A stretch of 64,000 bases of DNA from Patescibacteria group bacterium (GTDB lineage: Bacteria > Patescibacteriota > Patescibacteriia > Veblenbacterales > UBA10138). Location of the stretch: the NCBI GenBank assembly GCA_041645215.1, contig JBAZQK010000001.1, positions 54,091-118,090 of the forward strand, in the 5' to 3' direction. The first letter of the stretch is position 1, and every line of letters begins with the position of its first letter. The translations under genes were made by a program, and so were the position numbers. The notes under the pieces were generated by a model. It made no database searches, was not told where the DNA came from, and worked only from the letters and a program-made list of their open reading frames with translations. Positions 1 through 64,000 of this stretch are shown here, piece after piece.

Positions 1-30
1 TTATGGCCGGTTATAGTAAGGCCCGGCGTA

Positions 31-537
31 ATGGCAGAATTGGACAGTTGGCTGCCGCAGTTTTTAAAAGGCAAGATTTTTAAATATTTTTTAGCTAGCT
101 ACCTAATTATCTTATTACCAATCGGCCTGTGGCGCGGCGGTAGCGAAGCCTACAACGGTTTGCGCGCGGGCTTTAAGTTAAACAAATATCAGGCCGTAAC
201 CACCTGGCTAAGACAAAACACTCCCAGCCGTTCCATAATCTTCCAAAGCGACTGGAGCAATTTTCCGGTGCTGTGGTATAACGATTTGCATAATTATTAT
301 TTAACCGGCTTAGACCAAACTTTTATGTATGAATATGACCGTGATAAATATTGGTTGTGGCAGGCGGCGGCAGCGGGAGAGAAACGTAATTTATATGACA
401 TTGCCCGTTATAATTTTGGCGCGTCTTATATATTGCTGGACCGCGATTATCCCAAAATGTTGCTATGGTTGAATCGTGATAAACGATTTAAAAAAGTTTA
501 CTCTGACCAGGAGGCCATTATTTATGCGCTTGATTAA
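31..537 (+). CDS. Hypothetical protein. The ORF is open to the window edge, so it may be the C-terminal part of a longer gene.
   Basis: 168-aa ORF with an aromatic-rich sequence and no motif I recognise. It overlaps the next gene by 14 nt. Confidence 0.3.
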   Translation: MAELDSWLPQFLKGKIFKYFLASYLIILLPIGLWRGGSEAYNGLRAGFKLNKYQAVTTWLRQNTPSRSIIFQSDWSNFPVLWYNDLHNYYLTGLDQTFMYEYDRDKYWLWQAAAAGEKRNLYDIARYNFGASYILLDRDYPKMLLWLNRDKRFKKVYSDQEAIIYALD

Positions 538-1720
538 AAGTTTTTTTGGCCGGAATTTCGTTCTAACGATTTTATGTTTAAACGTTTTGCTCTGGACAGC
601 GGGCAGCGTGGTTCAGCAGCGCGTTGATTTATTAAGGGGGTCGCCGGGCATAACCTGGTTTCGCGAGGAAGTGGATTTTAAAGTGTACTTTTCCGGCCAA
701 GGCTGGGTGATTCCCGGCCGGGTGCTTTATGATAAAGGCTACGCTGAATATCCGCCTTTAGGGGTACTTTATATTTGGTGGCCCAGACTGGTAACAGATA
801 ATTTTGAAACCTACCACTGGTTATTATGGTTAAGCAATGCGGCCGGTTATGTATTGGCTGGTTGGTTAACCTGGAGATTGGCCAAACTCTGGCAGTTGGG
901 GGACGGTGCTTGGTGGTTATGGTTGCTGCCGTCGGCGGTTTATTACAGTTTGAATCGTTTTGATATTTTGCCAGTGGTTTTGGTTTTACTCAGTCTTTAT
1001 TGGTTTAAGGGTGGAAGTTTCCGTTTATCAGGGGTAAGTTTCGGCGCCGCGATGGCTGCTAAATTCTATCCTGTCTTATTAGTGCCGTTATTTTGGCAAT
1101 TATTTAAAAAACAAAATTTATCGCCAACTAGATTTGTGGTTTATAGTTTAGCGCCATTATTATCACTGTCACTGGCAGCAGTCATAGTCGGCGGCGGCCC
1201 GGCCGTCTGGTCGCCTTATGTTTTGCAAATGAGCCGGATTTTCGAACCAGGGAGTATCTGGTTTTTGTTGGCAGGCCTCTGGCCGCAAATTAATGACATC
1301 GTTCGCACTCTTACATCTTTAGCACAGGTGGCGGTGCCGATAATTTGGGGGATAGGGTCTTACTTAACCAAATTGCCTTGGCGGTTGGAGATTAACCTTA
1401 ATTTAGCCAGCTTAACTTTGTTGGGATTCGTTTTTTTTAATCATTTTTATTCTAACCAGTGGTGGCTGTGGATTTTACCCTGGCTGGCCTTAGTCTTCCC
1501 GGTTAATTTGATTTATTTATTAGGGGTTTATGACCTGGTGAATTATTTGGAGTTCCCGGTAGCGGCTGAACTTGGGGGTAAGGGCAGTCTGTTTTTTAAC
1601 TGGTTAGTGGTGGTGCGCAGCGGCCTGTTTTTGTTTATAATAGCTATATTGGTTAAACAATTAATAGGTGAGAGACGAAAAAGTATTTATGAAAATTTGG
1701 TTGATAATTCCCACTTATAA
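524..1720 (+). CDS. Polytopic integral membrane protein, possibly a GT87/DUF2029-like or PMT-like membrane glycosyltransferase.
   Basis: About 10 predicted TM helices, very Trp/Leu-rich, with a KFYPVLLVPLF segment. Start chosen at ATG 524, preceded by aggagg. The ORF track begins at 476. It lies directly upstream of a GT2 gene. Confidence 0.4.
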   Translation: MRLIKSFFGRNFVLTILCLNVLLWTAGSVVQQRVDLLRGSPGITWFREEVDFKVYFSGQGWVIPGRVLYDKGYAEYPPLGVLYIWWPRLVTDNFETYHWLLWLSNAAGYVLAGWLTWRLAKLWQLGDGAWWLWLLPSAVYYSLNRFDILPVVLVLLSLYWFKGGSFRLSGVSFGAAMAAKFYPVLLVPLFWQLFKKQNLSPTRFVVYSLAPLLSLSLAAVIVGGGPAVWSPYVLQMSRIFEPGSIWFLLAGLWPQINDIVRTLTSLAQVAVPIIWGIGSYLTKLPWRLEINLNLASLTLLGFVFFNHFYSNQWWLWILPWLALVFPVNLIYLLGVYDLVNYLEFPVAAELGGKGSLFFNWLVVVRSGLFLFIIAILVKQLIGERRKSIYENLVDNSHL

Positions 1721-2414
1721 CGAAAAAAGTACTATTATTCAACTACTGGAAGCGTTGTTTGGTTTACCCTTGGAATTGTCAATTTTGGTGGTAGATGACA
1801 ATTCACCCGACCAAACCGCTCAATTGGTTCAATCAGCGCAGAGTCAATATAAAAATTTGCATTTAGTCAAGCGGCCGGCCAAACTCGGCTTGGGTAGCGC
1901 TTATCGCTTTGGTTTTGATTACGCGTTGCACCGCGGAGCGGAGGCAGTGGGGCAGATGGACGCGGATTGGTCCCATCAACCAGTTGATGTTTTAAAGTTG
2001 CTGGCGGCAATTAACAATGGCGGTGATGCGGCCATTGGGTCGCGGCGGGTAACCGGCGGCGAAATTAGCGGTTGGAATTGGCGCCGGCATTTTATGAGCC
2101 GAGGCGCGACTTGGTTGGCGCGCTTGGTATTACGTTTAAAAACCCAGGACATAACTGCCGGGTTTAGGTTTTATACTAAAGCGGCCTTAAGCCGAATACC
2201 GTGGTCGCAGGTTAAAAGCGAGGGTTATGCTTGGCAAGAGGAGACTATTTTTTTGTGTGAGCAGGCGGGTTTAAAGATAATTGAGGTGCCGGTTAAGTTT
2301 GTTGATCGCCAGCAAGGCCAATCCAAATTAGGCTTAAGAGACGTTGTGGAATTTTTTAAGGCGGTGTTTAGATTAAAATTAGTTAAAATTTTAGCTACTA
2401 AAAAACACTCCTAA
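1689..2414 (+). CDS. Family-2 glycosyltransferase, polyprenol-phosphate mannose/glucose synthase-like (Dpm1/GtrB type).
   Basis: MKIWLIIPTYNE...VVDDNSPDQT...DADWSHQP matches the GT2 nucleotide-binding DxD region of dolichol-phosphate mannosyltransferase-like enzymes. The internal ATG at 1689 fits better than the ORF start at 1668. Confidence 0.7.
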   Translation: MKIWLIIPTYNEKSTIIQLLEALFGLPLELSILVVDDNSPDQTAQLVQSAQSQYKNLHLVKRPAKLGLGSAYRFGFDYALHRGAEAVGQMDADWSHQPVDVLKLLAAINNGGDAAIGSRRVTGGEISGWNWRRHFMSRGATWLARLVLRLKTQDITAGFRFYTKAALSRIPWSQVKSEGYAWQEETIFLCEQAGLKIIEVPVKFVDRQQGQSKLGLRDVVEFFKAVFRLKLVKILATKKHS

Positions 2415-2431
2415 TAAGGAGTGTTTTTTAG
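2399..2431. terminator. Bidirectional rho-independent terminator between convergent genes.
   Basis: aaaaacactcctaataaggagtgtttttt forms a perfect 9-bp stem flanked by A-runs and T-runs on both sides. Confidence 0.5.
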
Positions 2432-2443
2432 TAGTAATGTGAA

Positions 2444-3040
2444 TTAGGGTTGGCACTGTCCTGGCGGGTAGGCCGCCCCGCGACATACTAAGAGGACAGG
2501 GGTGGTAGCAGGAGGGACAGCAGGGATGACACCACAATCAGCATTTTTGTAGCAAGTTTCGCCTTGTTTGCGTGATCCGGCTGCAAAAGTTTCAGTCGGC
2601 GTTCCACCACCCAGCGATGTAACGGTTTTTAAGTTTTTTACAATAAACGACGAAATAATAAACGACGCCATTATGATTATGAGTCCGATTATAGCGCCGC
2701 TTAAAACTTTTTTGGCTTTGGTAATTTTTTCCTCATTGCCGGCCGCGGTCATCCAGCTAAAGCCGCCGTAGATTATTAAAATGACCGCCAACACGCCCAC
2801 CAATCCTAGAACCACATTAATGATAGTGGCCGCCACTAATACCGGGTCAGCTTCGCCAATCGGCAAACCTGCGGCTTTGGCGGTGTTTTTCAGGTTGTAG
2901 TCCTGCACTAGGGCAGGAGGATTTGGGTTTTCAGCGTAAACCGTTTTAACGTTAACAACTAGCGTAAACGAGAAAGCCATTAATACGCTAGCCATTAAAA
3001 TTATTAAAGCGATTTGCCCTTGTTTATAAGGACGTTTCAT
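2444..3040 (-). CDS. Secreted T4SS-type pilin (CPR TrbC/VirB2-like family) with a Cys-rich C-terminal tail.
   Basis: Signal/TM segment, then ...GGFSWMTAAGNEEKITKAKKVL... flanked by two hydrophobic helices. The C-terminus reads CYKNADCG...CRGAAYPPGQCQP. The same W-MTAAGNEEK core appears in the next three genes. Confidence 0.6.
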   Translation of the reverse strand: MKRPYKQGQIALIILMASVLMAFSFTLVVNVKTVYAENPNPPALVQDYNLKNTAKAAGLPIGEADPVLVAATIINVVLGLVGVLAVILIIYGGFSWMTAAGNEEKITKAKKVLSGAIIGLIIIMASFIISSFIVKNLKTVTSLGGGTPTETFAAGSRKQGETCYKNADCGVIPAVPPATTPVLLVCRGAAYPPGQCQP

Positions 3041-3067
3041 AGATTATTTTCCTCCGCTGTCAATACC

Positions 3068-3097
3068 CCGCGGCTGGCCGCGGGAAAAAAATAGGGA
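3068..3097 (-). terminator. Rho-independent terminator after the pilin gene at 3210-3572, read on the minus strand.
   Basis: ccccgcggctggccgcggg followed by aaaaaaa on the plus strand, which gives a GC hairpin plus U-run on the minus strand. Confidence 0.4.
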
Positions 3098-3209
3098 GAA
3101 TCCTCCGAAGTCCTCCTTGGGAGGACGAAGGAGGAGTATGGAGCTTCGGACGAATGAACACTTTTTGAAGAGCCGCCGATACCTCGTCGGCTTGCCGCGA
3201 GGTAGTTCA

Positions 3210-3572
3210 TTAAGGAGTGGCGCCAGTGGCATTAGATAAGTTGCTGATGACAAATGAGGCAATGGCGAAAGCGGCAAAGATGATTACTAAGCCAACTACG
3301 CCCGCTCCCAGTAATTTTTTGGCCTCGCCCACCTTTTCCTCGTTGCCGGCCGCGGTCATCCATTTAAAACCACCCATCAGAATTAATACTACCGCGACAA
3401 CACCTAAGAAACCTAAGATGACATTGATAATTTGCGCTATAGTGGTAATTAAATCCTTGTTGCCGAGGTTGACGTTACCCTCCAATGGGGTTAGCCCGTA
3501 GTTTTGCGCCAATACGACTGCTGGCAGGCCGTACATTACAGCGCCCGTAACAGATGCAATTATTTTTTTCAT
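3210..3572 (-). CDS. T4SS-type pilin, the minimal 120-aa form.
   Basis: Signal peptide, then ...GGFKWMTAAGNEEKVGEAKKLL... followed by a hydrophobic helix. Confidence 0.6.
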   Translation of the reverse strand: MKKIIASVTGAVMYGLPAVVLAQNYGLTPLEGNVNLGNKDLITTIAQIINVILGFLGVVAVVLILMGGFKWMTAAGNEEKVGEAKKLLGAGVVGLVIIFAAFAIASFVISNLSNATGATP

Positions 3573-3685
3573 GATGTCACCCCCTTTCTTAATTTTACGC
3601 CCGATAGAAAAAATCGAGTATAGTTATTTGAGTAATTAAATTATAAAATATTATTTCGTTTTAGTCAATTGCTTTTGTTTTATAG

Positions 3686-5206
3686 TTACTGTGATGCGCA
3701 TTCTTTACCAGCTACCCATTGCATTCCCGAGTCTGGCACATAACATTTGCCATTGATTAATTCATATGAACCGCCAATATAATTGCACCCCCAGATAGGG
3801 TTAGGATCGCCGACCGGCGGAAAAAGACCAGCCTTGCACATACCTTCTAAGACACCCCCCTTACAGCCCTTAAGTCCGCCTAAGTTTATTGTGCATTGTC
3901 CAATTTGTTGGCAGTTGTAGCCTAGATATTGCTTGCCGGCTTCTTCGGTCGGTGAGCCCCACCAACCAGGAATATTTTTACCGGCTTTTTTACAAGTACT
4001 GCCAGTTTCTAAACGGCAAATGAAATCTTTTTTAGCCCAATCCCAGCGGATACAGGCCCACTTAGGTTCAAGTTCATTGCCGCTCACCTGCGGATAGTCT
4101 TCCCCGGCCCGGAAATCAACTGGTAAATAACACGAGCCGTTGCTCAATTCGCCAAATACGCAAGCGCCATTGGTTATCATCCGGCTGATTGGTTTAAATA
4201 ATTCGGGGACGCAATTCTCAACCCGGGTGTTGTATTTTGTAGTTTTGTATTTTAATATGCGGTTTTTATAAGCTCCGCCGGGAGCGCCGTCAATAGTTTG
4301 AATACAAGCCCCGACGTCTTCGCAATTGTAAGCCCCTTTTATTATTAGTTGGCCTTGGGGTTTAATAATGTTGTTATTGGCATCTAATTTAGGCTTGCCA
4401 CATCCAGCCATCGGTTCCATTTCGCATTTTGCGCCATAATCTTTTCCTAGCGGCAGCCTAAAACAAGGTATTTCAGTCGTGGCTTCCGGGGTTGGTTGGA
4501 ATTGCTCAACCACTGGTTGCTGGCCGGAGAATATCTGGTAAACCGGCCGGTAAACAAAATTAATTAAGCTGTAAGCGCCCAAAACCACAGCCAAGCCAAC
4601 AACGCCGTACCCCAAGTTTTTTCTGGCTTTGGTGATTTTTTCCTCATTACCGGCCGCGGTCATCCATAGCAGTCCGCTATAAATAAATACCAGTAAGGTT
4701 AATCCGCCCAATCCGCTTAAAGCAAAGCCCAAAATCCGCTCACCATAAAATTCAAGCGGACCCTTGGTTATATTAAGCGGGTCAAATAATATGCTTTTAC
4801 CAATAAAGTTAGCAGGTGTGCCGCCAGTCAAGGTCTTGATGGTGGTGGAAAGAATAGCGTAACTACCCACTGTTACAACCAAGCCAATTAGGGCGTAGGC
4901 AATCATTTTTTTGCCTTTTTGAAAAGTTTCACTATTGCCGGCGGCGGTTAAAATCCGATAACCGCCTAATACCACAATCACCAAGGTTATCGTACCGGTT
5001 ACCACCATCAAACCGGCGGCCAGCCGGACAAACAGATCGTTGGGGTCAATAGTTCCTAGGGGATTAAACAATGGCGGGATGGATTCTTGGGCGCCGGTTA
5101 TTAGTGGCCAGCCCAGCGCCAAGATGGGAAGCAAAAAAAGCGCCCCCCCCAAAAAAAGATTGATTATTTTTTTATAACTCATAAATAATGTTATGGTTGG
5201 CAACAC
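3686..5206 (-). CDS. Fusion protein with two tandem pilin modules and a roughly 250-aa Cys-rich extracellular domain.
   Basis: Module 1 is ...ILTAAGNSETFQKGKKMIAYALIG... and module 2 is ...LWMTAAGNEEKITKARKNLGYGVVG.... The C-terminal half carries about 20 Cys residues in CxxC/CxC patterns. Confidence 0.55.
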   Translation of the reverse strand: MLPTITLFMSYKKIINLFLGGALFLLPILALGWPLITGAQESIPPLFNPLGTIDPNDLFVRLAAGLMVVTGTITLVIVVLGGYRILTAAGNSETFQKGKKMIAYALIGLVVTVGSYAILSTTIKTLTGGTPANFIGKSILFDPLNITKGPLEFYGERILGFALSGLGGLTLLVFIYSGLLWMTAAGNEEKITKARKNLGYGVVGLAVVLGAYSLINFVYRPVYQIFSGQQPVVEQFQPTPEATTEIPCFRLPLGKDYGAKCEMEPMAGCGKPKLDANNNIIKPQGQLIIKGAYNCEDVGACIQTIDGAPGGAYKNRILKYKTTKYNTRVENCVPELFKPISRMITNGACVFGELSNGSCYLPVDFRAGEDYPQVSGNELEPKWACIRWDWAKKDFICRLETGSTCKKAGKNIPGWWGSPTEEAGKQYLGYNCQQIGQCTINLGGLKGCKGGVLEGMCKAGLFPPVGDPNPIWGCNYIGGSYELINGKCYVPDSGMQWVAGKECASQ

Positions 5207-5871
5207 GTTTCGCTCTTATTTGTATCGCAGCTTCTTGGGCCCATATTTTTAGCCGCTGGGCAGTTTGTTTGACAGGTATTGGGAGAAGTACATGCTACAT
5301 TACAACACTTCCAGTCTGGTTTACAGTTTCTTTGCCCTAAATCCTCATCACCAGTAAAACAGCTTTGGTCAAAACATTTGTTTGGCAAAGTGCAAATATT
5401 TGACACATCACAGCCCAAAGATTCTTTCCACCATTCTTGAGTTAATATTTGTTTGGGAGTTTTTCCAACCGGCGTTGTTAGAATTCCATACAGAGCCACA
5501 ACCAAAAGATAGCCAGCTAAGATTATTAAAACACCGAGCAAAGTAGAGGTTATTAATTTACGGCCGGCGGTAAATTTTTCCTGATTGCCGGCGGCAAATA
5601 CCATGCTTTGCCCGCCCCAAATAAGCATAACCAGCGCCAGGCCGGCGAATATTGACAAAATAACTTTTTGCAGCACTACGAATAAACTAACAAAATCGCA
5701 CATTGTGCAATTGCCGGTGGCTTGGCAAGCCTCTGGCAAGTTGCCCACAATACCTTTTTTAAGTTCAAAAGTCTGGGCAAGGGCGGGCGATGGCGTTGCC
5801 ATTGAAGCCAATACGGTCAGACCGCCAAGCAAAAAAAGGGTAGCCAGTAGGACTTTAGTTGTCCGTTTCAT
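5191..5871 (-). CDS. T4SS-type pilin with a knottin-like, extremely Cys-rich C-terminal module.
   Basis: ...GGQSMVFAAGNQEKFTAGRKLI... pilin core. The C-terminus reads CDVSNICTLPNKCFDQSCF...CKPDWKCCNVACTSPNTCQTNCP...CDTNKSETCCQP. It overlaps the upstream gene by 16 nt. Confidence 0.55.
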   Translation of the reverse strand: MKRTTKVLLATLFLLGGLTVLASMATPSPALAQTFELKKGIVGNLPEACQATGNCTMCDFVSLFVVLQKVILSIFAGLALVMLIWGGQSMVFAAGNQEKFTAGRKLITSTLLGVLIILAGYLLVVALYGILTTPVGKTPKQILTQEWWKESLGCDVSNICTLPNKCFDQSCFTGDEDLGQRNCKPDWKCCNVACTSPNTCQTNCPAAKNMGPRSCDTNKSETCCQP

Positions 5872-5998
5872 ACCATTAATTTAGCACAAAAGGTTAGAAT
5901 AGTGAATTAGGAATTAAGAATTAAGAAGCGAGAAGATAGGAAGGAACGTTTTAGAGCTATAGTTTTTATTCTTAATTCGCAATTCATGATTCTTAATT

Positions 5999-7384
5999 CT
6001 ATTTTCTTAAGGTCTGTCCTACTTGATTGACGGCAAAATCAATGGCTTGTTTTAAATCTACGCCGCCGGCCGCTTGTCGGATCATATTTTGAAAAATCTC
6101 TCGCATAATTTTGGATTTAGAGCCGTGGTACCAGCTTTTAGCCGTTAGCAGTTGTTTAGCTGGTTTTCCCAAGTCAATATCTTCCAGTTGTTTATTAATA
6201 AGACTGCGCAGAGCGGTTGGTTTTTGAGCAGAGGTAAGATATTTGTCCGCCACTTCAGATTTGGTGGTTACGTATTGAATAAAGTTCCAGGCTTCATTGG
6301 GGTGCTGGCTTTGTTTAGGAACGGTTTCCAGGTAGTAACTGGCATAATAGACTGGTTTGTCAGCGGCATCAATTTGGGGAAAATTAGCAACCCCGATGTT
6401 AATTTTGGGCGACAATGTTCGCAGTGTAGCTAAATCGCGCCAGTAGGCAAAAACAAAACCAATTTTACCGGCCGCGAACAATTGCCAGGCGTTGCTCTGG
6501 TCGCGCGACCAGGTATAAGTTTCTTTGCTGGGGTTGGCAAAATCAGTATAAAACCTTAGAGCATCGGCGCCCGGGAAAAAATCTTGGCCGCCAACTTTGA
6601 CCGCTTGGTTAAAAGTAGCGGCGGTGCCGGTGTTGTTAGTCATCGGCGTGCCGTTCTGCAGCATTAGAGCCGATAGAATATCATCCGAGTACGGCACATT
6701 GTCGGCTTCGCCCACGGCGGCGCCATGCTGGACAAAAAAACCACTTTTATCAAGTACGGTAATTTTTTGCGTAGCGTCTTTGAATTCAGTCCAAGTAGCC
6801 GGCGCGGTTGATATTTGGGCATTATTCAAAAGGTCGCGATTGTAAAATAACAACAACGTGTCAAGACTGATTGGCAGGCCGTAGGTTTTATTGTCAAAAA
6901 TTGCGTCACGGGCAACAACATCAACAAAAGTGTCAGTTAAAGCCTGGGGTTTAATGGTTGAGCTGGTTTTAAAATACCATTGAGCTTCTTTTTTAAATAA
7001 ACCTTTAATTTCAACAGACGGTAATTTTAAGCTGGCCGGTAATGGCGATAATTTGTCTAACCAGCCGCCCAGACTGGAGTTAGGCAAGGACACAATGTCG
7101 GGGCCGGTACCGGCCGCTAAAGCTTCCAGCAGTTTATTCTCTAATTCTTCCGCCCGCACAGTTTGAATATTGACACTTATGTTGGGTTGGCTGGTTTTGT
7201 AGTCCTTAATTATTTGATCAAAATTAGATTTTTCACCCTCAATTCGCCACCAATTTAAAGTTAGAGGTTGGGCCGCCTCTTTGGCTTTAGGGTCGCCACC
7301 CTTGCAACCCAGACCCAGCAGACTGCCGACTAATAAACCAGTCATTAAAATAATTAAACCACGGTGCGAGCGGAGGATACTCAT
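5999..7384 (-). CDS. ABC transporter extracellular solute-binding lipoprotein, family-1 sugar-binding type.
   Basis: Lipobox LLGLGC in the signal peptide. The 461-aa length and a Trp/Tyr-rich periplasmic binding-protein pattern fit the family. Confidence 0.55.
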   Translation of the reverse strand: MSILRSHRGLIILMTGLLVGSLLGLGCKGGDPKAKEAAQPLTLNWWRIEGEKSNFDQIIKDYKTSQPNISVNIQTVRAEELENKLLEALAAGTGPDIVSLPNSSLGGWLDKLSPLPASLKLPSVEIKGLFKKEAQWYFKTSSTIKPQALTDTFVDVVARDAIFDNKTYGLPISLDTLLLFYNRDLLNNAQISTAPATWTEFKDATQKITVLDKSGFFVQHGAAVGEADNVPYSDDILSALMLQNGTPMTNNTGTAATFNQAVKVGGQDFFPGADALRFYTDFANPSKETYTWSRDQSNAWQLFAAGKIGFVFAYWRDLATLRTLSPKINIGVANFPQIDAADKPVYYASYYLETVPKQSQHPNEAWNFIQYVTTKSEVADKYLTSAQKPTALRSLINKQLEDIDLGKPAKQLLTAKSWYHGSKSKIMREIFQNMIRQAAGGVDLKQAIDFAVNQVGQTLRK

Positions 7385-8247
7385 ATGATTTGTTTTAAAT
7401 AGTCGCGAAATTCATCTTTTAATTCAGGGTCTTTGAGCGCCAAATCAACATTGGCTTCCAGCCAGCGCAATTTTGAGCCCATGTCGTAATAAATGCCGTC
7501 CACTAAACAAGCATAGATCGGTTTTTTGCTTAGCAGTTGATTAATCGCGTCCGGCAGCCACAACTCTCCGTTCTTGCCCAAAGGGGTGTTTTCTAATTCA
7601 GTGAATATTTCGGGTGTAAGAATATAACCGGAAATGCTGGCTAAGCGCGAGGGCGCGGCCACGGGACCGGGTTTTTCTACAACCGATTTTACTTTATAGA
7701 CACGGTCACTAATTGGTTCAGCCTCAATTATGCCATAATTTTTTGTGCCTTCGTCGTCAACTTTGTAGGCAGTTATAACCGGTTGTTCATATTGTTCATA
7801 GACCTCAATTAATTGTTGGAGGTGCGGCCGGGGGCCAAGCATTAAATCATCGCCAAAAATAACCGCAAAGGGTTCGTTATTAATTAAGTGTTTAGCGTTT
7901 AATATGGGCGTGCCGTTGCCGTAGGGGCCTTTTTGGCGAATATAAACAAAATTAGCCAGTTCAGCGATTTTTTTTACTTGTTCCAGGGCCTCAGTTTTGC
8001 CTTGACGCGCCAGCCAAGCTTCCAACTCCGGCATGTAATCAAAATGGTCCTCCACCGCCCGCTTGTTAAAACTAGTAACTACAATAATGTCTTCTATCCC
8101 TGAAGCTACCGCCTCTTCCACAATGTATTGCAAAATCGGCTTGTCAACTATTGGCAGCATTTCTTTGGGCAGGGCTTTGGTGACTGGTAAAAAGCGTGTG
8201 CCAAAACCGGCTACCGGAATGATTAGTTTGCGAATTTTTTGGGGCAT
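7381..8247 (-). CDS. galU: UTP--glucose-1-phosphate uridylyltransferase.
   Basis: The N-terminus KLIIPVAGFGTRFLPVTKALPKEMLPIVDKPILQYIVEEA is the canonical GalU nucleotide-binding motif. Its stop overlaps the start of the upstream substrate-binding gene. Confidence 0.9.
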   Translation of the reverse strand: MPQKIRKLIIPVAGFGTRFLPVTKALPKEMLPIVDKPILQYIVEEAVASGIEDIIVVTSFNKRAVEDHFDYMPELEAWLARQGKTEALEQVKKIAELANFVYIRQKGPYGNGTPILNAKHLINNEPFAVIFGDDLMLGPRPHLQQLIEVYEQYEQPVITAYKVDDEGTKNYGIIEAEPISDRVYKVKSVVEKPGPVAAPSRLASISGYILTPEIFTELENTPLGKNGELWLPDAINQLLSKKPIYACLVDGIYYDMGSKLRWLEANVDLALKDPELKDEFRDYLKQII

Positions 8248-9018
8248 ACCCTTCTTACCGCAACTTCACTTGCCGTTGACCAACAAATAAAGCGATAATT
8301 TATAAAAAAATTTTAAAAACATAGTGATGATAACACCCTTTTACTTGTTGCCGGCATCAGGTTTGTTTAGTGGAATTGGCGGTACCGAGCATAAACTACT
8401 TTTACCTTAGCACAAAAAAGGTTAAAATAAAAGGTTGGGCGGCGGTTTTTAAACGAGCAAAACCGAGCTTAGTCGGGAAATCTACTAAAGCGGTTAATGG
8501 TATTGTGAAGCTCCGCGGCCTGCCCGCCGCTCGCCTCACCTAATTAACCGATTGTTATAAAGTTACAGTACTAATATTTATAGTTAGAGTTTATCTAAAA
8601 CATCAGCTTTGGCAGGCGGGCCTGCCCCGCTAAGCGGGCAGACGGTTTTATTAAATTACTAGATTATTTAATTAAAAATTGATTAAACCCGCCTGCCAAA
8701 GCCGCTATGCCAAATACGCTCGGGCTATAAATCAAGAGTGGCATAGTTTGGTGTCAGTTTATCTATCAGGCAAGGCGAGCGGCGGGCAGGAATTTAAAAT
8801 TTAAAATTGTTTACTAGTTGGGTATAGGCTTAGGCGGTTTCATTATTAACTTTTTAGTATGTAGACGTAAGTCCTAACATAGTCAATTAAGCGAAGCGTT
8901 AGCGGAGTTTAATGGCGGAGATGGAGGCCCCGCAGTAGGACTTCGCCCACTACGGGGTAAAGATTCTCACTTAGGTACAATTCCGTAATTATTGGTTTTT
9001 CTTGACCCCGTAACAGAG

Positions 9019-9105
9019 CGGAGGGGGTGGGATTTGAACCCACGATACCATTTCTGGTATAACGGTTTTCGAGACCGTCCGATTAAACCACTCTCGCACC
9101 CCTCC
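9019..9105 (-). tRNA. tRNA-Ser(CGA), type II with a long variable arm.
   Basis: The reverse complement folds with acceptor GGAGGGG/CCCCTCC, anticodon stem ACGGT/ACCGT with loop CTCGAAA, variable arm TATACCAGAAATGGTATC and T-arm GTGGGTTCAAATCCCAC. The ORF 8992-9246 is its antisense artefact. Confidence 0.8.
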
Positions 9106-9304
9106 GCTCTTGTACGGGGCGGGCCTGCGCCTTCAACCACCCACCGCTACGCGGGGCCCCGCCATAGGCGGTGGTCGGCCACCCTTCCGCACTTCTACGG
9201 GGCGAGACCAGCGCACTGCTTGTTCCGTATTTTTTTATGGTGCTGAAGGATCGCTTAATTATTAATAATGCTCACAGTATATTTGGCGCAGGCCTCATTG
9301 TCAA

Positions 9305-10699
9305 TTAGGTAATATTAGCGACTTCAGGCGGAGGTAGTAATTTTAATAACCACAAACTCATAACGTATAAAATTATTGCTATGGCGATTTTTATCAGCAG
9401 TGGCAATGGTAATAATAATCCAACTGACATTATCAAGGTAGCAACAATAATTTTTTTCCACCGCGCCGGACTGGGCTTAAGGCCTAAGCGCCACAGCGTG
9501 ACCAAACCGACCAGAGCCATAAACGCTTCCACCGCGACTGTCATCCAAGCCGCGCCCCAGTAAGAATAAAGCGGAATAAAAATCGCGTAGCCCACCAGCC
9601 CCAGCGCCGCCGCCGCGGCATAATAAGGAATCATCCGGCGCTGTTCATCGAGCGCAAAAATTATATAGCCAGTGGCGTTGCCAATAAATATAAACGCCGT
9701 GGCCAAACTAAGAACGGCCAAAATTCGACCGGCCACGACAAAGTCGGCGCCGGCCAGCCACACTATTAAATCAGTGCCGGTTATAATACTGCCGGCGATT
9801 AGGGCCAGCCCCCCGGCCAGCAAAATATCAAACGTACCCTGGTAAATATTAAGCAGTTCGTTTTTATTTTTATTGGCTTGCGCCCGGGCGGCTAAGGGCA
9901 AAATCAATCCGCCGATAATGGCCGGCACCGCCAGCATGACCTCTAGAACTTTGTAAGCCGCGCCGTACACGCCAACTTCGGCCTCGCTCCGCACCCACGA
10001 CAAGATTATCGTATCGGTTTTAAAATAGATTAAATTAAGCGCGATGGTGGCCGCTACCGGCCAAGTGCTTTGCCACAAGTACCGCCAGATTGCCGGATTG
10101 ATTTGCCATTTAAAAGGGATTAGCTGTCGGGCCGCAATTAAGGTTATGGCAGCGGTAATTAAGCTTGATATTGTTAGAATAATAAAATAATAAGTTAAGC
10201 TGGCTTGTTGCGATACGGCCCACCAGGTTCCAGCCAGCAGTATTATTCGCCCCGCTAGTTCGCTTGCCACTAAGCGGCCGGTGGCCAGTTTGCTTTGGAA
10301 AACACCGCTAAAACACTGACTGATGGTGCTGGCAAAAAACGCTAAACTAGTTATGATTATTCCCGCCTTAACCAGCGGGGAATAAGGCAGGAATAAACTT
10401 ATGGCTGGCGCCAGGATAAAGGCGATTATTCCGGTGATTACGCGAAAGCTTAGTAAGTTGCCCAGTAATTCACTGGGTTGGTATTTTTGTCTGCCCAACT
10501 CGCGCGCCACTGTCATGGTTAAACCAAAATCAATCAGAATACCAAAGAACTGTAAAAAAGCCACCACGCTGACGTATTGGCCATAGCCGGCTTGTCCAAG
10601 TTGCCGGGTCATTAAAGCTACAATCGCCAAACCGAAAATTGTGCTGACAATTTTGCCGGATAATTGAATAATCGTATTTCGGCTGATAGCATTAATCAT
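9305..10699 (-). CDS. Polysaccharide/lipid-linked oligosaccharide flippase of the MOP superfamily, Wzx/MurJ-like.
   Basis: MINAISRNTIIQLSGKIVSTIFGLAIVALMTRQLGQAGYGQY... is the typical Wzx N-terminus, followed by about 14 TM helices. The internal start at 10699 avoids overlap with the adjacent gene; the full ORF runs to 10807. Confidence 0.6.
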   Translation of the reverse strand: MINAISRNTIIQLSGKIVSTIFGLAIVALMTRQLGQAGYGQYVSVVAFLQFFGILIDFGLTMTVARELGRQKYQPSELLGNLLSFRVITGIIAFILAPAISLFLPYSPLVKAGIIITSLAFFASTISQCFSGVFQSKLATGRLVASELAGRIILLAGTWWAVSQQASLTYYFIILTISSLITAAITLIAARQLIPFKWQINPAIWRYLWQSTWPVAATIALNLIYFKTDTIILSWVRSEAEVGVYGAAYKVLEVMLAVPAIIGGLILPLAARAQANKNKNELLNIYQGTFDILLAGGLALIAGSIITGTDLIVWLAGADFVVAGRILAVLSLATAFIFIGNATGYIIFALDEQRRMIPYYAAAAALGLVGYAIFIPLYSYWGAAWMTVAVEAFMALVGLVTLWRLGLKPSPARWKKIIVATLIMSVGLLLPLPLLIKIAIAIILYVMSLWLLKLLPPPEVANIT

Positions 10700-10700
10700 A

Positions 10701-11018
10701 CTAGTTGGTTGGCCATTGATAGGTTTTAAGGTTAATAAAATAATTGTTGTCTCGTTTAGTAACTTTAATGCCTTCGCGGCGCAAGAGCAAAGCTTGTTGC
10801 GTTCCACTCAGGCGCGGGTGGATTATGGATATCATACCTTGCTGATTAATGACTCGCTGCCAGGGGACATTGGGCGGACAAAGCCGCAAAGCCCAGCCGA
10901 CTAAGCGCGCGCCTTGCGGTTTACCTAAGATGGCGGCGACTTGTCCGTAAGTGGCCACTTGCCCGCGTGGAATTTGTTTAACTAAATTGTAAACTGCTTT
11001 ATAAAAACTCTCCGCCAT
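10701..11018 (-). CDS. Alkyltransferase-like (ATL) protein: the MGMT DNA-binding domain without the Cys acceptor.
   Basis: QVATYGQVAAILGKPQGARLVGWALRLCPPNVPWQRV matches the O6-alkylguanine-DNA alkyltransferase C-terminal domain, but the active-site PCHRV is PWQRV. A Trp in place of Cys is the ATL hallmark. Confidence 0.6.
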   Translation of the reverse strand: MAESFYKAVYNLVKQIPRGQVATYGQVAAILGKPQGARLVGWALRLCPPNVPWQRVINQQGMISIIHPRLSGTQQALLLRREGIKVTKRDNNYFINLKTYQWPTN

Positions 11019-11157
11019 ATTTAGCAGTATAGCAGTTTTAACCAGGGGTTATCTAAAAAATAAACCCCCTAAGCATATGACTTGTGCCAATGCTTAGGGG
11101 GCCTGAAAAAATAGGCTAGGAGTAACGATTTAAGTCTTAGCTGCAACTGCATGGTTT

Positions 11158-11808
11158 TTAGAGTTGTAACAAATGGCCGAGTTTTTTCTTTTTTGTCACC
11201 AACTCTTGCCTGTTCCATTGCGAGACTGGCATCTCCAAGGGTGCTCGTTCCAGTTTTATGCCACTCTGGCGAAGTAACCTCATTCTTTGAGGATTATTAG
11301 TCATCAACTTTATACTTTTAATGCCAAAGTGATGTAGGACGTCGGCCACATCTTCGTAGTGTGTGCGGTAATCCTCGTTAAAACCCAGAGACGTATAGGC
11401 ATCAACTACCAGCTCATGTTTTCGCCTCTGGCCCTCGGCATATACGATAAAATGATTTCTTAACCCCACAGCCTTACCGTGTTGTTCAAACGCAAATATG
11501 ATTAAACCATTTTTTTCTTCAGCAATACGCCGTTTGGCTTCCTCTAACTGCCAACCGCAATCACAATACTGGGAGCCAAAAAAGTGAGCCCAAATACACA
11601 CTGATTCAACTCTCACCAGTGGTTTTTTGACTTTGGTAGGGTTTCCTTTGGTCAGGACGGCATACTGCCCGCCAGGAAAAGCAAAGTACCAAATCTTAAA
11701 TAGACTCACTTTCCCGTCTGGAAGTTTAAGAGGCAGGTTCACTGGGCCAATTAGTTCAAATCGTCCAAATTGCTGAACAGTAGTAATTACTTGCTTTAAT
11801 TTTTTCAT
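11158..11808 (-). CDS. GTP cyclohydrolase II-like protein, RibA family.
   Basis: VRVESVCIWAHFFGSQYCDCGWQLEEA resembles the RibA zinc-site region (SEC...CDCGFQLE). ...LMTNNPQRMRLLRQSGIKL matches the RibA C-terminal TNNPxK motif. Confidence 0.55.
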   Translation of the reverse strand: MKKLKQVITTVQQFGRFELIGPVNLPLKLPDGKVSLFKIWYFAFPGGQYAVLTKGNPTKVKKPLVRVESVCIWAHFFGSQYCDCGWQLEEAKRRIAEEKNGLIIFAFEQHGKAVGLRNHFIVYAEGQRRKHELVVDAYTSLGFNEDYRTHYEDVADVLHHFGIKSIKLMTNNPQRMRLLRQSGIKLERAPLEMPVSQWNRQELVTKKKKLGHLLQL

Positions 11809-11960
11809 GATATTTTTCCTTGATTGTTAATGTAAGTAGTAATTGTTTCGATTTTATTACTTCATGTTGAGATAATGTAATAATTACGTCAATATGAATA
11901 TTACTTTACAATTAAAAAAGCCCATATTTATTAACATAAATTCATACAAATTAAAATAGG

Positions 11961-11977
11961 TGTCAATTTTATTGACA
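11961..11977. promoter_or_regulatory. Perfect palindrome TGTCAAT-N3-ATTGACA upstream of the TrmB-family regulator, a candidate auto-operator.
   Basis: tgtcaattttattgaca lies 33 nt upstream of the 12010 start codon, inside a 200-bp AT-rich intergenic region. Confidence 0.3.
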
Positions 11978-12009
11978 ATTATTATGATCTAGGATAGGAT
12001 AACTACACT

Positions 12010-12762
12010 ATGTCTATTGACGCCAAAGAACTACAACAATTTGGGCTAACCGAGAAAGAATCCGCACTTTATTTAGCTGCCCTAGAACTTGGCAGTACTT
12101 CCATTAGCGACCTGGCTAGGAAATCACAGCTAAAGAGACCCACTACCTATTTAGTGGTAAACCAGCTTGAAGTTATGGGTCTTTTATCTCAAACAAGGAT
12201 AGGCAAAAGATTTTTTTATTCAGCAGCGCATCCCAGACGGCTAGTTGAAAGAGTTCGCTTTCGTGCCAATCGTGCCGAAGAAATGATGCCCGAGCTGGTC
12301 GCGCTGTGTAACAATTCCTCTAATAAACCGAGGCTTCAAGTCTTTGAAGGGCTAGAAGGTGTGAAGCTACTGTACCAAGAATTATACGAATCGCTGAATA
12401 ATAAACAGGAAGCGCTCTGGTTTGCTAACATAGGTGCCCTGCGTCAGTACGTGCCCGAAGCCATCACTGAATACAAGAAAATTCTCCGTAAAATTAAAAA
12501 TCCCAAAATCAGAGAACTCAACTGCGGCGATAAAGAAGGTAAACATTGGCTTGAAGAAACTAAATCATTTCGAGGGCCACGCCATCAGGTGCGTATATTG
12601 CCGCCTAATTTTGAGTTCGGCAGTACTGATAATCTTATACTGGGCAATAAGCTTGTTATATTTTCTCTAAAAGGAGATGTTTCGGTTATTGTAATTGAGA
12701 ACAAAGAGATCGCCTTAACTTATCGAACACTTTTCGAAGCAGCCTGGAGGTTAGGTAAGTAA
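12010..12762 (+). CDS. TrmB-family transcriptional regulator with an N-terminal winged HTH.
   Basis: FGLTEKESALYLAALELGSTSISDLARKSQLKRPTTYLVVNQLEVMGLL is the typical TrmB HTH. Confidence 0.7.
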   Translation: MSIDAKELQQFGLTEKESALYLAALELGSTSISDLARKSQLKRPTTYLVVNQLEVMGLLSQTRIGKRFFYSAAHPRRLVERVRFRANRAEEMMPELVALCNNSSNKPRLQVFEGLEGVKLLYQELYESLNNKQEALWFANIGALRQYVPEAITEYKKILRKIKNPKIRELNCGDKEGKHWLEETKSFRGPRHQVRILPPNFEFGSTDNLILGNKLVIFSLKGDVSVIVIENKEIALTYRTLFEAAWRLGK

Positions 12763-13032
12763 GTCTAAGCATACTATCTAAAGTGAGGCGCAGCTACGAC
12801 GAGATCTGGCGAAGCCATGACGGGATCCCGCCAGTTTTCTCCTACATTTGGAGCGGGTAGCCCCAGTAGAATGTGCTTCGCACCTCTACGGGGCGCGGCG
12901 GGAGTCCCGCAGTATAGGCTTTGCCTAACTACGGGATAAATCGAACCCGCGTGATGAGTTTGTCCCGCAGCGACGAGATGAACGAAGTGAATCCGTCCGG
13001 CTGCGAGGATCCCGTTGCGTTACACCGCACAG

Positions 13033-13103
13033 AGCGGGTAGGGGGAGTCGAACCCCCCTCATCGGCTTGGAAAGCCGAGGTAATACCGCTATACGATACC
13101 CGC
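13033..13103 (-). tRNA. tRNA-Gly(TCC).
   Basis: The reverse complement is GCGGGTATCGTATAGCGGTATTACCTCGGCTTTCCAAGCCGATGAGGGGGGTTCGACTCCCCCTACCCGCT. Anticodon stem TCGGC/GCCGA has loop TTTCCAA. Confidence 0.7.
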
Positions 13104-13611
13104 TCTGTGAGGACAACATATGGCGTGGTCCTCGAAAAATAAAGTCGCTGACACTCCAATTTTTCGGGAGAAAACTCACATAATGACCGTTACCCGCCTG
13201 CCCCGCTAAGCGGGGCCTGCCTAAGCTATATCCCCATGAAGTGATCTCATTAAATAAATACAAGTTGAACGTAGACGGTTTGTTAATTGTCCGAGGCGAG
13301 CGGCGGGCAGGTACGATACCCGCTCCAAATGTAGGATTTATGATTATAGGTGCGGGAGAAAACACCTAGAATTTAATTTATACGACATCCGCTTCGTGCG
13401 TATGAATAGCGGGATCCTAGAAAATTAGAGTCGTTGCGCTCCTTAATTCTTGGGAGAAAACCGACACCAGTCCGCCAAGGCCTGTGTCATATTAATCGCT
13501 CTTGATAATTGGATTAATAAAATTTTAATTGATTTGCCAATTGTGCAAGACTGATAGTGGTCGGGTATGATACCACACTTAATAATAACAAATAAACTAC
13601 AGTGGAGTCAT

Positions 13612-14157
13612 TTAATTGTTCGTGGCTTCAGGTTTTGCCACAAGGCTGTCCGTTTGGGTTTTTTGGGATTGCTCCCTTAATTGTTTAACCTGAGTAAGAA
13701 TCTGCGTTAGTTGTTGTTCCAAACTGTCGTAGGTTAAATTACCAACGGATGCAGGCTGGAGATTGGCGCGGTTGGCCAGACTGTCAGACAGCTCTTCCAC
13801 ATCTTCGGAAATTTCTCCCATGTCCTCTGATATTTCCTCTACATCCTCGGAAATCTCTTCAACTTCTTCTGTTAGTTCGTCAACATCCTCGGTAACTTCT
13901 TCAATATCCTCGGCCACGTCTTTTAGGGTGCGGGTTTGTTGGTTAACACTGTATTGAATGAAAATAGAAAGATAAATCGCTTCCAAAGATACAGCGGTAG
14001 TTAGAATCAACAGAACTTTTTCAGTGCTGACACCAAATCCAACCAAGGCCAAGCAGGCTATAAATAGCATAGTGTGGATTATGATTGATGATTTGGAGCC
14101 AATCCAAGTGGTAGCTTGACTGGTTCTTTGGTCAAATTTGGAGGGAGATACCGACAT
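13612..14157 (-). CDS. Membrane-anchored acidic heptad-repeat protein with a coiled-coil-like region.
   Basis: N-terminal TM helices, then EDIEEVTEDVDELTEEVEEISEDVEEISEDMGEISEDVEELSD, six or more near-perfect 7-residue repeats. Confidence 0.4.
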   Translation of the reverse strand: MSVSPSKFDQRTSQATTWIGSKSSIIIHTMLFIACLALVGFGVSTEKVLLILTTAVSLEAIYLSIFIQYSVNQQTRTLKDVAEDIEEVTEDVDELTEEVEEISEDVEEISEDMGEISEDVEELSDSLANRANLQPASVGNLTYDSLEQQLTQILTQVKQLREQSQKTQTDSLVAKPEATNN

Positions 14158-14231
14158 AGAATACCTTTAGTGAATAATCAGTATTTATTACCAGCGTGCC
14201 GCGTTGAGCGTGACTGTGACCACGTTGAGCG

Positions 14232-14306
14232 TGGTGCCTGGGGCCAGAATCGAACTGGCGACGCCAGCCTCTTCAGGGCTGCGCTCTACCACTGAGCTAC
14301 CCAGGC
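14232..14306 (-). tRNA. tRNA-Phe(GAA).
   Basis: The reverse complement is GCCTGGGTAGCTCAGTGGTAGAGCGCAGCCCTGAAGAGGCTGGCGTCGCCAGTTCGATTCTGGCCCCAGGCACCA, with CCA encoded. Confidence 0.85.
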
Positions 14307-14376
14307 GTGGTGGTATTTTACCTTAGTGCGTTTTGGCGGGGCAAGCTGAGCCACCGCGTCACGCTGATAATAAATT

Positions 14377-14733
14377 TTAAAGATTGGCAATTATAAAACC
14401 ACTTAATACCAGCAAGAATCCTATTAAAACGTTACCTTCCGGTATGGTTTGAAAGACTAATCTGGCTAAAATGATTTCAGTGATCATTAGGGCTGTCCAG
14501 CTGGTTAAGGTTACAAGCCAAATGTTATTAAAGATTTTGATACCGTAGAGGTATCCACTGATAATTATAAAACCGCCAATTAATGTGGCCCAAAAATACC
14601 AACCCGAAGGTTTTAATATTAACCAAAGACTATTACCACCGGCACTGGCTTTGGCTCCAAATATCTGGGCCACAATCATGAGTGATTCGCCTGCTGCTAT
14701 TATAAGCAAGGTTAATATTTTTTGCCACAACAT
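14377..14733 (-). CDS. Small polytopic membrane protein, function unknown.
   Basis: 118 aa with four hydrophobic helices. Confidence 0.35.
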   Translation of the reverse strand: MLWQKILTLLIIAAGESLMIVAQIFGAKASAGGNSLWLILKPSGWYFWATLIGGFIIISGYLYGIKIFNNIWLVTLTSWTALMITEIILARLVFQTIPEGNVLIGFLLVLSGFIIANL

Positions 14734-14931
14734 AGGTTTGGTGTCGCGCCCGAGCTACGACTATAACCACGCTTAGCGTGGTGGGTATTGGGAGTTGTCG
14801 TCCCTACGGGAGATCACCCGCCATTCGGCCTCAAGCTCATGGCCGGGAGGCAGGGTGAAACCTACGACCTGTCTGCTGTCCAGCGGGACGCGCTATTCTT
14901 AAACTGACTTTTAAAGAAATAAAACTTAGGT

Positions 14932-15008
14932 TGGTCGGGGTGGTGGGATTTGAACCCACGATCTCGTGCTCCCAAAGCACGCGCGTTAAACCACTACGCT
15001 ACACCCCG
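14932..15008 (-). tRNA. tRNA-Pro(TGG).
   Basis: The reverse complement is CGGGGTGTAGCGTAGTGGTTTAACGCGCGTGCTTTGGGAGCACGAGATCGTGGGTTCAAATCCCACCACCCCGACCA. Confidence 0.85.
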
Positions 15009-15161
15009 ATAAGTGTATTACAGTGAGTTGTTTATTTTACGCTGTAAAGTGTAATGGGACCTGTCCGATGTACATCGGACCGCGCTAGCCTCAACCAAAG
15101 GCTGATCCGCCTCTGGCGGAAACTGCGCCAATCCCCGATGAATGTATTACATTGTTAATTT

Positions 15162-15234
15162 TGGGTCCGGCGAGACTCGAACTCGCAACCAACTGCTTAA
15201 GAGGCAGCTGCTCTACCACTTGAGCTACGGACCC
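15162..15234 (-). tRNA. tRNA-Lys(CTT).
   Basis: The reverse complement is GGGTCCGTAGCTCAAGTGGTAGAGCAGCTGCCTCTTAAGCAGTTGGTTGCGAGTTCGAGTCTCGCCGGACCCA, anticodon loop CTCTTAA. Confidence 0.85.
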
Positions 15235-15274
15235 ATGGATGAAACACCTTATGTTAAGTATCGCTTAATAACCT

Positions 15275-15324
15275 GTAACCAATCCTCCTTGGGAGGACTG
15301 CTCTACCACTTGAGCTACGGACCC
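15275..15324 (-). pseudogene. Partial duplicate of the tRNA-Lys 5' half (acceptor 5' strand plus D-arm) fused to a non-tRNA hairpin.
   Basis: 27 nt, ctgctctaccacttgagctacggaccc, are identical to 15208-15234. They are followed by a tcctccttgggagga hairpin instead of an anticodon arm, with no T-arm or 3' acceptor. Confidence 0.5.
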
Positions 15325-15404
15325 ATGATTGGCTTGTAGCATATAGCTTATAGTAAATAGCGTGAGGGGTCTCTCACTATTAGCTATGTGCCATTAGCTA
15401 ATTT

Positions 15405-15460
15405 GCCCCGGAGGGATTCGAACCCCCAATAATCCCGCCGTGGCGGGACCGTGATATCAT
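15405..15460 (-). pseudogene. Partial tRNA-Arg-like copy with T-arm, 3' acceptor and D-loop similarity but no 5' acceptor strand.
   Basis: gccccggagggattcgaacccccaat is near-identical to the 3' part of the tRNA-Arg at 15548-15622, and gtgatatcat matches its D-region. No complementary 5' acceptor is present. Two hairpins separate the two copies. Confidence 0.4.
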
Positions 15461-15547
15461 AGTCTGCCATAGTCTTTGACCTGAACCAGAGCATAGCACG
15501 GTTCAGGCCTACCATGAACCGTGTTACTTTAGAGCAATTCTGGTTCA

Positions 15548-15622
15548 TGGTGCCCCCGGAGGGATTCGAACCCCCAATAGCTGGTCCGAAGCCAGCCGTG
15601 ATATCCATTTCACTACGAGGGC
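15548..15622 (-). tRNA. tRNA-Arg(TCG).
   Basis: The reverse complement is GCCCTCGTAGTGAAATGGATATCACGGCTGGCTTCGGACCAGCTATTGGGGGTTCGAATCCCTCCGGGGGCACCA, anticodon loop CTTCGGA. Confidence 0.8.
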
Positions 15623-15752
15623 GTAAAAAAATATAGTCGGGTTAATAATCGTGCAGCATTATAAGCGTAAAGCACAGATCACGATAACACAGGATCTATG
15701 AATATTCAAGTTTAGGTTGATTAATATTTTTTAATCAGCATCAGCTGATAAT

Positions 15753-16790
15753 TTAGCGTAAGCTATCAATTGAGATAACGTGAGCTTCCGCCGTGGCTTG
15801 GGTGATTATATCCTGTTTTAATAAATCCCGAATACTGTGGTCCATGGTTATCATGCCTTGGGCGGCGCTGGTTTGAATGACAGATTTTATTTGTGGCGTT
15901 TTATTTTCGCGAATTAAATTGGCGATCGCTGAGTTATTCGTTAGGATTTCTCGCGCGGCCACTCGTCCGCCGCCGACCTTAGGCAGCAGACGTTGAGAAA
16001 TAATGGCGCGTAAACTTGAAGATAATTGCGATCGAATTTGGTTTTGCTGGTGGGGCGGGAATACATCAACGATGCGGTCAAGGGTTTCAGCCGCATTGTT
16101 GGTGTGTAAAGTGGCAAATACTAAATGTCCGGTTTCGGCCAGCGTGATGGTAGCGGCGATAGTTTCAATATCGCGCATTTCTCCAACCATAATCACGTTC
16201 GGATCCTGCCGCAAAATATGCTTTAGTCCTTCATTAAAAGACAACATATCAGTACCAAGTTGGCGCTGTTTGATAATACTTTTAACCGGGGTAAAAACAA
16301 ATTCAATCGGGTCTTCTAAAGTAATTATATTTACCGCCCGTTCATTATTGATTTGTTCAATAATAGCAGCCAAGGTAGTTGATTTGCCGCAGCCGGTGGG
16401 ACCTGTTACCAACACTAAACCGTAATCAAGACGTGTCAGGTTGTAAACCACCGCTGGCATGGTTAGATCTTCCAGGGCCGGAATTTTAGTAGGAATAACA
16501 CGTGCCACCAGGCCAGGATTGTCTTTTTCAAAATGCAGGTTAATACGGAAGCGGGTGCCGTCTTTAATTTGGAATGAAGTATCAAGCTCGCGTTCAGTTT
16601 CAAATTTCTGTTTTAGTTTTGGCGCCAACATAGCATTGAGCAGTTCAGACAGGTTTTTGCCGGTTAGAATAGGATAATCAAGCTCTTTTAATATACCATC
16701 CACTCTAACAATCGGTGGTTTGTTAACCACCATATGCAAGTCAGAGGCTTTTAAACTAGCAGCCTCGCTAAGCAGAGATTCAATAGTCAT
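15753..16790 (-). CDS. pilT: Type IV pilus retraction ATPase PilT (twitching motility protein).
   Basis: Walker A is LVLVTGPTGCGKSTT. NIITLEDPIEF and MVGEMRD match the PilT/PilU signature motifs. 345 aa. Confidence 0.9.
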   Translation of the reverse strand: MTIESLLSEAASLKASDLHMVVNKPPIVRVDGILKELDYPILTGKNLSELLNAMLAPKLKQKFETERELDTSFQIKDGTRFRINLHFEKDNPGLVARVIPTKIPALEDLTMPAVVYNLTRLDYGLVLVTGPTGCGKSTTLAAIIEQINNERAVNIITLEDPIEFVFTPVKSIIKQRQLGTDMLSFNEGLKHILRQDPNVIMVGEMRDIETIAATITLAETGHLVFATLHTNNAAETLDRIVDVFPPHQQNQIRSQLSSSLRAIISQRLLPKVGGGRVAAREILTNNSAIANLIRENKTPQIKSVIQTSAAQGMITMDHSIRDLLKQDIITQATAEAHVISIDSLR

Positions 16791-16865
16791 ATGTTTAATC
16801 GATTAGTTAATTGTAGGACTTTCGCGTTTGAGCCAAGTTCGAGGCAAAACCGAGCATTTGAGCAA

Positions 16866-17035
16866 GCCGTAGTAAACCCCGTTACACCCCGTCCTGAAGG
16901 ACCGGGCATTTTTGGGGAAGATTTTTAATTTCCCATTCACCCCGTTAGAAGTCTCCACCGGCGGTGGAGTATCCCGACAGCCATTGGGATTACTTCTAAC
17001 GGGGCATTCTGGGTGTAACGGGGTTTACTACGGTG
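16866..17035. ncRNA. Candidate structured RNA or repeat element with three nested inverted repeats.
   Basis: The outer stem gccgtagtaaaccccgttacaccc (16866-16889) pairs with gggtgtaacggggtttactacggtg (17011-17035). Inside it ccccgttagaagt pairs with acttctaacgggg, and ctccaccggcggtggag forms a further palindrome. Confidence 0.35.
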
Positions 17036-17241
17036 AGCGAAAAGCCGAGGTTTTAACGAAGAAATTGGCCAAAGCCGCTTGCGGGGTCGGGCTGCGCCCG
17101 CCCCTAAAGCGGCAAGCGCGTAAGTCCTAAATTGTTTAAAAAATGAAATTCTCAACCGCAGCCCCGCCTTGGCGGAGCGAGGTATTTTGGCGAAGGAAGA
17201 TAACCGACCAATCAATTATAGCTAAAAAAGCAGGTTTTAGG

Positions 17242-17607
17242 CTATTGGTTAAAATAAAGTTCCTCAATACCCTGTTTTATAAGTTCCACTGGCGGCGCCA
17301 GGAATGTTTGTTTATTAAAACGGTAGGGTCGGCCATAACCCAAGCCCCGTTTGCCAGTGCGGCGACTATGGCGGTCGATGTCCACTCCGTTAATATGGAT
17401 AGTGGGCGAGGCAAAAAAATTATATAACTCGGCCTGTTCCATAGTATCTATACAAATAAGTTTTGGTTCGTCTTTGATTCCTAGCGTCTTAAGGCTTTTA
17501 ACAAGGTTAGCTGCCGTTTCCTGCCACCAGCGGCAGTCACGGGTATATAAAAGCTCAATCCCTCCATTGGGGGCAGGCCCGGTGACAAAGTTGTAGTTAC
17601 TGTTCAT
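17242..17607 (-). CDS. Hypothetical protein, possibly a thioredoxin/glutaredoxin-like fold without a CxxC motif.
   Basis: 121 aa with a single Cys in DCRWW. The call rests only on weak resemblance to the glutaredoxin-like family. Confidence 0.25.
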   Translation of the reverse strand: MNSNYNFVTGPAPNGGIELLYTRDCRWWQETAANLVKSLKTLGIKDEPKLICIDTMEQAELYNFFASPTIHINGVDIDRHSRRTGKRGLGYGRPYRFNKQTFLAPPVELIKQGIEELYFNQ

Positions 17608-17698
17608 ATTTTATTTTCCTTCGTTCCGCTAAGCGGGGCTTCGTCATAATACCCTCCCGATTCCGCCAGCCGGCGGACATCGGCCCAGGAGCTTCATA

Positions 17699-18757
17699 TT
17701 ATTGGTCAAAGCCGACAAGTTCCGGTTCAAGTTCAATTTTGACTCCTAATTTTTTATAGGCGGTTTTAATTATTTGTTCCGCCAAGGCCATAACGTCGTT
17801 CGCGGTTGCCCGGCCGGTGTTGAGAATCACCAACGGTTGTTTGGGGTTGATTTGCGCCCCCCGGTTAGTTAGGCCCTTAAAGCCCAGAGTTTCAATCAAA
17901 AAGGCCGTTGGCACTTTGATTTGCTGACCGTTGACGAGCTTGGCTTTGTCTAATAATTTGGCCAGATCGTCAGGCGTGAATTCTTTTTTAAAACCAGCTT
18001 TTAATTTGTTGTATTGCGGCTTAGTCAAATATAAATTTTTAAAAAATGACCCGGCACTGCCGCCTCTGGCCCTGGTGGGAAAGGGGTATTTACGATTTCG
18101 GATGTTTATGACGGCGGTTCTGATTTCTCTTAGGTTTGGTCGTTGAGTAAAATGTTTTTTTAAATCACTGTAGCGCAAATCAGGTCGGCCGTTTTTTAGC
18201 AGTTGCATGGTTAGCTCCAGGATGATATAGCGCCCCTTGGCCGTAGAGTTAAAGATGCTGGTACGGTAGCCAAAGCGGCACTGTCGTGAATTTATTATCC
18301 GGATGTCGCTGGTCTGCAAATCAAATACTTTGACGGTTTTTAAAACCCGGCTTAACTCCTGGCCATAGGCGCCAATGTTTTGTACTACGGCCCCGCCGGC
18401 CCGGCCGGGTATATGGGAAAGATTTTCTATGCCCCACAATCGGTTTTTGACGGCGAACTTAACAACATCGTCCCACTTTTCGCCCGCCGCAATCTGCAGC
18501 CAGTACTGATTGTTGGGCCGGCGCTGTAATTGAATGCCCCGCAGCCGCAAGTTTATAACCAGGCCGTTAAAACCGGCGTCGCTGACAACAATATTGCTGC
18601 CCCCGCCCAACACCCAGAGTTTTAATTGTTTTTGGCGCGCCCAAGCCACGGCTTGATTTAAGGCCGACAATTTATTGATGGTGATAAAAAATTTGGCTCG
18701 GCCGCCGATTTTAAAGGTTGTTAAAGGTTTTAACGGTTTGTTTTTTATAATTTTCAT
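17699..18757 (-). CDS. murB: UDP-N-acetylenolpyruvoylglucosamine reductase.
   Basis: FKIGGRAKFFITINKLSALNQAVAWARQKQLKLWVLGGGSNIVVSDAGFNGLVINL is the FAD-binding N-terminus of MurB. 352 aa with a C-terminal extension. Confidence 0.85.
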   Translation of the reverse strand: MKIIKNKPLKPLTTFKIGGRAKFFITINKLSALNQAVAWARQKQLKLWVLGGGSNIVVSDAGFNGLVINLRLRGIQLQRRPNNQYWLQIAAGEKWDDVVKFAVKNRLWGIENLSHIPGRAGGAVVQNIGAYGQELSRVLKTVKVFDLQTSDIRIINSRQCRFGYRTSIFNSTAKGRYIILELTMQLLKNGRPDLRYSDLKKHFTQRPNLREIRTAVINIRNRKYPFPTRARGGSAGSFFKNLYLTKPQYNKLKAGFKKEFTPDDLAKLLDKAKLVNGQQIKVPTAFLIETLGFKGLTNRGAQINPKQPLVILNTGRATANDVMALAEQIIKTAYKKLGVKIELEPELVGFDQ

Positions 18758-18892
18758 AATGTAGTTTGGCTTTTACCACGATTTCTTTCATACCTTTGAT
18801 TATATCAAACTAACAGTCCGGAGTCTCTCATTGTTAACATAAAACCCTCATTTGGAGAAGGGTTGAATGATGTCTCGTCAAACAAGGCAACC

Positions 18893-18970
18893 CGTATGAC
18901 GGGTTGGGGTGGCTAATGGGAATTGAACTCCCGTAATCGCTGCCACAGAGCGGTGTTCTACCATTGAACT
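18893..18970 (-). pseudogene. Degenerate partial copy of tRNA-His (D-arm to T-arm), overlapped by the stop-codon region of the Doc/Fic gene.
   Basis: ccgtaatcgctgccacagagcggtgttctaccattgaacta matches 21786-21826 of the intact tRNA-His apart from one substitution. The 5' acceptor is replaced and the last codons of the Doc/Fic ORF (RRLVQW*) are encoded within the D-arm sequence. Confidence 0.5.
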
Positions 18971-19377
18971 AACCGGCGTTTAATGAATTTTTCTATGTAT
19001 TTTACAGTTTCGTCTTTGGCTTCAGCCGGGCCTTGGGCTACCCAGAGAGCAAAATTATAAAGTTCGGTTTTGTCGGCTTTTAACCACTTGCCGTTTAAAT
19101 ACAAAAAAACCAACAAGGCAGTGACGGCTATTCGCTTATTGCCGTTTTGAAAAGGATGGTTTTTATTTAACAAATAAAATAGCATGGCCGCCTTGCTGAT
19201 TAGGCCATGGTAAAGATATTTTTTATCAAACTTTTGCCAAGGAACAGTCAGGCAGCTTTCCAAAACATTCGGATATCTGGTTGCAAAAGGCGGAATCGGT
19301 TCGTCCCAATTCATGGTTTTGGTGGTCAGGGTGTGGGCGGTGTATTTGATCATTTCCACTGAAATATTCTTAATCAT
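18958..19377 (-). CDS. Fic/Doc-family protein (death-on-curing type toxin/AMPylase-phosphotransferase fold).
   Basis: HPFQNGNKRIAVTA matches the Doc/Fic motif HxFx(D/N)GNKR. 139 aa. Confidence 0.7.
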   Translation of the reverse strand: MIKNISVEMIKYTAHTLTTKTMNWDEPIPPFATRYPNVLESCLTVPWQKFDKKYLYHGLISKAAMLFYLLNKNHPFQNGNKRIAVTALLVFLYLNGKWLKADKTELYNFALWVAQGPAEAKDETVKYIEKFIKRRLVQW

Positions 19378-19380
19378 AAA

Positions 19381-19644
19381 CTATTCCTTCCCCAGCTTTT
19401 TTAGAACCTCGCCGTATTGTTTAATAACCTCAACCACGCCGCTGTCAATTTCTTTTTTTACCCTATCGGTTAATTTGGTAGTTAAAAAATCTTTAATGTC
19501 CTCTTTTTTAATAATATAATTACGCCCCACCTTTTCACCTTTGATTTGGCCGCTTTTAACTTTTTTAAAAATAGTAACGCGGCTCGTCCTCGCGAGGTCA
19601 GCTAATTCTTTGACAGAATAGTATTGTTTTTGAGTTTTTTCCAT
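19381..19644 (-). CDS. Small HTH DNA-binding protein (excisionase/MerR-like HTH_17), the likely partner or antitoxin-regulator of the Doc/Fic gene.
   Basis: YYSVKELADLARTSRVTIFKKVKSGQIKGEKVGRNYIIKKEDI. 87 aa, 3 nt upstream of the Doc/Fic gene in the same orientation. Confidence 0.55.
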   Translation of the reverse strand: MEKTQKQYYSVKELADLARTSRVTIFKKVKSGQIKGEKVGRNYIIKKEDIKDFLTTKLTDRVKKEIDSGVVEVIKQYGEVLKKLGKE

Positions 19645-19649
19645 ATATT

Positions 19650-19710
19650 GCGTTAACCTTATATTATTATGTTAACATATGTTAACAAACTAGTCAACAG
19701 TTAACAAAAT
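19650..19710. promoter_or_regulatory. Cluster of four GTTAAC palindromes immediately upstream of the HTH-Doc operon, a candidate operator.
   Basis: cgttaacc ... atgttaacatatgttaacaaactagtcaacagttaacaaaa. Confidence 0.35.
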
Positions 19711-20023
19711 ATCTAATTAAAACACAAAGCATTAATCATTCACGTTAAAAATTGGGAAGCTTGATTAAACAGCTTATTCCAAACAAAAAATTCTCCTTTG
19801 GGGGAGAGATTGTCTAATGGGTGGCTGAACGAATAGAAGTGGAAAACTTTATTGAAGTTTGGAACGTTGGTATTGACAGAAATATAAAAATAGTCTACAG
19901 TTATTTGTTCTTTAACAAAAGTTGTTTTTACTGATTTATAAATAAGTGGTGATCTGAGTTGTTTATTTATAATTTAGTAAAAACAACTAAATAATATCTA
20001 TCCACAAAAATAGGAGTACAACA

Positions 20024-20893
20024 GTGAAACACAAATTATGGTTTCTGTTTTTTGTTTTGTTTTTATCCAGTTGCTCGACAACGGACGAGCCAGATTATAC
20101 AAAGCAGTTACCACTATTAAAGGGTCATATGAATGACTATGCTGATTTGTTCAGTCAGTCAACCAGAGACTCTTTGGAAAAGCAGTTAAAACTATATGAA
20201 GAACAAACATCCAATCAAATAGTTATTCTTAGTGTTCCTTCTATAGGAGAAAAGACTATTGAAGAATATTCTTATTGGGTGGCCGAATCATGGAAGATTG
20301 GTCAAAAAGGAAAAGACAACGGTATTTTAATTACTGTTGCCAAGGAAGAAAAAAAAGTTCGCATTGAGGTAGGTTATGGTTTGGAGGGAGCCTTACCTGA
20401 TGGCCGCTGTTGGTACATTATAAAAAGTCGTTTTCTTTCTGAGGTCAGCGGTAAATATAAAGATTTTGATAAGGCCATTGAGCAAACCGTAGAAGCAATA
20501 CAGCTCAGCATAGCCGGAGAATTCTCAGCAGTAGAGAAGAAAGTTGAGGACAAAGAAAATTCTTTATGGTTTATAGGAGCTCTTATTATAGCAGCTGCCT
20601 TAGCTGGATTTATTGGGTTACTCTTGGATAAAACAATAGTCAGTAGTGTGGCCACAGCTATAGTCTATCCTTTAGTTTGGTTAGCCTTCTGGCCGCCAGA
20701 CGCACTGGTACTTATTGGTTTAATAGCCTTGGGTGCTCTGATTGGTTTTATAGCCAGGTATTTTATTGAAGCAGGTTTAGAAGGTAGTGGTGGAAGTAGT
20801 GGCGGGGGCTATTATGGTGGTGGTAGCAGTAGTAGCGGTTTCTTTGGTGGTGGCGGTAGTTTTGGCGGCGGCGGTGCCAGTGGTGGTTGGTAA
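20024..20893 (+). CDS. TPM-domain lipoprotein (YgcG/TLP18.3 phosphatase-like) with a C-terminal TM segment and Gly-rich tail.
   Basis: Lipobox LSSCST. ...NGILITVAKEEKKVRIEVGYGLEGALPD... is the TPM signature. The C-terminus ends in a GGSSGGGYYGGGSSSSGFFGGGGSFGGGGASGGW tail. Confidence 0.7.
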   Translation: MKHKLWFLFFVLFLSSCSTTDEPDYTKQLPLLKGHMNDYADLFSQSTRDSLEKQLKLYEEQTSNQIVILSVPSIGEKTIEEYSYWVAESWKIGQKGKDNGILITVAKEEKKVRIEVGYGLEGALPDGRCWYIIKSRFLSEVSGKYKDFDKAIEQTVEAIQLSIAGEFSAVEKKVEDKENSLWFIGALIIAAALAGFIGLLLDKTIVSSVATAIVYPLVWLAFWPPDALVLIGLIALGALIGFIARYFIEAGLEGSGGSSGGGYYGGGSSSSGFFGGGGSFGGGGASGGW

Positions 20894-20921
20894 TTAAATT
20901 CAAATAAAAAAGGAAATTAAG

Positions 20922-21569
20922 ATGAAACTCACAAAAGAAGATAAAAAAATTATTTTTCAGGCGGTACAAAGGAATGAGGCTTTTACCTCAGCAGAAATCG
21001 CTTGGTGCATAACAGGCAGGTCCAGTTCGTATACCGACGCAGCTTTAATCTGGGGTATTGTATTGGTCGCATTTGGGATTGTGCTCCAATTAGTTATGGA
21101 ATTGAGTGGAAGTTGGGACGGCGATGCGACTTTGTCGTTGGTGGAATCGGTTGTGTTGTTCGCGGTTGGTTTACTAGTTGCTAAAATTCCAAGTTGCCGT
21201 CGATTAGTGATAGATAAAAATAGAATGAGAAGGCAGGTAATTGAACGAGCTCAGGCTAGTTTTTATAGAGGAGGTGTTCAATTAACGAAGGGTCACAATG
21301 GTGTGCTGGTTTTCGTCAGCGTCTTTGAGCGTTTGATTATTATCATTGCGGATAAAGCTATTGATGATGTTGGAGTTTTAAAAGAATTTATTAAAGTGGT
21401 AAATAGCGAAAACCCAGATAAAAAATCATGGGGTAATAAAAACACTGTTATTCAAAAGTGTATCAATCACATTGATGCTCTAGGGGTAATATGCGGTTCT
21501 AAATTACCTCGCCAGGTTGGTGATGTGAATGAGTTGTCCGACGATGGATTAAATGAAAAAGAGGTATAA
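20922..21569 (+). CDS. Divergent TPM-like membrane protein.
   Basis: HNGVLVFVSVFERLIIIIADKAID parallels the NGILITVAKEEKKVRIEVGYG block of the upstream TPM protein. An N-terminal TM helix is present. Confidence 0.35.
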   Translation: MKLTKEDKKIIFQAVQRNEAFTSAEIAWCITGRSSSYTDAALIWGIVLVAFGIVLQLVMELSGSWDGDATLSLVESVVLFAVGLLVAKIPSCRRLVIDKNRMRRQVIERAQASFYRGGVQLTKGHNGVLVFVSVFERLIIIIADKAIDDVGVLKEFIKVVNSENPDKKSWGNKNTVIQKCINHIDALGVICGSKLPRQVGDVNELSDDGLNEKEV

Positions 21570-21752
21570 AATAATATTATATAAGTGAAATTTCCTAGAG
21601 TCTGCTATTTATAGCGGACTCTCTTTTATTTTGGCAACTTAACAAGAGTTTGCCGTCTCAGGGTGGGGTACGAATTTTGTTAAAAATTGGGAAACTCAAT
21701 TCAGTAGCTTACCTAAAACAAAAAACTCTCTCTTGAAGGAGAGATTTTTCGA

Positions 21753-21827
21753 TGGGGTGAGTGAGGGGAATCGAACCCCCGTAACCGCTGCCACAGAGCG
21801 GTGTTCTACCATTGAACTACACCCACC
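21753..21827 (-). tRNA. tRNA-His(GTG) with G-1 and an encoded CCA.
   Basis: The reverse complement is G-GTGGGTGTAGTTCAATGGTAGAACACCGCTCTGTGGCAGCGGTTACGGGGGTTCGATTCCCCTCACTCACCCCA, anticodon loop CTGTGGC. Confidence 0.85.
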
Positions 21828-22043
21828 ATATATTGTTCTTTAAAAAAACTCTTGCACAAACATGACAAGAGGATAATTCGCCCGCTGTGCCAAGTTTAAG
21901 CAGTATAGGTTAAAGTGTATTAACAAGTCAATCATCCGGTCTATAAGATTTTGGATTAGCGCTGATGATTTACCGGCCGTTAATTTAAAAAACCACTGCT
22001 GAACAAAAAACAGTGGTTTTTTAAAAGTACAACAAAACAAAAG

Positions 22044-23351
22044 TTACTGGGCGTTATTAGTTACAATTGAACTGGCTTGGGCGTTGTCAATTACCGATAT
22101 CCAGATTTTACCGGGATTAAGAATTAACGGTTGACCGCTAGAGTCTTGCCAGTCAAAGAAACTGTCGCTATCGGTTTTAGTCCATTGGCCCTGATACATT
22201 TGACCGTTGGCAAAAAGCAATAACTGGCCGCTACCGGTTGTCTGTATATCAACCCGTTTCAAGGCGTCGTTAGGATAAGGGGTAATTTTGGTGAATAGGA
22301 CAATCACGTTTTTTATAGCCGGAGCCGTATTAGTCGCGCTATCAAATTGAGTGGTGCCGCCGGTGGTGCGAGCGTAGGTGTCTGTAACCGATTGATAAGT
22401 GTAAACCACTTGGTATTCCGACGGTTGATAAGGAATGGTGATATTGAGCACGGGCTTGCCCGTCGGCAAATCCTTGTTAAAATTTAATTTTGGGACGGCG
22501 CCGGTCTGGCTCCAATTTTTATTAGCCGCGTAGTCCCAAAAGCGTTTAGCGGTAGTGAACAAGTTGTGCGGCGGTTTTTTAGAATCGTCGCGCGTGTAAG
22601 CGTCAGCATTAAAGAATTCATTAACGTCCTGAATATCACCATAACCCTTTTGCAATTGACTTAAAGCTTTTTCACTACCGCCGGAGTGGCTAAAGAAGGG
22701 CGCTAGCGGGCGAATCCAATCGTTAAAGAACGAGCGCGCGCTGCGGATAGGTCCGACTAATCCGGGCGGCAGTTCACTTTGGAACACGGTGACAAAGCGG
22801 GTGATGCCGCCTTCGGTGGGTGACTCAATCACCAAATCGGCGCTATTCAGGCCGGCTTGCGGACGAACCGTAGGAAAATTTTCTATGACAACGGCCCAGG
22901 GGCGGCGCTCCGCGTTAGCCGTAGTCGTGGCTAGGCCCGTCAAGGGAGCGACCGCGGTAAACTGTTCTACCGGTTTAAGTTTTTTGGGGGCGCGGTAAGA
23001 AATGTCGGCGGTTTGTAAACTATAATTATTGAAGTTTAAAAATACCACCAAACTACTAGTCAGTAAGATGGCAATTATACCAATGCCAAACCAAGCCAAC
23101 CAGCGCCAGTAAACCGCGTCTTGATCCGGTATTTTAATCGGCGCTTGGTAATCAACCAGTTGGGGCGCCGCTAAGTTATTAATTTCCTGATAATTAAATT
23201 TGCTGGCCGCCTCCCTAGCCGCCGTGGTTTTTTGGGCGCGGGAAGTTTCTTGACTGGTCGTTATTGGCTTGGTTGGCGCGCGACGGGGGCGGTGGACTGA
23301 TTTTGGTTTAAGGCTGTTGGGGCTAGCCTCCTGTCTAGCTTTGGTGGGCAT
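22044..23351 (-). CDS. DUF3048-domain protein (YerB-like) with a basic N-terminus and a TM anchor.
   Basis: RPWAVVIENFPTVRPQAGLNSADLVIESPTEGGITRFVTVFQS matches the DUF3048 core. Confidence 0.55.
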   Translation of the reverse strand: MPTKARQEASPNSLKPKSVHRPRRAPTKPITTSQETSRAQKTTAAREAASKFNYQEINNLAAPQLVDYQAPIKIPDQDAVYWRWLAWFGIGIIAILLTSSLVVFLNFNNYSLQTADISYRAPKKLKPVEQFTAVAPLTGLATTTANAERRPWAVVIENFPTVRPQAGLNSADLVIESPTEGGITRFVTVFQSELPPGLVGPIRSARSFFNDWIRPLAPFFSHSGGSEKALSQLQKGYGDIQDVNEFFNADAYTRDDSKKPPHNLFTTAKRFWDYAANKNWSQTGAVPKLNFNKDLPTGKPVLNITIPYQPSEYQVVYTYQSVTDTYARTTGGTTQFDSATNTAPAIKNVIVLFTKITPYPNDALKRVDIQTTGSGQLLLFANGQMYQGQWTKTDSDSFFDWQDSSGQPLILNPGKIWISVIDNAQASSIVTNNAQ

Positions 23352-23740
23352 AGGTTTTATGTTAATGGTATTTAAGATGCTTATAAACTTTATTATAGCG
23401 CGAAAATTGGCAATGTCTAAAATTTAATGATTCGGTTTTTTTATTCTACTACTACTTTTACCTTTTTATCTTTGCAGTATTCTTGAATTAGTCCGAACCC
23501 CAGTAGTACCCTGCTAAGCGGGGACACGGGGCATAGCGCATTTCACTCTGCCAGTTGGAGGGCGAGCCTGCCTGCCGGCAGGCAGGGAAGTCCCCCCGCG
23601 AAAATTCGGAAAGGCGGCGGAGCCGCACCGCTGACAATTTCAAGTTTTTCTTTGGCGACAAATTCTTAAAATTTAATTTATTTGAGAGTAAAGGTACAAC
23701 CGTATTTATCGTCGTGCCAATTGTAATTACATCAAACATT

Positions 23741-24277
23741 TTATTTTTTAATTAAAGCTGCTATAACGATTAAAATAATAAAAGGCGCAATAGTCCAGAT
23801 CGGTTGGAATATTATGTTAAGAATTTTTGAGGGGAATTTTATAGTGGGAAATATAAACCAAAATTTTTCTATTTTTGTCTGCTCTATAACCTCCCCTTTC
23901 ATTTTTAAAAGCCAAATGAGATCGGCGACTAAAATCAAATGATAAATACCTACCCACCAAAGCTCACTCTTTATAACCATGAGGGTGGCTACAACAAAAA
24001 TGGTACCGACAAAAATAAAGGACGGGAATACATAAAGAAACCATGGTAAATTTACCGCTCGCTTGAATTTCTCGCTCGTAGCCCAATGGCCTTGCCACTT
24101 TTGTATCGTTTCCGCGGGAACAAATTCATTCATTGGCGTTTTCTGAGATAATTCTTTCCATTGTGCCGCTTTATTCTTTCTTAAGATAAAAATAGCTACA
24201 CTTAAAAAGTTTTGATGCAAACCAAAAATTAACAGAAGAACTGAGATATTCATTAATATATTAAACAATGTATTCAT
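23741..24277 (-). CDS. Hypothetical membrane protein.
   Basis: 178 aa with four or five hydrophobic helices and no motif I recognise. Confidence 0.3.
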   Translation of the reverse strand: MNTLFNILMNISVLLLIFGLHQNFLSVAIFILRKNKAAQWKELSQKTPMNEFVPAETIQKWQGHWATSEKFKRAVNLPWFLYVFPSFIFVGTIFVVATLMVIKSELWWVGIYHLILVADLIWLLKMKGEVIEQTKIEKFWFIFPTIKFPSKILNIIFQPIWTIAPFIILIVIAALIKK

Positions 24278-24462
24278 ATTTTATAGTAAAATTAGTTTTC
24301 GACTTTATGATTAAAAATTTTTCTTTTTCTCCTTTCAAAACCGCCAATTCGTTTTTACCCCCAAAATTGAATACCAATTAGTCGCCGAGCCCCGCACCAG
24401 AACAAGTTCGGTGTGGGATAAACTCCACGAGGCGAACCAAAACTCTTTGACTTTTCCTGTCT

Positions 24463-24526
24463 GGTGCCTCGGGAGGAATTGAACCTACATCAGTGGCTTA
24501 GAAGTCCACAGTTCTATCTTCACCCC
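24463..24526 (-). pseudogene. Degenerate, D-arm-deleted copy of the adjacent tRNA-Arg.
   Basis: ggaggaattgaacctacatcagtggcttagaagtccacagttctatcttcacccc aligns with 24541-24600 of the intact gene with substitutions. The D-arm is missing and the acceptor strands are not complementary. Confidence 0.4.
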
Positions 24527-24534
24527 TTTATTTA

Positions 24535-24606
24535 TCCCCCCGAGAGGAATTGAACCTCTATACCCGGCTTAGAAGTCCGGAGTTCTATCCATTGAACTAC
24601 AGGGGG
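24535..24606 (-). tRNA. tRNA-Arg(TCT), flanked by an 18-nt perfect leader/trailer inverted repeat. There is an A-G mismatch at position 31-39.
   Basis: The reverse complement is CCCCCTG TA GTTCAATGGATAGAAC TCCGGACTTCTAAGCCGGG TATAGAGGTTCAATTCCTCTCGGGGGG A. The flanking cccctttatttatccccc (24523-24540) and gggggataaataaagggg (24603-24620) are exact reverse complements. Confidence 0.55.
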
Positions 24607-24714
24607 GATAAATAAAGGGGCAAGTTGTCCGCTCCGTCGTCGCTCCGTCATCGCTTCGCCAGATCTCGCAGAGCGACGACGGAGCGGGAAACTACGAGGG
24701 CATAGGGAAATGTA

Positions 24715-24850
24715 ACCCCAGTATATCAACTTCGCTAACAAAATTAGCGAGCGTGAGTCGAAAGACTGTTTAATAAATAAATGGTGATTTAACTTTGATT
24801 AATTTTACTGATTTTGTTAAGAGCGAGCTATAGCGAAGTAGTTATACTGG
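24715..24850. mobile_element. MITE-like element of family 'cccagtata' (copy 1 of 3), about 136 bp with terminal inverted repeats and no coding capacity.
   Basis: cccagtatatcaacttcgctaacaaaattagcgagc ... gagctatagcgaagtagttatactggg. Near-identical copies lie at 42279-42416 and, inverted, at 55338-55480. Confidence 0.5.
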
Positions 24851-24990
24851 GTAAAATTCAAAAATCTCCGCCCAAGGCGGATCTACCTAGGGTACGAAAA
24901 ATGTAAAATTATTTACAAATGTGTTTTATTTTTAAATTTGATAAGGGCTAATCAATTTTATTACTAATTTAAACTAAATTCAAGCTTATT

Positions 24991-25890
24991 TTAAGTGTAG
25001 CGTTTAGTGGTAATAATATTAGCGTGGCCCAGAGTTTGTTGGATATTTTTTATGGTGTTGCCTTGTTTTATAAGTTGATTGGCAAAAACGTGACGCAAGG
25101 TTGAGGGTGTAATTTTTTTATTCAGTCCAGCCGCCAAACGATAGTGTTTAATTATTCTTTGTAAGCTGCGAGGGGTTAAGGCAAAATTATGACGTTGCTT
25201 GCGCACGGGCGAGGTTTGAGCGCGATCATGACTAATGAATAAGGCTGGCTCGGTATCATGCCGCGCCTTTAGATAATTGTTTATAATATTTTTAATATTA
25301 GGCGGCAATGGTATTTGGCGTACCCGACCTTTAGTACGGCTGATCGTAATAAAATTTTCCTCCGCCTTAAGCGCGTTACGTTGCAGGTGGGACAATTCGG
25401 AAACTTTTAAACCCGCCGCCACCAATAAATTTAAAATCGCTAAGTCGCGTTTTTTTATTAATTCACTATCTTGGCTTTGTTCACAAAATTTAATCATTAA
25501 ATTAACCTCGGCCGCGCTGACCGCCGGTAAAATGATTGAACGCAGTCGCTTTAACGACAAGTTGGTATAGTCAGGCACCGGAATGCCGGTTTGTGACAGG
25601 TATTTTAAAAAAGCCCGCAGTCCGATTAAATAATAATTTTGCGTGGCCGGCGACAAGTTGTGCCCGCTATTGGAGGTGGATTGCTTAAGCCAGGCCTTAT
25701 AGTTTTCCAAGTGCTGGCCGGTGAGGTCGCTGGCTTTATCAAGTTTAACCCGGGCCTGGTCCGACCATTGCCGGAATTTATTCAGATAAATGCGGTAATT
25801 GGATGCCGACGATTGGCTCAACTGGCGCTTAAGTTTAAGCGTTTGCAGAAAATTGTTTATGGTTTCGTTTAAACCAGCCGGGTTCGCCAT
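24991..25890 (-). CDS. Tyrosine-type site-specific recombinase (phage-integrase/XerCD family).
   Basis: C-terminal ...TLRHVFANQLIKQGNTIKNIQQTLGHANIITTKRYT carries the R...H..R..Y catalytic tetrad. The N-terminal SAM-like domain reads YRIYLNKFRQWS. Confidence 0.8.
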   Translation of the reverse strand: MANPAGLNETINNFLQTLKLKRQLSQSSASNYRIYLNKFRQWSDQARVKLDKASDLTGQHLENYKAWLKQSTSNSGHNLSPATQNYYLIGLRAFLKYLSQTGIPVPDYTNLSLKRLRSIILPAVSAAEVNLMIKFCEQSQDSELIKKRDLAILNLLVAAGLKVSELSHLQRNALKAEENFITISRTKGRVRQIPLPPNIKNIINNYLKARHDTEPALFISHDRAQTSPVRKQRHNFALTPRSLQRIIKHYRLAAGLNKKITPSTLRHVFANQLIKQGNTIKNIQQTLGHANIITTKRYT

Positions 25891-26141
25891 AGTATTAATA
25901 TTTTACGACACTTGTCCTAAAGCGTCCAGTTTTTAGTACACCGCCAAAATTAAAAGTTGTTAGTACACCGCTGTTAGTACAACCGCTTGACATCTACGGC
26001 AAAATGAGCTAAGTTAGTAAGTTCTTTAACAAACGTTTACAATCATCTTTTTGGGCACATAAAATACTCAAAAAGATGGTTGTAAACAATACAGAAATAA
26101 CATAATTCCATAAAACACAAACTAATTTAGGAGATCTTACA

Positions 26142-27317
26142 ATGAAACTAGTAGCTAACAGTGAAGTCACCGGAAAGGCAACAGTCGCAATAAGGTGGTG
26201 TTTAAGTAAGGAGGAGGTCGCTACCTTACGTGAAAAAAAAATTACTGATCCTTATCTATTGTTCGTTATTGTTCATGATAAGGTAAACGTTGATCGTCAA
26301 TTGGTTCGCCTTAATCAAATAATGACATATCTATCCTTTAATCATCCGGGCAGTAACACTGTATTTGCCACAATTGTATGGCATGGTAGCAAAACAAAAT
26401 TAAAGGAATGGTGTCTGTACACTGATAAAGATGGAGATTGGAGAAACAAGTTTTATGACAGCGAAGCAGACATGTTGGTGGCAGGTGATTGGGGTGAAGT
26501 CCGGATAGATGTCGATGTATCACCGGAATTCTTTGCCAAGGAGCCGCCAGCGTGGGAAAAGCGATGGGTGAATTTGTGGTTTGAAAGGAAAATGCCGCGT
26601 CATCAATGCAAGTATCGTAAACGTCGCATGCTCGCTTATTCTATCCAACCGCCATTGGTATTGGCGTTTATCATATTTATTTCCCTGTTCCGTTTTCTCG
26701 CTGCAGTGTTTTGGATTTTATTCCGGACCAAGACTGAAGTCAATCTTAAACCAATTGTCCGACCATTTGAATACGATAGTAATGATGTGTGGTGGCAGGC
26801 TAAGACTGCACGTAATTTCTATGCGGAGAATAAGAACTACAAAGAGAGGTCTCGTCTTGTGTGGTTATATCATCCAGTAGTTATTATCCTTGCGTCAGCG
26901 CTACTTTTTATTAGTGACAGGACTTTCGGAGGTTTATTTTTAGCCTCGCATTTCTTTTCAGCCTGGTGGTTGTACATTTTACTGAGCCCTATTGCTATAA
27001 CCTTGGTAGTGTTTGTAGCATTCATTATTACCGTGGTTATTTTTAACTTTGTTAAGTTAATTGGCTTAGTGTTTGGAAAAACCTCTAAAGAGGAGAAACA
27101 AACTAAAAAAGAGGATAAACAAAAACGTAAAAAAGAAGCGGAACAAGCTGTAATTGAGACAAAGCTTGAATTGATTGAAAGCGATTTATTGCCACTTACA
27201 TGTGGCGAGGAACAATTGATTCCTGAACTCAAAGCTCTTCCTAAAGAAAAGCGGACCATTTATCTTCGTTTTCTGGATCTCAGATCAAAATTATGTAAAC
27301 CGTTTGCAGGAGCTTGA
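26142..27317 (+). CDS. Hypothetical protein with a soluble N-terminal domain, TM helices and a Lys/Glu-rich tail, lying in a low-GC segment.
   Basis: 391 aa. It is markedly more AT-rich than its neighbours and sits next to the recombinase gene. No motif I recognise. Confidence 0.35.
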   Translation: MKLVANSEVTGKATVAIRWCLSKEEVATLREKKITDPYLLFVIVHDKVNVDRQLVRLNQIMTYLSFNHPGSNTVFATIVWHGSKTKLKEWCLYTDKDGDWRNKFYDSEADMLVAGDWGEVRIDVDVSPEFFAKEPPAWEKRWVNLWFERKMPRHQCKYRKRRMLAYSIQPPLVLAFIIFISLFRFLAAVFWILFRTKTEVNLKPIVRPFEYDSNDVWWQAKTARNFYAENKNYKERSRLVWLYHPVVIILASALLFISDRTFGGLFLASHFFSAWWLYILLSPIAITLVVFVAFIITVVIFNFVKLIGLVFGKTSKEEKQTKKEDKQKRKKEAEQAVIETKLELIESDLLPLTCGEEQLIPELKALPKEKRTIYLRFLDLRSKLCKPFAGA

Positions 27318-27568
27318 ACATTATTTTAATCCCAGACTTATTAATATAAGATGAGCTGGGATTTTTATTATGAATAGCCCTTGAACTCTACTTTATTATT
27401 TATATAATCCCTAGCTAGATATTTGAGTAATCTATTTGCTCCCCCGCTCCCTTGCCAAAGTTTAAGCTTTGTGGTAGATTGGTGGCGCATTATTATTAAC
27501 CGACGTTAACTTTGGTTGGCGGATTTATCCACCTCGACTAGACTAGCGTTTATAAGGAGAGCAATATC

Positions 27569-27898
27569 ATGCTCGACAAAGACAGCAAGGATAAGATAAT
27601 TAAAAAGTTTAAAATTCACGACCAGGACACCGGGTCGGCGGAAGTGCAAATTGCCATTTTGACCGAGGAGGTTAAACGTTTAACCGAGCATTTGCAAAAC
27701 CACAAAAAGGATTTTTCCTCGCGCCGCGGTTTGATTAAAAAGGTGGGACAGCGTCGCCGCTTACTTAAGTTTTTGCAGCGTGATAATTTGGAAAGCTTTC
27801 AGCAAATAGTAAAAAAACTTAAATTAAAAGTTAAGATTTCGGCCGTGGCCGACAGTTTAGGTGAGGTCGCCGAGGAAGAAGTACCAAACGAAGAGTAA
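27569..27898 (+). CDS. rpsO: 30S ribosomal protein S15 with a short acidic C-terminal extension.
   Basis: TGSAEVQIAILTEEVKRLTEHLQNHKKDFSSRRGLIKKVGQRRRLLKFL matches the S15 consensus. Confidence 0.85.
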   Translation: MLDKDSKDKIIKKFKIHDQDTGSAEVQIAILTEEVKRLTEHLQNHKKDFSSRRGLIKKVGQRRRLLKFLQRDNLESFQQIVKKLKLKVKISAVADSLGEVAEEEVPNEE

Positions 27899-27900
27899 GC

Positions 27901-28449
27901 TTGGATAGTGAAATTATGTTAAAACATAAAGATCAACGAGTTGGCGTATTTATTGACGTGCAAAATATGTATTATTCGGCCCGTAATTTATACGGGGCGC
28001 GGGTGAATTTTGGTAATATTTTGGAACAAGCCGTATCAGGCCGTAAATTGATTCGGGCCATTGCTTATGTTATCAAGGCCGAGGCGCCGGAAGAGGTCAA
28101 GTTTTTTGAGGCCTTGGACAAACAGGGTTTTGAATTAAAAATGAAAGATCTGCAGGTGTTTGTCGGTGGCGCCAAAAAAGGTGATTGGGATGTGGGGGTG
28201 GCGATTGACGCTATCTCAATGGCGCCCAAATTGGATGTAATAGTTTTAGTGACCGGTGACGGCGATTTTGTGCCCTTGGTGCAGTTTTTACAATTTTTGG
28301 GTCAGCGGGTTGAGGTAATTGCGTTTGGCGACACGGCCTCCGCCAAGTTAATTGAGCAGGCCGATGATTTTTTTGACTTGGCAACCCAGCCGAATAAGTA
28401 CTTGTTTCATTCCAGCGTTATTGATAAAAATAAAAATGTAAAAAAATAA
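27901..28449 (+). CDS. NYN-domain protein (LabA/DUF88, PIN-like putative RNase).
   Basis: VGVFIDVQNMYYSAR...DWDVGVAIDAI...DVIVLVTGDGDFVPLVQFLQFLGQRVEVIAF is the NYN/LabA signature. Confidence 0.75.
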   Translation: MDSEIMLKHKDQRVGVFIDVQNMYYSARNLYGARVNFGNILEQAVSGRKLIRAIAYVIKAEAPEEVKFFEALDKQGFELKMKDLQVFVGGAKKGDWDVGVAIDAISMAPKLDVIVLVTGDGDFVPLVQFLQFLGQRVEVIAFGDTASAKLIEQADDFFDLATQPNKYLFHSSVIDKNKNVKK

Positions 28450-28656
28450 AGCTCCGCGGGTTTATCCAGCCTTCGTCCTCCCAAGGAGGACGGAGGCGAA
28501 TAAGTTTTCATAATTATTAACGGTAATAAATAGTAATCTAGCGAATTGCGGGTTATTTGAAGAGAGGTGGTTTAAGGTTTTTGGCTTAAATTAACTCCTT
28601 TCAAATAACTATCCGCGGCGCCGGTTGACTGTTCAGTACCAAAGAAAGGATAGTTT

Positions 28657-30861
28657 ATGTCACAAGTTAAGAGTTTTGAGCGCGAGGTGGCTGGCCGCAA
28701 ACTTACCGTTGAGTTTGGCAAGTTAGCCGGTCAGGCGCATGGCGCCTGCACTGTTCGTTACGGCGATACAGTTGTTTTAGCGACGGCGGTTCAGGCTGAA
28801 ACACCGCGCGAGGGAATAGATTATTTCCCCTTGATGGTTGATTATGAGGAGCGGCTCTACGCGGCGGGCAAGATTAAGGGTTCACGTTTTATAAAACGTG
28901 AAGGTCGTCCAACTGATGAAGCGATTTTGACCGGGCGTTTAATTGATCGTTCGTTGCGCCCATTGTTTCCGGAAACGGAACGGCGCGATGTACAGGTAAT
29001 GGTAACGGTGTTGTCGGTTGATCAGGAAAATTCCGTGGACGTGGTGGCTTTGTTAGGGGCCTCGTTGGCCCTGGCCGCTTCGCCAATCAATTGGGGCGGT
29101 CCGGTGGCCGCGGTGCGGGTCGGGCGGATTAACGGCGAATGGGTAATTAATCCATCACATACCGCTCGCGCCAAGTCAGATTTAGAAGTTTTTGTTACCG
29201 GTACCGCGGATGAAGTGGTAATGATTGAAGCGGCGGCTCAGCAAATTCCCGAAGCGGTAATGGCGGAGGCAATTGAGTTTGGTCATAAGCAGGTGGCGCG
29301 ACTTCTGCCTTTTATTAAGGAGATTATTGCGGTCGTCGGGCAAGCCAAGCCCGCCGCGATGGCAATAGAGGCCGCGACGGTTGAGGCCCAAGTCAAGTTG
29401 CGCGCCAAAGTGGACGGGTATTTGCAAGGTAAATTTGAGCCTTTGTTCGCGGCTCGCGCCAAGTCAGATTATCGCTCGATTTTAAAAAAGATACAGACTG
29501 ACTTGGATGAGGTATTAAAGGCGGACAACGAAGTGTCCAAGGAAGATCGAGCGCTCGGTTTAAATATGGTTCAGGAATATTTAGATAAGGCGGCGCGTCA
29601 ATTAGTCTTAGATAAAGGAATTAGAGTTGACGGTCGCCGGATTGACGCCATTCGTCCTCTTGCCGCCGAAGTTGGGGTGTTGCCCCGCACTCATGGCACT
29701 GGTTTATTTCAGCGCGGCGAAACTCAAGTGTTATCAATTGTAACTTTAGGTTCACCCGGCGACGAGCAGACTTTAGATGGTATGGAAGAAGACGGCAAAA
29801 AACGTTTTATGCATCATTATAATTTCCCCGGCTTTTCCGTGGGCGAGACTAAGCCGGTTCGTGGACCAGGACGGCGTGAAATTGGTCATGGCGCTTTGGT
29901 GGAAAAAGCCTTGTTACCGGTTATACCAACTGACAAAGCCACCTTCCCCTACACAATTCGGGTGGTGTCGGAAGTTTTATCCTCCAATGGTTCATCGTCG
30001 CAAGCTTCAATTTGCGGTTCCAGTTTGGCTTTGATGGACGCCGGCGTGCCGATTAGCGCGGCGGTCGCTGGAATTGCGATGGGTTTGATAATTGATTTAA
30101 ACAACAAGTCGCGTTACGCCATCTTAACCGATATTCAAGGAATTGAGGATTACTCCGGCGATATGGATTTTAAAGTGGCCGGCACGGCGGCGGGGGTGAC
30201 CGTGATTCAATTGGATATTAAACTCGGCGGCATCGCGCTAACGATTGTTAAGGAAACTTTGTTGCGCGCCGGCCAGGACCGCGCCAAAATTTTGGATGTT
30301 ATGAACGCGGTAATCAGCGCCCCCCGTCCGGAGTTGTCGCCCTACGCGCCGCGGATTGTGTCGTTCCATATTCCAGTTGACCGAATTCGCGACGTTATCG
30401 GCCCCGGCGGTAAAATGATAAATGAGATTATTGATGTCACCGGTGTAACCATAGATATTGAGGATGATGGTTTGGTTATGATAACGTCCGTTAGTTCGGA
30501 GGCATCGCAAAAAGCTATTGACTGGATTAAGAATTTAACCCGTGAAGTTAAGGCGGGAGAGGTTTTTACCGGCAAGGTTACCAGACTAATGAATTTTGGC
30601 GCCTTTGTGGAGATTCTGCCTAAACAAGAAGGCCTGGTTCACATATCAGAATTGGCTTGGCGGCGCGTTAACAATGTTGAGGATGTAGTTAAAGTTGGCG
30701 ATACGCTAGAGGTCAAGGTGGTAGAGATAGATGATATGGGGAGGATTAATTTGTCGCACAAGCAAACTATGCCTACACCAGAGGGCTATGACGAATCAAA
30801 CAATGGTTTTGATGACCGTCGCCACAGCCAGCCTCATCGCGGCGGACAGCGACGTTATTAA
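28657..30861 (+). CDS. pnp: Polyribonucleotide nucleotidyltransferase (PNPase).
   Basis: Two RNase PH domains, KH and S1 domains. GKLAGQAHGACTVRYGDTVVL, GRREIGHGALVEKAL and the C-terminal S1 segment GEVFTGKVTRLMNFGAFVEI all match. 734 aa. Confidence 0.95.
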   Translation: MSQVKSFEREVAGRKLTVEFGKLAGQAHGACTVRYGDTVVLATAVQAETPREGIDYFPLMVDYEERLYAAGKIKGSRFIKREGRPTDEAILTGRLIDRSLRPLFPETERRDVQVMVTVLSVDQENSVDVVALLGASLALAASPINWGGPVAAVRVGRINGEWVINPSHTARAKSDLEVFVTGTADEVVMIEAAAQQIPEAVMAEAIEFGHKQVARLLPFIKEIIAVVGQAKPAAMAIEAATVEAQVKLRAKVDGYLQGKFEPLFAARAKSDYRSILKKIQTDLDEVLKADNEVSKEDRALGLNMVQEYLDKAARQLVLDKGIRVDGRRIDAIRPLAAEVGVLPRTHGTGLFQRGETQVLSIVTLGSPGDEQTLDGMEEDGKKRFMHHYNFPGFSVGETKPVRGPGRREIGHGALVEKALLPVIPTDKATFPYTIRVVSEVLSSNGSSSQASICGSSLALMDAGVPISAAVAGIAMGLIIDLNNKSRYAILTDIQGIEDYSGDMDFKVAGTAAGVTVIQLDIKLGGIALTIVKETLLRAGQDRAKILDVMNAVISAPRPELSPYAPRIVSFHIPVDRIRDVIGPGGKMINEIIDVTGVTIDIEDDGLVMITSVSSEASQKAIDWIKNLTREVKAGEVFTGKVTRLMNFGAFVEILPKQEGLVHISELAWRRVNNVEDVVKVGDTLEVKVVEIDDMGRINLSHKQTMPTPEGYDESNNGFDDRRHSQPHRGGQRRY

Positions 30862-30879
30862 GGCTGGCTATAGTTAAAA

Positions 30880-30911
30880 GGTGTCACGGGTAAATCCGTG
30901 GCACCTTTTCC
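30880..30911 (+). terminator. Rho-independent terminator after pnp.
   Basis: ggtgtcacgggtaaatccgtggcacc followed by ttttcc. Confidence 0.5.
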
Positions 30912-31138
30912 AACGGTCCGAGTGGGGTATGCATCCTGCTCACGGCGGGACGCAGCTTCATTCATCAGAAAGGTAAACCTGGAGTACAAAGGCGGAGCCC
31001 CGCTTAGTGGGGCAGAGGTGGATAGTATTTTAACAAGTCAATGGTTTGTGGATAACTTGTTAAAAGTGTGGATAATGAGTAAAATTGTTGCTCACCATAT
31101 TTTATTGTTTTTGTTTAATATTAGCTAAAATTAGCCCA

Positions 31139-31167
31139 TTGACCTAAGTCAAAAAGTATGCTATACT
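31139..31167 (+). promoter_or_regulatory. Near-consensus sigma70-type promoter: TTGACC, 17-nt spacer, TATACT.
   Basis: ttgacctaagtcaaaaagtatgctatact. It lies in a 700-bp gene-free interval about 340 nt upstream of a terminator hairpin. Confidence 0.35.
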
Positions 31168-31506
31168 ACTTATGTTAATTAAAAAGGGATGGCATTTAAG
31201 GCTTACGCCATAAACATTGTTTAGGGCTTAATCCTTCCCTACTTTCCTTTTTACCGCTAACTGGTGGCGGGAATAAATTAAAATTAAAAATTTTTAAAAC
31301 AAAAATAAAAAAACGGCAGCTATCTATATGGTAGACTGACCATACGGAAGGTGGGAAATTGCGCAGACCCTTTAAAAATTAGCCAGTGTGCGCGCCTAAG
31401 GTGCTCTAAGGATTCACCCTAATAAACTACTTTATATAATAATTGTGGTTTATAGGTAGGAAGAGCATCGTATTAAGCGCCAGTCTCGCCATTTACTTAT
31501 AATTTT

Positions 31507-31535
31507 TAAAGGGCGCCATGATTGGCGCTTTTTAG
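31507..31535 (+). terminator. Rho-independent terminator hairpin, possibly the 3' end of an sRNA started at the 31139 promoter.
   Basis: aaagggcgccatgattggcgcttttt. An extended -10 promoter (tgctataat at 31573-31581) for the DksA-like gene follows. Confidence 0.4.
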
Positions 31536-31604
31536 TTTGCTTAGTCCTTTTCCGGCAGCGCATAAAATGCTATAATAGCGCTATCTTAAATTTATAGTTT
31601 ATTT

Positions 31605-31976
31605 ATGGACAAATCGTTTATTGCTGAAATGAACCAAATACTTGTGAAAACCAAGGCTAAGCTGGGAGCCGAGTTGGTACAATTTGGTCAGCCCCAAACT
31701 CGTTCGGGGCATGAGCTTGAAGCCAGTTTCCCTGACTACGGTGATAAAGACGATGAGAACGCGGCCGAGATTGCGACCTTTTCTGACAATTTAGCTCTTA
31801 AGCATACTTTAGAAAAGGCGTTGGATGATGTGGTGAAAGCTTTGGCGAGAATTGGCAGTGGCACTTACGGAGTTTGTAAATATTGTGGACAGGAAATTGA
31901 TGTTCGTCGCTTACGGGCGCGGCCGGAATCAAGTTCATGTGTGGCCTGCAAGATCAAGCAGTTGCATAAAAAATGA
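31605..31976 (+). CDS. DksA/TraR-family C4 zinc-finger protein.
   Basis: The C-terminal CKYCGQEIDVRRLRARPESSSCVACK four-Cys finger is typical of DksA/TraR. Confidence 0.7.
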   Translation: MDKSFIAEMNQILVKTKAKLGAELVQFGQPQTRSGHELEASFPDYGDKDDENAAEIATFSDNLALKHTLEKALDDVVKALARIGSGTYGVCKYCGQEIDVRRLRARPESSSCVACKIKQLHKK

Positions 31977-32413
31977 AGCGACCAGTTGGTTTATTCAGCA
32001 ATTGGTGGTGGGCCGTAATATTATTCGCAGTTGACAGAGTACTCAAGCGCCTGGCTTACAATGAATTAATATCCGATCAGGGAGGGCTTTTTTATTTGAC
32101 TTTAAAAATTAACACGCAGGCGGTTTTTAGTTGGCCGGTAGCGAATGGAGTGATTCAATTGCTTGGTTGGGCGGCGGCGGCAGTGGTGATAGCGGCAATG
32201 GTTAAGGGGCGCGAGCGCTGGGAGCCGTTGACCCGCTTTGGCGGGCAGTTGATTATAGTGGGCGGTGTCAGTAATTTATTGGATCGTTTTTATTACGGCG
32301 GCGTGATTGATATATTGGCGGCTTTTAATAATTTATATTTTAATTTAGCCGATGTTTATTTATTAGGCGGCGCGGCGTTGCTAATTGTCAGTAAAAGAAT
32401 TCGGTTAATTTAA
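31973..32413 (+). CDS. lspA: Lipoprotein signal peptidase (signal peptidase II).
   Basis: VSNLLDRFYYGGVIDILAAFNNLYFNLADVYLLGGAALL carries the conserved FNxAD block. Four TM helices. The start overlaps the upstream stop. Confidence 0.8.
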   Translation: MKRPVGLFSNWWWAVILFAVDRVLKRLAYNELISDQGGLFYLTLKINTQAVFSWPVANGVIQLLGWAAAAVVIAAMVKGRERWEPLTRFGGQLIIVGGVSNLLDRFYYGGVIDILAAFNNLYFNLADVYLLGGAALLIVSKRIRLI

Positions 32414-32718
32414 ATGAATGGCAATACCGCTCCCGCCGCGGGCGTGTTTTATATGATTTATGGGTTTATCTTTACCCCAGTCAAGCTTCGGTGCAGGCTC
32501 TAAATCCTGACTGGTCCTGAATTTATTTCAGGACAGGACAGGCTTGATTCAGGAATCTCGAGAGATGCCGAAATCACCGCCGCCCTCGCCGAAGGCGAGG
32601 CTCCGCCAAATGGCGGGCCGGGGGAAACGGTGATTGGCGGGGCAAGCCACCGCCGTTAGCGGGGCAAGCAGTATGACAAAAAGCCAACCTGTAATTCCTA
32701 TTATTGTTCAATTTGTTT

Positions 32719-34242
32719 ATGTCAGCCAAGGTTTATACAGTTCATATATTTGGACTTTCAGCTATCACTATTGAAGTGGAAGCTGATATGTCGTCGCAGT
32801 TGCCCGGTATATTTATTGTGGGGTTACCCGACAAAGCTGTGGAAGAGGCGCGGGAACGTGTCCGATCGGCTTTAAAAAATTGCGATTGCGAATTTCCGCG
32901 CACTAAAGTAACTATAAATTTGGCTCCGGCGGATGTAAAAAAAGAGGGCTCGGCTTATGATTTACCGATCGCTTTAGCGTTGTTATCGGCTAGTCGCCAA
33001 CTTAAGTCGGATATTGACTGGCGCGGCGCTCTTTTTATGGGTGAGTTGTCGTTGGACGGACAATTGCGTTCGGTTCCCGGGGTGTTGGTGGCGGCGCGGG
33101 CGGCCCAGCGCTTGGGCTTTAAAAAAATTTTTGTGCCGGTAGCTAACGCGGCGGAGGCCGCCTTAGTAGATAAAGTAGAGGTTTACGCGGCCCGTGATTT
33201 ACGAGAAATATTAGCTCATTTAAGCGGACAAAAATTATTAGATCGCCAACCATTAACAGTGTTGCCGCTCGTGGCCAATTTTGTCGTTGGTGAATTTGAT
33301 TTGTTGAATATTCATGGGCAGGAGCAAGCTAAACGAACCTTGGAGATTGCGGCCGCGGGCGGTCATAATTTACTAATGTCGGGCCCGCCGGGCTCTGGTA
33401 AAACCTTGTTGGCTAAGGCTTTGGTGTCTTTATTGTCACCGTTAGGGCGCGAAGAAATAATTGAAGTAACGGAAATATACAGTGTGGCCGGGTTAATGAC
33501 AGCGTCCAAAACCATCAAAGCGACGCGGCCCTGGCGGGCGCCACACCATACGGCTTCGGAAGTATCTTTGGTGGGAGGCGGTTCAACGGTGCGGCCGGGA
33601 GAAATTTCTTTAGCTCACCGCGGGGTTTTGTTTCTTGATGAATTGCCCGAATTTCCGCGGTCAGTTTTAGAAAGTTTGCGCCAACCCTTAGAGGACGGTG
33701 TGATTACAGTTTCTCGCGCCGCCGGCAGCGTGTCGTTTCCGGCTCGATTTATTTTAGTGGCGGCGATGAATCCTTGCCCGTGCGGTTTTGCCGGTGATCC
33801 GGCTAAACCTTGTCTTTGTACTCCGGGGCAAGTGTGGCGCTATCAACGCAAACTTTCCGGCCCGTTATTAGATCGGTTTGATTTGCACGTTCAAGTGCCG
33901 CGACTGCCGTTTGAAAAGTTAGAATTACCGGGCAAAGAAACTTCGCAAATTGTGGCTAAACGCGTCCGGGCGGCGCGCGGACGCCAACAGCAGCGTTTTG
34001 GCATAGGCGTTACCAAGTTGAATTCAGCTATGAGTTTATTGGATATAAAAAAGTTGATAGTTTTACCACCATCAGCTCAAGATTTACTGCGCCAGGCGGT
34101 AAACAAGTATCATTTATCAACCCGCGTTTATCATCGCGTGTTAAAAGTAGCCCGTACGATTGCTGATTTAGCCGGTGTCTTAGACATTGACACCAGCCAC
34201 GTGGCCGAGGCGTTGCAGTATCGTCCGCGAGTTAATGAGTAG
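32719..34242 (+). CDS. comM: YifB/ComM-family Mg-chelatase-like AAA+ ATPase.
   Basis: N-terminal Lon-protease-like domain VYTVHIFGLSAITIEVEAD. Walker A is LLMSGPPGSGKTLLAKAL. A C-terminal Mg-chelatase domain follows. Start taken at ATG 32719. Confidence 0.85.
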   Translation: MSAKVYTVHIFGLSAITIEVEADMSSQLPGIFIVGLPDKAVEEARERVRSALKNCDCEFPRTKVTINLAPADVKKEGSAYDLPIALALLSASRQLKSDIDWRGALFMGELSLDGQLRSVPGVLVAARAAQRLGFKKIFVPVANAAEAALVDKVEVYAARDLREILAHLSGQKLLDRQPLTVLPLVANFVVGEFDLLNIHGQEQAKRTLEIAAAGGHNLLMSGPPGSGKTLLAKALVSLLSPLGREEIIEVTEIYSVAGLMTASKTIKATRPWRAPHHTASEVSLVGGGSTVRPGEISLAHRGVLFLDELPEFPRSVLESLRQPLEDGVITVSRAAGSVSFPARFILVAAMNPCPCGFAGDPAKPCLCTPGQVWRYQRKLSGPLLDRFDLHVQVPRLPFEKLELPGKETSQIVAKRVRAARGRQQQRFGIGVTKLNSAMSLLDIKKLIVLPPSAQDLLRQAVNKYHLSTRVYHRVLKVARTIADLAGVLDIDTSHVAEALQYRPRVNE

Positions 34243-34428
34243 CGGTTGGAATTAGAATTAAGAATTAAGAATTGCGAATTAAGCCACCCTATGGGTGGTC
34301 ACCCGAAAGGTGAAATCAAGAATTTAGGAGCACTTAATCCCCCTGAACACTTTAACACTTAAACAAATTTGAGCCAGTGATTAAGTGATCTAGTGTTCCA
34401 GTGTTCTCGTGTTTCAGTGTTATAGTGA

Positions 34429-35721
34429 TTACCTAGTGTAGTTAAGCGGGTTAGTGCGGCGATTGTATACCCGAACTTCAAAATGCACGTGTGAACCGGT
34501 GGAACGGCCGGTTGAGCCCATGGCCGCGATTTGTTGGCCACGCGCCACCCGATCACCAACCGTGGCCAGCAGTTTACTGTTGTGGCTATACAAGGTTTTA
34601 ATACCGCCGCCATGGTCAATAATAATGTAGAGTCCATAACCGCCTCTATTCCAGCCGGCCACTTCAACAATACCGTCTTCGGCGGCATAAACCGGGGTGC
34701 CGATTTTGTCAGCAATATCCAAACCAGGGTGCCGCCAGCTAAAATATTGGGTAATTCGGCGGTTGACAGTGGGCCATTGCATGCGACTTGAACTAAGGGG
34801 GGCCGAGGGGCCAAGAGTAAACTTAGATTCTGGTATTATTGTATTTACTCGGCTAGTTACGGCCGGCGGGGTGTAGATCGGTTTGGCGCCGGGAATAACC
34901 AAAGTTTGCCCCACCGTTAGTTTGCCACCTAGATTATTGAATTCGTTTATGCTGTCGGCGTTAACGCCGAATTTTTTGGCGATTTTAGAAACCGTCTCAC
35001 CTCGCCCAACCCGGTAACTAAGTCCATTGGTCGGTAAAATAGTTAATCGTTGACCAATGCGTAAAACACTGCGCAGACTTAGGCGGTTTTCCCATAATAA
35101 AGTGTTAACATTCAAGCCGTAATTTTGCGCGATGCTGGAAATAGTATCACCTGATTTGACTGCATAATATTCAATTCGTTCCCGGCCGGCCACTCCCGGT
35201 TGAGTTGTTACCAGGTAAGGTTTTAAAAAGGCGGCCCCGTCCTCGGTTAAAATAATCATCGGCTCGCCGGCGGTGTTAACATTGGTTTGACTATTATCAA
35301 CCGTAGCGCCATTAGTATCGTCAACGCCATTTTCGTTTAAAGCGCCGGGTTCGTTAAGTTGATTTAGAGGTGTGTCATAAGAGCTGGTAATTAAAGGGTA
35401 AAGTAAATTACCTTGACCAAAACTTTCGGCCGCTTGGGTTTGGGTAGCTAGGTTTTGCCAACTTACCAAAGCTCCAATTAGTATAATTAAATATAAAACA
35501 ACGGCATGATGGCGGAGCAAATATGTTATATTAAAACCATCTTCTAAGTTTTTGAACCAGCGTTGCCAGCGTAGACTAATGTTGTATGGTTTAATAATAA
35601 ACCAGCGCCACCATATTTTAGCTAGCGGTTTAATTATTTTACTGTATAACAAAACTAGAGATCGTGATGATCTCTGCGGAGTTTTTAGCCAGCGTATGAT
35701 CCATAGGGCCAGCTGCCACAA
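34429..35721 (-). CDS. Peptidoglycan hydrolase with two LysM domains and a C-terminal M23 metallopeptidase.
   Basis: LysM domains are YAVKSGDTISSIAQNYGLN and YRVGRGETVSKIAKKFGVN. M23 motifs are HPGLDIA...GYGLYIIIDHGGGIKTLYSH...GSTGRSTGSHVHFEV. Confidence 0.85.
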   Translation of the reverse strand: MWQLALWIIRWLKTPQRSSRSLVLLYSKIIKPLAKIWWRWFIIKPYNISLRWQRWFKNLEDGFNITYLLRHHAVVLYLIILIGALVSWQNLATQTQAAESFGQGNLLYPLITSSYDTPLNQLNEPGALNENGVDDTNGATVDNSQTNVNTAGEPMIILTEDGAAFLKPYLVTTQPGVAGRERIEYYAVKSGDTISSIAQNYGLNVNTLLWENRLSLRSVLRIGQRLTILPTNGLSYRVGRGETVSKIAKKFGVNADSINEFNNLGGKLTVGQTLVIPGAKPIYTPPAVTSRVNTIIPESKFTLGPSAPLSSSRMQWPTVNRRITQYFSWRHPGLDIADKIGTPVYAAEDGIVEVAGWNRGGYGLYIIIDHGGGIKTLYSHNSKLLATVGDRVARGQQIAAMGSTGRSTGSHVHFEVRVYNRRTNPLNYTR

Positions 35722-35896
35722 AATATTTTCTAATCGTCGGTTTATAAGGGGTATCCTTTTTTAAGCCCGCCAGTCTGGTTTGGCAAAAAAGCAGCAGCGC
35801 TGGTTTTAGCTGACTTAAATTAAACTCGCCACAAGCGAGCCTAAATTTACCATTTTAGGGTACTTTGGTCAATGTAGCGAATTAGTTTTAAAAATA

Positions 35897-36077
35897 TAAG
35901 AGATGGTTTCAAAACCCTTTTCGTGGCGTCCGTAAGGTGGATTGAACGAGACAAGGAAGATGAGCAAAATACCCGGAAACGTAGCAGTAGCTACGATGAG
36001 GACATTTTGGGAAATCTGACGCAGTCGCAGTCAAAAAACAGAGATTGCAGCAGAAATAGGGTTTTGAAACCATCTCA
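35897..36077. repeat. 181-bp element bounded by a perfect 18-bp inverted repeat upstream of leuS, a candidate leader RNA or MITE.
   Basis: gagatggtttcaaaaccc at 35897-35914 and gggttttgaaaccatctc at 36060-36077. The interior contains additional short stems. No T-box consensus is recognisable. Confidence 0.4.
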
Positions 36078-36232
36078 TAGTACGCTTGGTTAAGTTGTCG
36101 TTTGTAGGGTTAAAATGTTAGTATAAAATATAGCTATCAATTATAATTCTTTTACCCTCCTCCGCCCCGCTGAGCTCCGGCTCCGCCGTAGTCCGGCGCG
36201 GTATCTTCAGTGATCTAGTTGGTAATTAATAT

Positions 36233-39200
36233 ATGAAGTCGTATAACCATACAGAAGTTGAACTAAAGTGGCAGCGTCGCTGGCAGGATGAAAAAATCTT
36301 TGCGACTGGTGAGGACACTAAAAAAAAACGCAGCTACATTTTGGATATGTTTCCTTATCCGTCGGCCCAAGGTTTGCATGTCGGCCACCCCGAAGGTTAT
36401 ATCGCGACTGATATTTATGCTCGCTACTTAAGGCTTAAAGGAGTAAACGTATTGCATCCGATGGGCTGGGACGCGTTTGGTTTACCCACGGAAAACTTTG
36501 CCATTAAAACCGGACGGCATCCTAATGAAGTTGCGCGGCAAAACATTGATAATTTTCGCCGCCAGATTAAATCTTTAGGATTTTCTTATGATTGGGATCG
36601 GGAGATTAATACCGCCGACCCGGCTTACTATAAATGGACGCAGTGGTTGTTCTTAAAATTGTATGAGCAAGGGCTGGCTTACCAAAAGCAGGCGCCGGTT
36701 AATTGGTGTCCGTCTTGCCAAACTGTGTTGGCCAACGAACAGGTGGCCGGCGGCGAGTGCGAGCGCTGTCATAGCCAGGTGGAGCAGCGTCAGATGAAAC
36801 AATGGTTTTTTAAAATTACGGATTATACCGAGCGTTTGTTAAAAGATTTAACCGGCTTAGATTGGCCGGCGTCAATTGTGGAAATGCAGCGCAATTGGAT
36901 TGGCAAAAGTGAAGGCGCGGAAGTAAATTTTTCAATTATTGATAGCGACGTTAAAAGATTTATTTTGCTTCACGGACGAAGCGCTTCATCTGCCAGCCAT
37001 TTTATTCCGCCGCTAAAAATTGAATTAGAAAAGATGGGTTATGAGGTAGAAACTCCGGATTTACCTAACACCGATTTACCTGATGATATTGAACAAACGG
37101 AATTTGTTAAAGCTAATTGTAAATTGGACCGACATACGGTTATAGTAGGGCACTCTATGGGCGGCGTGGTAGCCTTGCGTTTGCTGGAACAAGGCATAAA
37201 AGTTAATAAGGTTATTTTAATTAGTACACCGTTTACCGGGAAATTTTTGGATAGAAAAGACAGACCGTCTGTAACTAAAGCTTGCCAAAGGGGTTTTGAT
37301 TTTGAAACGATTATCAAAAATGCCAGTAGTTTTATGGTGTTGGGAGACAGTCAGGATCATGCTGTGTCACCAATTGAGGCAGAAATGTTCGCGGAAAAAT
37401 TAAAAGTTAAGGCTAAGATAGTTAAATCAGAGTCGTCACATTTTTGTTCCCAGAATGAGCCTGAGGTGTTGGCCTTTTGTACTAACGCTATTAGAATTTT
37501 TACTACTAGATTGGATACTATTTTTGGCGCGACTTATTTAGTTTTGGCGCCGGAGCACGAGGCTATTAATAAATTACAACCGCAGATTAAGAACTGGCCG
37601 GAGGTTGTGGCTTATATTGAAGCGGCTAAAAAGAAAACCGAGCTAGAAAGGAAAATTGAAACCAAAGACAAGACTGGAGTCGAATTGAAGGGTGTCTTAG
37701 TCGTTAATCCAGCTAACAATGAGTCCATACCTGTGTATGTGGCTGACTATGTATTGATGGGGTATGGTACCGGCGCCATTATGGCCGTGCCGGCGCATGA
37801 TGAGCGTGATTGGGAATTTGCCAAAAAATTTGATTTGTCGACTAAGCAAGTAATAGCCCTGGAAACAGGGTTAAAAAGAAAAAACGAGGAAAGGCGTGAT
37901 GGCGGTTGTGGAATAATTTTTGATTCAAAGTCGCAAAAGTATGCGGTACTTGAAGAAGAGGGCTCTGGTTTTTTGGGTTTTTGCGCGGGTGGATTAGATA
38001 CCAATAAAAATGAGCAGACGGAGGTAATTAGAGAGATTAAGGAAGAAAGCGGCTTATATGATTTTTGTCATATAGAAAAAATAAGTACAGCCTTTTCCCA
38101 TTTTTATAATAGTTTAAAAAATGTAAATCGTTTTGCTCATGCAGTTTGCTATTTATTTATTCTAAAATCAACAAATGTCAAGCCAACCAAGCTTGAAGTC
38201 CATGAAAAGTATAGTTTAGTTTGGAAAGACCCGGCAGAAATAGAGCAAAATTGGACTAAACAGAATCGGCAAGCTGATACTGAGTATTGGGTATATTTTT
38301 TGCACCAAGCAGTAGTCCGTGCGGTAGAACTTGGTTTTGATAAAACTAATACAAATTATAAGTTTAGGGCCACAACTGATTATGGACTACTAATTAATTC
38401 CGAGGAGTTTGACGGTTTGAGTTCTAAAGAGGCCATTTCCAAAATTGCGGAAAAAATTAAGGCCAAGTTAACTACTGAGTATCGCCTGCGCGATTGGCTG
38501 ATTTCGCGGCAACGTTATTGGGGTGCACCAATTCCAATTATCTACTGCCCGCATTGTATCGATAAAAAAGAATTTCCGGAACCCAAATTTATTGTTAATT
38601 GTGCCGATCATGACGGCTTTGAAAATATTATTAGCGGTAAAAAGCATGTGGTCACCCGAGCTCTTAGCTCAGAAGACGACGCCGCAAACTATGCGCAGAC
38701 TGTGCCTGGCGATATTTTGGAAATGATCGATAATAAGACAAAACAGCGAATCTATGTAAAAGTAGTAGGCGCTCAGACATTCAAATCGTTAGACGATCTT
38801 TTTAAAGAACGCAAAATCGCCGAAGCGACATTTAATAGAAAATTCTCGGCCAAAACTGAATTAAGTAATGAATACGAAAAAAATAGAAAAGGCTACACAA
38901 AGCAGATTGATACGTATGGACTGGTTGCTTGGCAAATTGAACTTATCACTAAAGCTGTGCCAGTGCCGGAGCCAGATTTGCCGGTTACTCTGTCCGATGA
39001 CGTGGATTTTCGCCCGCATGGTGAATCACCCTTAGCGCGGTCAGAGTCTTTTCATAAGGTTAAGTGTCTTAAGTGTGGCGCCTCGGCCCGCCGCGAGAGT
39101 GACACTATGGATACGTTTGTGGATTCAGCTTGGTACTTTCTGCGTTATGCTGACCCGCATAATGTTAAAGAGGCTTTTGCCAAAGAGAAAATTAAAACCT

Positions 39201-40099
39201 GGTTGCCGGTAAATTTATATGTCGGTGGCGCTGAACACGCTGTCATGCATCTTTTGTATGCCCGGTTTATTACCAAAGTGCTGCACGATTTAGGCTATGT
39301 GGATTTTAGTGAGCCGTTTGTAAAATTGCGCAACCAAGGCTTGATTATGGGCGAGGACGGACAAAAAATGTCTAAGTCGCGCGGTAATGTAGTGAATCCT
39401 GATGAAATTGTGGCCAAGTACGGCGCTGATACTTTTCGGCTTTACGAAATGTTTTTGGGTCCGCTGGAAGATGTTAAACCCTGGAATACGGCCGGTATTA
39501 TTGGTTTACGGCGATTTCTGGAAAGAGTTTGGAATTTAATATTGAACTATAAAAATACCTCTAAGGCCGAGGTAGCCCTAGAGCCAACCGTAAACTTGCG
39601 GCGCGCGACTGCCCAGACTATAAAAAAAGTAACAGCTGATATTGAAGCTTTCCGTTTTAATACGGCTATTAGCGCGTTAATGAAACTGGTTAATGATTTA
39701 TCGGTTACTCCGGCGCCAGTTGACACTAAAGAGTATGCTGGCGCCATACGCACCTTGTTAATATTGCTTTATCCGTTCGCGCCCCACATAACAGCCGAAC
39801 TTTGGAGTCGGGCTAGTGTGCTGAGGGATAGTTATTTTCCAGATGATGCTGACAAGCAGATTTGGCAGTTGGCTTGGCCGACCTATCATGAGCAGGATTT
39901 AGCAGTGGATTTTATGGTGGTCACCGTACAAGTGAACGGTCGCATGCGTGTCAGCATTAATTGTCCGAGTACGGCCAGCGAGGCCGAGATAGTTGAACTT
40001 GTTAAAAATAATCCAGTCGTGGCTAAGTATTTGGTCGATAAGACCATTAAACGGGTTATTTATGTAGCTGGAAAATTGATAAATTTGGTGGTGGAGTAG
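36233..40099 (+). CDS. leuS: Leucyl-tRNA synthetase carrying three large insertions: an alpha/beta-hydrolase domain, a Nudix hydrolase domain and an unassigned domain.
   Basis: The class-I core is intact (PYPSAQGLHVGHPEGY; KMSKSRGN; editing-domain TTRLDTIFGATYLVLAPEH). After EGAEVNF, about 190 aa are inserted containing a GHSMGG serine-hydrolase nucleophile elbow. About 175 aa between FAKKFDL and GLLINSEEFDGL contain the Nudix box GGLDTNKNEQTEVIREIKEESGL. About 140 extra aa sit between YCPHC and LPVTLSDDV. Total 1288 aa against roughly 820-870 aa for typical bacterial LeuS. Confidence 0.9.
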   Translation: MKSYNHTEVELKWQRRWQDEKIFATGEDTKKKRSYILDMFPYPSAQGLHVGHPEGYIATDIYARYLRLKGVNVLHPMGWDAFGLPTENFAIKTGRHPNEVARQNIDNFRRQIKSLGFSYDWDREINTADPAYYKWTQWLFLKLYEQGLAYQKQAPVNWCPSCQTVLANEQVAGGECERCHSQVEQRQMKQWFFKITDYTERLLKDLTGLDWPASIVEMQRNWIGKSEGAEVNFSIIDSDVKRFILLHGRSASSASHFIPPLKIELEKMGYEVETPDLPNTDLPDDIEQTEFVKANCKLDRHTVIVGHSMGGVVALRLLEQGIKVNKVILISTPFTGKFLDRKDRPSVTKACQRGFDFETIIKNASSFMVLGDSQDHAVSPIEAEMFAEKLKVKAKIVKSESSHFCSQNEPEVLAFCTNAIRIFTTRLDTIFGATYLVLAPEHEAINKLQPQIKNWPEVVAYIEAAKKKTELERKIETKDKTGVELKGVLVVNPANNESIPVYVADYVLMGYGTGAIMAVPAHDERDWEFAKKFDLSTKQVIALETGLKRKNEERRDGGCGIIFDSKSQKYAVLEEEGSGFLGFCAGGLDTNKNEQTEVIREIKEESGLYDFCHIEKISTAFSHFYNSLKNVNRFAHAVCYLFILKSTNVKPTKLEVHEKYSLVWKDPAEIEQNWTKQNRQADTEYWVYFLHQAVVRAVELGFDKTNTNYKFRATTDYGLLINSEEFDGLSSKEAISKIAEKIKAKLTTEYRLRDWLISRQRYWGAPIPIIYCPHCIDKKEFPEPKFIVNCADHDGFENIISGKKHVVTRALSSEDDAANYAQTVPGDILEMIDNKTKQRIYVKVVGAQTFKSLDDLFKERKIAEATFNRKFSAKTELSNEYEKNRKGYTKQIDTYGLVAWQIELITKAVPVPEPDLPVTLSDDVDFRPHGESPLARSESFHKVKCLKCGASARRESDTMDTFVDSAWYFLRYADPHNVKEAFAKEKIKTWLPVNLYVGGAEHAVMHLLYARFITKVLHDLGYVDFSEPFVKLRNQGLIMGEDGQKMSKSRGNVVNPDEIVAKYGADTFRLYEMFLGPLEDVKPWNTAGIIGLRRFLERVWNLILNYKNTSKAEVALEPTVNLRRATAQTIKKVTADIEAFRFNTAISALMKLVNDLSVTPAPVDTKEYAGAIRTLLILLYPFAPHITAELWSRASVLRDSYFPDDADKQIWQLAWPTYHEQDLAVDFMVVTVQVNGRMRVSINCPSTASEAEIVELVKNNPVVAKYLVDKTIKRVIYVAGKLINLVVE

Positions 40100-40301
40100 C
40101 TTAATTTAAAATGTAAATATCTCCGCCAAAGGCGGATCTGCCTCTGGCATGAAAAAATTAAAATGATAATGCAAAATGTAAAAATTATGAATTTAGACAT
40201 TTTATAATTTTGGTTGCCTTGTGCAACCATCCCGCCGCGGCGGGATAAAAGCAAAACTTTTATTGTCATTTTTCATTTTGATTTTTTATTTTTAAACTTT
40301 C

Positions 40302-40916
40302 GTGACAGTATTCTCTAAATCAGCTCGGGACCTGGCTAAAATTTGTAAAATTTTAAAACAAGGTGAAGTCGTGGCCGCGCCTACTGAAACCGCCTATGGT
40401 TTGTTGGCGGACGCGACTAATCCGCATGCCATCACTAAAGTGTTTATCATTAAAGGTCGTGCCGAGAAAAAAGTTTTACCGTTGGCGGTTTCTAATTATA
40501 CAATGGCGCAAGAGTTGGCCGTATTTTCACCGCTAGCTAAAAAATTGGCCCGGGGTTTTTGGCCCGGTCCTTTGACTTTGGTTTTACCGGCGCGAGTCAA
40601 ACTGCCGCCTAATGTAGTATCGCTAGATAAATTTGTCGGCTTACGGATGAGTGGCTCAACTTGGCTTACCCAATTAGTTAAAACTTACGGCCGGCCGTTA
40701 ACCGTAACCTCGGCCAACTTATCAGGTCAGTCGTCGCTTTATGATGCCGTTGCCGTACAACAAAGTTTGTCCCGGCGCGGTCTTAAATATATAGTGCGGT
40801 CGCGCCGCTTGCCGCTTAGGCCGACTTCAACCATTGTGAAAGTGGCCGGCCGCCGTTGGCGCATTATCAGACTGGGTGCGATAACGCCGGCTAAATTAAG
40901 AAGTGTGATAAGATAG
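40302..40916 (+). CDS. tsaC: L-threonylcarbamoyladenylate synthase (YrdC/Sua5/TsaC family).
   Basis: KQGEVVAAPTETAYGLLADATNPHAITKVFIIKGR...PGPLTLVLPA is the YrdC domain. Confidence 0.8.
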   Translation: MTVFSKSARDLAKICKILKQGEVVAAPTETAYGLLADATNPHAITKVFIIKGRAEKKVLPLAVSNYTMAQELAVFSPLAKKLARGFWPGPLTLVLPARVKLPPNVVSLDKFVGLRMSGSTWLTQLVKTYGRPLTVTSANLSGQSSLYDAVAVQQSLSRRGLKYIVRSRRLPLRPTSTIVKVAGRRWRIIRLGAITPAKLRSVIR

Positions 40917-41084
40917 AATGAAGTCGCCTTACATGTGGTCAGCCTTAGGGTGAAATTACGAATGACGGGTTAAGAATTAGAGTATTAAATAATTTTAAAT
41001 TTTAAATTCTTAATTTTTAATCAATTTTTAATAATTTAGTAATTCAATAAAAATTAAAAATTTGTAATTAGAAATTTTACTGTT

Positions 41085-42242
41085 ATGCCTTTTCAAGGCC
41101 ACTTTAATTTAGGCGGCTTATTGCCGCAGCGTTTGTCGCCGCAGGTTAAGGCGCTGTACTGGTCGGCGGTGCTGCAAAATTTGGCGCTCGGTATGCTGTT
41201 GCTGTTTGAGCCGATTTATTTATGGCAACAAGGCTTTGGTTTGGCCGGCATAATGAAATTTTTCCTAGCCGTTTACACGGTATATTTTTTCTTGGCGCCG
41301 CTGGGGGCTAATTTTGCCACCCGGCGCGGGTTTGAAAATTCAATTTTCCTGTCAACGATTTTTCAGTTTATTTATTATGTCTGTTTGTTTTTAATTGCTC
41401 AAAGTTGGTATTGGGCCATACCGGCCGTGGCGCTTTACGCTTTGCAAAAAAGTTTTTACTTTCCAGCCTATCACGCTTACTTTGCCCGTTATTCGGATGA
41501 AACCGAAGAAGGCCGTGAGGTTGGCGGCATGTCCGTGTCGCTGGCGCTGGTTTATGTGGCCGGACCATTGCTGGCCGGTTTTTTGCTGACTTTTGGCTCC
41601 TGGTTTTGGTTGTTTTTGGCAGGCGGGTTAATTTTATTGTCGTCCAATTGGCCCTTGTTGCGCCATCGGCCCGAGTTTACGCCGCGCCAATTTCCTTATG
41701 GGGCGGCCTATAAGCGAATTTTCGCGCCGGTCCTGCGCCGCCCGTTGCTGGCGGGCTTAGGTTTTGGCGAGGAGCTGATTTTTATGACTTTGTGGCCGGT
41801 GTTTATGTATGTGCTGGTGGTTAATTACGCCACGGTCGGTATTTTTGTGGCTGTTTCAACACTGATTATGGCTATAGTTACCTTGTATGTCGGCCGGCTT
41901 ACCGATACCAGTAACAAAAAAACGGTTTTGCGGGTTTCGGTGTTATTTAATCAATTGGGTTTACTCGGCCGTTTAATTGTGAGTTCGCCGTTTTTAATTT
42001 TTTTGGTTGATGCCTGGACGCGCGTTACGCATAGTATGATTATTGTGCCGATTTACGCTGTAACTTACCAGCGCGCCAAGCATCAGTCGTCAATGGATAC
42101 GGCCGTATTTTTTGAAATGACTTTGAGTTTGGGTAAAATTTTGGCGGCGTTGATACTGTTAACTATTTTTACAGTTACAACCAGTTGGGGCGCGATTTGG
42201 CTGGTGGCGGCGTTAATGGCGATTTTATACGCGGCGCTGTAG
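41085..42242 (+). CDS. Polytopic membrane transporter, MFS-like.
   Basis: 385 aa with about 11 TM helices. It has an MFS-like pattern but no exact signature motif. Confidence 0.45.
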   Translation: MPFQGHFNLGGLLPQRLSPQVKALYWSAVLQNLALGMLLLFEPIYLWQQGFGLAGIMKFFLAVYTVYFFLAPLGANFATRRGFENSIFLSTIFQFIYYVCLFLIAQSWYWAIPAVALYALQKSFYFPAYHAYFARYSDETEEGREVGGMSVSLALVYVAGPLLAGFLLTFGSWFWLFLAGGLILLSSNWPLLRHRPEFTPRQFPYGAAYKRIFAPVLRRPLLAGLGFGEELIFMTLWPVFMYVLVVNYATVGIFVAVSTLIMAIVTLYVGRLTDTSNKKTVLRVSVLFNQLGLLGRLIVSSPFLIFLVDAWTRVTHSMIIVPIYAVTYQRAKHQSSMDTAVFFEMTLSLGKILAALILLTIFTVTTSWGAIWLVAALMAILYAAL

Positions 42243-42278
42243 GGAAAATGAATAAAGAATTACGAATCAAGAATTAAG

Positions 42279-42416
42279 CCCAGTATAACTACTTTGTTAT
42301 AGCTCGCTTTTAAAATAAAATTTATAAATCAAATAAGTAACCTATCTAATCATTATCTCTTATTAGTTACTTAATCTAAGCTCGCTAAATTTTATTTAAC
42401 AAAGTTGTTATACTGG
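42279..42416. mobile_element. MITE-like element of family 'cccagtata' (copy 2).
   Basis: cccagtataactactttgttatagctcgctttta ... aagctcgctaaattttatttaacaaagttgttatactggg. The terminal inverted repeats are about 35 bp. Confidence 0.5.
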
Positions 42417-42548
42417 GTAAGAATAGAACATCTAAATTCTAAAACCTAAATTTTATAAATAATACTCAACAGCCAATTAATAACTCAAAAGTTAAATATC
42501 AAAATGAAAAATTTTTATTTTTGATTTTTACATTTTAAATTTTTTATC

Positions 42549-43421
42549 ATGTCTCTTCCTTCTAGTCTTTTAGCTTGGACCAAACAATTGGTTAAGCAGT
42601 ATAATCTTCGTCCCGGTCGCCGGTTGGGGCAGCATTTTTTAATTGACCGCCAAGTATTAGAGCAGATTATGGCGGCGGCCGAATTAAAACCAGCAACTCC
42701 GGTTTTGGAAGTTGGCGGTGGTTTAGGGGCGTTAACCCTGTCATTATTAAATACCACTCCCCGTTTAACTGTCGTAGAGTTGGATAAAAATTTAGCGCCG
42801 CTGTTGCAAAAACTGGGGTTGGCTGCTGAACATTTTAAAGTTATTAGTGGTGATATTTTAAAAGTCAGTGACAAAGTTTTACAACAGTCGCTTAGTCTTG
42901 AGCCTGATGATGATTTTTATATAGTGGCTAACTTGCCCTACGAAATTTCCGGGGCTTTTTTGCGGCGATTTTTATCCGGCGTCTGGCGACCAGAGATTAT
43001 GGTGTTGTTATTGCAAGCGGAAGTAGCCGAACGTTTGGTGGCTAAACCAGGAGAAGTAAGTTTATTAACCCTGCAAGCTTGGTTGGCAGCTGAAGTAAAA
43101 ATAATAAAAAAAGTTAGACCAAGCTCATTTTATCCGCCGCCGCGAGTTAACTCTGCGATTGTTAAATTTAAGCTGCGTACAGTAGAGGAACGAATCGCTT
43201 TACTAAGTGGCCTAAGTGAGGAATATTTTTGGCAAGTGGCTAAGGCCGGATTTACTGCCCGACGAAAATATTTAATTAGCAATTTACATCGCCAGCTTAA
43301 GTTTGATAAATCAAAATTGATTGAGATTTTTAAAAAACTTGATATTCCGCTTTCGGTCCGGGCGCAGGAGCTGTCTTTGGAGCAGTGGGCGGAGTTAGCC
43401 GGAGGGTTGAATAAAGAATAG
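42549..43421 (+). CDS. rsmA: 16S rRNA (adenine1518/1519-N6)-dimethyltransferase.
   Basis: LGQHFLIDRQVLEQI...VLEVGGGLGALT...VANLPYEISGAFL are the KsgA/RsmA signature motifs. Confidence 0.9.
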   Translation: MSLPSSLLAWTKQLVKQYNLRPGRRLGQHFLIDRQVLEQIMAAAELKPATPVLEVGGGLGALTLSLLNTTPRLTVVELDKNLAPLLQKLGLAAEHFKVISGDILKVSDKVLQQSLSLEPDDDFYIVANLPYEISGAFLRRFLSGVWRPEIMVLLLQAEVAERLVAKPGEVSLLTLQAWLAAEVKIIKKVRPSSFYPPPRVNSAIVKFKLRTVEERIALLSGLSEEYFWQVAKAGFTARRKYLISNLHRQLKFDKSKLIEIFKKLDIPLSVRAQELSLEQWAELAGGLNKE

Positions 43422-43734
43422 CGAATTACGAATCACGAATGCAGAATTAGGATTATTGTAATTCCCTTTTTGGCATTCATTTATTTGACATTGAATTGGC
43501 ATTTGTTATTTGAAATTTGATATTACTGGTTCCTGTGTCATTCTGAAGCCGATGTCCATCGGCTGAAGAATCTAGATCCTTCACCCCACCAAGGGCGGGG
43601 TTCAGGATGACAAAAGCGTAAGTCCTATCAGTATTTTTTGTTCTTTGACTTTTCGCTACTTCCGTGCTATAATTAATGTACTTATTAAGAAAAATTTGTA
43701 AATTTTATCCAGTTTATTTGGCTGTTCAACCAAT

Positions 43735-44472
43735 ATGTCGCCAGAAAATCAGACTGGCCAATCAAATAGTTGGCAATTGGGGCTAGGCGCAGTGGCGATT
43801 TTGGCGTTAGTCTTGGGGGTTTGGCAAATTCGGAATTCAATTAGCGCGCCGTTTGCTTTTGTTGCTAGTAGTGATGCCAATCAGACCAATCAGCCGCCTA
43901 AAGTCAGTGATGACATTGAGGCTTTAAAAACTAAGGATAACGATACCGACGGCTTATCGGATTATGATGAAATTTATTTGTATCAGACCAGTCCGTATTT
44001 AAAAGATTCTGATTCCGACGGGATTAGCGATAAAACCGAGGTGGAGCGCGGCACTGACCCCAATTGTCCCACCGGTAAAAATTGCGGACCAGTACAATTT
44101 CAACCAACCGCGGCAGTTGATAATAATCCGCTGAATCTTGGTAACGCGCTGGCGCCGACACCGGAACAAATAAGAGCTTATTTAAAACAAAGCGGCGCGA
44201 CCGACAGTTTATTAGCGAGTTATAGCGACCAGCAGTTATTGGATTTGTATAAACAGGTGGCGGGCGAGGTTGCGCCCCAACCCGCATCCGCGCCCCCAAC
44301 CGCCGGTGAAAAAATCAGTTTAAAACCTGAGGAAAAAGCCGCTTTGCAAAAAATGACACCGGCTGAAATAAGGCAGTTTTTAATTAAAAGCGGGGTCAAA
44401 GCCGACGAGCTTAATAAAATAGACGATGTGACCTTAAAAGCGATGGTGGAGCAGATAATAAATGGGCAATAA
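43735..44472 (+). CDS. Membrane-anchored protein with thrombospondin-type-3-like Ca-binding repeats, the first gene of the T4SS-like island.
   Basis: N-terminal TM helix, then DNDTDGLSDYDE and DSDSDGISDKTE, matching the DxDxDGxxDxxE pattern. Confidence 0.4.
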   Translation: MSPENQTGQSNSWQLGLGAVAILALVLGVWQIRNSISAPFAFVASSDANQTNQPPKVSDDIEALKTKDNDTDGLSDYDEIYLYQTSPYLKDSDSDGISDKTEVERGTDPNCPTGKNCGPVQFQPTAAVDNNPLNLGNALAPTPEQIRAYLKQSGATDSLLASYSDQQLLDLYKQVAGEVAPQPASAPPTAGEKISLKPEEKAALQKMTPAEIRQFLIKSGVKADELNKIDDVTLKAMVEQIINGQ

Positions 44473-44579
44473 TTTAAAATGTAAATATCAAAAATTAAAA
44501 TGACAATGCAAAATGTAATAATTTTAAATTTTAATCTGTCATTTTCCATTTTGGTTTTTGAATTTTTAATTTAACCATT

Positions 44580-47500
44580 GTGTTTCCATCAGTCAAAAAA
44601 GGTTCTAAATTAAAGCGTTTGGTTGCCGCCCTGGCAATTGGTTTGGCAATGCTGACTATGGCCACGCCGGCTTTGTTAACTCCGCGGCCGGCGCAGGCGC
44701 AATTTACTGACGTTGCTAACTTAGCAGTTAACACTGGTAAGTGGATATGGGAAAGAATGGTAGAGGTTGGTGACTGGGTTTATAAACATGGCGCGGCCAT
44801 AGCTTTTCGTAACGCCGCCCGGACTTTTACGCAAAAAATCGCTTATGACTCGGCTAATATGTTAGCCTCGGGCGGCCAAGGCCAGACTCCTTTATTTACT
44901 TGGAAAAATTTAGGCAAATCAATTTCTGATGCCGGTGATGAGGCCGCCGGCAGTTTTTTGGACGGCATTGCCTCGGGCGGGGTGTGGGGTAAGTTTAATA
45001 TTTGCGAACCAACCGGACCCAACGCGCCCTTTGCCAAATTAATGATAACTATGCCGGCGTTTAATTTAAATTTAAGCGGTGCTTACAAACCCATTAAGCC
45101 GCGCTGTACCCTGTCTAAATTTAAAGACAACTGGAACAAAGTTTTAAACGACCCCGAGGCTAAAAAAACTTTTCTAAAAGATTTTTCGGTTGTGTTTGAT
45201 CCTAAACAAAGTGAGTTAGGTGTGGGGTTGAATGTGCAAACCAACTTGGTCAAGGAAATTGAACTAAAAAAATATTTAGCAGAAAAAAATGCTACCGCCA
45301 GCGGCGGCATTTTGCCAATCACGCAAACCATTACTCAATTTATTAAAACGCCGGCGCCGCGCATTGAGCGGGCCGCCAATATGACAACCGAGCAGGCCTT
45401 AAAAGAACCACTGGTGTTTACCGGTGATATTCTGGCTGACGCTTTAGGTGTTTTTACCAATACTTTAGCGGCTAAGTTAATGAAGCGGTTAACACAGGGT
45501 GATATTCCCAATCCGGCCGGCATAGGGCCGTCATCATTGTTTGGCGCGGCTTATGGGGCCAGCGGGGTGGAGTATGCGCAAGCCATTAATGCCACGCTTT
45601 TAACCGCCCCTTTGGCCGGCGGCGATGTGTTGGATATGATCAGTGAATTTTCCGGCTGTCCCAGCGATACCCAGTACGCGGCCATAAATAATTGTACAAT
45701 CAACAGTAAATTTGAGCAGGCCTTGCGCAAAGCCGAAGACGGTAACGCGTTAACGGTTAAAGAGGCTATTAACAAAGGCTTAATTAGCGGCGGCTGGGTG
45801 TTTAAGCAAGAAAAACCGCAAAATGTTCGCTTGCCCGATGCTTGGTACTTGTCTGATATTAAAAAGTTGCGTTTGGCCCGTATTTTACCGTTGGGTTGGG
45901 AATTGGCAGTACAAAAAGTGTCTGGCCAGGATGTGAGTTTGAATGATGTGATGAACGGATTCACTGATACCAAAAGTCCGTATTATCATTTGATTGACCC
46001 CAACTGGATATTAAAGGCGCCGCTGTCGCAGTGCCGCCTTAGGGGCCCCGGGCAAATTATACAATCGGCCGGTGGAACGCGTAATGACACTTGCGTTGAT
46101 ACCCAAAGTTGTATCGCCGAAGATGAAGACGGTACTTGTTCGGCCTGGGGCTACTGCACCAAAGATAAAAATATCTGGCGCCTGGGGGGCGATAGTTGTG
46201 AATTTCCCAAAGGCTCGGGCGTCTCACCCTATGCCTCCTGCCAAACCTTTACCGCGCCCGGCGGCAACAGTGTTTCTTATTTGCAGAATTCACTGGCTAA
46301 TTTTGACGACGGAGTTTGCAGCGGGGCGGTCGGCTGCAGGTGGTATTCAACCTTGTTTAATAGTTCGCCGTCGGCTACTTCCGCCAATCGTTATTTGTTA
46401 ACTAAACCGCCTTTATATTTAAAGAATTTAGATAAATTAACTTGCGATGCCGCTAACGAAGGTTGTACTAAATTTTTGCGGCTTACTAATATAAACGCCG
46501 TCGCTTTAGGCAGTGTGGCGGGCGCTAATCCGGCGGAAAAAGTGGTTAATCAGGTGATAAACAGCAGCGACACTTATGATAAATATGCTCAAGTTCAATC
46601 AGTAACTTTAAAATCCGCCCCGGTCCAGTTTAAATGTTATGACACTGACGCCGGCGGTAAGCTTATTACTGGCAATGATTCGCCCGAGTGTAAAAATTAT
46701 TTAAACCTGTGCCGCGCCAATGAGGTTGGTTGCGATCTTTATACGCCCAAGGACGGCTCGCCGGCTATACCGGGAGTATTTGAACCAACTAACACTTGCC
46801 CGGCGCAGTGTGTTGGTTATCAGGTTTACCAACAACAACCGACATTTTTTGAAAAAAATCCAACTCCAGCGCAATATTTTATTCCCGCGACTGCCCAAAA
46901 ATGTTCAGCCACCGCCGTGGGTTGCGAAGAGTTTACCAATGTCAGCCAAAATGAACAGCGTGAATATTATAGCCAATTGCGGCAGTGCATTAAACCGGGG
47001 GCCAAAGCCGCGACTTATTTTACCTGGGTTGGGTCGGAATTAACCGGTTATCAATTAAAACGGTATAGTTTAAAATCATCGTCGGCCTCTTCTTTGGCGG
47101 CGCCGGCCACCACCGATAGTTCCGGCGATTGTCGTCCGAGCGGCTCGGCGCAATATCCCACGGCCGACCCGGATTGCAAACAATTTTATGATGTAGCGGG
47201 TAATGCCCATTATCGTAATTTATCAGTAACCATTACCGCTTCCGACCAGTGTACGCGTTACCGCGCCACCAATGTTAGTAAAACTGATTGTATTGGTGCT
47301 AGTGGTGTCAGCGGCGTTGGCGGCACTGGCGGCGAATGGGACGCGACAGTTGAAAAATGTTTTTACAACGCCATACCCCAAGAAGGCCAGATGTGCAATG
47401 CTTCGCAAGTTGGTTGTCGCGAGTATAAGGGGCCAACCGGTGACAATGTAAAATTGGTTTTCCCCATATCAACTTTTGGCGACAATGACGCCAAGACCAA

Positions 47501-50500
47501 ATGGCCGATTGACGCTTCGCCGACCGGTGATTGGAAATCCGGCACTATATCTAATGATTCGTCAGCCGCTTTTGGCCATTCGTTTGATTCCGGAACCGAC
47601 AGGATTATTTATAAAGATGTCGCCGTTGGCAATATTACGCCTGACCAGCAATATGTGATTTCTTTTTGGGCGAAAAAGAGCGCCTTGGCTGGTAGACCGC
47701 AATCATTTAATAGCGCGCCCTTAAACTCTAGCGCTTTAGTACCCAGTAATGTCAGCGGCGTTAACTTCTGGTGGCAGGGGGTTAAAAAACAATGGAGCGC
47801 CGTGCCTGGCGCCCAGGCGCAGACTTCGCCAATTTCTTTGACCGCCAATCCACCAGTTATTTCTAATTTAATAAGCACTCCGCCGGCCAGCTCGGCCACT
47901 ACCAATTTAACCTGGACAGCTGATACAGCCCCGACTGACCAAATAACCGTTAGCATTGATAACGGGGTCCTGCCACCGACTACTTACCTGGCTGATTCGC
48001 GCTGTGCTAACGCTGGCTCCAAAACTGATACGCCTTGTACTAACAACGACACTTGCCGTGTTCTAACTTCTACTTGTCGGCCGGCTGATTTTAAATGTAA
48101 GGGCGGACCCCAAGACGGGTTAGCTTGTCCGACCGAACAGAATTCCGAGTGTCAGAATACAACCGCCACTTGCGCTAGCGGCAAATGTTCCAACAATGAT
48201 ACTATAAGCTGTACCGGCACTGATGCTACCCCCTGTCGCAATACCACCGCGACTTGTGAATCAACCACCAAGAAGTGTTCCGGTCCTTATAAACAAAATG
48301 AAATATGCAGTGTTAATAATGACTGCGTTGACCAAACCCCGATTTGCCAAATAAATACCCCAATCCCGGTCAAAACCGGAACCGTGGCGGTTAACTTGCC
48401 TACTCGTATTTACAGCGATTATACTTTACCGATCGGCGCTACTTATAATTTATCAGTGGCTTACAGCGGCGGCAGTACGGTAACTAAACAAGTGGCGGTT
48501 AAGGTTAATAATCCATTGGGTCAATTTAGCCTAACCAGTCCGCTTAACGGCGCCACCAACCAATCAATTACGCCGAAAATTGAATGGACCGCTTCGGCGC
48601 GGGCGACTAATTACGCCTTAACAGTGGGCAGCGATTCTTATACTTTAGCCGCCACTGAAGTTTGCAGTGTTGCTTCTTGTTCGTTCACTGTTCCGGTCAA
48701 TCGCAAATTACAATACAACCAAGCTTACGCCGTATCAATTCAGGCGGCCACTGATATTGTTACAAAAAACAGTGATAATAGTATTTCCTTTACCACTGAA
48801 CAAGCCTCGGCCGGCGTTTTTGGTTTTAACGCGCCGGCGGATGACCCGCTGACGACCGGTGGTGAAGACGAAAGATTAAGCATTCCAGTATCTAATATGG
48901 AACAGGGGTCAATTCCGGTAAATATCGCCTGGTCGCCCTCTAGTAACGCGACTTCGTACATTGTTACGGTTTACCAGCAAGAAGACGCTGGTATGAGTTT
49001 AAAATGGAGTACAACCACAACCACCGCTACCGCCGTGGCAGTGGATAAAGGTCTTTTGAAATATGATACTTATTGTAGAATTGAGGTTACAGCCTTAAGC
49101 GGGGCCGCCAGTAAGAGCATTAAACTAGAAGGTTCAGCTGGCAACAATCCTTGTCGCACGCAACAGCCGCCCAAGTCGGCGACCGTGACTGACCCAGCCT
49201 CGGCCGCCGTCATAAAAACCCTTAACCCGATTTTTAGGTGGCAAAGAGGGTGGTGGAATATATCATATAAAATTGAGGTTCAAGTTAATAATGGCGTGAG
49301 TTTTGTTGATTTGTGCGGCCGGGATAATTTGACCACTACGGTATTAACCACTCCGGAATTATCAGCCGGTTGCGGCAACAATTTAACCTTTAAGGATTTA
49401 GGCAGTTATCGCTGGCGGGTAATTTCAAAAAACGCTCATCCTAATGTGGCTTATTCAGTAGTTTCGCCCGGTGCCACTGTGGATTGGAGTTATTTTAGTG
49501 TCAGCACTTTTGAACCGTCTTACGGCGGCAGTGGCGTAACTTATGGCAGTTTGCCCAGCGTAGTCGGCTCCAACAAAGAAAATCCGACACCGCCGGCGCT
49601 TAAGGGATTGCAAGCCGTTTTGAGCGGCAGTTCAGGCCAGTACAGTCCTGCTAAATGTACCGATCCCAATAATCCGCCGGTTATAGTTGGTAAGCAAGAT
49701 TATAAAGTAACGCTTGCTTGGGATGCTTACCAAAATCCGACTGACAAAAAACAGGCGTTAGGGTTTAATTTGTACCGCGGTATTGGCGGTCAGGCGGTTA
49801 CTTATTTGGGCTGCTTAGGCGCAACTGAGGTTTGTAAGCCGAATACTCCGGTTGGTGCTATCACCAATACGACTTACCTTGACAGCAGTAGTAGAATTAA
49901 AGATTTAACCGCCAACCGTTTTGTTTATCAACTTCGCGCTTTTAATACCGGCGGCGAATCCAAAGGCATTTCCGTGGCCGTGGCTACATCTAATCCGCCC
50001 ATTAAGCCGTCTTGTGTGCCGACCGCGGTTACGCCGGATAAAGGTGATATTGTGGTTAAATTAATGGTAGATGGCCAGCCAGCGGCTGGTGTAAGTTCTT
50101 ATGAATTAAATAGTGCTGAACATGCAGATGTGGCTATTTCAACCTCAGGCGATAAAATTTCTGGCCAGGCTCCAGGTGATTATTTATTTAATTATTTAGG
50201 CGGCAGTTTAACTGGTTTTACTAATGCGGAAATTTATTCTCTGGAGGCCAGCCCCGGCGGCAGTATAAATTGTGTGGGCGCGCCGTGCGGCGAGGTGCAG
50301 GGCATTTTGCAAGCCGGACAAACTTTAACTTATACTATTAATTTCGTTACTCCGCCGGCGCCGCCAGCCTCCGTTCCGCCCAACACCAACTTGGATTTTA
50401 GTGTGGCCAGCGGCGGCTTAGCCAGCGATTGGCAGCTTTATACTTTTGGTCCTTATGAATTGCCAGCCCCGGTTGATACCGCTAATGGCGTACGGGTTAG

Positions 50501-53500
50501 AATTAGCGCCGCCGACCGGTTTGTGATTGATAATGTTATCTTACAGCAAGTGGCGGACACGGTTTATGTGAATAAAGGGTCTTGGAAAATGCCTAAGGAC
50601 GCCGCTGGCGGTGATTTGTGCAAACTTAAAGATATCGGTTGCAAGGCTTATACCGACCGGCAAAAAACCACTTATAATTTAACCGGTTTTAGTAAAATCT
50701 GCCGCGCCGAGGCAATTGGCTGTGAGGCCTTGGTTGATACCCGTAACTCTGATTCAGCCAAAGAGATTTCGGCCGCGGTTAGCGGGCAAACAATTTATAC
50801 CCCGGCTGACCAGCTGGTGTACCGGGTTTACGACACCAAAAAGGCCTGCGCCGCCAGTATGCAGGCCTGTCAGCGTGTGGGCGAGCCGGTATTATCAGCC
50901 ACCGGCCAAGCGCAAAGTTGGGGTGATAAATTTGTAAAGCTTAATCCGGACACTTTCAGCGGAAATAATTCGCCGCTTTGTTCAGCCCGGCAAAATAGAT
51001 GTCAGGTATTTAAAACCGGCAGTGTTCCCCATTATTTTAAAGACCCGGGTAATAATGTTTGCGAATATAAGCAGTTAACGCCGGCTGACCAGTATGGCTG
51101 GTATAAACAAGGCACGAGCGAGGCTTGTAACTTGTTAGCTAATGCCAGTTTTGAGAATTTTGAAGCAGCTAATAATATAACTGGCCAGCCAATCACCAAC
51201 AGCGGTACGGCCGGCGATAATATTGAAGATGCGTTTAAATATTGGCAACGAAATAATAGCAGTTCAACTGAACAGGGGGCTTATTTATATGCCCTGCCGT
51301 CGTTTGGTCAGGGTTATTATAATGGTAATACCATTTTGAAAGTCAAGAGCGTGGCCCAGCCTTATTCTGGGGTATGGAGTGAGGTGGTGGAGTTGCCAAC
51401 AGTGGATACGGCTAACCCTCGCTACTTTACAGTGGGGGCGCGTTTATACGTACCGCTTGGCGCTAAAATGGATACGCCTTGGATACTTAGCCAGCACTCT
51501 TATAATGGTGATGAGCCTACACCAGTCAATTGCCCCCAGCGGCTGGTTAATGGTGTTAATGTTAGTTCTTGTCATCATTATGAGTATGAACCAAATGAAC
51601 CAGGGAATGATTATACCGTAACCGAAGCTGATAAAGGTAAATGGGTTTATAAATCCGCTACCATCAAGGCGGACCCGGGAGTAAAGTATGTGTCTTTAGG
51701 AATTATTGTGGCGACTGACAAGGATTGTGCGAATGGCAGATGTAAGTCTGATCAAGAAATTTACGTTGATGGCGTGAGTATAACCGAAGGCACCGCGCCT
51801 TATGCTTATGCTTGCCCCAGCGAAATGTCCAGCTGTAAAGCTTACCGTGATCCGGCCTTAACCAATAGCACATATTATTATTTGGACAATAAAAAATTAG
51901 ACCGTAGTTCTTGCGGCGGTAAGGTGAGTGAAAAAGACGGCTGTTTACTGCTTAATGATTTGTCGCAGTCCGGTGAGTTGCCTTGGAACGCTAACCAAAG
52001 TTATGGCCAAAGCCGTAATCAGGATGGTGTCGCGGTCGCGTCTGTGTCAGGTGTGGGGCGTTGTTCCAATGACCCTACTCAAACCAAAACCTGCACCAAA
52101 TCCAGCGATTGCGGTTCAACCACTGCTTATTGTGATTATAAAGCAACTAATGATAGTGTGGCGCCGGACACCAATCTGATTCTTAAGGTGCGGCGCGATC
52201 GGGTGTGTTCGGAGTGGCTGTCTTGCCAAACCAGCACCACTGTAACCGATCCGCAAACCGGCAAAACTCGCGAAATTTGTTATTCACTGGGCCGTTGCGA
52301 CCAGGTTAGCCAATCCAAAGCCGCCGGGCAGTGCGCTAATTGGCTGGAGCCAGAAGCGCAACAACATCCGTTGGACGAGGCTGATTATGTCGGCCGCAAT
52401 GTTACCTGGGCCGGCCAGGAATATTCCGGTTATTCCATACCGGGCCTGTGTTCGCTGGATATGGTTAGTTCCACACCAGCTTGCGGGGTGGCTATTAGTA
52501 AGGCCAAAGCCTGTCGTATTTATCCCGAGGGTGACGCGCCGTTCCCGGCCAAAGTGGCGCGGTTTGATAGCGATAAGGCCGATACCGCCAAAATTATTAC
52601 CCGTTCCCCCGGCTACAAAGACGCTAATGTGTGTCAGCCGGGTGAGGATTGCGAATGCAGTTACCAGCGCGCTAATTATACTAGTGAAACTAAGTTCTTT
52701 GGTTACAAAGGCACGCCGCCATCGGTTATTAATAAGGTGACTGAAGATTGTGGATCAGGTCAGACTAATCAAGAAATTTTGGAAAAGTGCGCCGAACAGT
52801 CAAAGTTAAAGCAGATTACTTTGGCGCGCGGCTTAAAGGGTTATTGTTTGGAGACTGATTCGTCGCGGCGCATTAATGCCAGCCAAGATCAAGCTTGTTT
52901 AACCTGGTTGCCGATTGATGTGGTTCAGGGCGAGACCTCCATTTTTGACGACAAACCCGAAGCCGGTTTTACTCCCCAGCGCACCGATGGCAACTTGCTT
53001 TATTGTCTGCAGGCCAATAGCAATGCTAATCGCGGTACAAATAAATATGAAGTCATTTCTAATAATATGGGCCGTAAGGTAGAAGTAAATAATTTTTTTG
53101 GCGGCGGTGGAGCATCTGGAGTTGGTGATGCAATGTTTGACATGATGAATATAGTAAAATGTGACGGCGCCGATGTTTGCAAAGAGCGTGGCACTTTCAG
53201 CACCGACTCCGAATATATATGGAGTCATGTTGAACATGGGTTTGGTTTTAGTTTGTCTTTAAGTGATTTTGAAAAACAGTTGGGCGGTATACAAGCGATT
53301 GATGCTATTAAGATTAAAGGTATATATAATGTATACCCCTTTGAACTCAACTTAAGCCGTTCTGTGGAATCGGCTGGAGATTCTTGGTCTGGCGGTTCAG
53401 GTGGAATTGGCATAAGAGTCAAATTTAACCCGGCTGACCCGGATAAATTTCTTGACGTGCAATTGTATCATACCCCGGCGAGTTACGGGTTCTTTAGGTT

Positions 53501-54905
53501 TAAAATAGTGATTTATCCTCGCGAATGGTGTTATAGTTTGGCGCAAGTAGTGGATAAACAACAAACCATCCCCAACAAAGCCCAAACTAATCGGGTGAAT
53601 ACTAGCTCAACTTATTCAATTTCTGGTTTAGGTTATAAATATGACAAAGATTCGCAAGGTAATCCGATTATTCCACCATTTGGCGCGGTTTTTAACAGCC
53701 CGTTGCAACCGGAAAATATTGATAAAATTGTGGCTGTTGTTCAGGAACCGGCGCAACAAAATAACCGATATCAAAATAATTCTGCCAACGCTATCTTTAG
53801 TTGCCGCACCGATCGCAGTGGTTTTGCCTGCGGCCAATGGATGTGCTTGGTTAATGGGCCGGGCGATATTAATGATGCTAGCAAGGTGGGGCAGGCTTGC
53901 AAAGTTACAGCCAACGCAACTTCATATTGTGGTTTAACACCAGCTTGCCCAGCCGGGGCTACTTGCGAAGCAGATTATCAAAAAGACCAGCCTTATATTT
54001 GTACCGGCACTAATCCGGTAATTACTATCCCCGGTAGCGACGGCGTGGCTGTGCTGACTAAACTTTATGAGCCAATTCAGGAGATCTTTGCTAAAGTTTA
54101 TAAGCGTTATGACTGGAGTGGCAAAGACAAAGCTTATCGGGAAATAACGGATAATAATCTTCTTCCGTCGTCACCTGATATTAGTAGTGATCCATCATTA
54201 ACCGACCCGCCAATAATAAGCAGTGTGACGCGCGACGACAAAGGCCGGGTTACGGGCGAAGATGTTAAATATAATTTCAGTATTTCCACTGTTCAGCAAA
54301 GCCGCGCCACTGGTGAAATTAAAGGCGTTAGTCCGTTAGCCGTAACCGCCGCCTTTTACGCTTATAATCCGAACGGCAACCAGATGCCCCTCAGGTTTGT
54401 GGGGGTTGATTGGGATAATAAATTACAGCCTGATAAAAATATTCAGGTACTAGCCTCGTTAAAGAATCACAAGCCGATTTGCCAAGCGCAATATGTCTGC
54501 GCCGGCGACCCCACTTTGTCTTGCGCTGATGTTAACGATACTAAACAGTGCGGCAATAAAGGGCCTTGCCAGCGAAATAAAGATTTTAATTTTGGCGACA
54601 GCCCCGATGCCTGTATAGACGACGAATCCGACCGCGCCGGCTACTTCTTCTACACCAATGTTTATACTTGTTCCGGGTCTGGTCATCCTAATTGGGATTC
54701 TAATAAGGGCGCTTGCGTTTATGAACCGAGCGTGGCCGTGCGCGATAACTGGGGGTGGTGGAGCAACGGCCAATATGACGACGCTGACGCTATTATTGCT
54801 GGCGCCACTGCCAATAATAAAACTTGGTTAGATTATAGTAAAAAGTCTGATACTACTGATACTGCTAATCCGGTCAAGATAATCGTAAAACCCAAGAGCC
54901 AGTAG
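44580..54905 (+). CDS. Giant secreted/surface protein of 3441 aa, Cys-, Thr-, Asn- and Gly-rich, with GTG start and signal peptide.
   Basis: Signal peptide LAIGLAMLTMATPALLTPRPAQAQ. A single uninterrupted ORF of 10.3 kb with more than 150 Cys residues, many in CxxC/CxxxxC spacings. Only short antisense ORFs overlap it. Confidence 0.6.
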   Translation: MFPSVKKGSKLKRLVAALAIGLAMLTMATPALLTPRPAQAQFTDVANLAVNTGKWIWERMVEVGDWVYKHGAAIAFRNAARTFTQKIAYDSANMLASGGQGQTPLFTWKNLGKSISDAGDEAAGSFLDGIASGGVWGKFNICEPTGPNAPFAKLMITMPAFNLNLSGAYKPIKPRCTLSKFKDNWNKVLNDPEAKKTFLKDFSVVFDPKQSELGVGLNVQTNLVKEIELKKYLAEKNATASGGILPITQTITQFIKTPAPRIERAANMTTEQALKEPLVFTGDILADALGVFTNTLAAKLMKRLTQGDIPNPAGIGPSSLFGAAYGASGVEYAQAINATLLTAPLAGGDVLDMISEFSGCPSDTQYAAINNCTINSKFEQALRKAEDGNALTVKEAINKGLISGGWVFKQEKPQNVRLPDAWYLSDIKKLRLARILPLGWELAVQKVSGQDVSLNDVMNGFTDTKSPYYHLIDPNWILKAPLSQCRLRGPGQIIQSAGGTRNDTCVDTQSCIAEDEDGTCSAWGYCTKDKNIWRLGGDSCEFPKGSGVSPYASCQTFTAPGGNSVSYLQNSLANFDDGVCSGAVGCRWYSTLFNSSPSATSANRYLLTKPPLYLKNLDKLTCDAANEGCTKFLRLTNINAVALGSVAGANPAEKVVNQVINSSDTYDKYAQVQSVTLKSAPVQFKCYDTDAGGKLITGNDSPECKNYLNLCRANEVGCDLYTPKDGSPAIPGVFEPTNTCPAQCVGYQVYQQQPTFFEKNPTPAQYFIPATAQKCSATAVGCEEFTNVSQNEQREYYSQLRQCIKPGAKAATYFTWVGSELTGYQLKRYSLKSSSASSLAAPATTDSSGDCRPSGSAQYPTADPDCKQFYDVAGNAHYRNLSVTITASDQCTRYRATNVSKTDCIGASGVSGVGGTGGEWDATVEKCFYNAIPQEGQMCNASQVGCREYKGPTGDNVKLVFPISTFGDNDAKTKWPIDASPTGDWKSGTISNDSSAAFGHSFDSGTDRIIYKDVAVGNITPDQQYVISFWAKKSALAGRPQSFNSAPLNSSALVPSNVSGVNFWWQGVKKQWSAVPGAQAQTSPISLTANPPVISNLISTPPASSATTNLTWTADTAPTDQITVSIDNGVLPPTTYLADSRCANAGSKTDTPCTNNDTCRVLTSTCRPADFKCKGGPQDGLACPTEQNSECQNTTATCASGKCSNNDTISCTGTDATPCRNTTATCESTTKKCSGPYKQNEICSVNNDCVDQTPICQINTPIPVKTGTVAVNLPTRIYSDYTLPIGATYNLSVAYSGGSTVTKQVAVKVNNPLGQFSLTSPLNGATNQSITPKIEWTASARATNYALTVGSDSYTLAATEVCSVASCSFTVPVNRKLQYNQAYAVSIQAATDIVTKNSDNSISFTTEQASAGVFGFNAPADDPLTTGGEDERLSIPVSNMEQGSIPVNIAWSPSSNATSYIVTVYQQEDAGMSLKWSTTTTTATAVAVDKGLLKYDTYCRIEVTALSGAASKSIKLEGSAGNNPCRTQQPPKSATVTDPASAAVIKTLNPIFRWQRGWWNISYKIEVQVNNGVSFVDLCGRDNLTTTVLTTPELSAGCGNNLTFKDLGSYRWRVISKNAHPNVAYSVVSPGATVDWSYFSVSTFEPSYGGSGVTYGSLPSVVGSNKENPTPPALKGLQAVLSGSSGQYSPAKCTDPNNPPVIVGKQDYKVTLAWDAYQNPTDKKQALGFNLYRGIGGQAVTYLGCLGATEVCKPNTPVGAITNTTYLDSSSRIKDLTANRFVYQLRAFNTGGESKGISVAVATSNPPIKPSCVPTAVTPDKGDIVVKLMVDGQPAAGVSSYELNSAEHADVAISTSGDKISGQAPGDYLFNYLGGSLTGFTNAEIYSLEASPGGSINCVGAPCGEVQGILQAGQTLTYTINFVTPPAPPASVPPNTNLDFSVASGGLASDWQLYTFGPYELPAPVDTANGVRVRISAADRFVIDNVILQQVADTVYVNKGSWKMPKDAAGGDLCKLKDIGCKAYTDRQKTTYNLTGFSKICRAEAIGCEALVDTRNSDSAKEISAAVSGQTIYTPADQLVYRVYDTKKACAASMQACQRVGEPVLSATGQAQSWGDKFVKLNPDTFSGNNSPLCSARQNRCQVFKTGSVPHYFKDPGNNVCEYKQLTPADQYGWYKQGTSEACNLLANASFENFEAANNITGQPITNSGTAGDNIEDAFKYWQRNNSSSTEQGAYLYALPSFGQGYYNGNTILKVKSVAQPYSGVWSEVVELPTVDTANPRYFTVGARLYVPLGAKMDTPWILSQHSYNGDEPTPVNCPQRLVNGVNVSSCHHYEYEPNEPGNDYTVTEADKGKWVYKSATIKADPGVKYVSLGIIVATDKDCANGRCKSDQEIYVDGVSITEGTAPYAYACPSEMSSCKAYRDPALTNSTYYYLDNKKLDRSSCGGKVSEKDGCLLLNDLSQSGELPWNANQSYGQSRNQDGVAVASVSGVGRCSNDPTQTKTCTKSSDCGSTTAYCDYKATNDSVAPDTNLILKVRRDRVCSEWLSCQTSTTVTDPQTGKTREICYSLGRCDQVSQSKAAGQCANWLEPEAQQHPLDEADYVGRNVTWAGQEYSGYSIPGLCSLDMVSSTPACGVAISKAKACRIYPEGDAPFPAKVARFDSDKADTAKIITRSPGYKDANVCQPGEDCECSYQRANYTSETKFFGYKGTPPSVINKVTEDCGSGQTNQEILEKCAEQSKLKQITLARGLKGYCLETDSSRRINASQDQACLTWLPIDVVQGETSIFDDKPEAGFTPQRTDGNLLYCLQANSNANRGTNKYEVISNNMGRKVEVNNFFGGGGASGVGDAMFDMMNIVKCDGADVCKERGTFSTDSEYIWSHVEHGFGFSLSLSDFEKQLGGIQAIDAIKIKGIYNVYPFELNLSRSVESAGDSWSGGSGGIGIRVKFNPADPDKFLDVQLYHTPASYGFFRFKIVIYPREWCYSLAQVVDKQQTIPNKAQTNRVNTSSTYSISGLGYKYDKDSQGNPIIPPFGAVFNSPLQPENIDKIVAVVQEPAQQNNRYQNNSANAIFSCRTDRSGFACGQWMCLVNGPGDINDASKVGQACKVTANATSYCGLTPACPAGATCEADYQKDQPYICTGTNPVITIPGSDGVAVLTKLYEPIQEIFAKVYKRYDWSGKDKAYREITDNNLLPSSPDISSDPSLTDPPIISSVTRDDKGRVTGEDVKYNFSISTVQQSRATGEIKGVSPLAVTAAFYAYNPNGNQMPLRFVGVDWDNKLQPDKNIQVLASLKNHKPICQAQYVCAGDPTLSCADVNDTKQCGNKGPCQRNKDFNFGDSPDACIDDESDRAGYFFYTNVYTCSGSGHPNWDSNKGACVYEPSVAVRDNWGWWSNGQYDDADAIIAGATANNKTWLDYSKKSDTTDTANPVKIIVKPKSQ

Positions 54906-55174
54906 TTAACAAGTTTAGGACTTGTGAGTTTGTCACCCCGAATTTATTTCGGGGTCTATTTTAATTTACTTGAATACGGTAAAAATTACTTTTTGCATAA
55001 CCCCTTTGTTTTTATTTTAGCTATCATTTATTTCCATGAAAGTTTGCATAAAATATCAAAATCTGTTATAATTAACTTATAATTTAGGTTAAAGTGTGGT
55101 AGAATTTAATAACACTTGATCACTTTATCACTCAAACACCGGAACAAAAGGACACTTGAGCATTATTCATGGGC

Positions 55175-55335
55175 AATGATAATTAATGTAAATATCAAAA
55201 ATCAAAATGCCTATTATAACTCAAAAGTCAAAAGTAAAAGCTTCGCTTTTAGTAGTTTTGCGATTTTCATGCCCGAGGCAGATCCGCCTTTGGCGGAGAC
55301 TTTTAACTTTTGACTTAAATTTAATATTTACATTT
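55175..55335. repeat. 'gatatttacatttt' family repeat element with a central ccgcctttggcgg hairpin and no cargo.
   Basis: The left end is aatgtaaatatcaaaaatcaaaatg...ctcaaaagtcaaaagtaaaag. The centre is ggcagatccgcctttggcggag. The right end is cttttaacttttgacttaaatttaatatttacatttta, the inverted complement of the left end. Confidence 0.45.
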
Positions 55336-55337
55336 TA

Positions 55338-55480
55338 CCCAGTATAACTACTTCGCTACAACTCGCTTTTAACAAAATTAGTGCAATTAATATATTAATC
55401 AGATTTAAATTATCATTTATTTACTAAACAGTCTGTCAACTCACGCTCGTTAATTTTGTTAGCGAAGTTGATATACTGGG
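55338..55480. mobile_element. MITE-like element of family 'cccagtata' (copy 3, inverted relative to copy 1).
   Basis: cccagtataactacttcgctacaactcgcttttaacaaaattag ... taattttgttagcgaagttgatatactggg. Confidence 0.5.
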
Positions 55481-55495
55481 TTTAAATTTCCTGTC

Positions 55496-58471
55496 GTGCT
55501 AACCGATATTAAATCAAAACTTAATCAATTGCTGTGGGCCGTGGTGGGCCAAAAACGGCGGCTTTATGTTGTGCCGCTGATAGCGGCCGGAATATCAGCT
55601 TTGTTACTAGTTGTGCCACTGCCGGCCTATGCCAGTTTATGGTCGTTGTTAGCGGAGTTAGTCTTATGGATTGCCAAGTTGATCGGCGGGTTGGTAATAA
55701 CTTTGATTGATATTTTAATACAGATTGTTCAGTATAATGATTTTATCAACGCGCCGGCGGTAAGTAAGGGGTGGGTAATAGTGCGCGATGTGGTGAATAT
55801 GTTTGTGATTGTGCTGATGCTGGTAATCGCCTTTGCCACCACTTTTCGCATTGAGGAGTATCAATATAAAAAACTATTAAGCAGACTGCTGATAATGTCG
55901 GTGCTGGTCAATTTTTCCAAAATGCTGACCGGCTTTTTTATTGATTTTGCCCAAGTGATAATGCTCACCTTTGTCAATGGTTTTAAAGAGGCGGCGGCCG
56001 GTAATTTTGTCAACGGTTTTAAAATTCAAGCTATGTATGATTTCGCGCAAAATACGGATGCCGCCGGAAAAGCTGACTCTGGTGATTTTTTGGTGGCCGC
56101 GCTGTTGGCGCTGATAAGTTTGACAATAACTTTGGTTGTGGTGGGGGTTTATGTGGTGGTGTTTTTGCTAAGAATTGTGTTTTTATGGATGCTAATCATT
56201 CTTTCGCCAATGGCTTTTGTGCTGTCGGCGTTTCCCGGGCAAGCTAAAAAATATTCTACCGAGTGGTGGGAATATTTTGGCAAATATTTAACTGCCGGCC
56301 CGATTCTGGCGTTCTTTTTATGGCTTAGCTTGGCGGTAATGCAGTTTGATAGCAGCGCCTTTGGCACAGCTTTTAAGGCAGAAACCAAAGAAACCGCCGG
56401 GGTGGGCACAGTGGCGAGCAGTGGCGCCGTGGGCGCTTCCATTTCTGCATTTGGTCAGTCTGATGTTTTGCTGTCGTTTATTATTAACATAATTTTATTG
56501 CTGGGCGGATTATGGATGACGCAGAAACTAGGCGTGGCCGGCGGCAAGCTGGCCGGGGCGGCTTTAGCCAAAATCCAATCCGCCGGCGCTTCAATCGCCA
56601 AAGCGCCATTCAAGCCAGTAGGATTTCTCGCCAGTCGTGTCTGGGGCACGGCTAAATACAATTGGAATTTGGCTACTTCAAAGTTGATGGAGGGGCATGA
56701 AGGCAAAAAAGTGGGAATTTTAAGGAAAGCGGCCTTTGCGGTTCTTAACCCAGTGGCTGCCGCCCGCGGTTGGGAAGCCCGTACTGAAGAGATAGAAAAA
56801 CAAGCACAGGAGATAGCCGGCGCTTATGGACGTGAAGTTACAGAGCAGTTCCGTACCGGCGGTAAGCTCAAGATGCCGTATGCCACTTTTACCGAAAGAC
56901 GGCACGAAGACGAGTTTCAGAAGGAATATCAGAATATGACTAAAGAAGAATTCATGGAAACTGCCCTTAATACCGAAAATTTGGGTGGTCTAGAGGGTAA
57001 ACGCCGTAGGCGCGCCATAGTGAAGTCAGCTGCTTCACAAGGGTATCTAGATGATATTATGCGTTTGGGCCACTTTGCCAATAAATACGGCAAGGCTGAT
57101 GGGACTGTATATGATGACGAGACTTTGGATAACTTTCTTTATGGCTACATGGGGCATGACCAGGAAAGTATGCGCGTGATGACGACTGACCTAGAACACC
57201 TTGGTAAGGGTACCCATCATTGGGAGTATCTCGGGCATGCTTATTTTGACCCCAAGTCCGGCGCTTACCATCGTGGCTACAACGTGAAAAGTAAGGATGA
57301 AAAAGGTAATGACGTCCTAGAGAATACTTGGCAGAAAGAATATTCACGGCAGGAGATTCAGAAGGTTGGTGGCCGTATTCGCGTTCAAGACGCCCCGCAT
57401 AATGAGTTGAGTATTAAAGGTGATATGTGGAAAGAAGGTGAGGAAGATGAAGATGGTAATGTGCATCATGCGGGCGAATTTAAGATTAATAAGGCAGGGA
57501 CCGAAGCTGGTCAAATAGCCGGGTTTAGGTGGGGACACGGCGAAGGAGGTCCTACCGGTTTCCAGCAGTACATAATGAGTGCAACTTCAGATGCTTCTAC
57601 TCTGCGCGATATACACTTTGCTCAAGGTAGAATGAAGGAGGCTATGCTCTCTAAAGAGGTGGATGGAAAGACTGGGGAGGTCATAGTTGATTCAATGGAG
57701 CAACTAGAGAAAATCCAGCATTTGTTTGATGAGATTCCAAATAAAATTTTAAGATTTTACGCCCAACTAGCAGATATTAATGATCTCAAAGAAATAGAGG
57801 CCCTGAGCGGGTTTGTAGTTAGGGTAAAGGACAAAGAAACAGGCCAAGAAACCTCCCATATTATAGGGGAACCAGAACATAAACCTCCTATAGCTGCTGA
57901 AACTGCTGCTAAACTTGCACGGGATAAAAGTATTCCAGGTAAGGATGAAAAGGAATTGGCTCCAAGAGAAAGCGCAGTGGCTGATGTGATCTCTCAAATG
58001 ATGTTGGGGCAGACCAATTCGCTTGATGCAATGGCAGCTGCTCTGGAGGGGAGTAAAAAGTTCGAGGATGGCACTGACTTTAATAAATTAGCAGAACAGG
58101 TCGTGGGGGCATGGTCGAGCAAACGACAAGAGTTTTTCGAGCCGAATGATTTAATGGGCCAGTTTGCTGGCAGGGGTGTTATGGGTAAAGATATGGTTGA
58201 TTTTGTTAAAGAAATTAAATCGGCAATTGTGCGGGGTTTCCTTGATGCTGCTATGATAAAAAAGCATGGGATTAGTAGTGATGATACTGTTAAGTTAATT
58301 AGGAACGCAGTGAGGTCTAAGATTTTCCCCGACCCCGAGAAACCAAATGAGGCCAGGGCTGGCAGGCAGAAGATTGAGTTCAGCGAACAGGAATTGGGAC
58401 AGTTACAGCCGCAGATTGATCTGACTATTCGTTCCTTCCTTCCTTTAGCTCCCTCCCAATCTTCTCCTTAG
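55496..58471 (+). CDS. VirB6/TrbL-like polytopic membrane protein with a roughly 600-aa hydrophilic C-terminal extension.
   Basis: The N-terminal 380 aa have six or seven TM helices with a VirB6/TcpH-like layout. The C-terminal part is charged and soluble. The position between the surface protein and the VirB3/VirB4 genes fits T4SS organisation. Confidence 0.45.
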   Translation: MLTDIKSKLNQLLWAVVGQKRRLYVVPLIAAGISALLLVVPLPAYASLWSLLAELVLWIAKLIGGLVITLIDILIQIVQYNDFINAPAVSKGWVIVRDVVNMFVIVLMLVIAFATTFRIEEYQYKKLLSRLLIMSVLVNFSKMLTGFFIDFAQVIMLTFVNGFKEAAAGNFVNGFKIQAMYDFAQNTDAAGKADSGDFLVAALLALISLTITLVVVGVYVVVFLLRIVFLWMLIILSPMAFVLSAFPGQAKKYSTEWWEYFGKYLTAGPILAFFLWLSLAVMQFDSSAFGTAFKAETKETAGVGTVASSGAVGASISAFGQSDVLLSFIINIILLLGGLWMTQKLGVAGGKLAGAALAKIQSAGASIAKAPFKPVGFLASRVWGTAKYNWNLATSKLMEGHEGKKVGILRKAAFAVLNPVAAARGWEARTEEIEKQAQEIAGAYGREVTEQFRTGGKLKMPYATFTERRHEDEFQKEYQNMTKEEFMETALNTENLGGLEGKRRRRAIVKSAASQGYLDDIMRLGHFANKYGKADGTVYDDETLDNFLYGYMGHDQESMRVMTTDLEHLGKGTHHWEYLGHAYFDPKSGAYHRGYNVKSKDEKGNDVLENTWQKEYSRQEIQKVGGRIRVQDAPHNELSIKGDMWKEGEEDEDGNVHHAGEFKINKAGTEAGQIAGFRWGHGEGGPTGFQQYIMSATSDASTLRDIHFAQGRMKEAMLSKEVDGKTGEVIVDSMEQLEKIQHLFDEIPNKILRFYAQLADINDLKEIEALSGFVVRVKDKETGQETSHIIGEPEHKPPIAAETAAKLARDKSIPGKDEKELAPRESAVADVISQMMLGQTNSLDAMAAALEGSKKFEDGTDFNKLAEQVVGAWSSKRQEFFEPNDLMGQFAGRGVMGKDMVDFVKEIKSAIVRGFLDAAMIKKHGISSDDTVKLIRNAVRSKIFPDPEKPNEARAGRQKIEFSEQELGQLQPQIDLTIRSFLPLAPSQSSP

Positions 58472-58541
58472 AAAATTTTTTATGATAGCTGTTTTGTGAC
58501 CCCCATTTATTTGTTATCAAATTAGAATCAAGGTTATAATT

Positions 58542-60539
58542 ATGACGCAATTACGGCGGTTAGACGACCTGCGGTATATTGACCCTCAAGAGCTTAATCA
58601 ACCTGCAGTTTTACAGCAGGTGACGGCCTTGACACGGGATTCTTATACTACTTACGAAGCTGATGAGATTGATTCGGCTATTTTGTCACTTGAGCAAGCG
58701 GTGGAATTGGTGGATGACGAGCTGGGTAAAAATTGGAAACTACGCCCTAGTTATGAAAAACTGTTGGCGCTGTTACGTTTTGGGCTTTTAATAGTTCGTT
58801 TTAGCGAGAAAGATGTTCGTGAGGTGTTGACTGGCAATCTGATTTTTTTTCTCAAAGAGGAACCGGATTTGCGGGAGCGTTTCCGCAGCTTGGTCTTTGT
58901 GCAGGGTGACTATAATATGGCTAAGCGCAAGGAACTGCTGAACATTTTGACCGTTAATCGTGAGCAGCTGGCCGGACACACTGTTGAGGAGTGGCTTAAG
59001 GACTACAACAACACAGTAGGTGCTAGTCAGAGAGGTGGGTTAACCCAGGTGAGCTATTTGAACCAAAGTCAGTTGGCAAAATCCTTGCATACCACCGAAG
59101 ATAGGGAAATTTTACTGAACCTTTTGCAAACCTATGATTGGCTTAGAGAGGGTGGCGCTTTGCCAGTTGAACTTATTGTGCCAGAACGTAAGTTAACCGC
59201 GGTCGGCCGTGAGCGTGTGCCGCACGCTGCAACCGTTGTTACTGGTAAACCTGAGGCCGATATTATTGCGCCAGCGTCTAATGCTTCACCAGTGACTGTC
59301 TCTGCTCCAGTTGCCTTAGCAAAGCCGCTCGCCGTCTCGGCTACTCCAGTAGCCACCCCGCCTGTCGAGGTTACCCGATCAACTTTCGTGCCGCCGCTTA
59401 AGCCGGTGCCGCAGGTGATGAAGTCCGCCCAGCCCGCGTTTTTGTTTGATGAGACGGATGAGCGGGAAGCAGACCGCTATCGCGAGCAAATGGCAAATAG
59501 CAAATGGCGAATGGCAGGAAGTCTAGAAGGTAAACTTAGGACTAGAGCCGAGGAAGTGGTTAAGGAGCGTAATTTCAGTTTTAAGGACGAGGTTAGCCAT
59601 AAGCGGTTTGTGCAGTTGTTTGTGTCGTTTTTGAAAGATGTGCGGGATGTTATTGAGACGCGGGAAATGCTGCTTAAAAGTACGGATAGCGGCGGACTTG
59701 GTTTAACCAGCGACAAAACCGAGAAAGTTATGGAGATTTTAGAGCAAGCGAAGAAGGAGTTTGAATCAAGAATTAAGAATCAAGAATTAAGAACAGAAGA
59801 GACAAAGCCGTTAGATTCTTCAGCCGATAGCCCTCGGTTTCAGAATGACAAAGTGAAGCAGGTTGATATAACATCTAAACCCAAAACCGAGTTGGATAAG
59901 ATGATTGAGGCCGAGGCAGTAGCACTGGAACACTTAAACACCCCAAAGAACGTCACTGGAGTGACGTCTACGGGGCAGGCTGGAACACTGGAACAAAAGA
60001 GTGAGATTCTTCACTCCGTTCAGAATGACAAGACGAGGCAGAATCTAGAAATTAATCCAGAAAAATTAGAAGTTACCAGACAACAGATTTTGCAGGAAAT
60101 CGTGGGGAAAATTGAAGCTGAAAAACCTCAAGCAGTAGGTTCGATAGAGTTGCGCACTACTGGGCAAGAGGGAGCAACGCGTCCGCGGTTAATGGATATT
60201 AAAGCCCCGCCCCGTGTGTTAGGGCCGGTGGAGGAGTTAAGAACCTTATCAATGGTTGATTTTCGTCGCTTAGCTAAAGAGCCGGTTGAGGTCTTAAATA
60301 AAATTAGTAAAAAAATTGATATTATTGGTGAAACTTCAGTGGGCAAGCGGGTGGAGGCGGTGCGGGCTTGGCAAAATTCGCCGGTATATCAGTTGTATTT
60401 AAAAATTGGCCGCCAAAGCATTGATAGTGGCAAATCAGTGGTTGATATAATTGCGGAATATACCAGCCAAGGGGAAGTTGTTTTGAGCGAGGGTGAGTTC
60501 AACGCCATTGTTGATTTTAATGAACGGATCAGATTCTAG
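58542..60539 (+). CDS. Hypothetical T4SS-associated protein of 665 aa, hydrophilic and coiled-coil-rich.
   Basis: No motif I recognise. It contains an in-frame GAATTAA-type repeat tract at 59760-59800. Confidence 0.35.
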   Translation: MTQLRRLDDLRYIDPQELNQPAVLQQVTALTRDSYTTYEADEIDSAILSLEQAVELVDDELGKNWKLRPSYEKLLALLRFGLLIVRFSEKDVREVLTGNLIFFLKEEPDLRERFRSLVFVQGDYNMAKRKELLNILTVNREQLAGHTVEEWLKDYNNTVGASQRGGLTQVSYLNQSQLAKSLHTTEDREILLNLLQTYDWLREGGALPVELIVPERKLTAVGRERVPHAATVVTGKPEADIIAPASNASPVTVSAPVALAKPLAVSATPVATPPVEVTRSTFVPPLKPVPQVMKSAQPAFLFDETDEREADRYREQMANSKWRMAGSLEGKLRTRAEEVVKERNFSFKDEVSHKRFVQLFVSFLKDVRDVIETREMLLKSTDSGGLGLTSDKTEKVMEILEQAKKEFESRIKNQELRTEETKPLDSSADSPRFQNDKVKQVDITSKPKTELDKMIEAEAVALEHLNTPKNVTGVTSTGQAGTLEQKSEILHSVQNDKTRQNLEINPEKLEVTRQQILQEIVGKIEAEKPQAVGSIELRTTGQEGATRPRLMDIKAPPRVLGPVEELRTLSMVDFRRLAKEPVEVLNKISKKIDIIGETSVGKRVEAVRAWQNSPVYQLYLKIGRQSIDSGKSVVDIIAEYTSQGEVVLSEGEFNAIVDFNERIRF

Positions 60540-60599
60540 AATTATGAATCAAGAATTAGGAATTAAGAATAATACAGCAAAAATAAAAACATTTACAGT

Positions 60600-61001
60600 A
60601 TGGAAACTCAAAACTCAAATCGCAAAAGTCAAAACCACAACGTAAAAGCTAAAAGTGATTTAAAACACAGATGTTATTATTATTCCATTAATATCATTAA
60701 GTTTTTAAAAACCCTGCCTAATGATAAAGTATACTGGAGCATATCAGACCAGCTATTAAGGAGTGCCACTAGTATTGGAGCCAATGTAATTGAGGCAAAA
60801 TCAGCCAGTTCCAGAAGAGATTTCATTAAATTTTATGACATTGCCCTAAAGAGCGCCAATGAAACCAAATATTGGTTAGCCTTAATGAGAGACGCTCTTG
60901 GCATAACCGCAATCCAGGTTAATCCTTTGTTGATTGAAGTTGAAGAACTATCTAATATTTTAGCCGCCAGCTTGTTAACCTTAAAGAACAAAAGACAATG
61001 A
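60600..61001 (+). CDS. Four-helix-bundle protein (23S rRNA intervening-sequence protein/Avd-like family), divergent copy.
   Basis: LLRSATSIGANVIEAKSASSRRDFIKFYDIALKSANETKYWLALMRD matches the family core (compare the copy at 62693). It is flanked by the inverted repeat caaaaccacaacgtaaaag / cttttgcgttgtggttttg. Confidence 0.65.
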   Translation: METQNSNRKSQNHNVKAKSDLKHRCYYYSINIIKFLKTLPNDKVYWSISDQLLRSATSIGANVIEAKSASSRRDFIKFYDIALKSANETKYWLALMRDALGITAIQVNPLLIEVEELSNILAASLLTLKNKRQ

Positions 61002-61017
61002 TTTTTACTTTTGCGTT

Positions 61018-61512
61018 GTGGTTTTGAGATTTGACTTTTTAGTTTTAACTTTTCCTACTGTGCAACAATTCGTCGTGCCCCAATTTATAGACGTTGAGGA
61101 TAAAATTTTTGGCCCCATAACCACGCGGCAATTCATTATTTTGTTAGTGGGGGCGTTTATTCTTTTTATTGAGTATAAAATATTAGATTTTACCCTGTTT
61201 GTTCTACTGGGGGTAATAACATTGGTAGTTTTTGGAATTTTGGCCTTTTTTAAGATAAATGGTATGCCGGTTCACTATTTTTTGTTAAACTTTACTCAAA
61301 GCTTCAAACGCCCCAAGGTGCGCATTTGGCAAAAGGATATTAATGAGCAAGAGCTTAAACTAAACCTGCATCGCCCCGTGATGGTTACTAAGGCCGTAAC
61401 GGCGCTAAAGCCGCCTTTGGAAAAATCTAAACTCACCCAACTTGGTATGTTGGTTGATACGGGAGGAATGTATAGAGGAGAGGAAGAAGAGATTAGTAAG
61501 AGGAGTAATTAA
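61018..61512 (+). CDS. PrgI/TcpE-like small membrane protein (VirB3 analogue of Gram-positive-type T4SS).
   Basis: KIFGPITTRQFIILLVGAFILFI followed by a second TM helix, the PrgI-family pattern. The true start may be an internal GTG. Confidence 0.5.
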   Translation: MVLRFDFLVLTFPTVQQFVVPQFIDVEDKIFGPITTRQFIILLVGAFILFIEYKILDFTLFVLLGVITLVVFGILAFFKINGMPVHYFLLNFTQSFKRPKVRIWQKDINEQELKLNLHRPVMVTKAVTALKPPLEKSKLTQLGMLVDTGGMYRGEEEEISKRSN

Positions 61513-61532
61513 TGTAAAATGCAAAAATCAAA

Positions 61533-61904
61533 ATGGAAAATGACAAATTAAAATTTAAAAATGAATTCAAGAAAAGATTATATTCTTTTGTACTAAGCTT
61601 AATTAAGTTTATTGAATCTCTATCTAAAGGGGCTGTCAGCGATGTAATGGGTAAGCAATTATTACGCAGTGGCACTAGTATATTGGCCAATTATATAGAG
61701 GCCAATTCAGCCAGTTCCAAAAAAGATTTTATTAACTTTTTTACTCATTCTTTAAAATCAGCTAATGAATCAAAAGTTTGGCTAACACTCTTAAGAGATA
61801 CTAATAAAGGCAGTAAATCAGAGGTTGATTATCTTTTAAATGAATTGATAGAAATAGCTAATATTTTAGCTTCAAGTATATTAACTCTTAAAAACAAAAA
61901 ATAA
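61533..61904 (+). CDS. Four-helix-bundle protein (IVS/Avd-like family), divergent copy.
   Basis: LLRSGTSILANYIEANSASSKKDFINFFTHSLKSANESKVWLTLLRD. It is flanked by inverted aatgtaaa(t)atcaaaaatcaaaat repeats. Confidence 0.65.
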   Translation: MENDKLKFKNEFKKRLYSFVLSLIKFIESLSKGAVSDVMGKQLLRSGTSILANYIEANSASSKKDFINFFTHSLKSANESKVWLTLLRDTNKGSKSEVDYLLNELIEIANILASSILTLKNKK

Positions 61905-61954
61905 TTTTGCATTTTTAATTGTAATTTTGATTTTTGATATTTACATTTTGAATT

Positions 61955-62647
61955 TTGACTATGCCCAAACGCGAATTAGCCGGTAAAAAAAAGTCGCTCC
62001 CGTCAACCACCAGGTACTTGGATATTGGCGAGATTAGGGATGATGCCGTAGTTTTAAGAGATGGCACCTTGCGGGCCGTGTTGATGTGTTCGTCAATTAA
62101 TTTTTCGCTGAAAAGCGATGACGAGCAGAAGGCAATCGTGCAGGGCTATGTAAGTTTTCTTAATTCTTTGGAATTTCCTTTACAAATTGTGGCCCAATCG
62201 CGCAAATTAAATATTGACGGGTATTTGGCCAATTTAAACAACATCGCCAAACAGCAAACTAATGAATTGTTACGGGTGCAGATTAATGATTACACGGCCT
62301 ATATTAAAGAACTAATATCACTGGGCGATATTATGACTAAGCGTTTTTATGTGGTGGTGCCGTATAATCCGGGTAGTGACAAACGCCGCAGCTTTTGGGA
62401 GAGATTTGTTTCCATTTTTTCCGCCGCTAAAGCCGTTAGATTGTCGCGTGATAAATTTAATAAATATTTGGAATCTTTGGAAAGACGGGCTGGTCAGGTA
62501 GAAAGCGGCCTGGCCTCAATGGGTTTAACCGCGGTCCGACTTGATACCCAAAGTTTAATTGAGCTTTATTATACAAGTTACAATCCGGAACTTAGAGAAA
62601 CGGAAAAGTTGGCCGGAATGGATGAGATACAAGTGGAAGCAGATTAA
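61955..62647 (+). CDS. N-terminal roughly 230 aa of a VirB4/TcpF/PrgJ-like T4SS ATPase, separated from the rest of the gene.
   Basis: RDGTLRAVLMCSSINFSLKSDDEQKAIVQGYVSFLNSLEFPLQIVAQSRKLNIDGYLANL ... TKRFYVVVPYNPG aligns with the N-terminal region of Gram-positive VirB4-like ATPases (the TcpF/PrgJ pattern). The ORF stops at 62647 and homology continues in the ORF starting at 63147. Confidence 0.65.
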   Translation: MTMPKRELAGKKKSLPSTTRYLDIGEIRDDAVVLRDGTLRAVLMCSSINFSLKSDDEQKAIVQGYVSFLNSLEFPLQIVAQSRKLNIDGYLANLNNIAKQQTNELLRVQINDYTAYIKELISLGDIMTKRFYVVVPYNPGSDKRRSFWERFVSIFSAAKAVRLSRDKFNKYLESLERRAGQVESGLASMGLTAVRLDTQSLIELYYTSYNPELRETEKLAGMDEIQVEAD

Positions 62648-62692
62648 AATGACAAAATAGAATTACGAATACCGAATCATGAATAGCGAATT

Positions 62693-63079
62693 ATGAATAA
62701 AACCAGCGATACCATAAAGTCTTTTACTGATTTAAATAGTTGGCGCGAAGCCCACCAACTAGTTTTGCTGGTTTATCAGGCGACTGGCAGTTTTCCTAAA
62801 GAGGAATTATTTGGTTTAACCAATCAAATTAGGCGCGCCGCAGTTTCAATTACTTCCAATATAGCTGAAGGATTTAGTCGTCAAAGTTATTCTGAAAAAG
62901 TGCATTTCTATTCTATCGCTCAAGGTTCTTTAACCGAAGTTCAAAATCAGTTGCTGATTGCTCGCGATATTGGTTATATAAAGATAAATTCTTTTACGGT
63001 TTTAGCTGACCAATCAATCGCTGCTCATAAGACGCTTAGCGGATTAATAAAAAAATCTAAAACTATTCGTGATTCGTGA
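62693..63079 (+). CDS. Four-helix-bundle protein (23S rRNA IVS protein/Avd-like), canonical copy.
   Basis: WREAHQLVLLVYQATGSFPKEELFGLTNQIRRAAVSITSNIAEGFSRQSYSEKVHFYSIAQGSLTEVQNQLLIARDIGYI is a textbook member of the family. Confidence 0.85.
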   Translation: MNKTSDTIKSFTDLNSWREAHQLVLLVYQATGSFPKEELFGLTNQIRRAAVSITSNIAEGFSRQSYSEKVHFYSIAQGSLTEVQNQLLIARDIGYIKINSFTVLADQSIAAHKTLSGLIKKSKTIRDS

Positions 63080-63146
63080 TTCGCTATTCGGAGTATTATA
63101 ATTTTACATTCTAACTTTTGACTTACCTTTGATATTTACATTTTAA

Positions 63147-64000
63147 ATTTTCTATCATGGCTATTTCTCCGGAAAAATTTGAAAGTGATTTACAAAAATC
63201 AGCCACTACCCGGGCGGCGCCCGCGGCAGCGGGAGAGGTGTCGGCTCGCCAGCTATTAGAGGCGGAGCGCATATTGCGCCAAGGTACGGTAAAAATAAGG
63301 GAATTAATCGCGCCGGCTTCATTCAAAGTTACGCCTGATCATGTTGAGTTAAACAATTTTTTTGTTAGAACTTTATTTGTTTTGACATATCCGCGTTATA
63401 TTTCTTTAGGCTGGTTTGCGCCTATCGTGAACTTGAATTTTGCGCTTGACATCGGAATGTACTTTTATTTGGTGCCCAGCGAAATTATTCTAAAACAATT
63501 GCGCAATAAAGTGGGCGCTCTGGAAGCGCAAATAATGGCCGACCACGAAAAAGGCGCGCCCCGCGACCCGGTGCGGGAGACCGCCCTGCAAGACATTGAA
63601 CAGTTGCGCGACAGCCTTACCCAGGGTTCGGAGAAATTTTTTCAGTTTGCTTTATATGTAACTTTATACGCCCCTAGCCTTAAAGAACTGGATAAGATTA
63701 CCGAGGAAGTGGAAAGTTTGTTCGGCTCTAAATTAATATATTCCCGTCGCGCTTTATGGCAGACGGAGCAGGGTTTTAATTCCACCTTGCCACTCGGTAA
63801 TGATGAATTGCAGATTTACTTTAATATGAATTCCTCGCCGATTGCTTCGTCTTTCCCGTTTACCTCGTCCGAACTTACCAGCGACAACGGAATTATGTAT
63901 GGCATTAACCGCCATAATAACTCGTTAATTTTATTTGATCGCTTTAGTTTGCAGAACGCCAACATGGTGGTATTTGCCACCTCGGGCGCTGGTAAAAGTT
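63147..64000 (+). CDS. VirB4/TcpF-like T4SS ATPase, central part up to the Walker A motif. It is open at the window end and absent from the ORF track because no stop is reached.
   Basis: The frame opens at ATG 63147 and runs to the window edge. LNNFFVRTLFVLTYPRYISLGWFAPIV and ...FPFTSSELTSDNGIMYGINRHNNSLILFDRFSLQNANMVVFATSGAGKS match the VirB4 signature preceding and including Walker A. Confidence 0.8.

Follow-up and report, generated by a model that had tools for sequence, protein, structure and literature searches.

A tRNA-Arg gene that probably lies within the D-loop of an older, dead tRNA-Arg gene of a CPR bacterium

We analysed a 64,000-nt stretch of DNA (the window) from an ultra-small (CPR) bacterium and found that it probably contains a complete tRNA-Arg gene inside the D-loop of an older, now dead tRNA-Arg gene. 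In our reading, to which we give a probability of about 0.7, a tRNA gene is nested in a tRNA gene as a stem-clamped cassette that replaced its target and spread horizontally, and the nearby recombinase gene, MITE-like element and 391-aa gene are mere neighbours. The anatomy is that of an ancestral tRNA-Arg(UCU) gene split in its D-arm/D-loop and holding a hairpin and a cassette, with only ~170 bp enclosed between the outer fragments. In the cassette of ~100 nt, two complementary arms of 13 nt each flank a complete tRNA-Arg(UCU) gene, and the discriminator base is the first base of the 3' arm. The initial annotation had regarded the locus as an insertion site, and our results agreed with this; the partial tRNA copy is the footprint left by an insertion.

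The inner, intact tRNA-Arg(TCT) gene was located at 24535..24606 (minus strand) by Rfam (62.4 bits against a gathering score of 29), with ARAGORN agreeing on the placement, and it folded as a cloverleaf. It has a C1-G72 pair, does not encode CCA, and is the sole tRNA-Arg(UCU) gene within the 64-kb window, where AGA and AGG account for 15% of the 592 Arg codons of 21 ORFs, which we counted as a sign that the tRNA is needed. The inverted-repeat search returned two 19-nt arms around it (24523-24541 and 24602-24620; 100% complementary, spacing 60 nt), each extending 13 nt beyond the acceptor stem. The cassette 3' arm (24523..24535, minus strand) comprises discriminator A73 and the 12-nt trailer TAAATAAAGGGG, and the 5' arm (24608..24620, minus strand) is the 13-nt leader CCCCTTTATTTAT. 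Leader and trailer thus extend the acceptor helix, as had been proposed, and the proposed one-nucleotide offset from the canonical register was real. Both the offset and the perfect 19-mer repeat result from an extra C in a C-run (24607..24607, minus strand), which is absent from the L171 copy of the cassette; that copy has five Cs and its arms pair in the canonical register.

Leader, tRNA and trailer together folded, as RNA, into a cloverleaf with a 22-bp closing stem (-54.9 kcal/mol, z = -7.0), and the DNA fold had the same shape. All five other cassettes folded (L011, L018, L025, L043 and L171, the last by ViennaRNA only) gave a stem-closed cloverleaf, and shuffle controls for the first four gave z = -6.1 to -7.9. 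The other 7-8 tRNAs in the window have at most 3 contiguous leader/trailer pairs each. We also surveyed 44 CPR tRNA-Arg(TCT) genes: non-nested ones had at most 7 such pairs (median 2), and contiguous helices of 8-16 bp occurred in nested genes only, the helix being interrupted in nested L043 and L080. We know of no leader-trailer helix at single bacterial tRNA genes.

The outer tRNA-Arg(TCT) gene persists as two fragments on the minus strand. Its 5' fragment (24690..24701, nt 1-12), GCCCTCGTAGTT, is the only exact match of that 12-mer in 64 kb; it exactly matches the 5' end of the L003 tRNA, which is intact, and is complementary to the 3' acceptor strand in the outer 3' fragment, not to that of the inner tRNA. 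The 3' fragment (24462..24518, nt 18-76), detected as a direct repeat, runs from the D-loop to an encoded CCA and aligns full-length with the L003 tRNA; joined, the two pieces rebuild that tRNA over its full length. Positions 24467-24518 are 81% identical to the inner tRNA, so the degenerate copy previously described is genuine, but it starts 16 nt from the inner tRNA 3' end rather than 10 bp away. One G lost from the acceptor 3' strand, one T-stem mismatch and an altered D-loop mark the outer gene as a pseudogene, and the inner and outer tRNAs differ in their acceptor, anticodon and T stems. The 4-nt linker TGAA (24519..24522, minus strand) separates the cassette from the outer 3' fragment, and identical TGAA junctions were found in L171 and L084. 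On the other side, CAA and CTTG (24621..24627, minus strand; CAACTTA in L171) lie between the 5' arm and the hairpin; CAA is a leftover of the outer D-loop (nt 13-15), and CTTG is able to pair with TGAAG on the trailing side. A sequence of ~45 nt further downstream (24346..24388, minus strand), beyond the outer tRNA, is ~96% identical to its positional counterpart behind the nested tRNA of L043 (Saccharibacteria).

The long hairpin reported in the initial annotation is present, with 23-nt arms (24623-24645 and 24671-24693) that are 91% complementary. It is a GC-rich 62-nt element (24628..24689, minus strand) that separates nt 12 from nt 13 in the D stem of the outer gene, and it is an enlarged form of a 30-nt two-hairpin module found at the same position in L171, L004, L011, L018 and L025. 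Another copy of the module (24866..24897, plus strand), read on the minus strand, is the intrinsic terminator of the recombinase gene, and small hairpin elements also occur in the D stem, T-loop and anticodon loop of dead tRNA copies. The MITE was likewise found: an element with 20-21-nt terminal inverted repeats (24717..24851, plus strand) forms a separate insertion in the interval between the recombinase terminator and the tRNA locus. It is one of three copies in the window (the others at 42279-42417 and 55338-55480), with 6 terminal-repeat matches against 0.15 expected.

Nested loci made up 4 of 40 species-representative CPR loci (L011, L018, L025 and L043), and further cases were L004, L079 and L080. 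At L003 (Kerfeldbacteria), the resident tRNA-Arg(TCT) is intact and the site empty. The sister genome L171 has the window's cassette at this site, and the two share 83% identity in the recombinase and 84-87% in the flanks. In a second empty/filled pair, L031/L025, flank identities are 99.7% and 94.3%, with 136 nt standing in place of CAATG. Both pairs showed that the hairpin module and the cassette arrive jointly, with clean junctions and neither target duplication nor deletion. L171 matches the window at 94.5% over the 164 nt of cassette and outer 3' fragment; outside them only patches of 72-78% were found, and the recombinases are 49% identical. A near-identical cassette in so distant a genome, beside an empty sister site, together with sister cassettes elsewhere, suggests that the cassette moves horizontally. 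Its position in the D-loop is family-specific (17/18, 18/19, 19/20 or 21/22), and layered tRNA fragments in L171 and L011 point to repeated events. Our literature search, which was not exhaustive, returned no matching tRNA-in-tRNA case.

We aligned four cassettes from three families and assessed covariation of the arms. The results showed that 9 of 13 arm pairs had changed on both sides and none on one side only; 96% of cells paired, G-U pairs were absent, and pairing fell to 41-58% when the partner was shifted by 1-3 columns. The arm sequences thus differ between families with Watson-Crick pairing kept. The lack of G-U is at least as well explained by a palindrome at the DNA level, or by one arm having served as template for the other, as by RNA-level selection.

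The tyrosine recombinase gene noted earlier does exist (24991..25890, minus strand; Phage_integrase domain, E = 1e-26). Judging from its gene order and family matches, it is an ordinary chromosomal gene and a neighbour of the cassette, not part of it. The 299-aa protein has a SAM-like N-terminal domain and a catalytic domain, and its best family matches are XerA, XerD and XerC. It resembles these chromosomal recombinases in length, domains, model matches and conserved chromosomal position, but its scores do not reach the NCBIfam equivalog cut-offs (XerA: 154.7, cut-off 220) and no dif site was identified. The order of divergent rpsO and recombinase genes followed by tRNA-Arg(TCT) is kept in L003, L171, L004, L011, L022 and L080, and in L044 the recombinase lies directly upstream of the tRNA; these recombinases share 32-49% identity with that of the window. 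The rpsO-recombinase pairing also occurs in L172 and L173. This synteny and the Xer-type matches overturn the assignment of the recombinase to an integrated element. Alignment with the L003 rpsO-recombinase intergenic region further delimited a lineage-specific inserted block of 1.5 kb (25938..27446, plus strand) that holds the 391-aa membrane protein gene (26142-27317) and neither recombinase nor tRNA, so this gene is not cargo of a tRNA-integrated element. The gene is AT-rich, as had been stated, but only mildly so (39.6% GC against 44.1% for the window), and the predicted border near 27.5 kb is right for this block, which is separate from the tRNA locus. The family of the 391-aa gene is CPR-only, with homologues elsewhere in unrelated contexts.

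These data bear directly on the original proposal that MITE, recombinase and 391-aa cargo form a classical island using the tRNA as attachment site. A tyrosine recombinase gene does adjoin a tRNA with a partial duplicate, and the slightly AT-rich 391-aa gene is missing from the relatives L003 and L004. However, the tRNA fragments bracket only the hairpin and cassette with the recombinase outside, the recombinase is a syntenic Xer-like gene lying upstream of the tRNA 5' end where island integrases lie at the 3' end, and the 391-aa block has its own borders; we consider an island very improbable. Only slightly less improbable is local tandem duplication and decay, in which one copy lost its 5' part, the 12-mer and complementary flanks are accidental and nothing is mobile. 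It would suit L018, L079 and L084, where the inner tRNA is nearly identical to the downstream fragment, and the L084 flanks are direct, not inverted, repeats, so it may hold for single loci such as L084. For the window it is contradicted by the L003/L171 pair, in which the identical cassette and arms occur in a distant genome beside an empty sister site; moreover, the inner and outer tRNAs differ, the arms covary, and the order is nested rather than tandem, the outer 5' piece preceding the inner gene. We hold it equally improbable that the outer tRNA is functional and the hairpin and clamped inner tRNA are removed as an intron, one transcript giving two tRNAs, in the manner of archaeal non-canonical tRNA introns or split tRNAs joined through complementary flanks. 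In its favour, the clean insertions in the D stem, D-loop and T-loop match positions at which archaeal tRNA genes have introns, the outer halves are drawn close by the complementary flanks, the acceptor stem of the outer tRNA closes the fold of the whole locus, and L025 and L171 retain intact outer exons. The outer gene has nevertheless decayed in the window and in L011, L018 and L080, and there is therefore no selection on it after insertion; to our knowledge, no splicing endonuclease exists in bacteria.

A more serious contender, though still unlikely, takes the arms as DNA-level ends of a non-autonomous mobile element and not as an RNA clamp, with a single-stranded DNA hairpin inserting into exposed loops of a target folded as a cloverleaf. 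The enzyme, encoded elsewhere, could be a single-strand transposase of the IS200/IS605 or RAYT type, or else a tyrosine recombinase that works on folded strands, as at integron attC sites and in CTX phage. The clean insertion without target duplication, the end-to-end self-complementarity, the strictly Watson-Crick arms free of one-sided changes, the D-loop position proper to each family, the small hairpins in dead copies and the Xer-like gene beside many, but not all, nested loci (L025 and L043 have no adjacent recombinase) are consistent with it. On the other side, the arms are single-copy in 64 kb, the scan of ~35 window ORFs returned 0 transposases, and no cassette-inserting enzyme was identified; D-loop nucleotides kept between module and cassette fit transfer of the whole allele more easily. 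If the arms are such DNA ends, the circle or junction sequence would be ...GGGGTGAA joined to CTTGCCCC....

Under the preferred reading of a nested, stem-clamped replacement, the cassette would probably be transcribed within a composite precursor; its own promoter is not evident, a simple scan upstream having given nothing convincing. The arms and acceptor stem would form a 20-23-bp helix that keeps the inner cloverleaf apart from the outer fragments, whose homology to the inner tRNA could otherwise lead to mispairing. A passage in PMC9433436 describes inhibition of bacterial RNase P by leader pairing with the 3' end, so the clamp helix is probably not neutral. Trimming by RNase P and RNase Z and CCA addition would first require the helix to open or to be cleaved, perhaps by an enzyme of the RNase III type. 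For spread, the least certain step, the simplest route may be transfer of the composite allele after DNA uptake, with recombination through conserved tRNA sequence on both sides. DNA uptake is plausible because natural competence has been shown in CPR Saccharibacteria, according to a section of PMC10187176; the left homology arm between distant lineages is only 12 nt, which is very short for RecA-type exchange. First entry of a clamped tRNA into a D-loop could have involved hairpin or single-strand transposition, or a recombinase on a folded strand. L043 and L080, with their interrupted helices, and L084 and L062, which have a downstream 3' fragment and little or no clamp, deviate from a uniform scheme.

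The locus can be compared with several known systems. Williams (2002) reportedly described integrative elements (prophages, ICEs, genomic islands) in tRNA genes. Such elements insert into tRNA genes and leave tRNA fragments at attL/attR (PMC9897764). The tRNA target, the incoming tRNA sequence that preserves function, the displaced fragments as footprints and the layering by repeated events are alike, but here the incomer has only ~100-150 nt, encodes no integrase and brings a whole tRNA instead of a 3' segment; lying inside the D-loop, it leaves both 5' and 3' fragments, with no duplicated core found at the junctions and no fusion of the incoming to the resident tRNA. Archaeal disrupted tRNA genes (non-canonical introns, split or permuted tRNAs), said to have been described by Randau (2005), Fujishima (2009/2010) and Chan (2011), share clean D-arm, D-loop and T-loop insertions, flanks that join halves by complementarity and possible multiple insertions per gene. 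In contrast, the host here is bacterial, the interrupted gene decays and is not spliced, and the insert is a complete tRNA of the same isoacceptor; neither a bulge-helix-bulge motif nor a splicing endonuclease was identified. MITEs, REP/REPIN and IS200/IS605-derived palindromes are also small and protein-less, have hairpins or terminal inverted repeats and would need mobilisation in trans. The two-hairpin module (30-31 nt) behaves like a REP: it occurs several times per 64 kb, has variants specific to each genome and serves as a terminator. The cassette differs in being single-copy in the window, lacking target duplication, carrying an essential gene and conserving between families not its arm sequences but their pairing alone. 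Leader-trailer helices of rRNA operons are cut by RNase III, as an excerpt of PMC10250234 states. There, too, a long flank helix encloses a structured RNA in its precursor and offers a double-strand-specific processing site, whereas the helix of the cassette is a direct extension of the acceptor stem that takes in the discriminator base, and its processing is predicted.

Because the inner tRNA replaces the tRNA that it destroyed, the host would depend on it. With the same stem-clamped cassette present in unrelated CPR genomes, the cassette therefore resembles a very small mobile gene that encodes no protein and takes the place of the target it enters.

We examined the tRNA-Arg(TCT) gene that ARAGORN and Rfam both called at 24535-24606 on the minus strand (the inner tRNA). 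Its Rfam score of 62.4 bits against a gathering threshold of 29, its 7-nt anticodon loop and the anticodon tct reported by ARAGORN are those of a canonical cloverleaf. A repeat search of the window found a perfect 19-nt inverted repeat around it (24523-24541 with 24602-24620). Read on the minus strand, the unit is CCCCTTTATTTAT-C-tRNA-TAAATAAAGGGG, with the 3' arm starting at discriminator A73 and the ends reading ...AAAGGGGTGAA and CTTGCCCCTTT...; we call this unit of about 100 nt the cassette. Its 13-nt arms form MITE-like terminal inverted repeats (about 17 nt if CTTG/TGAAG is added). Thirteen base pairs (19 in a slipped register) join the leader to the discriminator and trailer, and the single-stranded, RNase P-accessible leader and trailer of a canonical tRNA were not found. 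The precursor folded as RNA into a cloverleaf closed by a 22-bp stem (-54.9 kcal/mol, z = -7.0), and as DNA into the same structure. These results agree with the initial annotation, which had described complementary flanks extending the acceptor helix in a register offset by one nucleotide and had proposed folding the precursor as a check. The offset in the window is due to one extra C (24607) within a C-run; the register is canonical in L171, a Kerfeldbacteria locus. No other tRNA of the window showed leader/trailer complementarity, and no further copies of the arms or of the stem repeat of the neighboring GC-rich hairpin were found in the 64 kb, where a copy related to the loop region of that hairpin lies at 12800-12828. 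Rfam at permissive thresholds on 24250-24950 returned only tRNA, with chance microRNA-like matches for the hairpin. We also observed that an A31-G39 mismatch closes the anticodon loop (GGACTTCTAAGCC) in all 44 surveyed CPR tRNA-Arg(UCU) genes, and that it is kept in inner and outer tRNA copies alike (inner copy, window 24562-24570 region).

A degenerate tRNA copy had been noted beside the inner tRNA. The sequence is real (24462-24518), but it is not a stand-alone copy: it is the 3' piece of a split resident gene (the outer tRNA) and runs from D-loop nucleotide 18 through the encoded CCA. The 5' piece, GCCCTCGTAGTT at 24690-24701, lies on the upstream side of the inner tRNA, past the GC-rich hairpin, and occurs exactly only once in the 64 kb. 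Its first seven bases complement the acceptor 3' strand of the downstream fragment, save for one missing G, and are not complementary to the acceptor strand of the inner tRNA. The intact tRNA at the same syntenic position in L003, a Kerfeldbacteria relative, consists of the window 5' piece, CAATG and the 3' piece, indicating that the resident outer gene was split. A 62-nt hairpin (24628-24689) is inserted between outer nucleotides 12 and 13, and the D-loop remnant CAA is followed by a linker, an arm, the inner tRNA, the second arm and TGAA (24519-24624). We conclude with high confidence that one tRNA gene is nested inside another. The outer gene of the window has decayed, with a 1-nt acceptor deletion, a T-stem mismatch and an altered D-loop, and on this ground the reading of the insert as an intron was rejected for the window. 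The functional, intact exons of an archaeal-type intron-bearing or split tRNA were likewise not found, as the outer gene is decayed in the window and in the nested loci L011, L018 and L080. A retro-copy of a mature tRNA was also rejected, since no cassette carries CCA after the discriminator. A keyword search of the literature gave no match for a tRNA gene clamped by a stem and lying within a gene of the same isoacceptor, which is not proof of absence.

The arrangement recurs across CPR genomes. We scanned one genome per species with the D-arm/anticodon segment of tRNA-Arg(TCT) and obtained 40 loci, four of which were nested (L011, L018, L025 and the Saccharibacteria locus L043); L004, L079 and L080 are further cases. 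The insertion points fell in the D-loop at 17/18, 18/19, 19/20 and 21/22, and sequences read by eye showed that at each insertion the outer left and right pieces split the D-loop cleanly, with no duplication or loss. A search of metagenomes for pairs of anticodon arms with a spacing of 45-75 nt returned at least 120 loci, most of which were spaced repeat arrays (probably CRISPR-like; not inspected one by one) or low-complexity coding repeats; useful among the matches listed were L062, L079, L080 and L084. Several layers of 5' and 3' tRNA fragments were present in L171 and L011, which suggests repeated invasions. Several CPR genomes also carry a T-arm/acceptor 3' fragment (GGTTCGA ... TTCCTCTCGGGGGCA) downstream of tRNA-Arg(TCT), its T-loop broken by a 40-nt hairpin (L003 8478-8570; L171 1540-1600; downstream of the tRNA in L025 and L031), and a further fragment in L003 and L011 has its anticodon loop lengthened to form a perfect hairpin (GGCAGGTAAGCC...). 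Both kinds of fragment look like older layers of the nesting process.

The arms are conserved in pairing rather than in sequence. Among 44 surveyed tRNA-Arg(TCT) genes, contiguous helices of 8-16 bp occurred only in nested genes, and the non-nested genes had at most 7 bp (median 2), in line with the earlier remark that such a helix is unusual for a bacterial tRNA. L011, L018, L025 and L043 folded into stem-closed cloverleaves with z = -6.1 to -7.9, as did L171 (ViennaRNA, without shuffle control). We then aligned the window, L171, L011 and L025 through the tRNA, the arms being gap-free. Nine pairs of the 13-bp arm helix were changed on both sides and none on one side only; 96% of cells were paired, with no G-U pair in the four cassettes. 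When the pairing partner was shifted by 1-3 columns, arm pairing fell to 41-58%. The U(-1)-A73 pair was invariant in all four.

Two pairs of empty and filled sites were compared. L171 is the sister of L003 (recombinases 83% identical, flanks 84-87%). Its copy of the same tRNA is interrupted at 12/13 by a 30-nt two-hairpin module, after which come CAACTTA, the leader CCCCTTTATTTAT, an inner tRNA that differs from that of the window by one base, and the trailer TAAATAAAGGGGTGAA; the outer 3' part still matches the functional L003 tRNA exactly. In the second pair, L025 is the filled member and L031 the empty one. Their flanks agree to 99.7% and 94.3%, and CAATG is replaced in L025 by 136 nt consisting of the module, CAATG, an arm, a different inner tRNA and an arm. 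In both pairs module and cassette are jointly present or jointly absent, and no target-site duplication was found at the junctions. L171 and the window are 94.5% identical over 164 nt across the cassette and outer 3' fragment, while their recombinases share only 49% identity and alignment elsewhere is limited to short patches of 72-78%. A neutral, vertically inherited flank would not stay identical at such a distance, which argues that the cassette, or the composite allele, moved horizontally. On these sequence comparisons we consider the cassette probably mobile between lineages. A stretch of about 45 nt, CTCGGCGACTAATTKGTATTCAATTTTGGGGGTAAAAACGAATT (window 24346-24388; L043 about 1190-1235), is about 96% identical between the window and the Saccharibacteria genome, and absent from the closer relatives L003 and L018. 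In both genomes it lies downstream of the outer tRNA, preceded by CACCA..GGAAAAGTCAA and a GC-rich hairpin. It suggests that the outer tRNA region, too, was transferred horizontally.

The initial annotation had read the locus as an integrated island using the tRNA as its attachment site and carrying a MITE, a recombinase and cargo. The long hairpin, the three-copy MITE, the recombinase and the 391-aa ORF are all present, but the island did not hold up. The window comes from a Patescibacteria (CPR) MAG, and its recombinase (24991-25890, minus strand) has its closest relatives in Kerfeldbacteria, at 48-49% identity. In L003, L004 and L171 the genes ChlI, peptidase A8, DksA, PNPase, NYN and S15 are followed divergently by the recombinase and tRNA-Arg(TCT), and the window has the same order; DUF3048 comes next in L003, L018 and L171. 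The order of S15, divergent recombinase and tRNA-Arg was also found in L011, L022 and L080 by tblastn, the recombinase lies directly upstream of the tRNA in L044, and the S15-recombinase pair is present in L172 and L173 at 35-37% identity. Altogether, the arrangement of rpsO-NYN-pnp divergent from the recombinase occurs in at least eight lineages at 32-49% identity, a conserved context of the kind seen for Xer genes. The best NCBIfam matches were XerA_Arch (154.7 bits, cut-off 220), XerD (150.4, cut-off 329.6) and XerC (141.2, cut-off 335), all under their equivalog cut-offs. Gene orientation diverges around 25-26 kb in the window, which is atypical of a replication terminus. Given the conserved order and these matches, the recombinase is best regarded as a vertically inherited, Xer-like chromosomal gene on sequence grounds. 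The annotation itself had foreseen that conservation in relatives would speak for a chromosomal Xer, and the synteny of the recombinase bears this out.

Geometry leads to the same result. The recombinase is not inside an element on the 3' side of the tRNA: it sits upstream of the 5' end and is not enclosed by the two tRNA fragments. These fragments, the only tRNA-derived repeats (24690-24701 and 24462-24518), enclose about 170 bp and bound no whole element. The recombinase is kept at the site in L003, L171, L004, L011, L022, L044 and L080; only the 391-aa gene block is absent from relatives there. This block of 1.5 kb (25938-27446) stands in place of about 12 nt of the L003 intergenic region, and its gene (GC 39.6% versus 44.1% for the window) belongs to a CPR-restricted family with unrelated neighborhoods in other genomes. 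A classical attL/attR island was rejected in view of synteny and geometry, and the 391-aa gene as recombinase-linked cargo by homologues in unrelated contexts; the block is a separate insertion. The neighboring 'integrase' should not serve as evidence of an island, being a conserved Xer-like gene in these genomes. The mechanism first proposed was largely wrong: the locus holds a nested tRNA replacement cassette that probably spreads horizontally, and its neighbors are a housekeeping Xer-like gene and, as two unrelated insertions, the MITE and the 391-aa block. At the left border of the block, just upstream of the conserved recombinase promoter region, three direct repeats TTAGTACA(C/A)CCGC (25933-25986) may be protein-binding sites. 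In the more distant CPR genome L173, two small lineage-specific ORFs (1514-2358) lie between rpsO and the recombinase; like the 391-aa gene, they suggest that accessory genes have repeatedly settled in this spacer.

The two-hairpin module is a REP-like element of 30-31 nt (TCCGCC-loop-GGCGGA-TC-4-bp hairpin-TGA) whose stems covary and whose variants are genome-specific. Its window copies start at 15120 (minus strand), 24866, 40122 and 55297 (minus strand), with the expanded copy at 24628-24689, and it is also present in L004, L011, L018, L025 and L171. The two L011 copies are nearly identical to each other and unlike those of other genomes, as in REP/REPIN repeats. In dead tRNA copies the module interrupts either the D stem, following GTT (12/13), or the T-loop (GGTT^CGATTCC, L011 and L080), and in intergenic copies the reverse complement would act as an intrinsic terminator. 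An unannotated pseudo-tRNA 5' half between tRNA-Lys and tRNA-Pro (15040-15135, minus strand), with acceptor CGGGGAT, a D-arm and the anticodon arm GTA, corresponds to Tyr; its D-loop is interrupted after AGTT by a 30-nt module, an insertion of the kind seen in the dead tRNA-Arg copies. The cccagtata family has three copies of 135-143 nt (24717-24851, 42279-42417 and 55338-55480) with terminal repeats of 20-21 nt, as in MITEs, and the TAA/TAAA flanks may reflect a short duplication. The copies at 24717 and 55338 share about 12 nt of flank on each side (GGAAAT.TAA ... TAAAAT); the mobile unit may be longer than the terminal repeats indicate, or may have a specific target preference.

Other features were noted elsewhere in the window. 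A weak Rfam tRNA (38 bits) at 18910-18978 is a decayed copy of tRNA-His(GTG) at 21753-21826. GC dips to 27-36% in the 2.8 kb between them, which hold HTH_17 and Fic genes (toxin-antitoxin-like), a TPM-domain gene and a 215-aa ORF, and the segment 18910-21826 looks like a small integrase-less island bounded by tRNA-His repeats. L001, the same strain from another sample and 99.9% identical elsewhere, differs at 23456-23680 (L001 12290-12589): it has a GC-rich hairpin, CGCCCCGCC..GGCGGGGCG, where the window has CCCTGCCTGCCGGCAGGCAGG, and divergence is complete after GGTTCGGACTAATTCAAGAATACTGCA. This is strain-level structural variation in a REP-like hairpin patch, and the 83-aa ORF called there is probably spurious. 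At 60600-63079, three paralogous '23S rRNA intervening sequence protein' genes (Avd-like four-helix bundle) are interleaved with a PrgI-family gene, and 2444-3572 holds type IV secretion pilin genes. Avd-like proteins are companions of diversity-generating retroelements, but the window showed no reverse transcriptase.

How the cassette is expressed can be outlined from its context. Since AGA and AGG make up 15% of Arg codons (21 ORFs) and the inner gene is the only tRNA-Arg(UCU) gene seen in the window, it is presumably the working tRNA. A promoter scan gave nothing convincing for the cassette and the outer 5' piece follows the MITE at a distance of 15 nt, so the inner tRNA may be transcribed inside a composite precursor. 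The 20-23-bp helix would shield the inner cloverleaf from the homologous outer pieces. It would have to be cut or melted before RNase P acts, since a leader paired with the 3' end is inhibitory to bacterial RNase P (PMC9433436). The obvious candidate for opening it would be an RNase III-type cut, as in rRNA leader-trailer helices (PMC10250234).

For its spread, the cassette may move after DNA uptake, and Saccharibacteria are documented to be competent (PMC10187176). The joint arrival of module and cassette, with outer D-loop nucleotides retained between them, points to transfer of the whole composite allele via the conserved tRNA sequence, although the left homology arm is just 12 nt between distant hosts. 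A DNA-level hairpin mechanism fits the purely Watson-Crick arms and the end-to-end self-complementarity of the cassette equally well; it might be transposition of a single strand, or a recombinase might act on the folded strand. Re-templating of one arm from the other is a further candidate. A Pfam scan of about 35 window ORFs turned up no transposase or Y1/RAYT gene. We rejected site-specific recombination with a duplicated overlap, as sequences read by eye showed no shared core at the two junctions. A phage or virus as the vehicle was likewise rejected after six scans of viral contigs gave no match to the inner tRNA (both T-loop variants), the general D-arm/anticodon pattern, the arm, the 5'-fragment-plus-module junction or the 45-nt downstream motif. 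We give any particular mechanism of insertion or processing less than even odds.

tRNA genes are classic landing sites of mobile DNA. Integrative elements that target them were reportedly treated by Williams in 2002. To our knowledge, every known incomer of a tRNA gene brings its own enzyme and only part of the tRNA; the incomer here appears to be nothing beyond a tRNA gene with two complementary arms. In logic, the cassette is closest to the tRNA-targeting integrative elements, in which the incoming tRNA sequence repairs the target and fragments remain (PMC9897764). Those elements, however, bring an integrase and a 3' tRNA segment only, and leave only a 3' fragment with a duplicated core. In geometry, it is closest to the disrupted tRNAs of archaea, with their clean D-arm, D-loop and T-loop insertions and complementary flanks, but the archaeal interrupted gene is spliced and functional, whereas here the interrupted gene decays. 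In size and in lacking a protein, it resembles MITEs and REP/REPIN elements; unlike them, it is single-copy in 64 kb, makes no target duplication and carries an essential gene.

We propose, tentatively and with a probability of about 0.35, that CPR bacteria carry a class of protein-less, selfish 'homing' tRNA cassettes of about 100 nt, each a complete tRNA-Arg(UCU) gene closed by a 13-bp stem that changes in sequence but remains paired. Such a cassette would enter the D-loop of the resident gene, destroy that gene, take over its transcription and function and become indispensable, and would spread between distant lineages, leaving Russian-doll layers of fragments. The stem would have two roles: folded as single-stranded DNA it would help insertion, and in the composite precursor it would help to release the tRNA. 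If truly mobile, the cassette would be a minimal 'addictive' replacement element, in which a structural RNA gene acts as a selfish unit, and a means by which distant CPR lineages could exchange tRNA genes horizontally. It would account for part of the tRNA-fragment clutter of CPR genomes, which confuses tRNA annotation. It would also provide a natural bacterial case of a 20-bp leader/trailer helix resolved before RNase P, so that the order in which tRNA ends are processed in reduced genomes could be tested directly, and a bacterial parallel to the split and intron-bearing tRNA genes of archaea that bears on how those arise.

Follow-up and report, generated by a model that had tools for sequence, protein, structure and literature searches.

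A leucyl-tRNA synthetase of a Patescibacteria bacterium carrying serine hydrolase, Nudix and ASCH-fold domains nested in its surface loops

Results

The window, i.e., the whole stretch of 64,000 nucleotides that was analysed, carries a complete leuS open reading frame that starts with ATG and has no internal stop codons (Table 1). The ORF scores 981 bits against the equivalog HMM TIGR00396, whose curated cutoff is 548.4 bits (LeuRS HMM match, E = 5e-295), and it matches five collinear blocks in the alignment with the T. thermophilus LeuRS 1h3n, on which the boundaries of the insertions were set. A preliminary description of this DNA had proposed a complete LeuS with its catalytic and editing landmarks, expanded by three in-frame insertions; all the motifs that it quoted were located, and the aligned boundaries fall within about 25 nt of its estimates.

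Table 1. Features of the leuS ORF in the window
Feature	Position	Strand	Description
Complete leuS ORF	36233..40099	+	1288 aa plus stop; TIGR00396; collinear blocks with T. thermophilus 1h3n
N-terminal catalytic half, aa 1-240	36233..36952	+	HIGH motif and ZN1 ligands
Insertion 1 (slot 1), aa 241-419	36953..37489	+	YdeN/RBBP9-type serine hydrolase, by PF06821 and YdeN/RBBP9 profiles
CP1 editing-domain core, aa 420-542	37490..37858	+	T-rich peptide and conserved Asp residues
Insertion 2 (slot 2), aa 543-711	37859..38365	+	Nudix domain, by family profile, motif and predicted fold
CP1 end, return to catalytic core	38366..38557	+	First ZN2 knuckle, C772-P-H-C775
Insertion 3 (slot 3), aa 776-907	38558..38953	+	ASCH-fold domain (PUA-like beta-barrel), by profile, model and Foldseek
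C-terminal half, aa 908-1288	38954..40096	+	Second ZN2 knuckle, KMSKS, anticodon-binding and C-terminal domains

The synthetase core comprises the HIGH motif H49-V-G-H52 (nt 36377-36388, within HVGHPEGY at aa 49-56), the ZN1 ligands C159/C162/C176/C179, a CP1 editing domain (PF13603, 3.5e-58) with the T-rich peptide T424-T425-R-L-D428-T429 (TTRLDT, aa 424-429) and the segment AHDERD (aa 521-526; H522-D523-E-R525-D526), the second ZN2 knuckle C945/C948 and the KMSKS motif K1045-M-S-K-S1049 (nt 39365-39379). HIGH, KMSKS and the CP1 editing residues are invariant in every insert and architecture class of the relatives. As in bacterial LeuRS (TIGR00396; T. thermophilus 1h3n/2byt, E. coli 4aq7), the Rossmann fold, ZN1, CP1, ZN2, KMSKS, the anticodon-binding and C-terminal domains are collinear or shared, together with every catalytic and editing residue. 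Unlike 1h3n, 2byt and 4aq7, the ORF has three nested domains, which add about 440 residues and of which two lie within CP1, and the alignment to 1h3n revealed that the leucine-specific domain (approximately residues 581-637 of T. thermophilus LeuRS) is absent from it; this domain is missing in 120/120 CPR LeuRS compared, the insert-less ones included. Judged from its sequence, the ORF is an intact bacterial-type LeuRS, predicted to serve a Patescibacteria (CPR) bacterium as its working leucyl-tRNA synthetase, and we are nearly certain of its architecture, in which three domains, predicted to fold independently, are nested in surface loops and leave the synthetic and editing sites undisturbed.

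Insertion 1 lies in the first CP1 hairpin, where, as read from the sequence, it precedes the T-rich editing peptide by 4 residues; the slot is empty in 17/17 non-CPR LeuS compared. The isolated insertion matches PF06821 with 30.2 bits (gathering threshold, GA, 22; 25.5 bits for the full protein) and Abhydrolase_6 at 1.7e-10, and the profile built from the hydrolase inserts finds YdeN (1uxo) at 7e-26 and RBBP9 at 3e-20, which bears out the YdeN/RBBP9-type assignment proposed before. An alpha/beta-hydrolase fold is thus predicted for it by homology to these two solved proteins. It resembles B. subtilis YdeN (1uxo) and human RBBP9 (2qs9) in being a minimal alpha/beta-hydrolase of about 180 aa with the H-G oxyanion motif (H247-G248), the G-H-S-x-G elbow (G306-H-S308-M-G310, GHSMGG at aa 306-311), and the Asp and His of the triad (nucleophile Ser308, nt 37154-37156; Asp375; His403). 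Across the cassettes the triad is kept in 68/68 (Ser308), 68/68 (His403) and 65/68 (Asp375) cases; oxyanion HG and Ser-Asp-His are near-perfectly conserved in cassettes otherwise just 22-55% identical. The residues present make a catalytically competent hydrolase likely. Whereas YdeN and RBBP9 are free proteins, insertion 1 is built into an aaRS. RBBP9 has been shown to trap single acyl groups (Leu/Ile, Met, Phe, Tyr and Trp), and it hydrolyses hydrophobic aminoacyl groups at N-termini, for which a free alpha-amine is needed (PMC8866121). Its alpha-amine ligand, Glu108, is not evidently kept: the cassettes have a conserved Arg at the aligned position, in a loop whose alignment is uncertain, and therefore an aminoacyl specificity is not readable from the sequence.

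Insertion 2 lies farther along in CP1, in a loop that follows the editing Asp by about 20 residues, and is a Nudix domain by family profile, motif and predicted fold. On its own it reaches 21.0 bits (E 3.5e-4) against PF00293, whose GA is 21.1; the homologous slot-2 inserts match PF00293 at E<=1e-3 in 19/19 cases (best 9.4e-17), and the family profile searched against the PDB gave 153 Nudix matches, the best at 2.6e-9. The AF2 model (pLDDT 89.3) is a Nudix alpha/beta/alpha sandwich with 564 PDB matches at E<=1e-3, the top ones all Nudix enzymes, and its closest structural neighbours are Ap4A, RNA 5'-end and ADP-ribose enzymes; no subfamily specificity motif could be assigned to the insertion. 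The Nudix box (aa 586-608, nt 37988-38056, ending in REIKEESGL at aa 600-608) presents G586, R600, E601, I602, E604, E605, G607 and L608. The claim of a complete box, made together with that of a Nudix domain, did not hold for its first Glu: the G-x5-E position, a Glu in 50/57 homologous inserts, is K592 here. R-E-x-x-E-E-x-G is kept in at least 53/57 of the Nudix inserts and the metal-binding glutamates in 56/57. Insertion 2 shares the predicted fold and the R-E-x-x-E-E-x-G catalytic helix with Nudix hydrolases such as the A. aeolicus Ap4A hydrolase 3i7u, E. coli RppH and the ADP-ribose pyrophosphatases, and differs from PF00293 enzymes in being nested in CP1 and in having Lys for the first box Glu in this lineage. 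On balance, its residues suggest a competent catalyst.

Insertion 3, which had been left unassigned, separates the two ZN2 Cys knuckles and is an ASCH-fold domain according to profile comparison and its predicted structure (pLDDT 91.4). Its profile finds PH0355 at 4.7e-7, among matches that carry ASCH names, and a Foldseek search with the model retrieved PH0355 (2.4e-7), YqfB (3.5e-5) and also PF0470, EF3133 and the L. crispatus ASCH protein, with TM of 0.6-0.74 on target. The insertion itself has no match to Pfam PF04266 even at E<=10; 9/24 of its profile-linked relatives match this family (best 1.1e-7), and stand-alone homologues exist, one of them (P0121) with 52% identity. The catalytic octapeptide of ASCH proteins is G-x-K-x-x-[E/T]-x-R, in which Lys and Glu/Thr are essential (bioRxiv 10.64898/2026.02.27.708502). 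The corresponding motif in insertion 3, G802-K-K804-H-V-V807-T808-R809 (nt 38636-38659), keeps Lys and Arg and has Val807 at the Glu/Thr position; the ASCH inserts of more distant CPR LeuRS retain K-T-I-E-T-R. Thus, the predicted beta-barrel and the motif Lys and Arg are shared with ASCH proteins (PF04266: P. horikoshii PH0355, the E. coli ac4C amidohydrolase YqfB, T. thermophilus ASCH), unlike the Val807, the location between aaRS zinc knuckles and the lack of a direct Pfam match. Chance is an unrealistic explanation of these assignments because of the E-values of the HMM, profile and structure matches (5e-295, 7e-26, 2.6e-9, 2.4e-7).

The survey of the 120 best-scoring CPR LeuRS showed that most of them carry inserts, in mixed combinations, so the arrangement is not a one-off; the nested-domain LeuRS is one case of a widespread, modular and often reshuffled CPR trait. 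The YdeN-type cassette occupies slot 1 in 72 cases, slot 2 in 7 and slot 3 in 3; the copies of slots 2 and 3 group as separate lineages, and one protein has two copies. The family has been gained repeatedly and independently at different LeuRS slots. The cassettes have also been replaced by recombination. The LeuRS core in the window is about 98% identical to that of the sister contig L001, the slot-1 cassette just about 34-38%, and the DNA breakpoints fall at the domain edges; among the relatives, cassette identity and core identity correlate with r = 0.20, and GC3 is 0.33 in the inserts vs 0.46 in the core. Insertions 1 and 2 are under purifying selection, with dN/dS against the sister allele of 0.086 for insertion 2 (at dS 0.53) and 0.24 for insertion 1. 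Two syntenic relatives, L022 and L023, have LeuRS of 835-840 aa with no inserts, and leucylation can therefore do without the inserts; beside insert-less leuS, no stand-alone gene for a YdeN, Nudix or ASCH protein was found among the neighbourhoods examined. Ham1p_like (Ham1/ITPase) occupies slot 1 in P0054/P0058, and a ValRS carries His_Phos_1 (histidine phosphatase) and ASCH inserts. Every host of such inserts that was observed is an editing synthetase of class Ia, with the slots concentrated within the editing domain or next to it.

Discussion

The reading that we tentatively favour, and which we place a little short of probable as a whole, is that the inserts are selected, competent accessory hydrolases functioning in cis alongside an intact editing site; their functional coupling to Leu-tRNA quality control is possible and is proposed with somewhat greater reserve. 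The hydrolase and Nudix modules would be active enzymes held in cis with LeuRS, adding an extra hydrolytic clean-up. By analogy with its relative RBBP9, the serine hydrolase may cleave aminoacyl esters or amides bearing a free alpha-amine, and would thus be a second deacylase beside the canonical editing pocket, while the Nudix module could cleave adenylated dinucleotides (e.g., Ap4A) or another NDP-X or RNA 5'-end substrate. Among the classic Nudix substrates suggested in the preliminary description, Ap4A is a legitimate candidate and the aminoacyl-adenylates are not: the compounds that Nudix enzymes cleave are of the nucleoside-diphosphate-X type, and aa-AMP is instead an acyl monophosphate. 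To our knowledge, LeuRS does not count among the strong producers of Ap4A, a point against the accessory-hydrolase reading. The ASCH module of this lineage is, from its motif, probably an RNA- or nucleoside-binding module and not an ac4C amidohydrolase, because the essential Glu/Thr is missing.

The association of the YdeN-type cassette with LeuRS is non-random, involving three slots, which speaks for accessory hydrolases. The same reading is favoured by the intact LeuRS core, the catalytic residues kept in diverged cassettes, the purifying selection, the turnover of cassettes, the chemistry of RBBP9 and the short distance in sequence from slot 1 to the T-rich peptide. Against them speak the dispensability of the inserts for leucylation, the Arg aligned with RBBP9 Glu108, and K592 and the sub-threshold Pfam score of the Nudix domain, as well as the nature of the other domains found in such positions (Ham1/ITPase, ASCH and the ValRS histidine phosphatase), i.e., a generic nucleotide house-cleaning repertoire, which is as compatible with a passenger model as with proofreading.

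The main rival is indeed that the inserts are passengers on a scaffold: autonomous house-cleaning or salvage hydrolases, sitting in loops that tolerate insertions within a protein that is essential and constitutively expressed, which act on free metabolites and are unrelated to the charging or editing of Leu-tRNA. We regard this as doubtful, though a serious contender. The cargo would include an aminoacyl/ester hydrolase, Nudix, an ASCH-type modified-nucleoside enzyme and, in other proteins, ITPase and histidine phosphatase, and the sanitising character of these nucleotide and nucleoside families agrees with such a role, as do the syntenic relatives with no inserts, the free exchange of cassettes, the stand-alone homologues of the ASCH insert and the wholly retained canonical editing site, beside which another would seem superfluous. 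Against passengers speak a YdeN-type family gained several separate times at three sites of LeuRS specifically, and observed hosts that are all class Ia editing synthetases with the slots in or beside the editing domain; the neighbourhoods of insert-less leuS are neutral here, giving no sign of simple gene capture.

A more ambitious extension of the accessory-hydrolase reading, unlikely when all its parts are taken jointly, would make the inserts a modular quality-control layer of CPR aaRSs. The hydrolase would be an independently evolved aminoacyl-ester deacylase beside CP1, serving as a second cis-editing site, and cassette recombination between strains would match its specificity to the non-cognate amino acids met by scavenging symbionts; the Nudix domain would clear Ap4A or Np4-capped by-products, and the role of the ASCH modules would be to recognise or remove ac4C on tRNA bound to the enzyme. 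In eukaryotes, ac4C12 is specific to tRNA-Leu and tRNA-Ser. If this were true, the serine hydrolase would give the aaRSs their first known alpha/beta-hydrolase editing domain.

It is quite improbable that the inserts are a non-catalytic expansion, that is, modules with a structural, tRNA-binding or protein-interaction role (such as replacing the leucine-specific domain) whose enzymatic activity is irrelevant or lost. The ASCH insert devoid of the essential Glu/Thr, K592 in the Nudix box and the general loss of the leucine-specific domain in CPR LeuRS would fit this explanation. The conservation of the triad and oxyanion HG in such divergent cassettes, and of the metal-binding Nudix glutamates, argues against it; moreover, CPR LeuRS with no inserts are likewise devoid of the leucine-specific domain, and therefore the inserts are not compensating for its loss.

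An artefact, with the inserts being assembly chimeras or unspliced mobile elements (inteins) outside the mature enzyme, can be practically dismissed: the slot-1 allele of the window was found in one assembly only (P0002 is the same sequence) and GC3 is lower in the inserts, but the three inserts are all in frame with folded-domain borders exactly at loop positions, and an assembly chimera, raised earlier as a possible refutation, is very unlikely because many independent assemblies show this architecture again, among them a JGI metagenome contig with the same layout of three inserts (insertion 3 being 100% identical), and because dozens of independent assemblies carry one or two of these inserts. 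Inteins were rejected on the junctions, V/KRFILL...CTNA/I (insertion 1), A/LETGLK...NYKF/R (insertion 2) and C/IDKKEF...LITK/A (insertion 3), which have neither Cys/Ser/Thr at the insert start or the +1 extein position nor a terminal His-Asn.

We know of no cis or trans editing module that is an alpha/beta-hydrolase, Nudix or ASCH domain; literature searches found no such editing module in aaRSs and no published description of this nested-domain arrangement of LeuRS. The principle of a recruited accessory module is shared with other aaRSs (IleRS with GNAT, NF040702; the trans-editing AlaX, YbaK and DTD), in which hydrolytic or other modules are recruited in cis or trans, often for quality control, whereas the modules of CPR LeuRS are nested, combinatorial and swapped as cassettes. 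In a 2026 survey of domain insertions, the editing domain of LeuRS was placed among the insertion-only modules, which are never hosts (PMC13114784); in contrast, the LeuRS editing domain described here hosts two domains.

A leucyl-tRNA synthetase with three inserted domains

The leuS gene is a single unbroken ORF opening with ATG, in which all the quoted motifs of the preliminary description (HIGH-like, KMSKS, the editing peptides and, in the inserts, GHSMGG and REIKEESGL) could be located. Against TIGR00396, the bacterial LeuRS equivalog, the product scored 981 bits (cutoff 548), and it aligned with T. thermophilus LeuRS 1h3n in five collinear blocks (E = 6.5e-215); by these matches, the host is an ordinary member of the bacterial LeuRS family. 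The identical NCBI protein P0002 (1044 aa), publicly named 'alpha/beta fold hydrolase', begins at an internal TTG. As 244 further codons with no stop lie upstream of it, including the HIGH motif and reaching back to the true ATG at 36233, this annotation is truncated and misnamed, and could make the MAG look LeuRS-less.

Features of the leuS region, with residue numbers of the encoded LeuRS and window positions
Feature	Residues (aa)	Window (nt)	Remark
leuS ORF		36233-40099 (+)	1288 aa
HVGHPEGY (HIGH)	49-56
Cys162	162	36716-36718	second ZN1 ligand
Insertion 1	241-419	36953-37489	between T. thermophilus LeuRS residues 241 and 243
P0002 start	245	36965	internal TTG, codon 245
GHSMGG	306-311		in insertion 1
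TTRLDT	424-429		T-rich editing peptide
AHDERD	521-526		CP1
Insertion 2	543-711	37859-38365	between T. thermophilus LeuRS residues 363 and 375
REIKEESGL	600-608		in insertion 2
Insertion 3	776-907	38558-38953	between T. thermophilus LeuRS residues 442 and 444
KMSKS	1045-1049
Tract divergent from contig L001		36908-37496	46-62% DNA identity
Further tract divergent from L001		40387-41133	45-68% identity
Sua5/YrdC gene		40302-40916
Giant ORF		44580-54905 (+)	3441 aa
Following ORF		55496-58471 (+)	991 aa
Following ORF		58542-60539 (+)	665 aa
Weak ninth tRNA		18910-18978 (-)	Rfam

The gaps in the alignment to 1h3n define the bounds of the three large in-frame insertions, which placement against this structure bore out. 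Within the CP1 editing domain, slot 1 occupies the turn of the first beta-hairpin, with the last hydrolase residue at 419 and the first of the T-rich peptide at 424. Slot 2 lies some 20 residues past the editing Asp523, in a loop of the same domain, and slot 3 immediately follows the first ZN2 C-x-x-C knuckle (C772/C775), the second being C945/C948. In 17 non-CPR LeuRS genes found by a single-sequence genome scan of GTDB the slot-1 flanks lie 0-10 codons apart, so that the segment of ~180 aa is a true insertion into a plain loop; besides these 17, which matched over the LeuRS flanks only, the scan returned two cassette-bearing loci. Inteins were ruled out by the residues at the insert junctions. 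On this placement two inserts are nested within CP1, which is itself an inserted domain. A 2026 survey classed the LeuRS editing domain as never a host for insertions (PMC13114784), whereas the CP1 described here hosts two inserted domains.

The second ZN1 ligand, Cys162 in this protein, is Asp in about half of the CPR LeuRS examined and in 29 of the 42 LeuRS of the slot-1-only class. The locus L002 (CAZMMW010000014.1), titled 'uncultured Gammaproteobacteria bacterium', encodes a LeuRS of CPR type whose slot-1 hydrolase cassette shares 68% identity with the segment studied here, and its MAG is probably mis-binned or mislabelled.

Identity of the inserted domains

Searched alone, insertion 1 matched Abhydrolase_6 at 1.7e-10 and Ser_hydrolase PF06821 with 30.2 bits (gathering score 22), and a profile built from 19 homologous cassettes matched B. 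subtilis YdeN (1uxo) at 7e-26 and human RBBP9 at 3e-20. The catalytic residues are conserved among the cassettes: Ser308 and His403 in 68/68 each, Asp375 in 65/68 and the H-G oxyanion residues in 65-66/68. These profiles place insertion 1 in the YdeN/RBBP9 family as a minimal alpha/beta serine hydrolase, in agreement with the first proposal, and it carries the tested defining features of PF06821: a score above threshold, the match to YdeN and a preserved triad.

Insertion 2 alone scored 21.0 bits against PF00293, just under the threshold of 21.1, and all 19 homologous slot-2 inserts scanned matched this family (best 9.4e-17). The slot-2 family profile matched 153 Nudix proteins of solved structure, the best of them an Ap4A hydrolase (2.6e-9), and the AlphaFold2 model (pLDDT 89.3) matched 564 PDB chains at E<=1e-3, the closest being an E. 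faecalis MutT/Nudix protein, E. coli RppH, AtNUDT7 and ADP-ribose pyrophosphatases. The Nudix box had been called complete; its catalytic portion R600-E601-x-x-E604-E605-x-G607 is indeed intact and kept in at least 53 of 57 relatives, but the box is only nearly complete, as its first Glu, present in 50/57 relatives, is Lys592 in this lineage. Insertion 2 is therefore taken, on sequence and model, to be a Nudix domain with fold and catalytic helix present, a borderline HMM score and one box substitution. The placing of a hydrolase and a Nudix domain inside a complete LeuS was thus correct by HMM and profile matches.

Insertion 3, left without assignment in the preliminary description, gave no match in direct Pfam or PDB sequence searches. 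An exhaustive HMMER search found stand-alone homologues of 124-128 aa (P0121, 52% identity) and the same domain within other CPR LeuRS and one ValRS; the expanded search reached proteins named "ASC-1-like (ASCH)" by JGI or bearing PF04266, and nine of 24 family members matched PF04266 directly. The insertion 3 profile matched the solved ASCH proteins PH0355 (4.7e-7), PF0455 and PF0470, and the predicted model (pLDDT 91.4) resembles PH0355, the E. coli ac4C amidohydrolase YqfB, EF3133 and a Lactobacillus ASCH domain. Profile and model now make insertion 3 assignable to the ASCH fold, an ASCH-type (PUA-like) beta-barrel. A further candidate relative, P0122 ("11 stretches"), was rejected, being a 3663-aa eukaryotic WW-repeat/Sec16 protein whose score summed weak partial matches.

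ASCH proteins deacetylate ac4C in tRNA, and within their motif G-x-K-x-x-[E/T]-x-R both the Lys and the Glu/Thr are required for this (bioRxiv 10.64898/2026.02.27.708502). The corresponding stretch of insertion 3, G802-K-K804-H-V-V807-T-R809, retains Lys and Arg and has Val at the essential acidic/Thr position, so that it lacks the catalytic motif there; in more distant CPR LeuRS the ASCH inserts retain K-T-I-E-T-R. Because neither the direct HMM search nor the motif comparison was positive, we call this domain ASCH-like and not an ASCH amidohydrolase; the present copy would probably bind RNA or a nucleoside without ac4C hydrolysis.

Exchange of the cassettes between near-identical alleles

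The sister contig L001, from a JGI metagenome, is syntenic with the window and encodes a LeuRS of 1283 aa (P0001), whose core is 96-100% identical to ours, insertion 3 100%, insertion 2 90% and insertion 1 only ~34-38%. At the DNA level the identity is ~100% on both flanks and drops exactly across the insertion 1 tract; a second divergent tract covers insertion 2 (83-94%), and a further one covers the 3′ part of the Sua5/YrdC gene and intergenic sequence, which suggests another recombination replacement beside leuS. Such a mosaic of divergent tracts is the pattern that diverged donors are expected to leave after homologous recombination. For each allele, the nearest cassette (79%) is that of a LeuRS with a core only 70-75% identical; over all slot-1 pairs the identities of cassette and core correlate with r = 0.20, many pairs combining cores 75-98% identical with cassettes of only 22-55%. 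Third-position GC is 0.35, 0.28 and 0.36 in the three inserts versus 0.46 in the core, consistent with foreign donors of lower GC. The dN/dS was 0.086 for insertion 2 (dS 0.53) and 0.24 for insertion 1, where dS is saturated, values indicating that both inserts are under purifying selection.

Insert combinations in CPR synthetases

All source-named closest relatives are Patescibacteria/CPR, including Sungbacteria, Kerfeldbacteria, Komeilibacteria, Uhrbacteria, Doudnabacteria and Pacebacteria. A survey of insert presence in related LeuS, as the preliminary description had advised, found mixed combinations. Slot contents were classified with insert-derived HMMs in the 120 best matches and the query, a sample skewed to insert-bearing LeuRS because the query itself contains inserts.

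Slot contents of LeuRS proteins in the skewed sample
Slot contents	Proteins	Remark
Slot 1 hydrolase only	40
Slot 1 hydrolase + slot 2 Nudix	26
Slot 2 Nudix only	26
No insert	11
Hydrolase in slot 2	6
Hydrolase in slots 1 and 2	1	P0016: two YdeN-type cassettes
Hydrolase in slot 3	3	one also with Nudix
Slot 1 Ham1/ITPase + slot 2 Nudix	2	P0054, P0058; PF01725, 3.6e-16
Unassigned small inserts	3	P0033, P0087, P0093: 85-130 aa, slot 2

Among these proteins the three-insert form with the present ASCH variant is confined to the query lineage; other LeuRS also have an ASCH domain in slot 3. Hydrolases from slots 2 and 3 belong to separate YdeN-family lineages and one slot-3 copy is nearest to the slot-1 cassettes, which implies that the hydrolase was acquired independently several times and moved between slots at least once. 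The CPR ValRS P0124 (1080 aa; NF004349, 728 bits), encoded outside the window, carries an ASCH-like domain (aa 223-349) at the slot-1 equivalent, directly preceding the T-rich editing peptide "ATTRAET", and a second insert, the histidine phosphatase His_Phos_1 (aa 612-789); nesting of domains in CPR thus extends beyond LeuRS. Our LeuRS is one case of an insertion system that is widespread, combinatorial and recombining among CPR class Ia synthetases.

Possible functions of the inserts

Editing by aaRSs is textbook translational quality control, and its known modules (CP1, INS, N2/AlaX, YbaK and DTD) have been stable for years; to our knowledge none, in cis or in trans, is an alpha/beta-hydrolase, Nudix or ASCH domain. 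We infer that the hydrolase and Nudix inserts would be active enzymes operating alongside LeuRS. Nudix substrates are nucleoside diphosphate derivatives, and plausible ones for insertion 2 would be Ap4A, a different NDP-X compound or, on the example of RppH, an RNA 5′ end. Aminoacyl-adenylates, initially proposed as well, are implausible by established Nudix chemistry, because they are acyl monophosphates.

In cells, RBBP9, the closest relative of the hydrolase to have been characterised, forms acyl-enzyme adducts with a single Leu/Ile, Met, Phe, Tyr or Trp and needs a free alpha-amine, its authors considering amide, ester or thioester substrate bonds all possible (PMC8866121). In our preferred reading insertion 1 would serve as an auxiliary deacylase beside CP1, since RBBP9 chemistry is of the aminoacyl-ester deacylase type and the insert is attached four residues away from the editing peptide. 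The substrate-binding Glu108 of RBBP9 aligns, in a loop of uncertain alignment, opposite a conserved Arg of the cassettes.

The main alternative, a serious one to which we give the smaller share of probability, is that the inserts are autonomous house-cleaning enzymes that an essential protein houses in loops tolerant of insertion. Nudix, ITPase, ASCH, histidine phosphatase and small esterase together resemble a nucleotide-sanitising toolkit, and close relatives manage without inserts. Compensation for the missing leucine-specific domain was rejected, as insert-less CPR LeuRS are also without it: in the alignment this domain (T. thermophilus residues ~581-637) is absent from the query and all 120 closest relatives. 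Compensation for a degenerate CP1 site is excluded by the canonical editing and synthetic residues, invariant across every architecture class of CPR LeuRS.

Should the auxiliary hydrolase act on aminoacyl-tRNA or aminoacyl esters, it would represent a new class of editing domain and a natural example of plug-in proofreading, which would interest aaRS engineers. Even as passengers, the inserts would chart clearly, in a natural system, where LeuRS and ValRS tolerate insertions and show how genome-reduced symbionts package house-cleaning enzymes. What stands out is that the CP1 of LeuRS hosts extra hydrolases, that a single hydrolase family was taken up repeatedly and at different sites, and that cassettes are exchanged between near-identical alleles in a large uncultivated bacterial radiation. 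Accessory domains of aaRSs are a known theme, for example the NCBIfam model of IleRS with a GNAT domain; no published description of the CPR LeuRS inserts was found in the literature searched in full text, a coverage outside which most subscription journals fall. Related sequences, a named protein among them, have been public for years, so the novelty lies in recognising and analysing the architecture and not in the sequences.

Gene neighbourhood

Two loci with the gene order of the window (PNPase, DksA-like, LspA, ComM, LysM/M23, LeuS, Sua5, MFS, RrnaAD, giant ORF) encode insert-less LeuRS of 835-840 aa, and the inserts are therefore accessory to leucylation. In a Rosetta-stone test, no stand-alone YdeN, Nudix or ASCH gene was found within ±6 kb of insert-less leuS at three loci.

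The weak ninth tRNA scored 38 bits by Rfam (gathering score 29) and was not called by ARAGORN. The other eight tRNAs of the window (Ser, Gly, Phe, Pro, Lys, Arg, His, Arg) are without exception minus-strand genes at 9-25 kb, with no tRNA-Leu among them by Rfam and ARAGORN. The giant ORF and the two ORFs after it gave no Pfam match at E<=1e-5, and the syntenic loci likewise have a giant ORF, of >2500 aa, at the same position.

Follow-up and report, generated by a model that had tools for sequence, protein, structure and literature searches.

Does the 3441-residue, cysteine-rich protein encoded upstream of type IV secretion system (T4SS) genes in an ultra-small, Kerfeldbacteria-like member of the Patescibacteria (CPR) work with that secretion system, and what might it contribute? 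We analysed a 64,000-nucleotide stretch of the chromosome (the window; Table 1). Our reading, which we hold with slightly more confidence than doubt, is that the giant protein is a Sec-exported, disulfide-stabilised, carbohydrate-binding host-contact module that works with the T4SS. Surveys of Patescibacteria T4SS have not found a host-contact part, and the giant would then be a candidate for it.

Table 1. Features of the secretion locus, in window coordinates.
Feature	Position	Strand	Evidence
Sigma-70-like promoter candidate, TTGACT-17-TATAAT with TG, before TSP3 and giant genes	43645..43673	+	Consensus scan, 11/12 matches; pattern match only
245-aa membrane-anchored protein, bacterial TSP3 (Ca-binding) repeat	43735..44472	+	PF18884, E=6.8e-7; TM helix aa 11-33
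Giant exported Cys-rich protein, 3441 aa, 116 Cys	44580..54905	+	ORF and translation, uninterrupted, GTG start
Putative signal peptide or signal anchor of giant, aa 1-41, ...PRPAQA/Q	44580..44702	+	Direct sequence reading and hydropathy; cleavage site inferred
Giant, sole confidently modelled domain of conserved N-terminal module, aa ~345-490; small, mostly helical, conserved Cys360 and Cys372	45612..46049	+	AlphaFold2 pLDDT 88-96
Giant, first half of CBM_4_9-like jelly-roll module, aa 950-1045	47427..47714	+	Aligns with contiguous module of 15 homologues
Giant, lineage-specific insert, aa 1046-1904: Cys-knot run aa 1142-1256, then Ig/FN3-like repeats	47715..50291	+	Alignment, 15 other full-length members
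Giant, second half of split CBM_4_9-like module, aa 1905-1995, ...FVIDNVILQQV	50292..50564	+	Alignment A8
Giant, conserved Cys-rich core, aa ~1996-2200 and ~2400-2850, recurring motif C-x6-C-x2-[YF]	50565..53129	+	Conservation profile, motif list, invariant Cys columns in A8
Terminator-like hairpin, 30 nt past giant stop codon	54935..54955	+	Consensus scan; pattern match only
Extended VirB6/TrbL-like protein, 991 aa: polytopic N-terminal ~360 aa and ~630-aa charged tail	55496..58471	+	TM scan, homologues
665-aa soluble Cys-free protein, conserved C-terminal ~110-aa domain	58542..60539	+	Between VirB6-like and PrgI genes in 57 loci
IVP cassette 1: 23S_rRNA_IVP gene 60600-61001, enclosed by 60-nt inverted repeats (I1)	60595..61061	+	PF05635, E=2.5e-22; RNA fold z=-5.1
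PrgI/VirB3-like protein	61018..61512	+	PF12666, 43.2 bits vs cut-off 27
IVP cassette 2: gene 61533-61904, 45-nt inverted repeats (I6)	61511..61947	+	PF05635, E=1.4e-18
TrsD-like 230-aa protein, free-standing (split-off) VirB4 N-terminal domain	61955..62647	+	NCBIfam TrsD/TraD, E=4.5e-6; VirB4_plasma positions 110-233, E=4.6e-9
IVP gene 3, between TrsD and VirB4	62693..63079	+	PF05635, E=1.7e-35
VirB4 ATPase, first 281 aa to Walker A motif, runs off window	63157..64000	+	PF03135, E=1.3e-5

We found that the region is a chromosomal T4SS locus of the Gram-positive type, with an MPF_FATA-like core of VirB6-like, PrgI/VirB3 and VirB4 genes, as a first-pass annotation had recognised. This identity rests on the PrgI and VirB4 profile scores, the TrsD matches, the family of the VirB6-like protein and the downstream pilin, 3D and DsbA genes, and on the agreement of the gene set with the chromosomal, Gram-positive-like T4SS already published for Patescibacteria (PMC12102498; PMC10633639). 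The region had also been called an island. We rejected a mobile island, and regard this as a chromosomal core locus, because its GC content resembles that of the remainder of the window, its neighbours are housekeeping genes (PNPase, LspA, ComM, LeuRS, Sua5, MFS and KsgA) and this set of flanking genes was found again in the related genomes L006, L089 and L090. The order first given for the genes (TSP3 protein, giant, VirB6-like, 665-aa protein, PrgI, VirB4) stands, but four genes had been missed, three of them IVP genes and one TrsD-like; after the 665-aa gene, the corrected order is IVP, PrgI, IVP, TrsD-like, IVP and VirB4.

The PrgI/VirB3-like and VirB4 assignments were both confirmed. Alignment with strains L002 and L003 suggests that PrgI probably starts at a GTG near 61060, giving 150 aa. 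The TrsD-like protein carries the precomputed annotation PF26593 (TraC-like) and agrees with the TrsD described for Patescibacteria T4SS (PMC12102498). The full VirB4 orthologue, in a 99%-identical contig (L001), has 624 aa and scores 354 bits against conju_CD1110 (cut-off 325). Downstream in this contig lie genes for two Cys-rich VirB2-pilin-domain proteins, one of which carries a 3D hydrolase-type domain, for DsbA and possibly for a VirB8/PrgL-like protein; DsbA is encoded in or near 10 loci. Among the further T4SS genes sought downstream, the VirB8-like gene and the hydrolase therefore have candidates, whereas neither VirD4 nor a relaxase appeared in the available sequence (window and contig L001).

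The VirB6/TrbL-like protein, first described as having a tail of roughly 600 aa, indeed consists of a conserved membrane domain followed by a somewhat longer tail (Table 1). The protein itself has no Pfam match, and some of its 624 homologues are annotated PF04610/PF19590; those with a named source, among the matches listed, are all from Patescibacteria except one labelled Planctomycetota. The hydrophilic tail is probably cytoplasmic, because it is lysine/arginine-rich at its start and, like the rest of the protein, free of cysteine. A polytopic N-terminal domain followed by a large hydrophilic domain is also found in the extended VirB6 proteins RvhB6 of Rickettsiales and TraG of the F plasmid (reviewed in PMC12857230), although the tail has no similarity to the domains of either. 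The 665-aa protein is a conserved member of the gene cluster and, as at first pass, has no family assignment: searches of Pfam, NCBIfam and PDB gave nothing stronger than a weak GpsB-like stretch (E=0.018).

The locus shares with the published Patescibacteria T4SS (Wang et al. 2023, PMC10633639; Quinonero-Coronel et al. 2025, PMC12102498) a VirB4 with free-standing TrsD, PrgI/VirB3, VirB6 and VirB2-like pilin-domain genes, a chromosomal location, the absence of a relaxase or coupling protein beside virB4, and nearby peptidoglycan-active and thiol-oxidoreductase genes. It differs in its giant protein, from a family of about 2000 clusters that is linked, together with a TSP3 membrane partner, upstream of VirB6 in ABY1-class genomes, and, in this strain, in the IVP cassettes inside the operon. 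The terms 'giant', 'large protein' and 'surface protein' are absent from the 2025 survey, and a search of the 2023 study for 'large', 'cysteine' and 'surface protein' returned only unrelated uses of 'large'. The giant family is unnamed, and neither it, its place beside the T4SS in ABY1-class genomes, its TSP3 partner, its CBM_4_9 modules nor the insert that splits one such module in the window's giant are described in the literature searched.

As the first-pass annotation had proposed, the giant protein is encoded by a 10.3-kb ORF with a signal-peptide-like N terminus; the ORF is unbroken, the signal-like sequence ends in AQAQ, and the sole hydrophobic segment in a hydropathy and TM scan is aa 13–35. 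Over 9891 nt, an independent assembly (L090) shows 100% identity, with a 3441-aa product called, and a second strain (L092) is ~1% different with one in-frame 3-aa indel; the ORF is therefore real and no assembly artefact, and it is also intact in dozens of other genomes. The earlier figure of more than 150 cysteines was too high. The 116 that we counted amount to 3.37% of residues, compared with 0–1.4% in most other proteins of the window, and the other Cys-rich proteins of the neighbourhood are exported pilin-domain proteins of the T4SS. The giant contains no LPXTG/sortase motif, and the TM scan found no C-terminal TM helix.

The Ca-binding-repeat membrane protein encoded ahead of the giant, correctly recognised at first pass, is its conserved upstream partner: of 14 loci whose flank is long enough, 11 carry a homologue immediately before the giant gene, and in 8 further loci a truncated ORF for it stands there. 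In many species the pair holds its place ahead of the VirB6-like gene. The giant family comprises 2030 cluster representatives, typically of 2400–3300 aa. Among 57 species-level genomes with at least 9 kb of flank, 47 encode a family member ahead of the VirB6-like gene and in the same orientation, so that the link to T4SS genes is persistent across related genomes. In 22 of these 47 the gap is below 700 bp, and some of the genes overlap. The linkage persists at 28–35% amino-acid identity.

Synteny in this clade is generally conservative, with KsgA also kept beside the TSP3–giant pair in at least six loci from several lineages, so that linkage by itself overstates functional coupling. An alternative is that the TSP3 and giant proteins form a general envelope or attachment structure, S-layer-like or a free-standing adhesin, that is independent of the T4SS and whose position reflects conservative ABY1-class gene order. 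We consider this alternative rather unlikely, although several observations are consistent with it. In the window, the two genes look like a separate transcription unit, bracketed by promoter-like and terminator-like sites, with the terminator-like hairpin lying in a 590-bp spacer before the VirB6-like gene. Housekeeping genes such as MetRS intervene between giant and VirB6-like genes at some loci, and 10 of the 57 lack a giant in the 10 kb upstream. Moreover, CPR bacteria generally have large Cys-rich extracellular proteins with no T4SS tie: those of Peribacteria (1–3 kaa; Anantharaman et al. 2016, PMC4736985), for which a role in attachment was proposed, resemble the giant by description in being large, signal-peptide-bearing, Cys-rich and unannotated, but come from a different lineage, contain about 7% Cys and have no T4SS link. 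Against independence, the giant and VirB6-like genes are separated by same-strand gaps of only 0–150 bp, or overlap, in about 20 distant species; their linkage outlasts divergence to ~28% identity while genes farther upstream change; and the neighbourhood's other Cys-rich exported proteins belong to the T4SS.

What the giant might bind is suggested by its family. CBM_4_9 was found in 14 of 16 members, Dockerin_1 in 3 and PA14 in 1, and a profile of the family matches CBM4 from laminarinase 16A (1gui_A; E=5.7e-4) as well as CBMs of a GH26 enzyme and a hyaluronate lyase. A profile search of the window's own giant gave no CBM match, because its CBM-like module is split and the second module of the homologues is missing. 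The insert that interrupts the module is about 860 aa long, whereas the same position holds only 21–43 aa in 15 other full-length members. It has a weak Big_5 match (E=0.0017), and no similarity to other loci was found. Identity to a Kerfeldbacteria orthologue is 51–58% in the insert and 75–87% across most of the conserved core, and by this comparison the insert is fast-evolving. A variable stretch (aa ~2200–2400) parts the two regions of the Cys-rich core, and invariant Cys columns run through all 16 full-length members. Structure prediction was poor (mean pLDDT 40 and 60), and the one domain modelled with confidence in the conserved N-terminal module has no fold match in PDB or BFVD. The giant had been called a T4SS component and a candidate adhesin. 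Persistent linkage, export signals, cysteines and the CBMs of homologues argue for this, but no structural or sequence match to a known adhesin or T4SS subunit was found.

Modules such as CBM_4_9, dockerin and PA14 are typical of glycoside hydrolases, and the enzymes whose CBMs the profile matches would also suit an enzyme or toxin secreted to attack polysaccharide or cell wall, opening the host's or the cell's own envelope for the T4SS and acting as a giant functional counterpart of VirB1/PrgK. Patescibacteria often have no VirB1 homologue close to virB4 (PMC12102498), and a preprint links giant genes to cell-wall degradation in other ultra-small predatory bacteria (bioRxiv 10.1101/2023.11.21.568195). 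We nevertheless think such a role improbable, as no catalytic domain was detected in the window giant or 15 homologues, the conserved parts are Cys-rich repeats rather than enzyme-like folds, and the separate 3D-domain protein encoded downstream is the likelier hydrolase.

If the giant is instead a host-contact module of the T4SS, Sec would export it through the N-terminal signal and it would be oxidised outside the cell to a rigid, disulfide-stapled structure, which we propose because most of its 116 cysteines are at positions invariant in the family and several such loci have a DsbA gene in or near them. As it lacks a sortase motif and a C-terminal anchor, it may be held non-covalently at the surface; candidate holders are the TSP3 membrane protein with its Ca-binding repeat, the pilin-like proteins of the T4SS, or both. 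Its CBM_4_9-type, carbohydrate-binding modules would contact the host cell envelope, and the fast-evolving 861-aa Cys-knot/Ig-like insert, displayed on a loop of the CBM-like module, may tune host specificity.

In the Gram-positive conjugative T4SS of Enterococcus pCF10, a PrgB/PrgA/PrgC surface-protein module lies upstream of prgH–prgL, so that surface-contact genes are followed by PrgH (VirB6), PrgI (VirB3), PrgJ (VirB4) and PrgK/PrgL (hydrolase, VirB8-like). The gene order here is analogous, as is the presumed role, binding of partner-cell envelope polymers; on our reading the TSP3–giant pair would serve this T4SS as PrgB-type adhesins serve enterococcal conjugation systems, though unrelated to them. 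The giant has no sequence or detectable fold similarity to PrgB-type proteins (PrgB is cited in PMC12102498). Unlike PrgB, it has no LPXTG anchor, is about 3 times the size and disulfide-rich, and belongs to a family with CBM-type rather than polymer-adhesin domains; unlike that of pCF10, the T4SS is not conjugative as far as visible.

Diversity-generating retroelements (DGRs) are common in CPR genomes. The nearby IVP genes, which encode Avd-like four-helix bundles, homologues of the DGR accessory protein Avd (weak bAvd match, E=4e-4), prompted the idea that the giant is a DGR target, which is effectively refuted: a Pfam scan of ~53 larger ORFs of the window and L001 (a few smaller window ORFs lay outside it) revealed no reverse transcriptase, the giant takes part in no template/variable repeat pair, its sequences in two strains (100% and ~99% identical) show no A-specific mutation cluster, and the IVP genes sit in stem-closed cassettes scattered among unrelated genes. 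These cassettes interleave the T4SS operon in this strain; strains L002 and L003 lack cassette 2 and carry a different cassette at the site of cassette 1.

The ORF listing and its translation confirmed the coordinates proposed by the first-pass annotation for the T4SS region, with all genes on the + strand. The gene order that it had described also held for the genes it named, although it had passed over three genes for 23S_rRNA_IVP (IVP) proteins lying among them. The features of the region are collected in the table.

Features of the T4SS region of the window, with the evidence for each assignment
Feature	Coordinates	Strand	Product and evidence
TSP3 protein	43735-44472	+	245 aa; Pfam bacterial TSP3 Ca-binding repeat
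Giant ORF	44580-54905	+	3441 aa, GTG start; ORF listing and translation; no Pfam match
VirB6L (VirB6/TrbL-like)	55496-58471	+	991 aa; no Pfam match itself
p665	58542-60539	+	665 aa; no Pfam match
IVP gene 1	60600-61001	+	133 aa; Pfam 23S_rRNA_IVP
PrgI	61018-61512	+	164 aa; PF12666, 43.2 bits (cut-off 27)
IVP gene 2	61533-61904	+	123 aa; Pfam 23S_rRNA_IVP
TrsD	61955-62647	+	230 aa; TrsD/TraD and VirB4 N-terminal model matches
IVP gene 3	62693-63079	+	128 aa; Pfam 23S_rRNA_IVP
VirB4	63157-> (past window end)	+	Pfam CagE/TrbE/VirB, PF03135 E=1.3e-5

The giant ORF proved to be unbroken. In an independent assembly (L090; ENA ERZ27249422) it is identical across all 9891 nt available and is called as a gene of 3441 aa, which led us to reject an artefact or a pseudogene. 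A second strain (L092) carries it with 98.9% identity over 993 aa and a single in-frame 3-aa indel, and dozens of other genomes have intact ORFs of the same type (2200-3260 aa, 75-175 Cys). The sole hydrophobic segment of the protein (aa 13-35) is followed by PRPAQA/Q, an export signal in agreement with the signal peptide annotated at first. The Cys count is 116 (3.37%), and not more than 150 as had been claimed; Cys makes up 0-1.4% of most other proteins of the window, and the remaining Cys-rich ones are exported proteins with pilin domains. Motif and transmembrane scanning showed the giant to have neither an [LIV]PX[TSA]G motif nor any hydrophobic segment or anchor at its C terminus.

To place the giant among its relatives, we collected 80 loci from species-representative genomes, each anchored on a VirB6-like domain with 10-kb flanks, and identified their ORFs by comparison with the proteins of the window (BLASTP and jackhmmer). 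One gene order recurred: TSP3, giant, VirB6-like, (a ~400-aa protein), the 665-aa family, PrgI, TrsD, VirB4 and a 205-aa family, sometimes ending with DsbA or pilin/3D genes. A giant-family ORF lay upstream of VirB6L on the same strand in 47 of the 57 loci with at least 9 kb of upstream sequence, and downstream of it in one further locus. Where the flank was long enough (14 loci), the TSP3 protein directly preceded the giant in 11; a further 8 loci had it there as a truncated ORF. Word-indexed searches with the giant N terminus or a 12-sequence profile returned only 4 and 9 relatives, respectively, and an exhaustive HMM search was needed to reveal the extent of the family: a profile of the N-terminal 1050 residues matched 2030 cluster representatives (1285 at E<=1e-30), mostly of 2400-3300 aa. 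Members with names are called 'hypothetical protein' or 'PA14 domain-containing protein' and come from Kerfeldbacteria or Patescibacteria.

The conserved core of the giant comprises aa 1-1050, 1900-2200, 2400-2850 and, more weakly, 3150-3400. It is rich in invariant Cys, and the motif C-x6-C-x2-[Y/F] recurs in it; for aa 1050-1900 and for most of 2210-2400, other loci show no similarity. Pfam detected CBM_4_9 in 14 of 16 full-length family members, with a dockerin besides in three and PA14 in one, and the family profile matched the CBM4 of Thermotoga laminarinase 16A (1gui_A; E=5.7e-4) as well as other carbohydrate-binding modules. The window's giant gave no match to CBM_4_9 (PF02018) in Pfam, whether searched whole or in tiles, because its CBM-like module is split by an insert: the alignment places 861 residues at aa 1045 to 1905, compared with 21-43 in 15 homologues. 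This insert consists of a Cys-knot run (aa 1142-1256) and Ig/FN3-like repeats, and is nested in a loop of the CBM-like jelly roll. A Kerfeldbacteria orthologue has the same insert at 51-58% identity, compared with 75-87% in most of the conserved core, indicating that the insert evolves faster. The tile search suggested at first gave, over nine tiles of the giant, only a weak Big_5 match (Pfam, E<=1), to the Ig/FN3-like repeats of the insert; NCBIfam and PDB sequence searches with the giant gave no match. AlphaFold2 modelling of aa 1-1050 from 12 sequences was useless (pLDDT 39.6). With 39 sequences, aa 1-700 reached a mean pLDDT of 60, with aa 345-490 as the sole confident small domain and long low-confidence helices at aa 46-306, and this model gave no fold match.

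The T4SS core itself is already known. Quinonero-Coronel et al. (2025; PMC12102498) described a Patescibacteria-specific VirB4 clade, a relative of MPF_FATA, whose companions are TrsD (resembling the VirB4 N terminus), PrgI/VirB3, VirB6 and VirB2-like pilins. The window shares VirB4, TrsD, PrgI/VirB3, a VirB6-type protein and pilin genes with that system, so our finding extends a published system rather than adding a new type of machine. In Southlakia epibionticum, a Saccharibacterium and the only Patescibacterium open to genetic manipulation, the T4SS is indispensable for epibiotic growth (Wang et al. 2023; PMC10633639).

We used a strain contig (L001), which is 99.1% identical to window 60688-64000 and carries 9 kb past the window end, starting with the remainder of VirB4. 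The VirB4 orthologue on this contig has 624 aa and scores 354 bits against NCBIfam conju_CD1110 (cut-off 325). VirB4 is in effect split, with TrsD covering the N-terminal model positions and the 624-aa protein positions 182-730 of 752 (window 61955-62647 and 63157-64000, equivalent to L001 1274-1960 and 2470-4344); in the window's strain an IVP gene lies exactly between the halves. TrsD, which is kept in 57 loci, matched NF041427 TrsD (E=4.5e-6) and positions 110-233 of NF045975 (E=4.6e-9), both under the curated cut-offs, and has a precomputed PF26593 assignment. Neither the 230-aa TrsD read from its TTG start nor protein P0005 was on record in an exact database look-up. PrgI, of the PrgI/VirB3 type, is a membrane protein encoded close to VirB4.

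VirB6L has ~7-8 hydrophobic segments and clear homologues (E<1e-75) among proteins with a PF04610/PF19590 annotation; of its 624 relatives, some are labelled TrbL/VirB6. Its polytopic N-terminal part of ~360 aa is highly conserved, the ~630-aa tail being variable. Named homologues belong to Kerfeld-, Magasanik-, Komeili- or Falkowbacteria or the 'Patescibacteria group', except for one record under Planctomycetota. Among the genome loci, Uhr-, Veblen- and Buchananbacteria are represented as well, and many of these loci bear the database name 'uncultured Gammaproteobacteria'. Neither VirB6L nor p665 had a match in NCBIfam or PDB sequence searches, and the p665 family profile had only a weak GpsB-like match. 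The VirB6L tail, which is Cys-free with a positively charged start, and the soluble, Cys-free p665 are probably cytoplasmic; that they substitute for a coupling protein is speculation. We found no relaxase or VirD4-type coupling protein by Pfam among ~53 larger ORFs of the 64-kb window and the 9 kb downstream (all but a few smaller window ORFs), which agrees with the report that both are usually absent near this VirB4 clade (PMC12102498).

The first-pass annotation had made its T4SS reading depend on further T4SS genes downstream, and L001 supplied them: besides the rest of VirB4 it encodes two Cys-rich proteins (27 and 16 Cys) with a T4SS_pilin hairpin, the second of which also has a 3D domain, and a DsbA. 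The pilin domain (PF18895) was found in L001 6383-7921 (24.8 bits) and 11176-> (26.3 bits), slightly below the 26.6 cut-off. Among the other genes looked for there, neither VirD4 nor a relaxase was seen. As a VirB8-like candidate, the 205-aa protein after VirB4 (L001 4722-5339) is bitopic, with a single N-terminal transmembrane helix, and is kept at that place in 47 loci; its family profile aligned 114 residues with PrgL (7aed_A) at only E=1.4, a weak match. A second exported Cys-rich set lies 40 kb from the T4SS cluster at 2444-3040, 3686-5206 and 5191-5871, all on the - strand, with Cys contents of 2.0%, 3.6% and 7.1%, respectively. Two of these proteins exceed the PF18895 cut-off (2444-3040, 38.2 bits; 3686-5206, 44.4 bits), indicating that pilin-like genes are dispersed. 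The DsbA-like thiol oxidoreductase gene (L001 10483-11139) recurs in or beside the T4SS cluster after the 205-aa gene in six loci (L040, L042, L053, L056, L077 and L078) and before VirB6L in two (L025 and L062), which is consistent with disulfide-rich exported proteins encoded in the same clusters.

On balance, we lean towards the giant being a Sec-exported, disulfide-stabilised host-contact module that works with the T4SS and binds host envelope glycans, a putative function read from gene linkage and domain content. The protein would be exported by Sec and oxidised outside the cell into a rigid extracellular structure. Non-covalent attachment to the Ca-binding TSP3 protein, to the pilin-domain proteins or to both may keep this structure in place, and it would bind host envelope glycans, with the loop-displayed insert adding specificity.

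In pCF10, surface-adhesin genes stand ahead of prgH (VirB6), prgI (VirB3), prgJ (VirB4), prgK and prgL. That order parallels the window's, with surface genes first, but there is no homology. Moreover, PrgB-like sortase-anchored adhesins have an LPXTG motif, a C-terminal transmembrane helix and a recognised adhesin domain, whereas the giant is without the first two, and Pfam, NCBIfam and PDB sequence searches detected no polymer-adhesin or other recognised adhesin domain in it. For Patescibacteria, a 2025 phylum-wide survey explicitly reported adhesins as none detected (PMC12102498).

A distinctly less probable explanation is that the giant is an envelope or adhesin structure independent of the T4SS, beside which it would lie through conserved synteny alone. 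KsgA is also kept upstream in at least 6 loci, indicating that gene order in the clade is generally conservative. Some loci have MetRS and other genes between the giant and VirB6L, and loci lacking a nearby giant have ATP synthase and GroEL upstream instead. Between the TSP3-giant pair and VirB6L, the window has promoter-like sites and a terminator-like hairpin (54935-54955). In 22 of the 47 linked loci, the two genes are less than 700 bp apart, some of them overlapping. We consider it improbable that the giant is a cell-wall- or polysaccharide-attacking factor. A diversity-generating retroelement target was rejected as extremely unlikely, since no RT domain was found by Pfam among the ORFs scanned, there was no TR/VR, and no repeat pair involves the giant.

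The host-contact reading can be extended, tentatively and with rather more doubt than confidence, to the TSP3-giant pair as the missing extracellular part of the ABY1-class T4SS. The pair might form a stalk or tip, stapled by disulfides and docking on the VirB6/pilin apparatus, with CBM modules binding host envelope glycans and cassette-like inserts on the CBM loops setting host range. If so, this unnamed family, with its ~2000 clusters, would constitute a new class of accessory component of the T4SS and would serve as a genomic marker from which to predict the hosts of uncultivated CPR bacteria. The family is large, unannotated, exported, Cys-rich, CBM-bearing and persistently encoded near VirB6, which makes the giant a concrete, testable host-contact candidate in ABY1 lineages (Kerfeld-, Uhr-, Magasanik-, Falkow- and Veblenbacteria), and its variable inserts could help to predict the host specificity of not-yet-culturable organisms. 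In the literature searched we found no account of the size of the giant family, its TSP3 partner, its place upstream of VirB6 in ABY1-class genomes or the CBM-loop insert.

The locus had been called an island, which its setting contradicts: it is a chromosomal locus of a Patescibacterium. Upstream are housekeeping genes (PNPase, LspA, ComM, an M23/LysM peptidase, a 1288-aa LeuRS, Sua5, an MFS transporter and KsgA), GC content is unremarkable, and the closest integrase (24991-25890) and tRNA (24535-24606) are ~19 kb off with housekeeping genes between, so that no integrase/tRNA boundary is present. The synteny comparison suggested at first recovered the same order, LeuRS-Sua5-MFS-KsgA-TSP3-giant, in L006 (a relative at 43% identity), in L089 (a Candidatus Kerfeldbacteria MAG) and in a further two samples (L090-L092). 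Because these flanks are conserved in relatives, we rejected a mobile island or ICE. tRNAs were the only Rfam matches in the window. The LeuRS (36233-40099; seen also in L006 and L090) has an alpha/beta-hydrolase domain (aa ~242-404) inside its catalytic domain and, beyond the editing domain, a stretch with weak NUDIX likeness; L006 likewise has a NUDIX fragment called. Also upstream and unrelated to the giant or T4SS are a PilT/PilB-type T2SSE ATPase (15753-16790), a Fic/DOC-domain protein (18958-19377) and the integrase, a tyrosine recombinase adjoining tRNA-Arg, all on the - strand.

The IVP genes, which encode Avd-like four-helix bundles, lie between T4SS genes in the window (60595-61061, 61511-61947 and 62693-63079) and recur in L001 (4337-4519, 5419-5790 and 10230-10439) and L089 (4384-4740), where one occupies the TSP3/giant spacer. 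Two are enclosed by 45-60-nt AT-rich inverted repeats, such that the entire ORF would be closed off by a long stem in the transcript (z=-5.1), resembling rRNA intervening sequences. The cassettes are polymorphic among strains of ~99% identity: in L002 and L003 the p665/PrgI junction is occupied by another cassette, truncated and with inverted repeats of its own, and the second cassette is absent. The cassettes thus resemble mobile elements inside an operon, possibly processed by RNase III. AT-rich repeats akin to the cassette arms in IVP-free spacers (42466-42560, 44455-44571, 55162-55226, 55301-55377 and 63109-63168), including the 590-bp giant/VirB6L gap, may be remnants or empty cassette sites. 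Finally, a 42-nt palindromic element (two copies, 43533-43574 and 59812-59853, with an 88% match to each other) and GAATNAA-type heptamer repeats (42249, 43408, 59762, 60531 and 62652) occur both between genes and in frame within the 665-aa ORF, which suggests a small MITE/REP-like element tolerated in a coding region.
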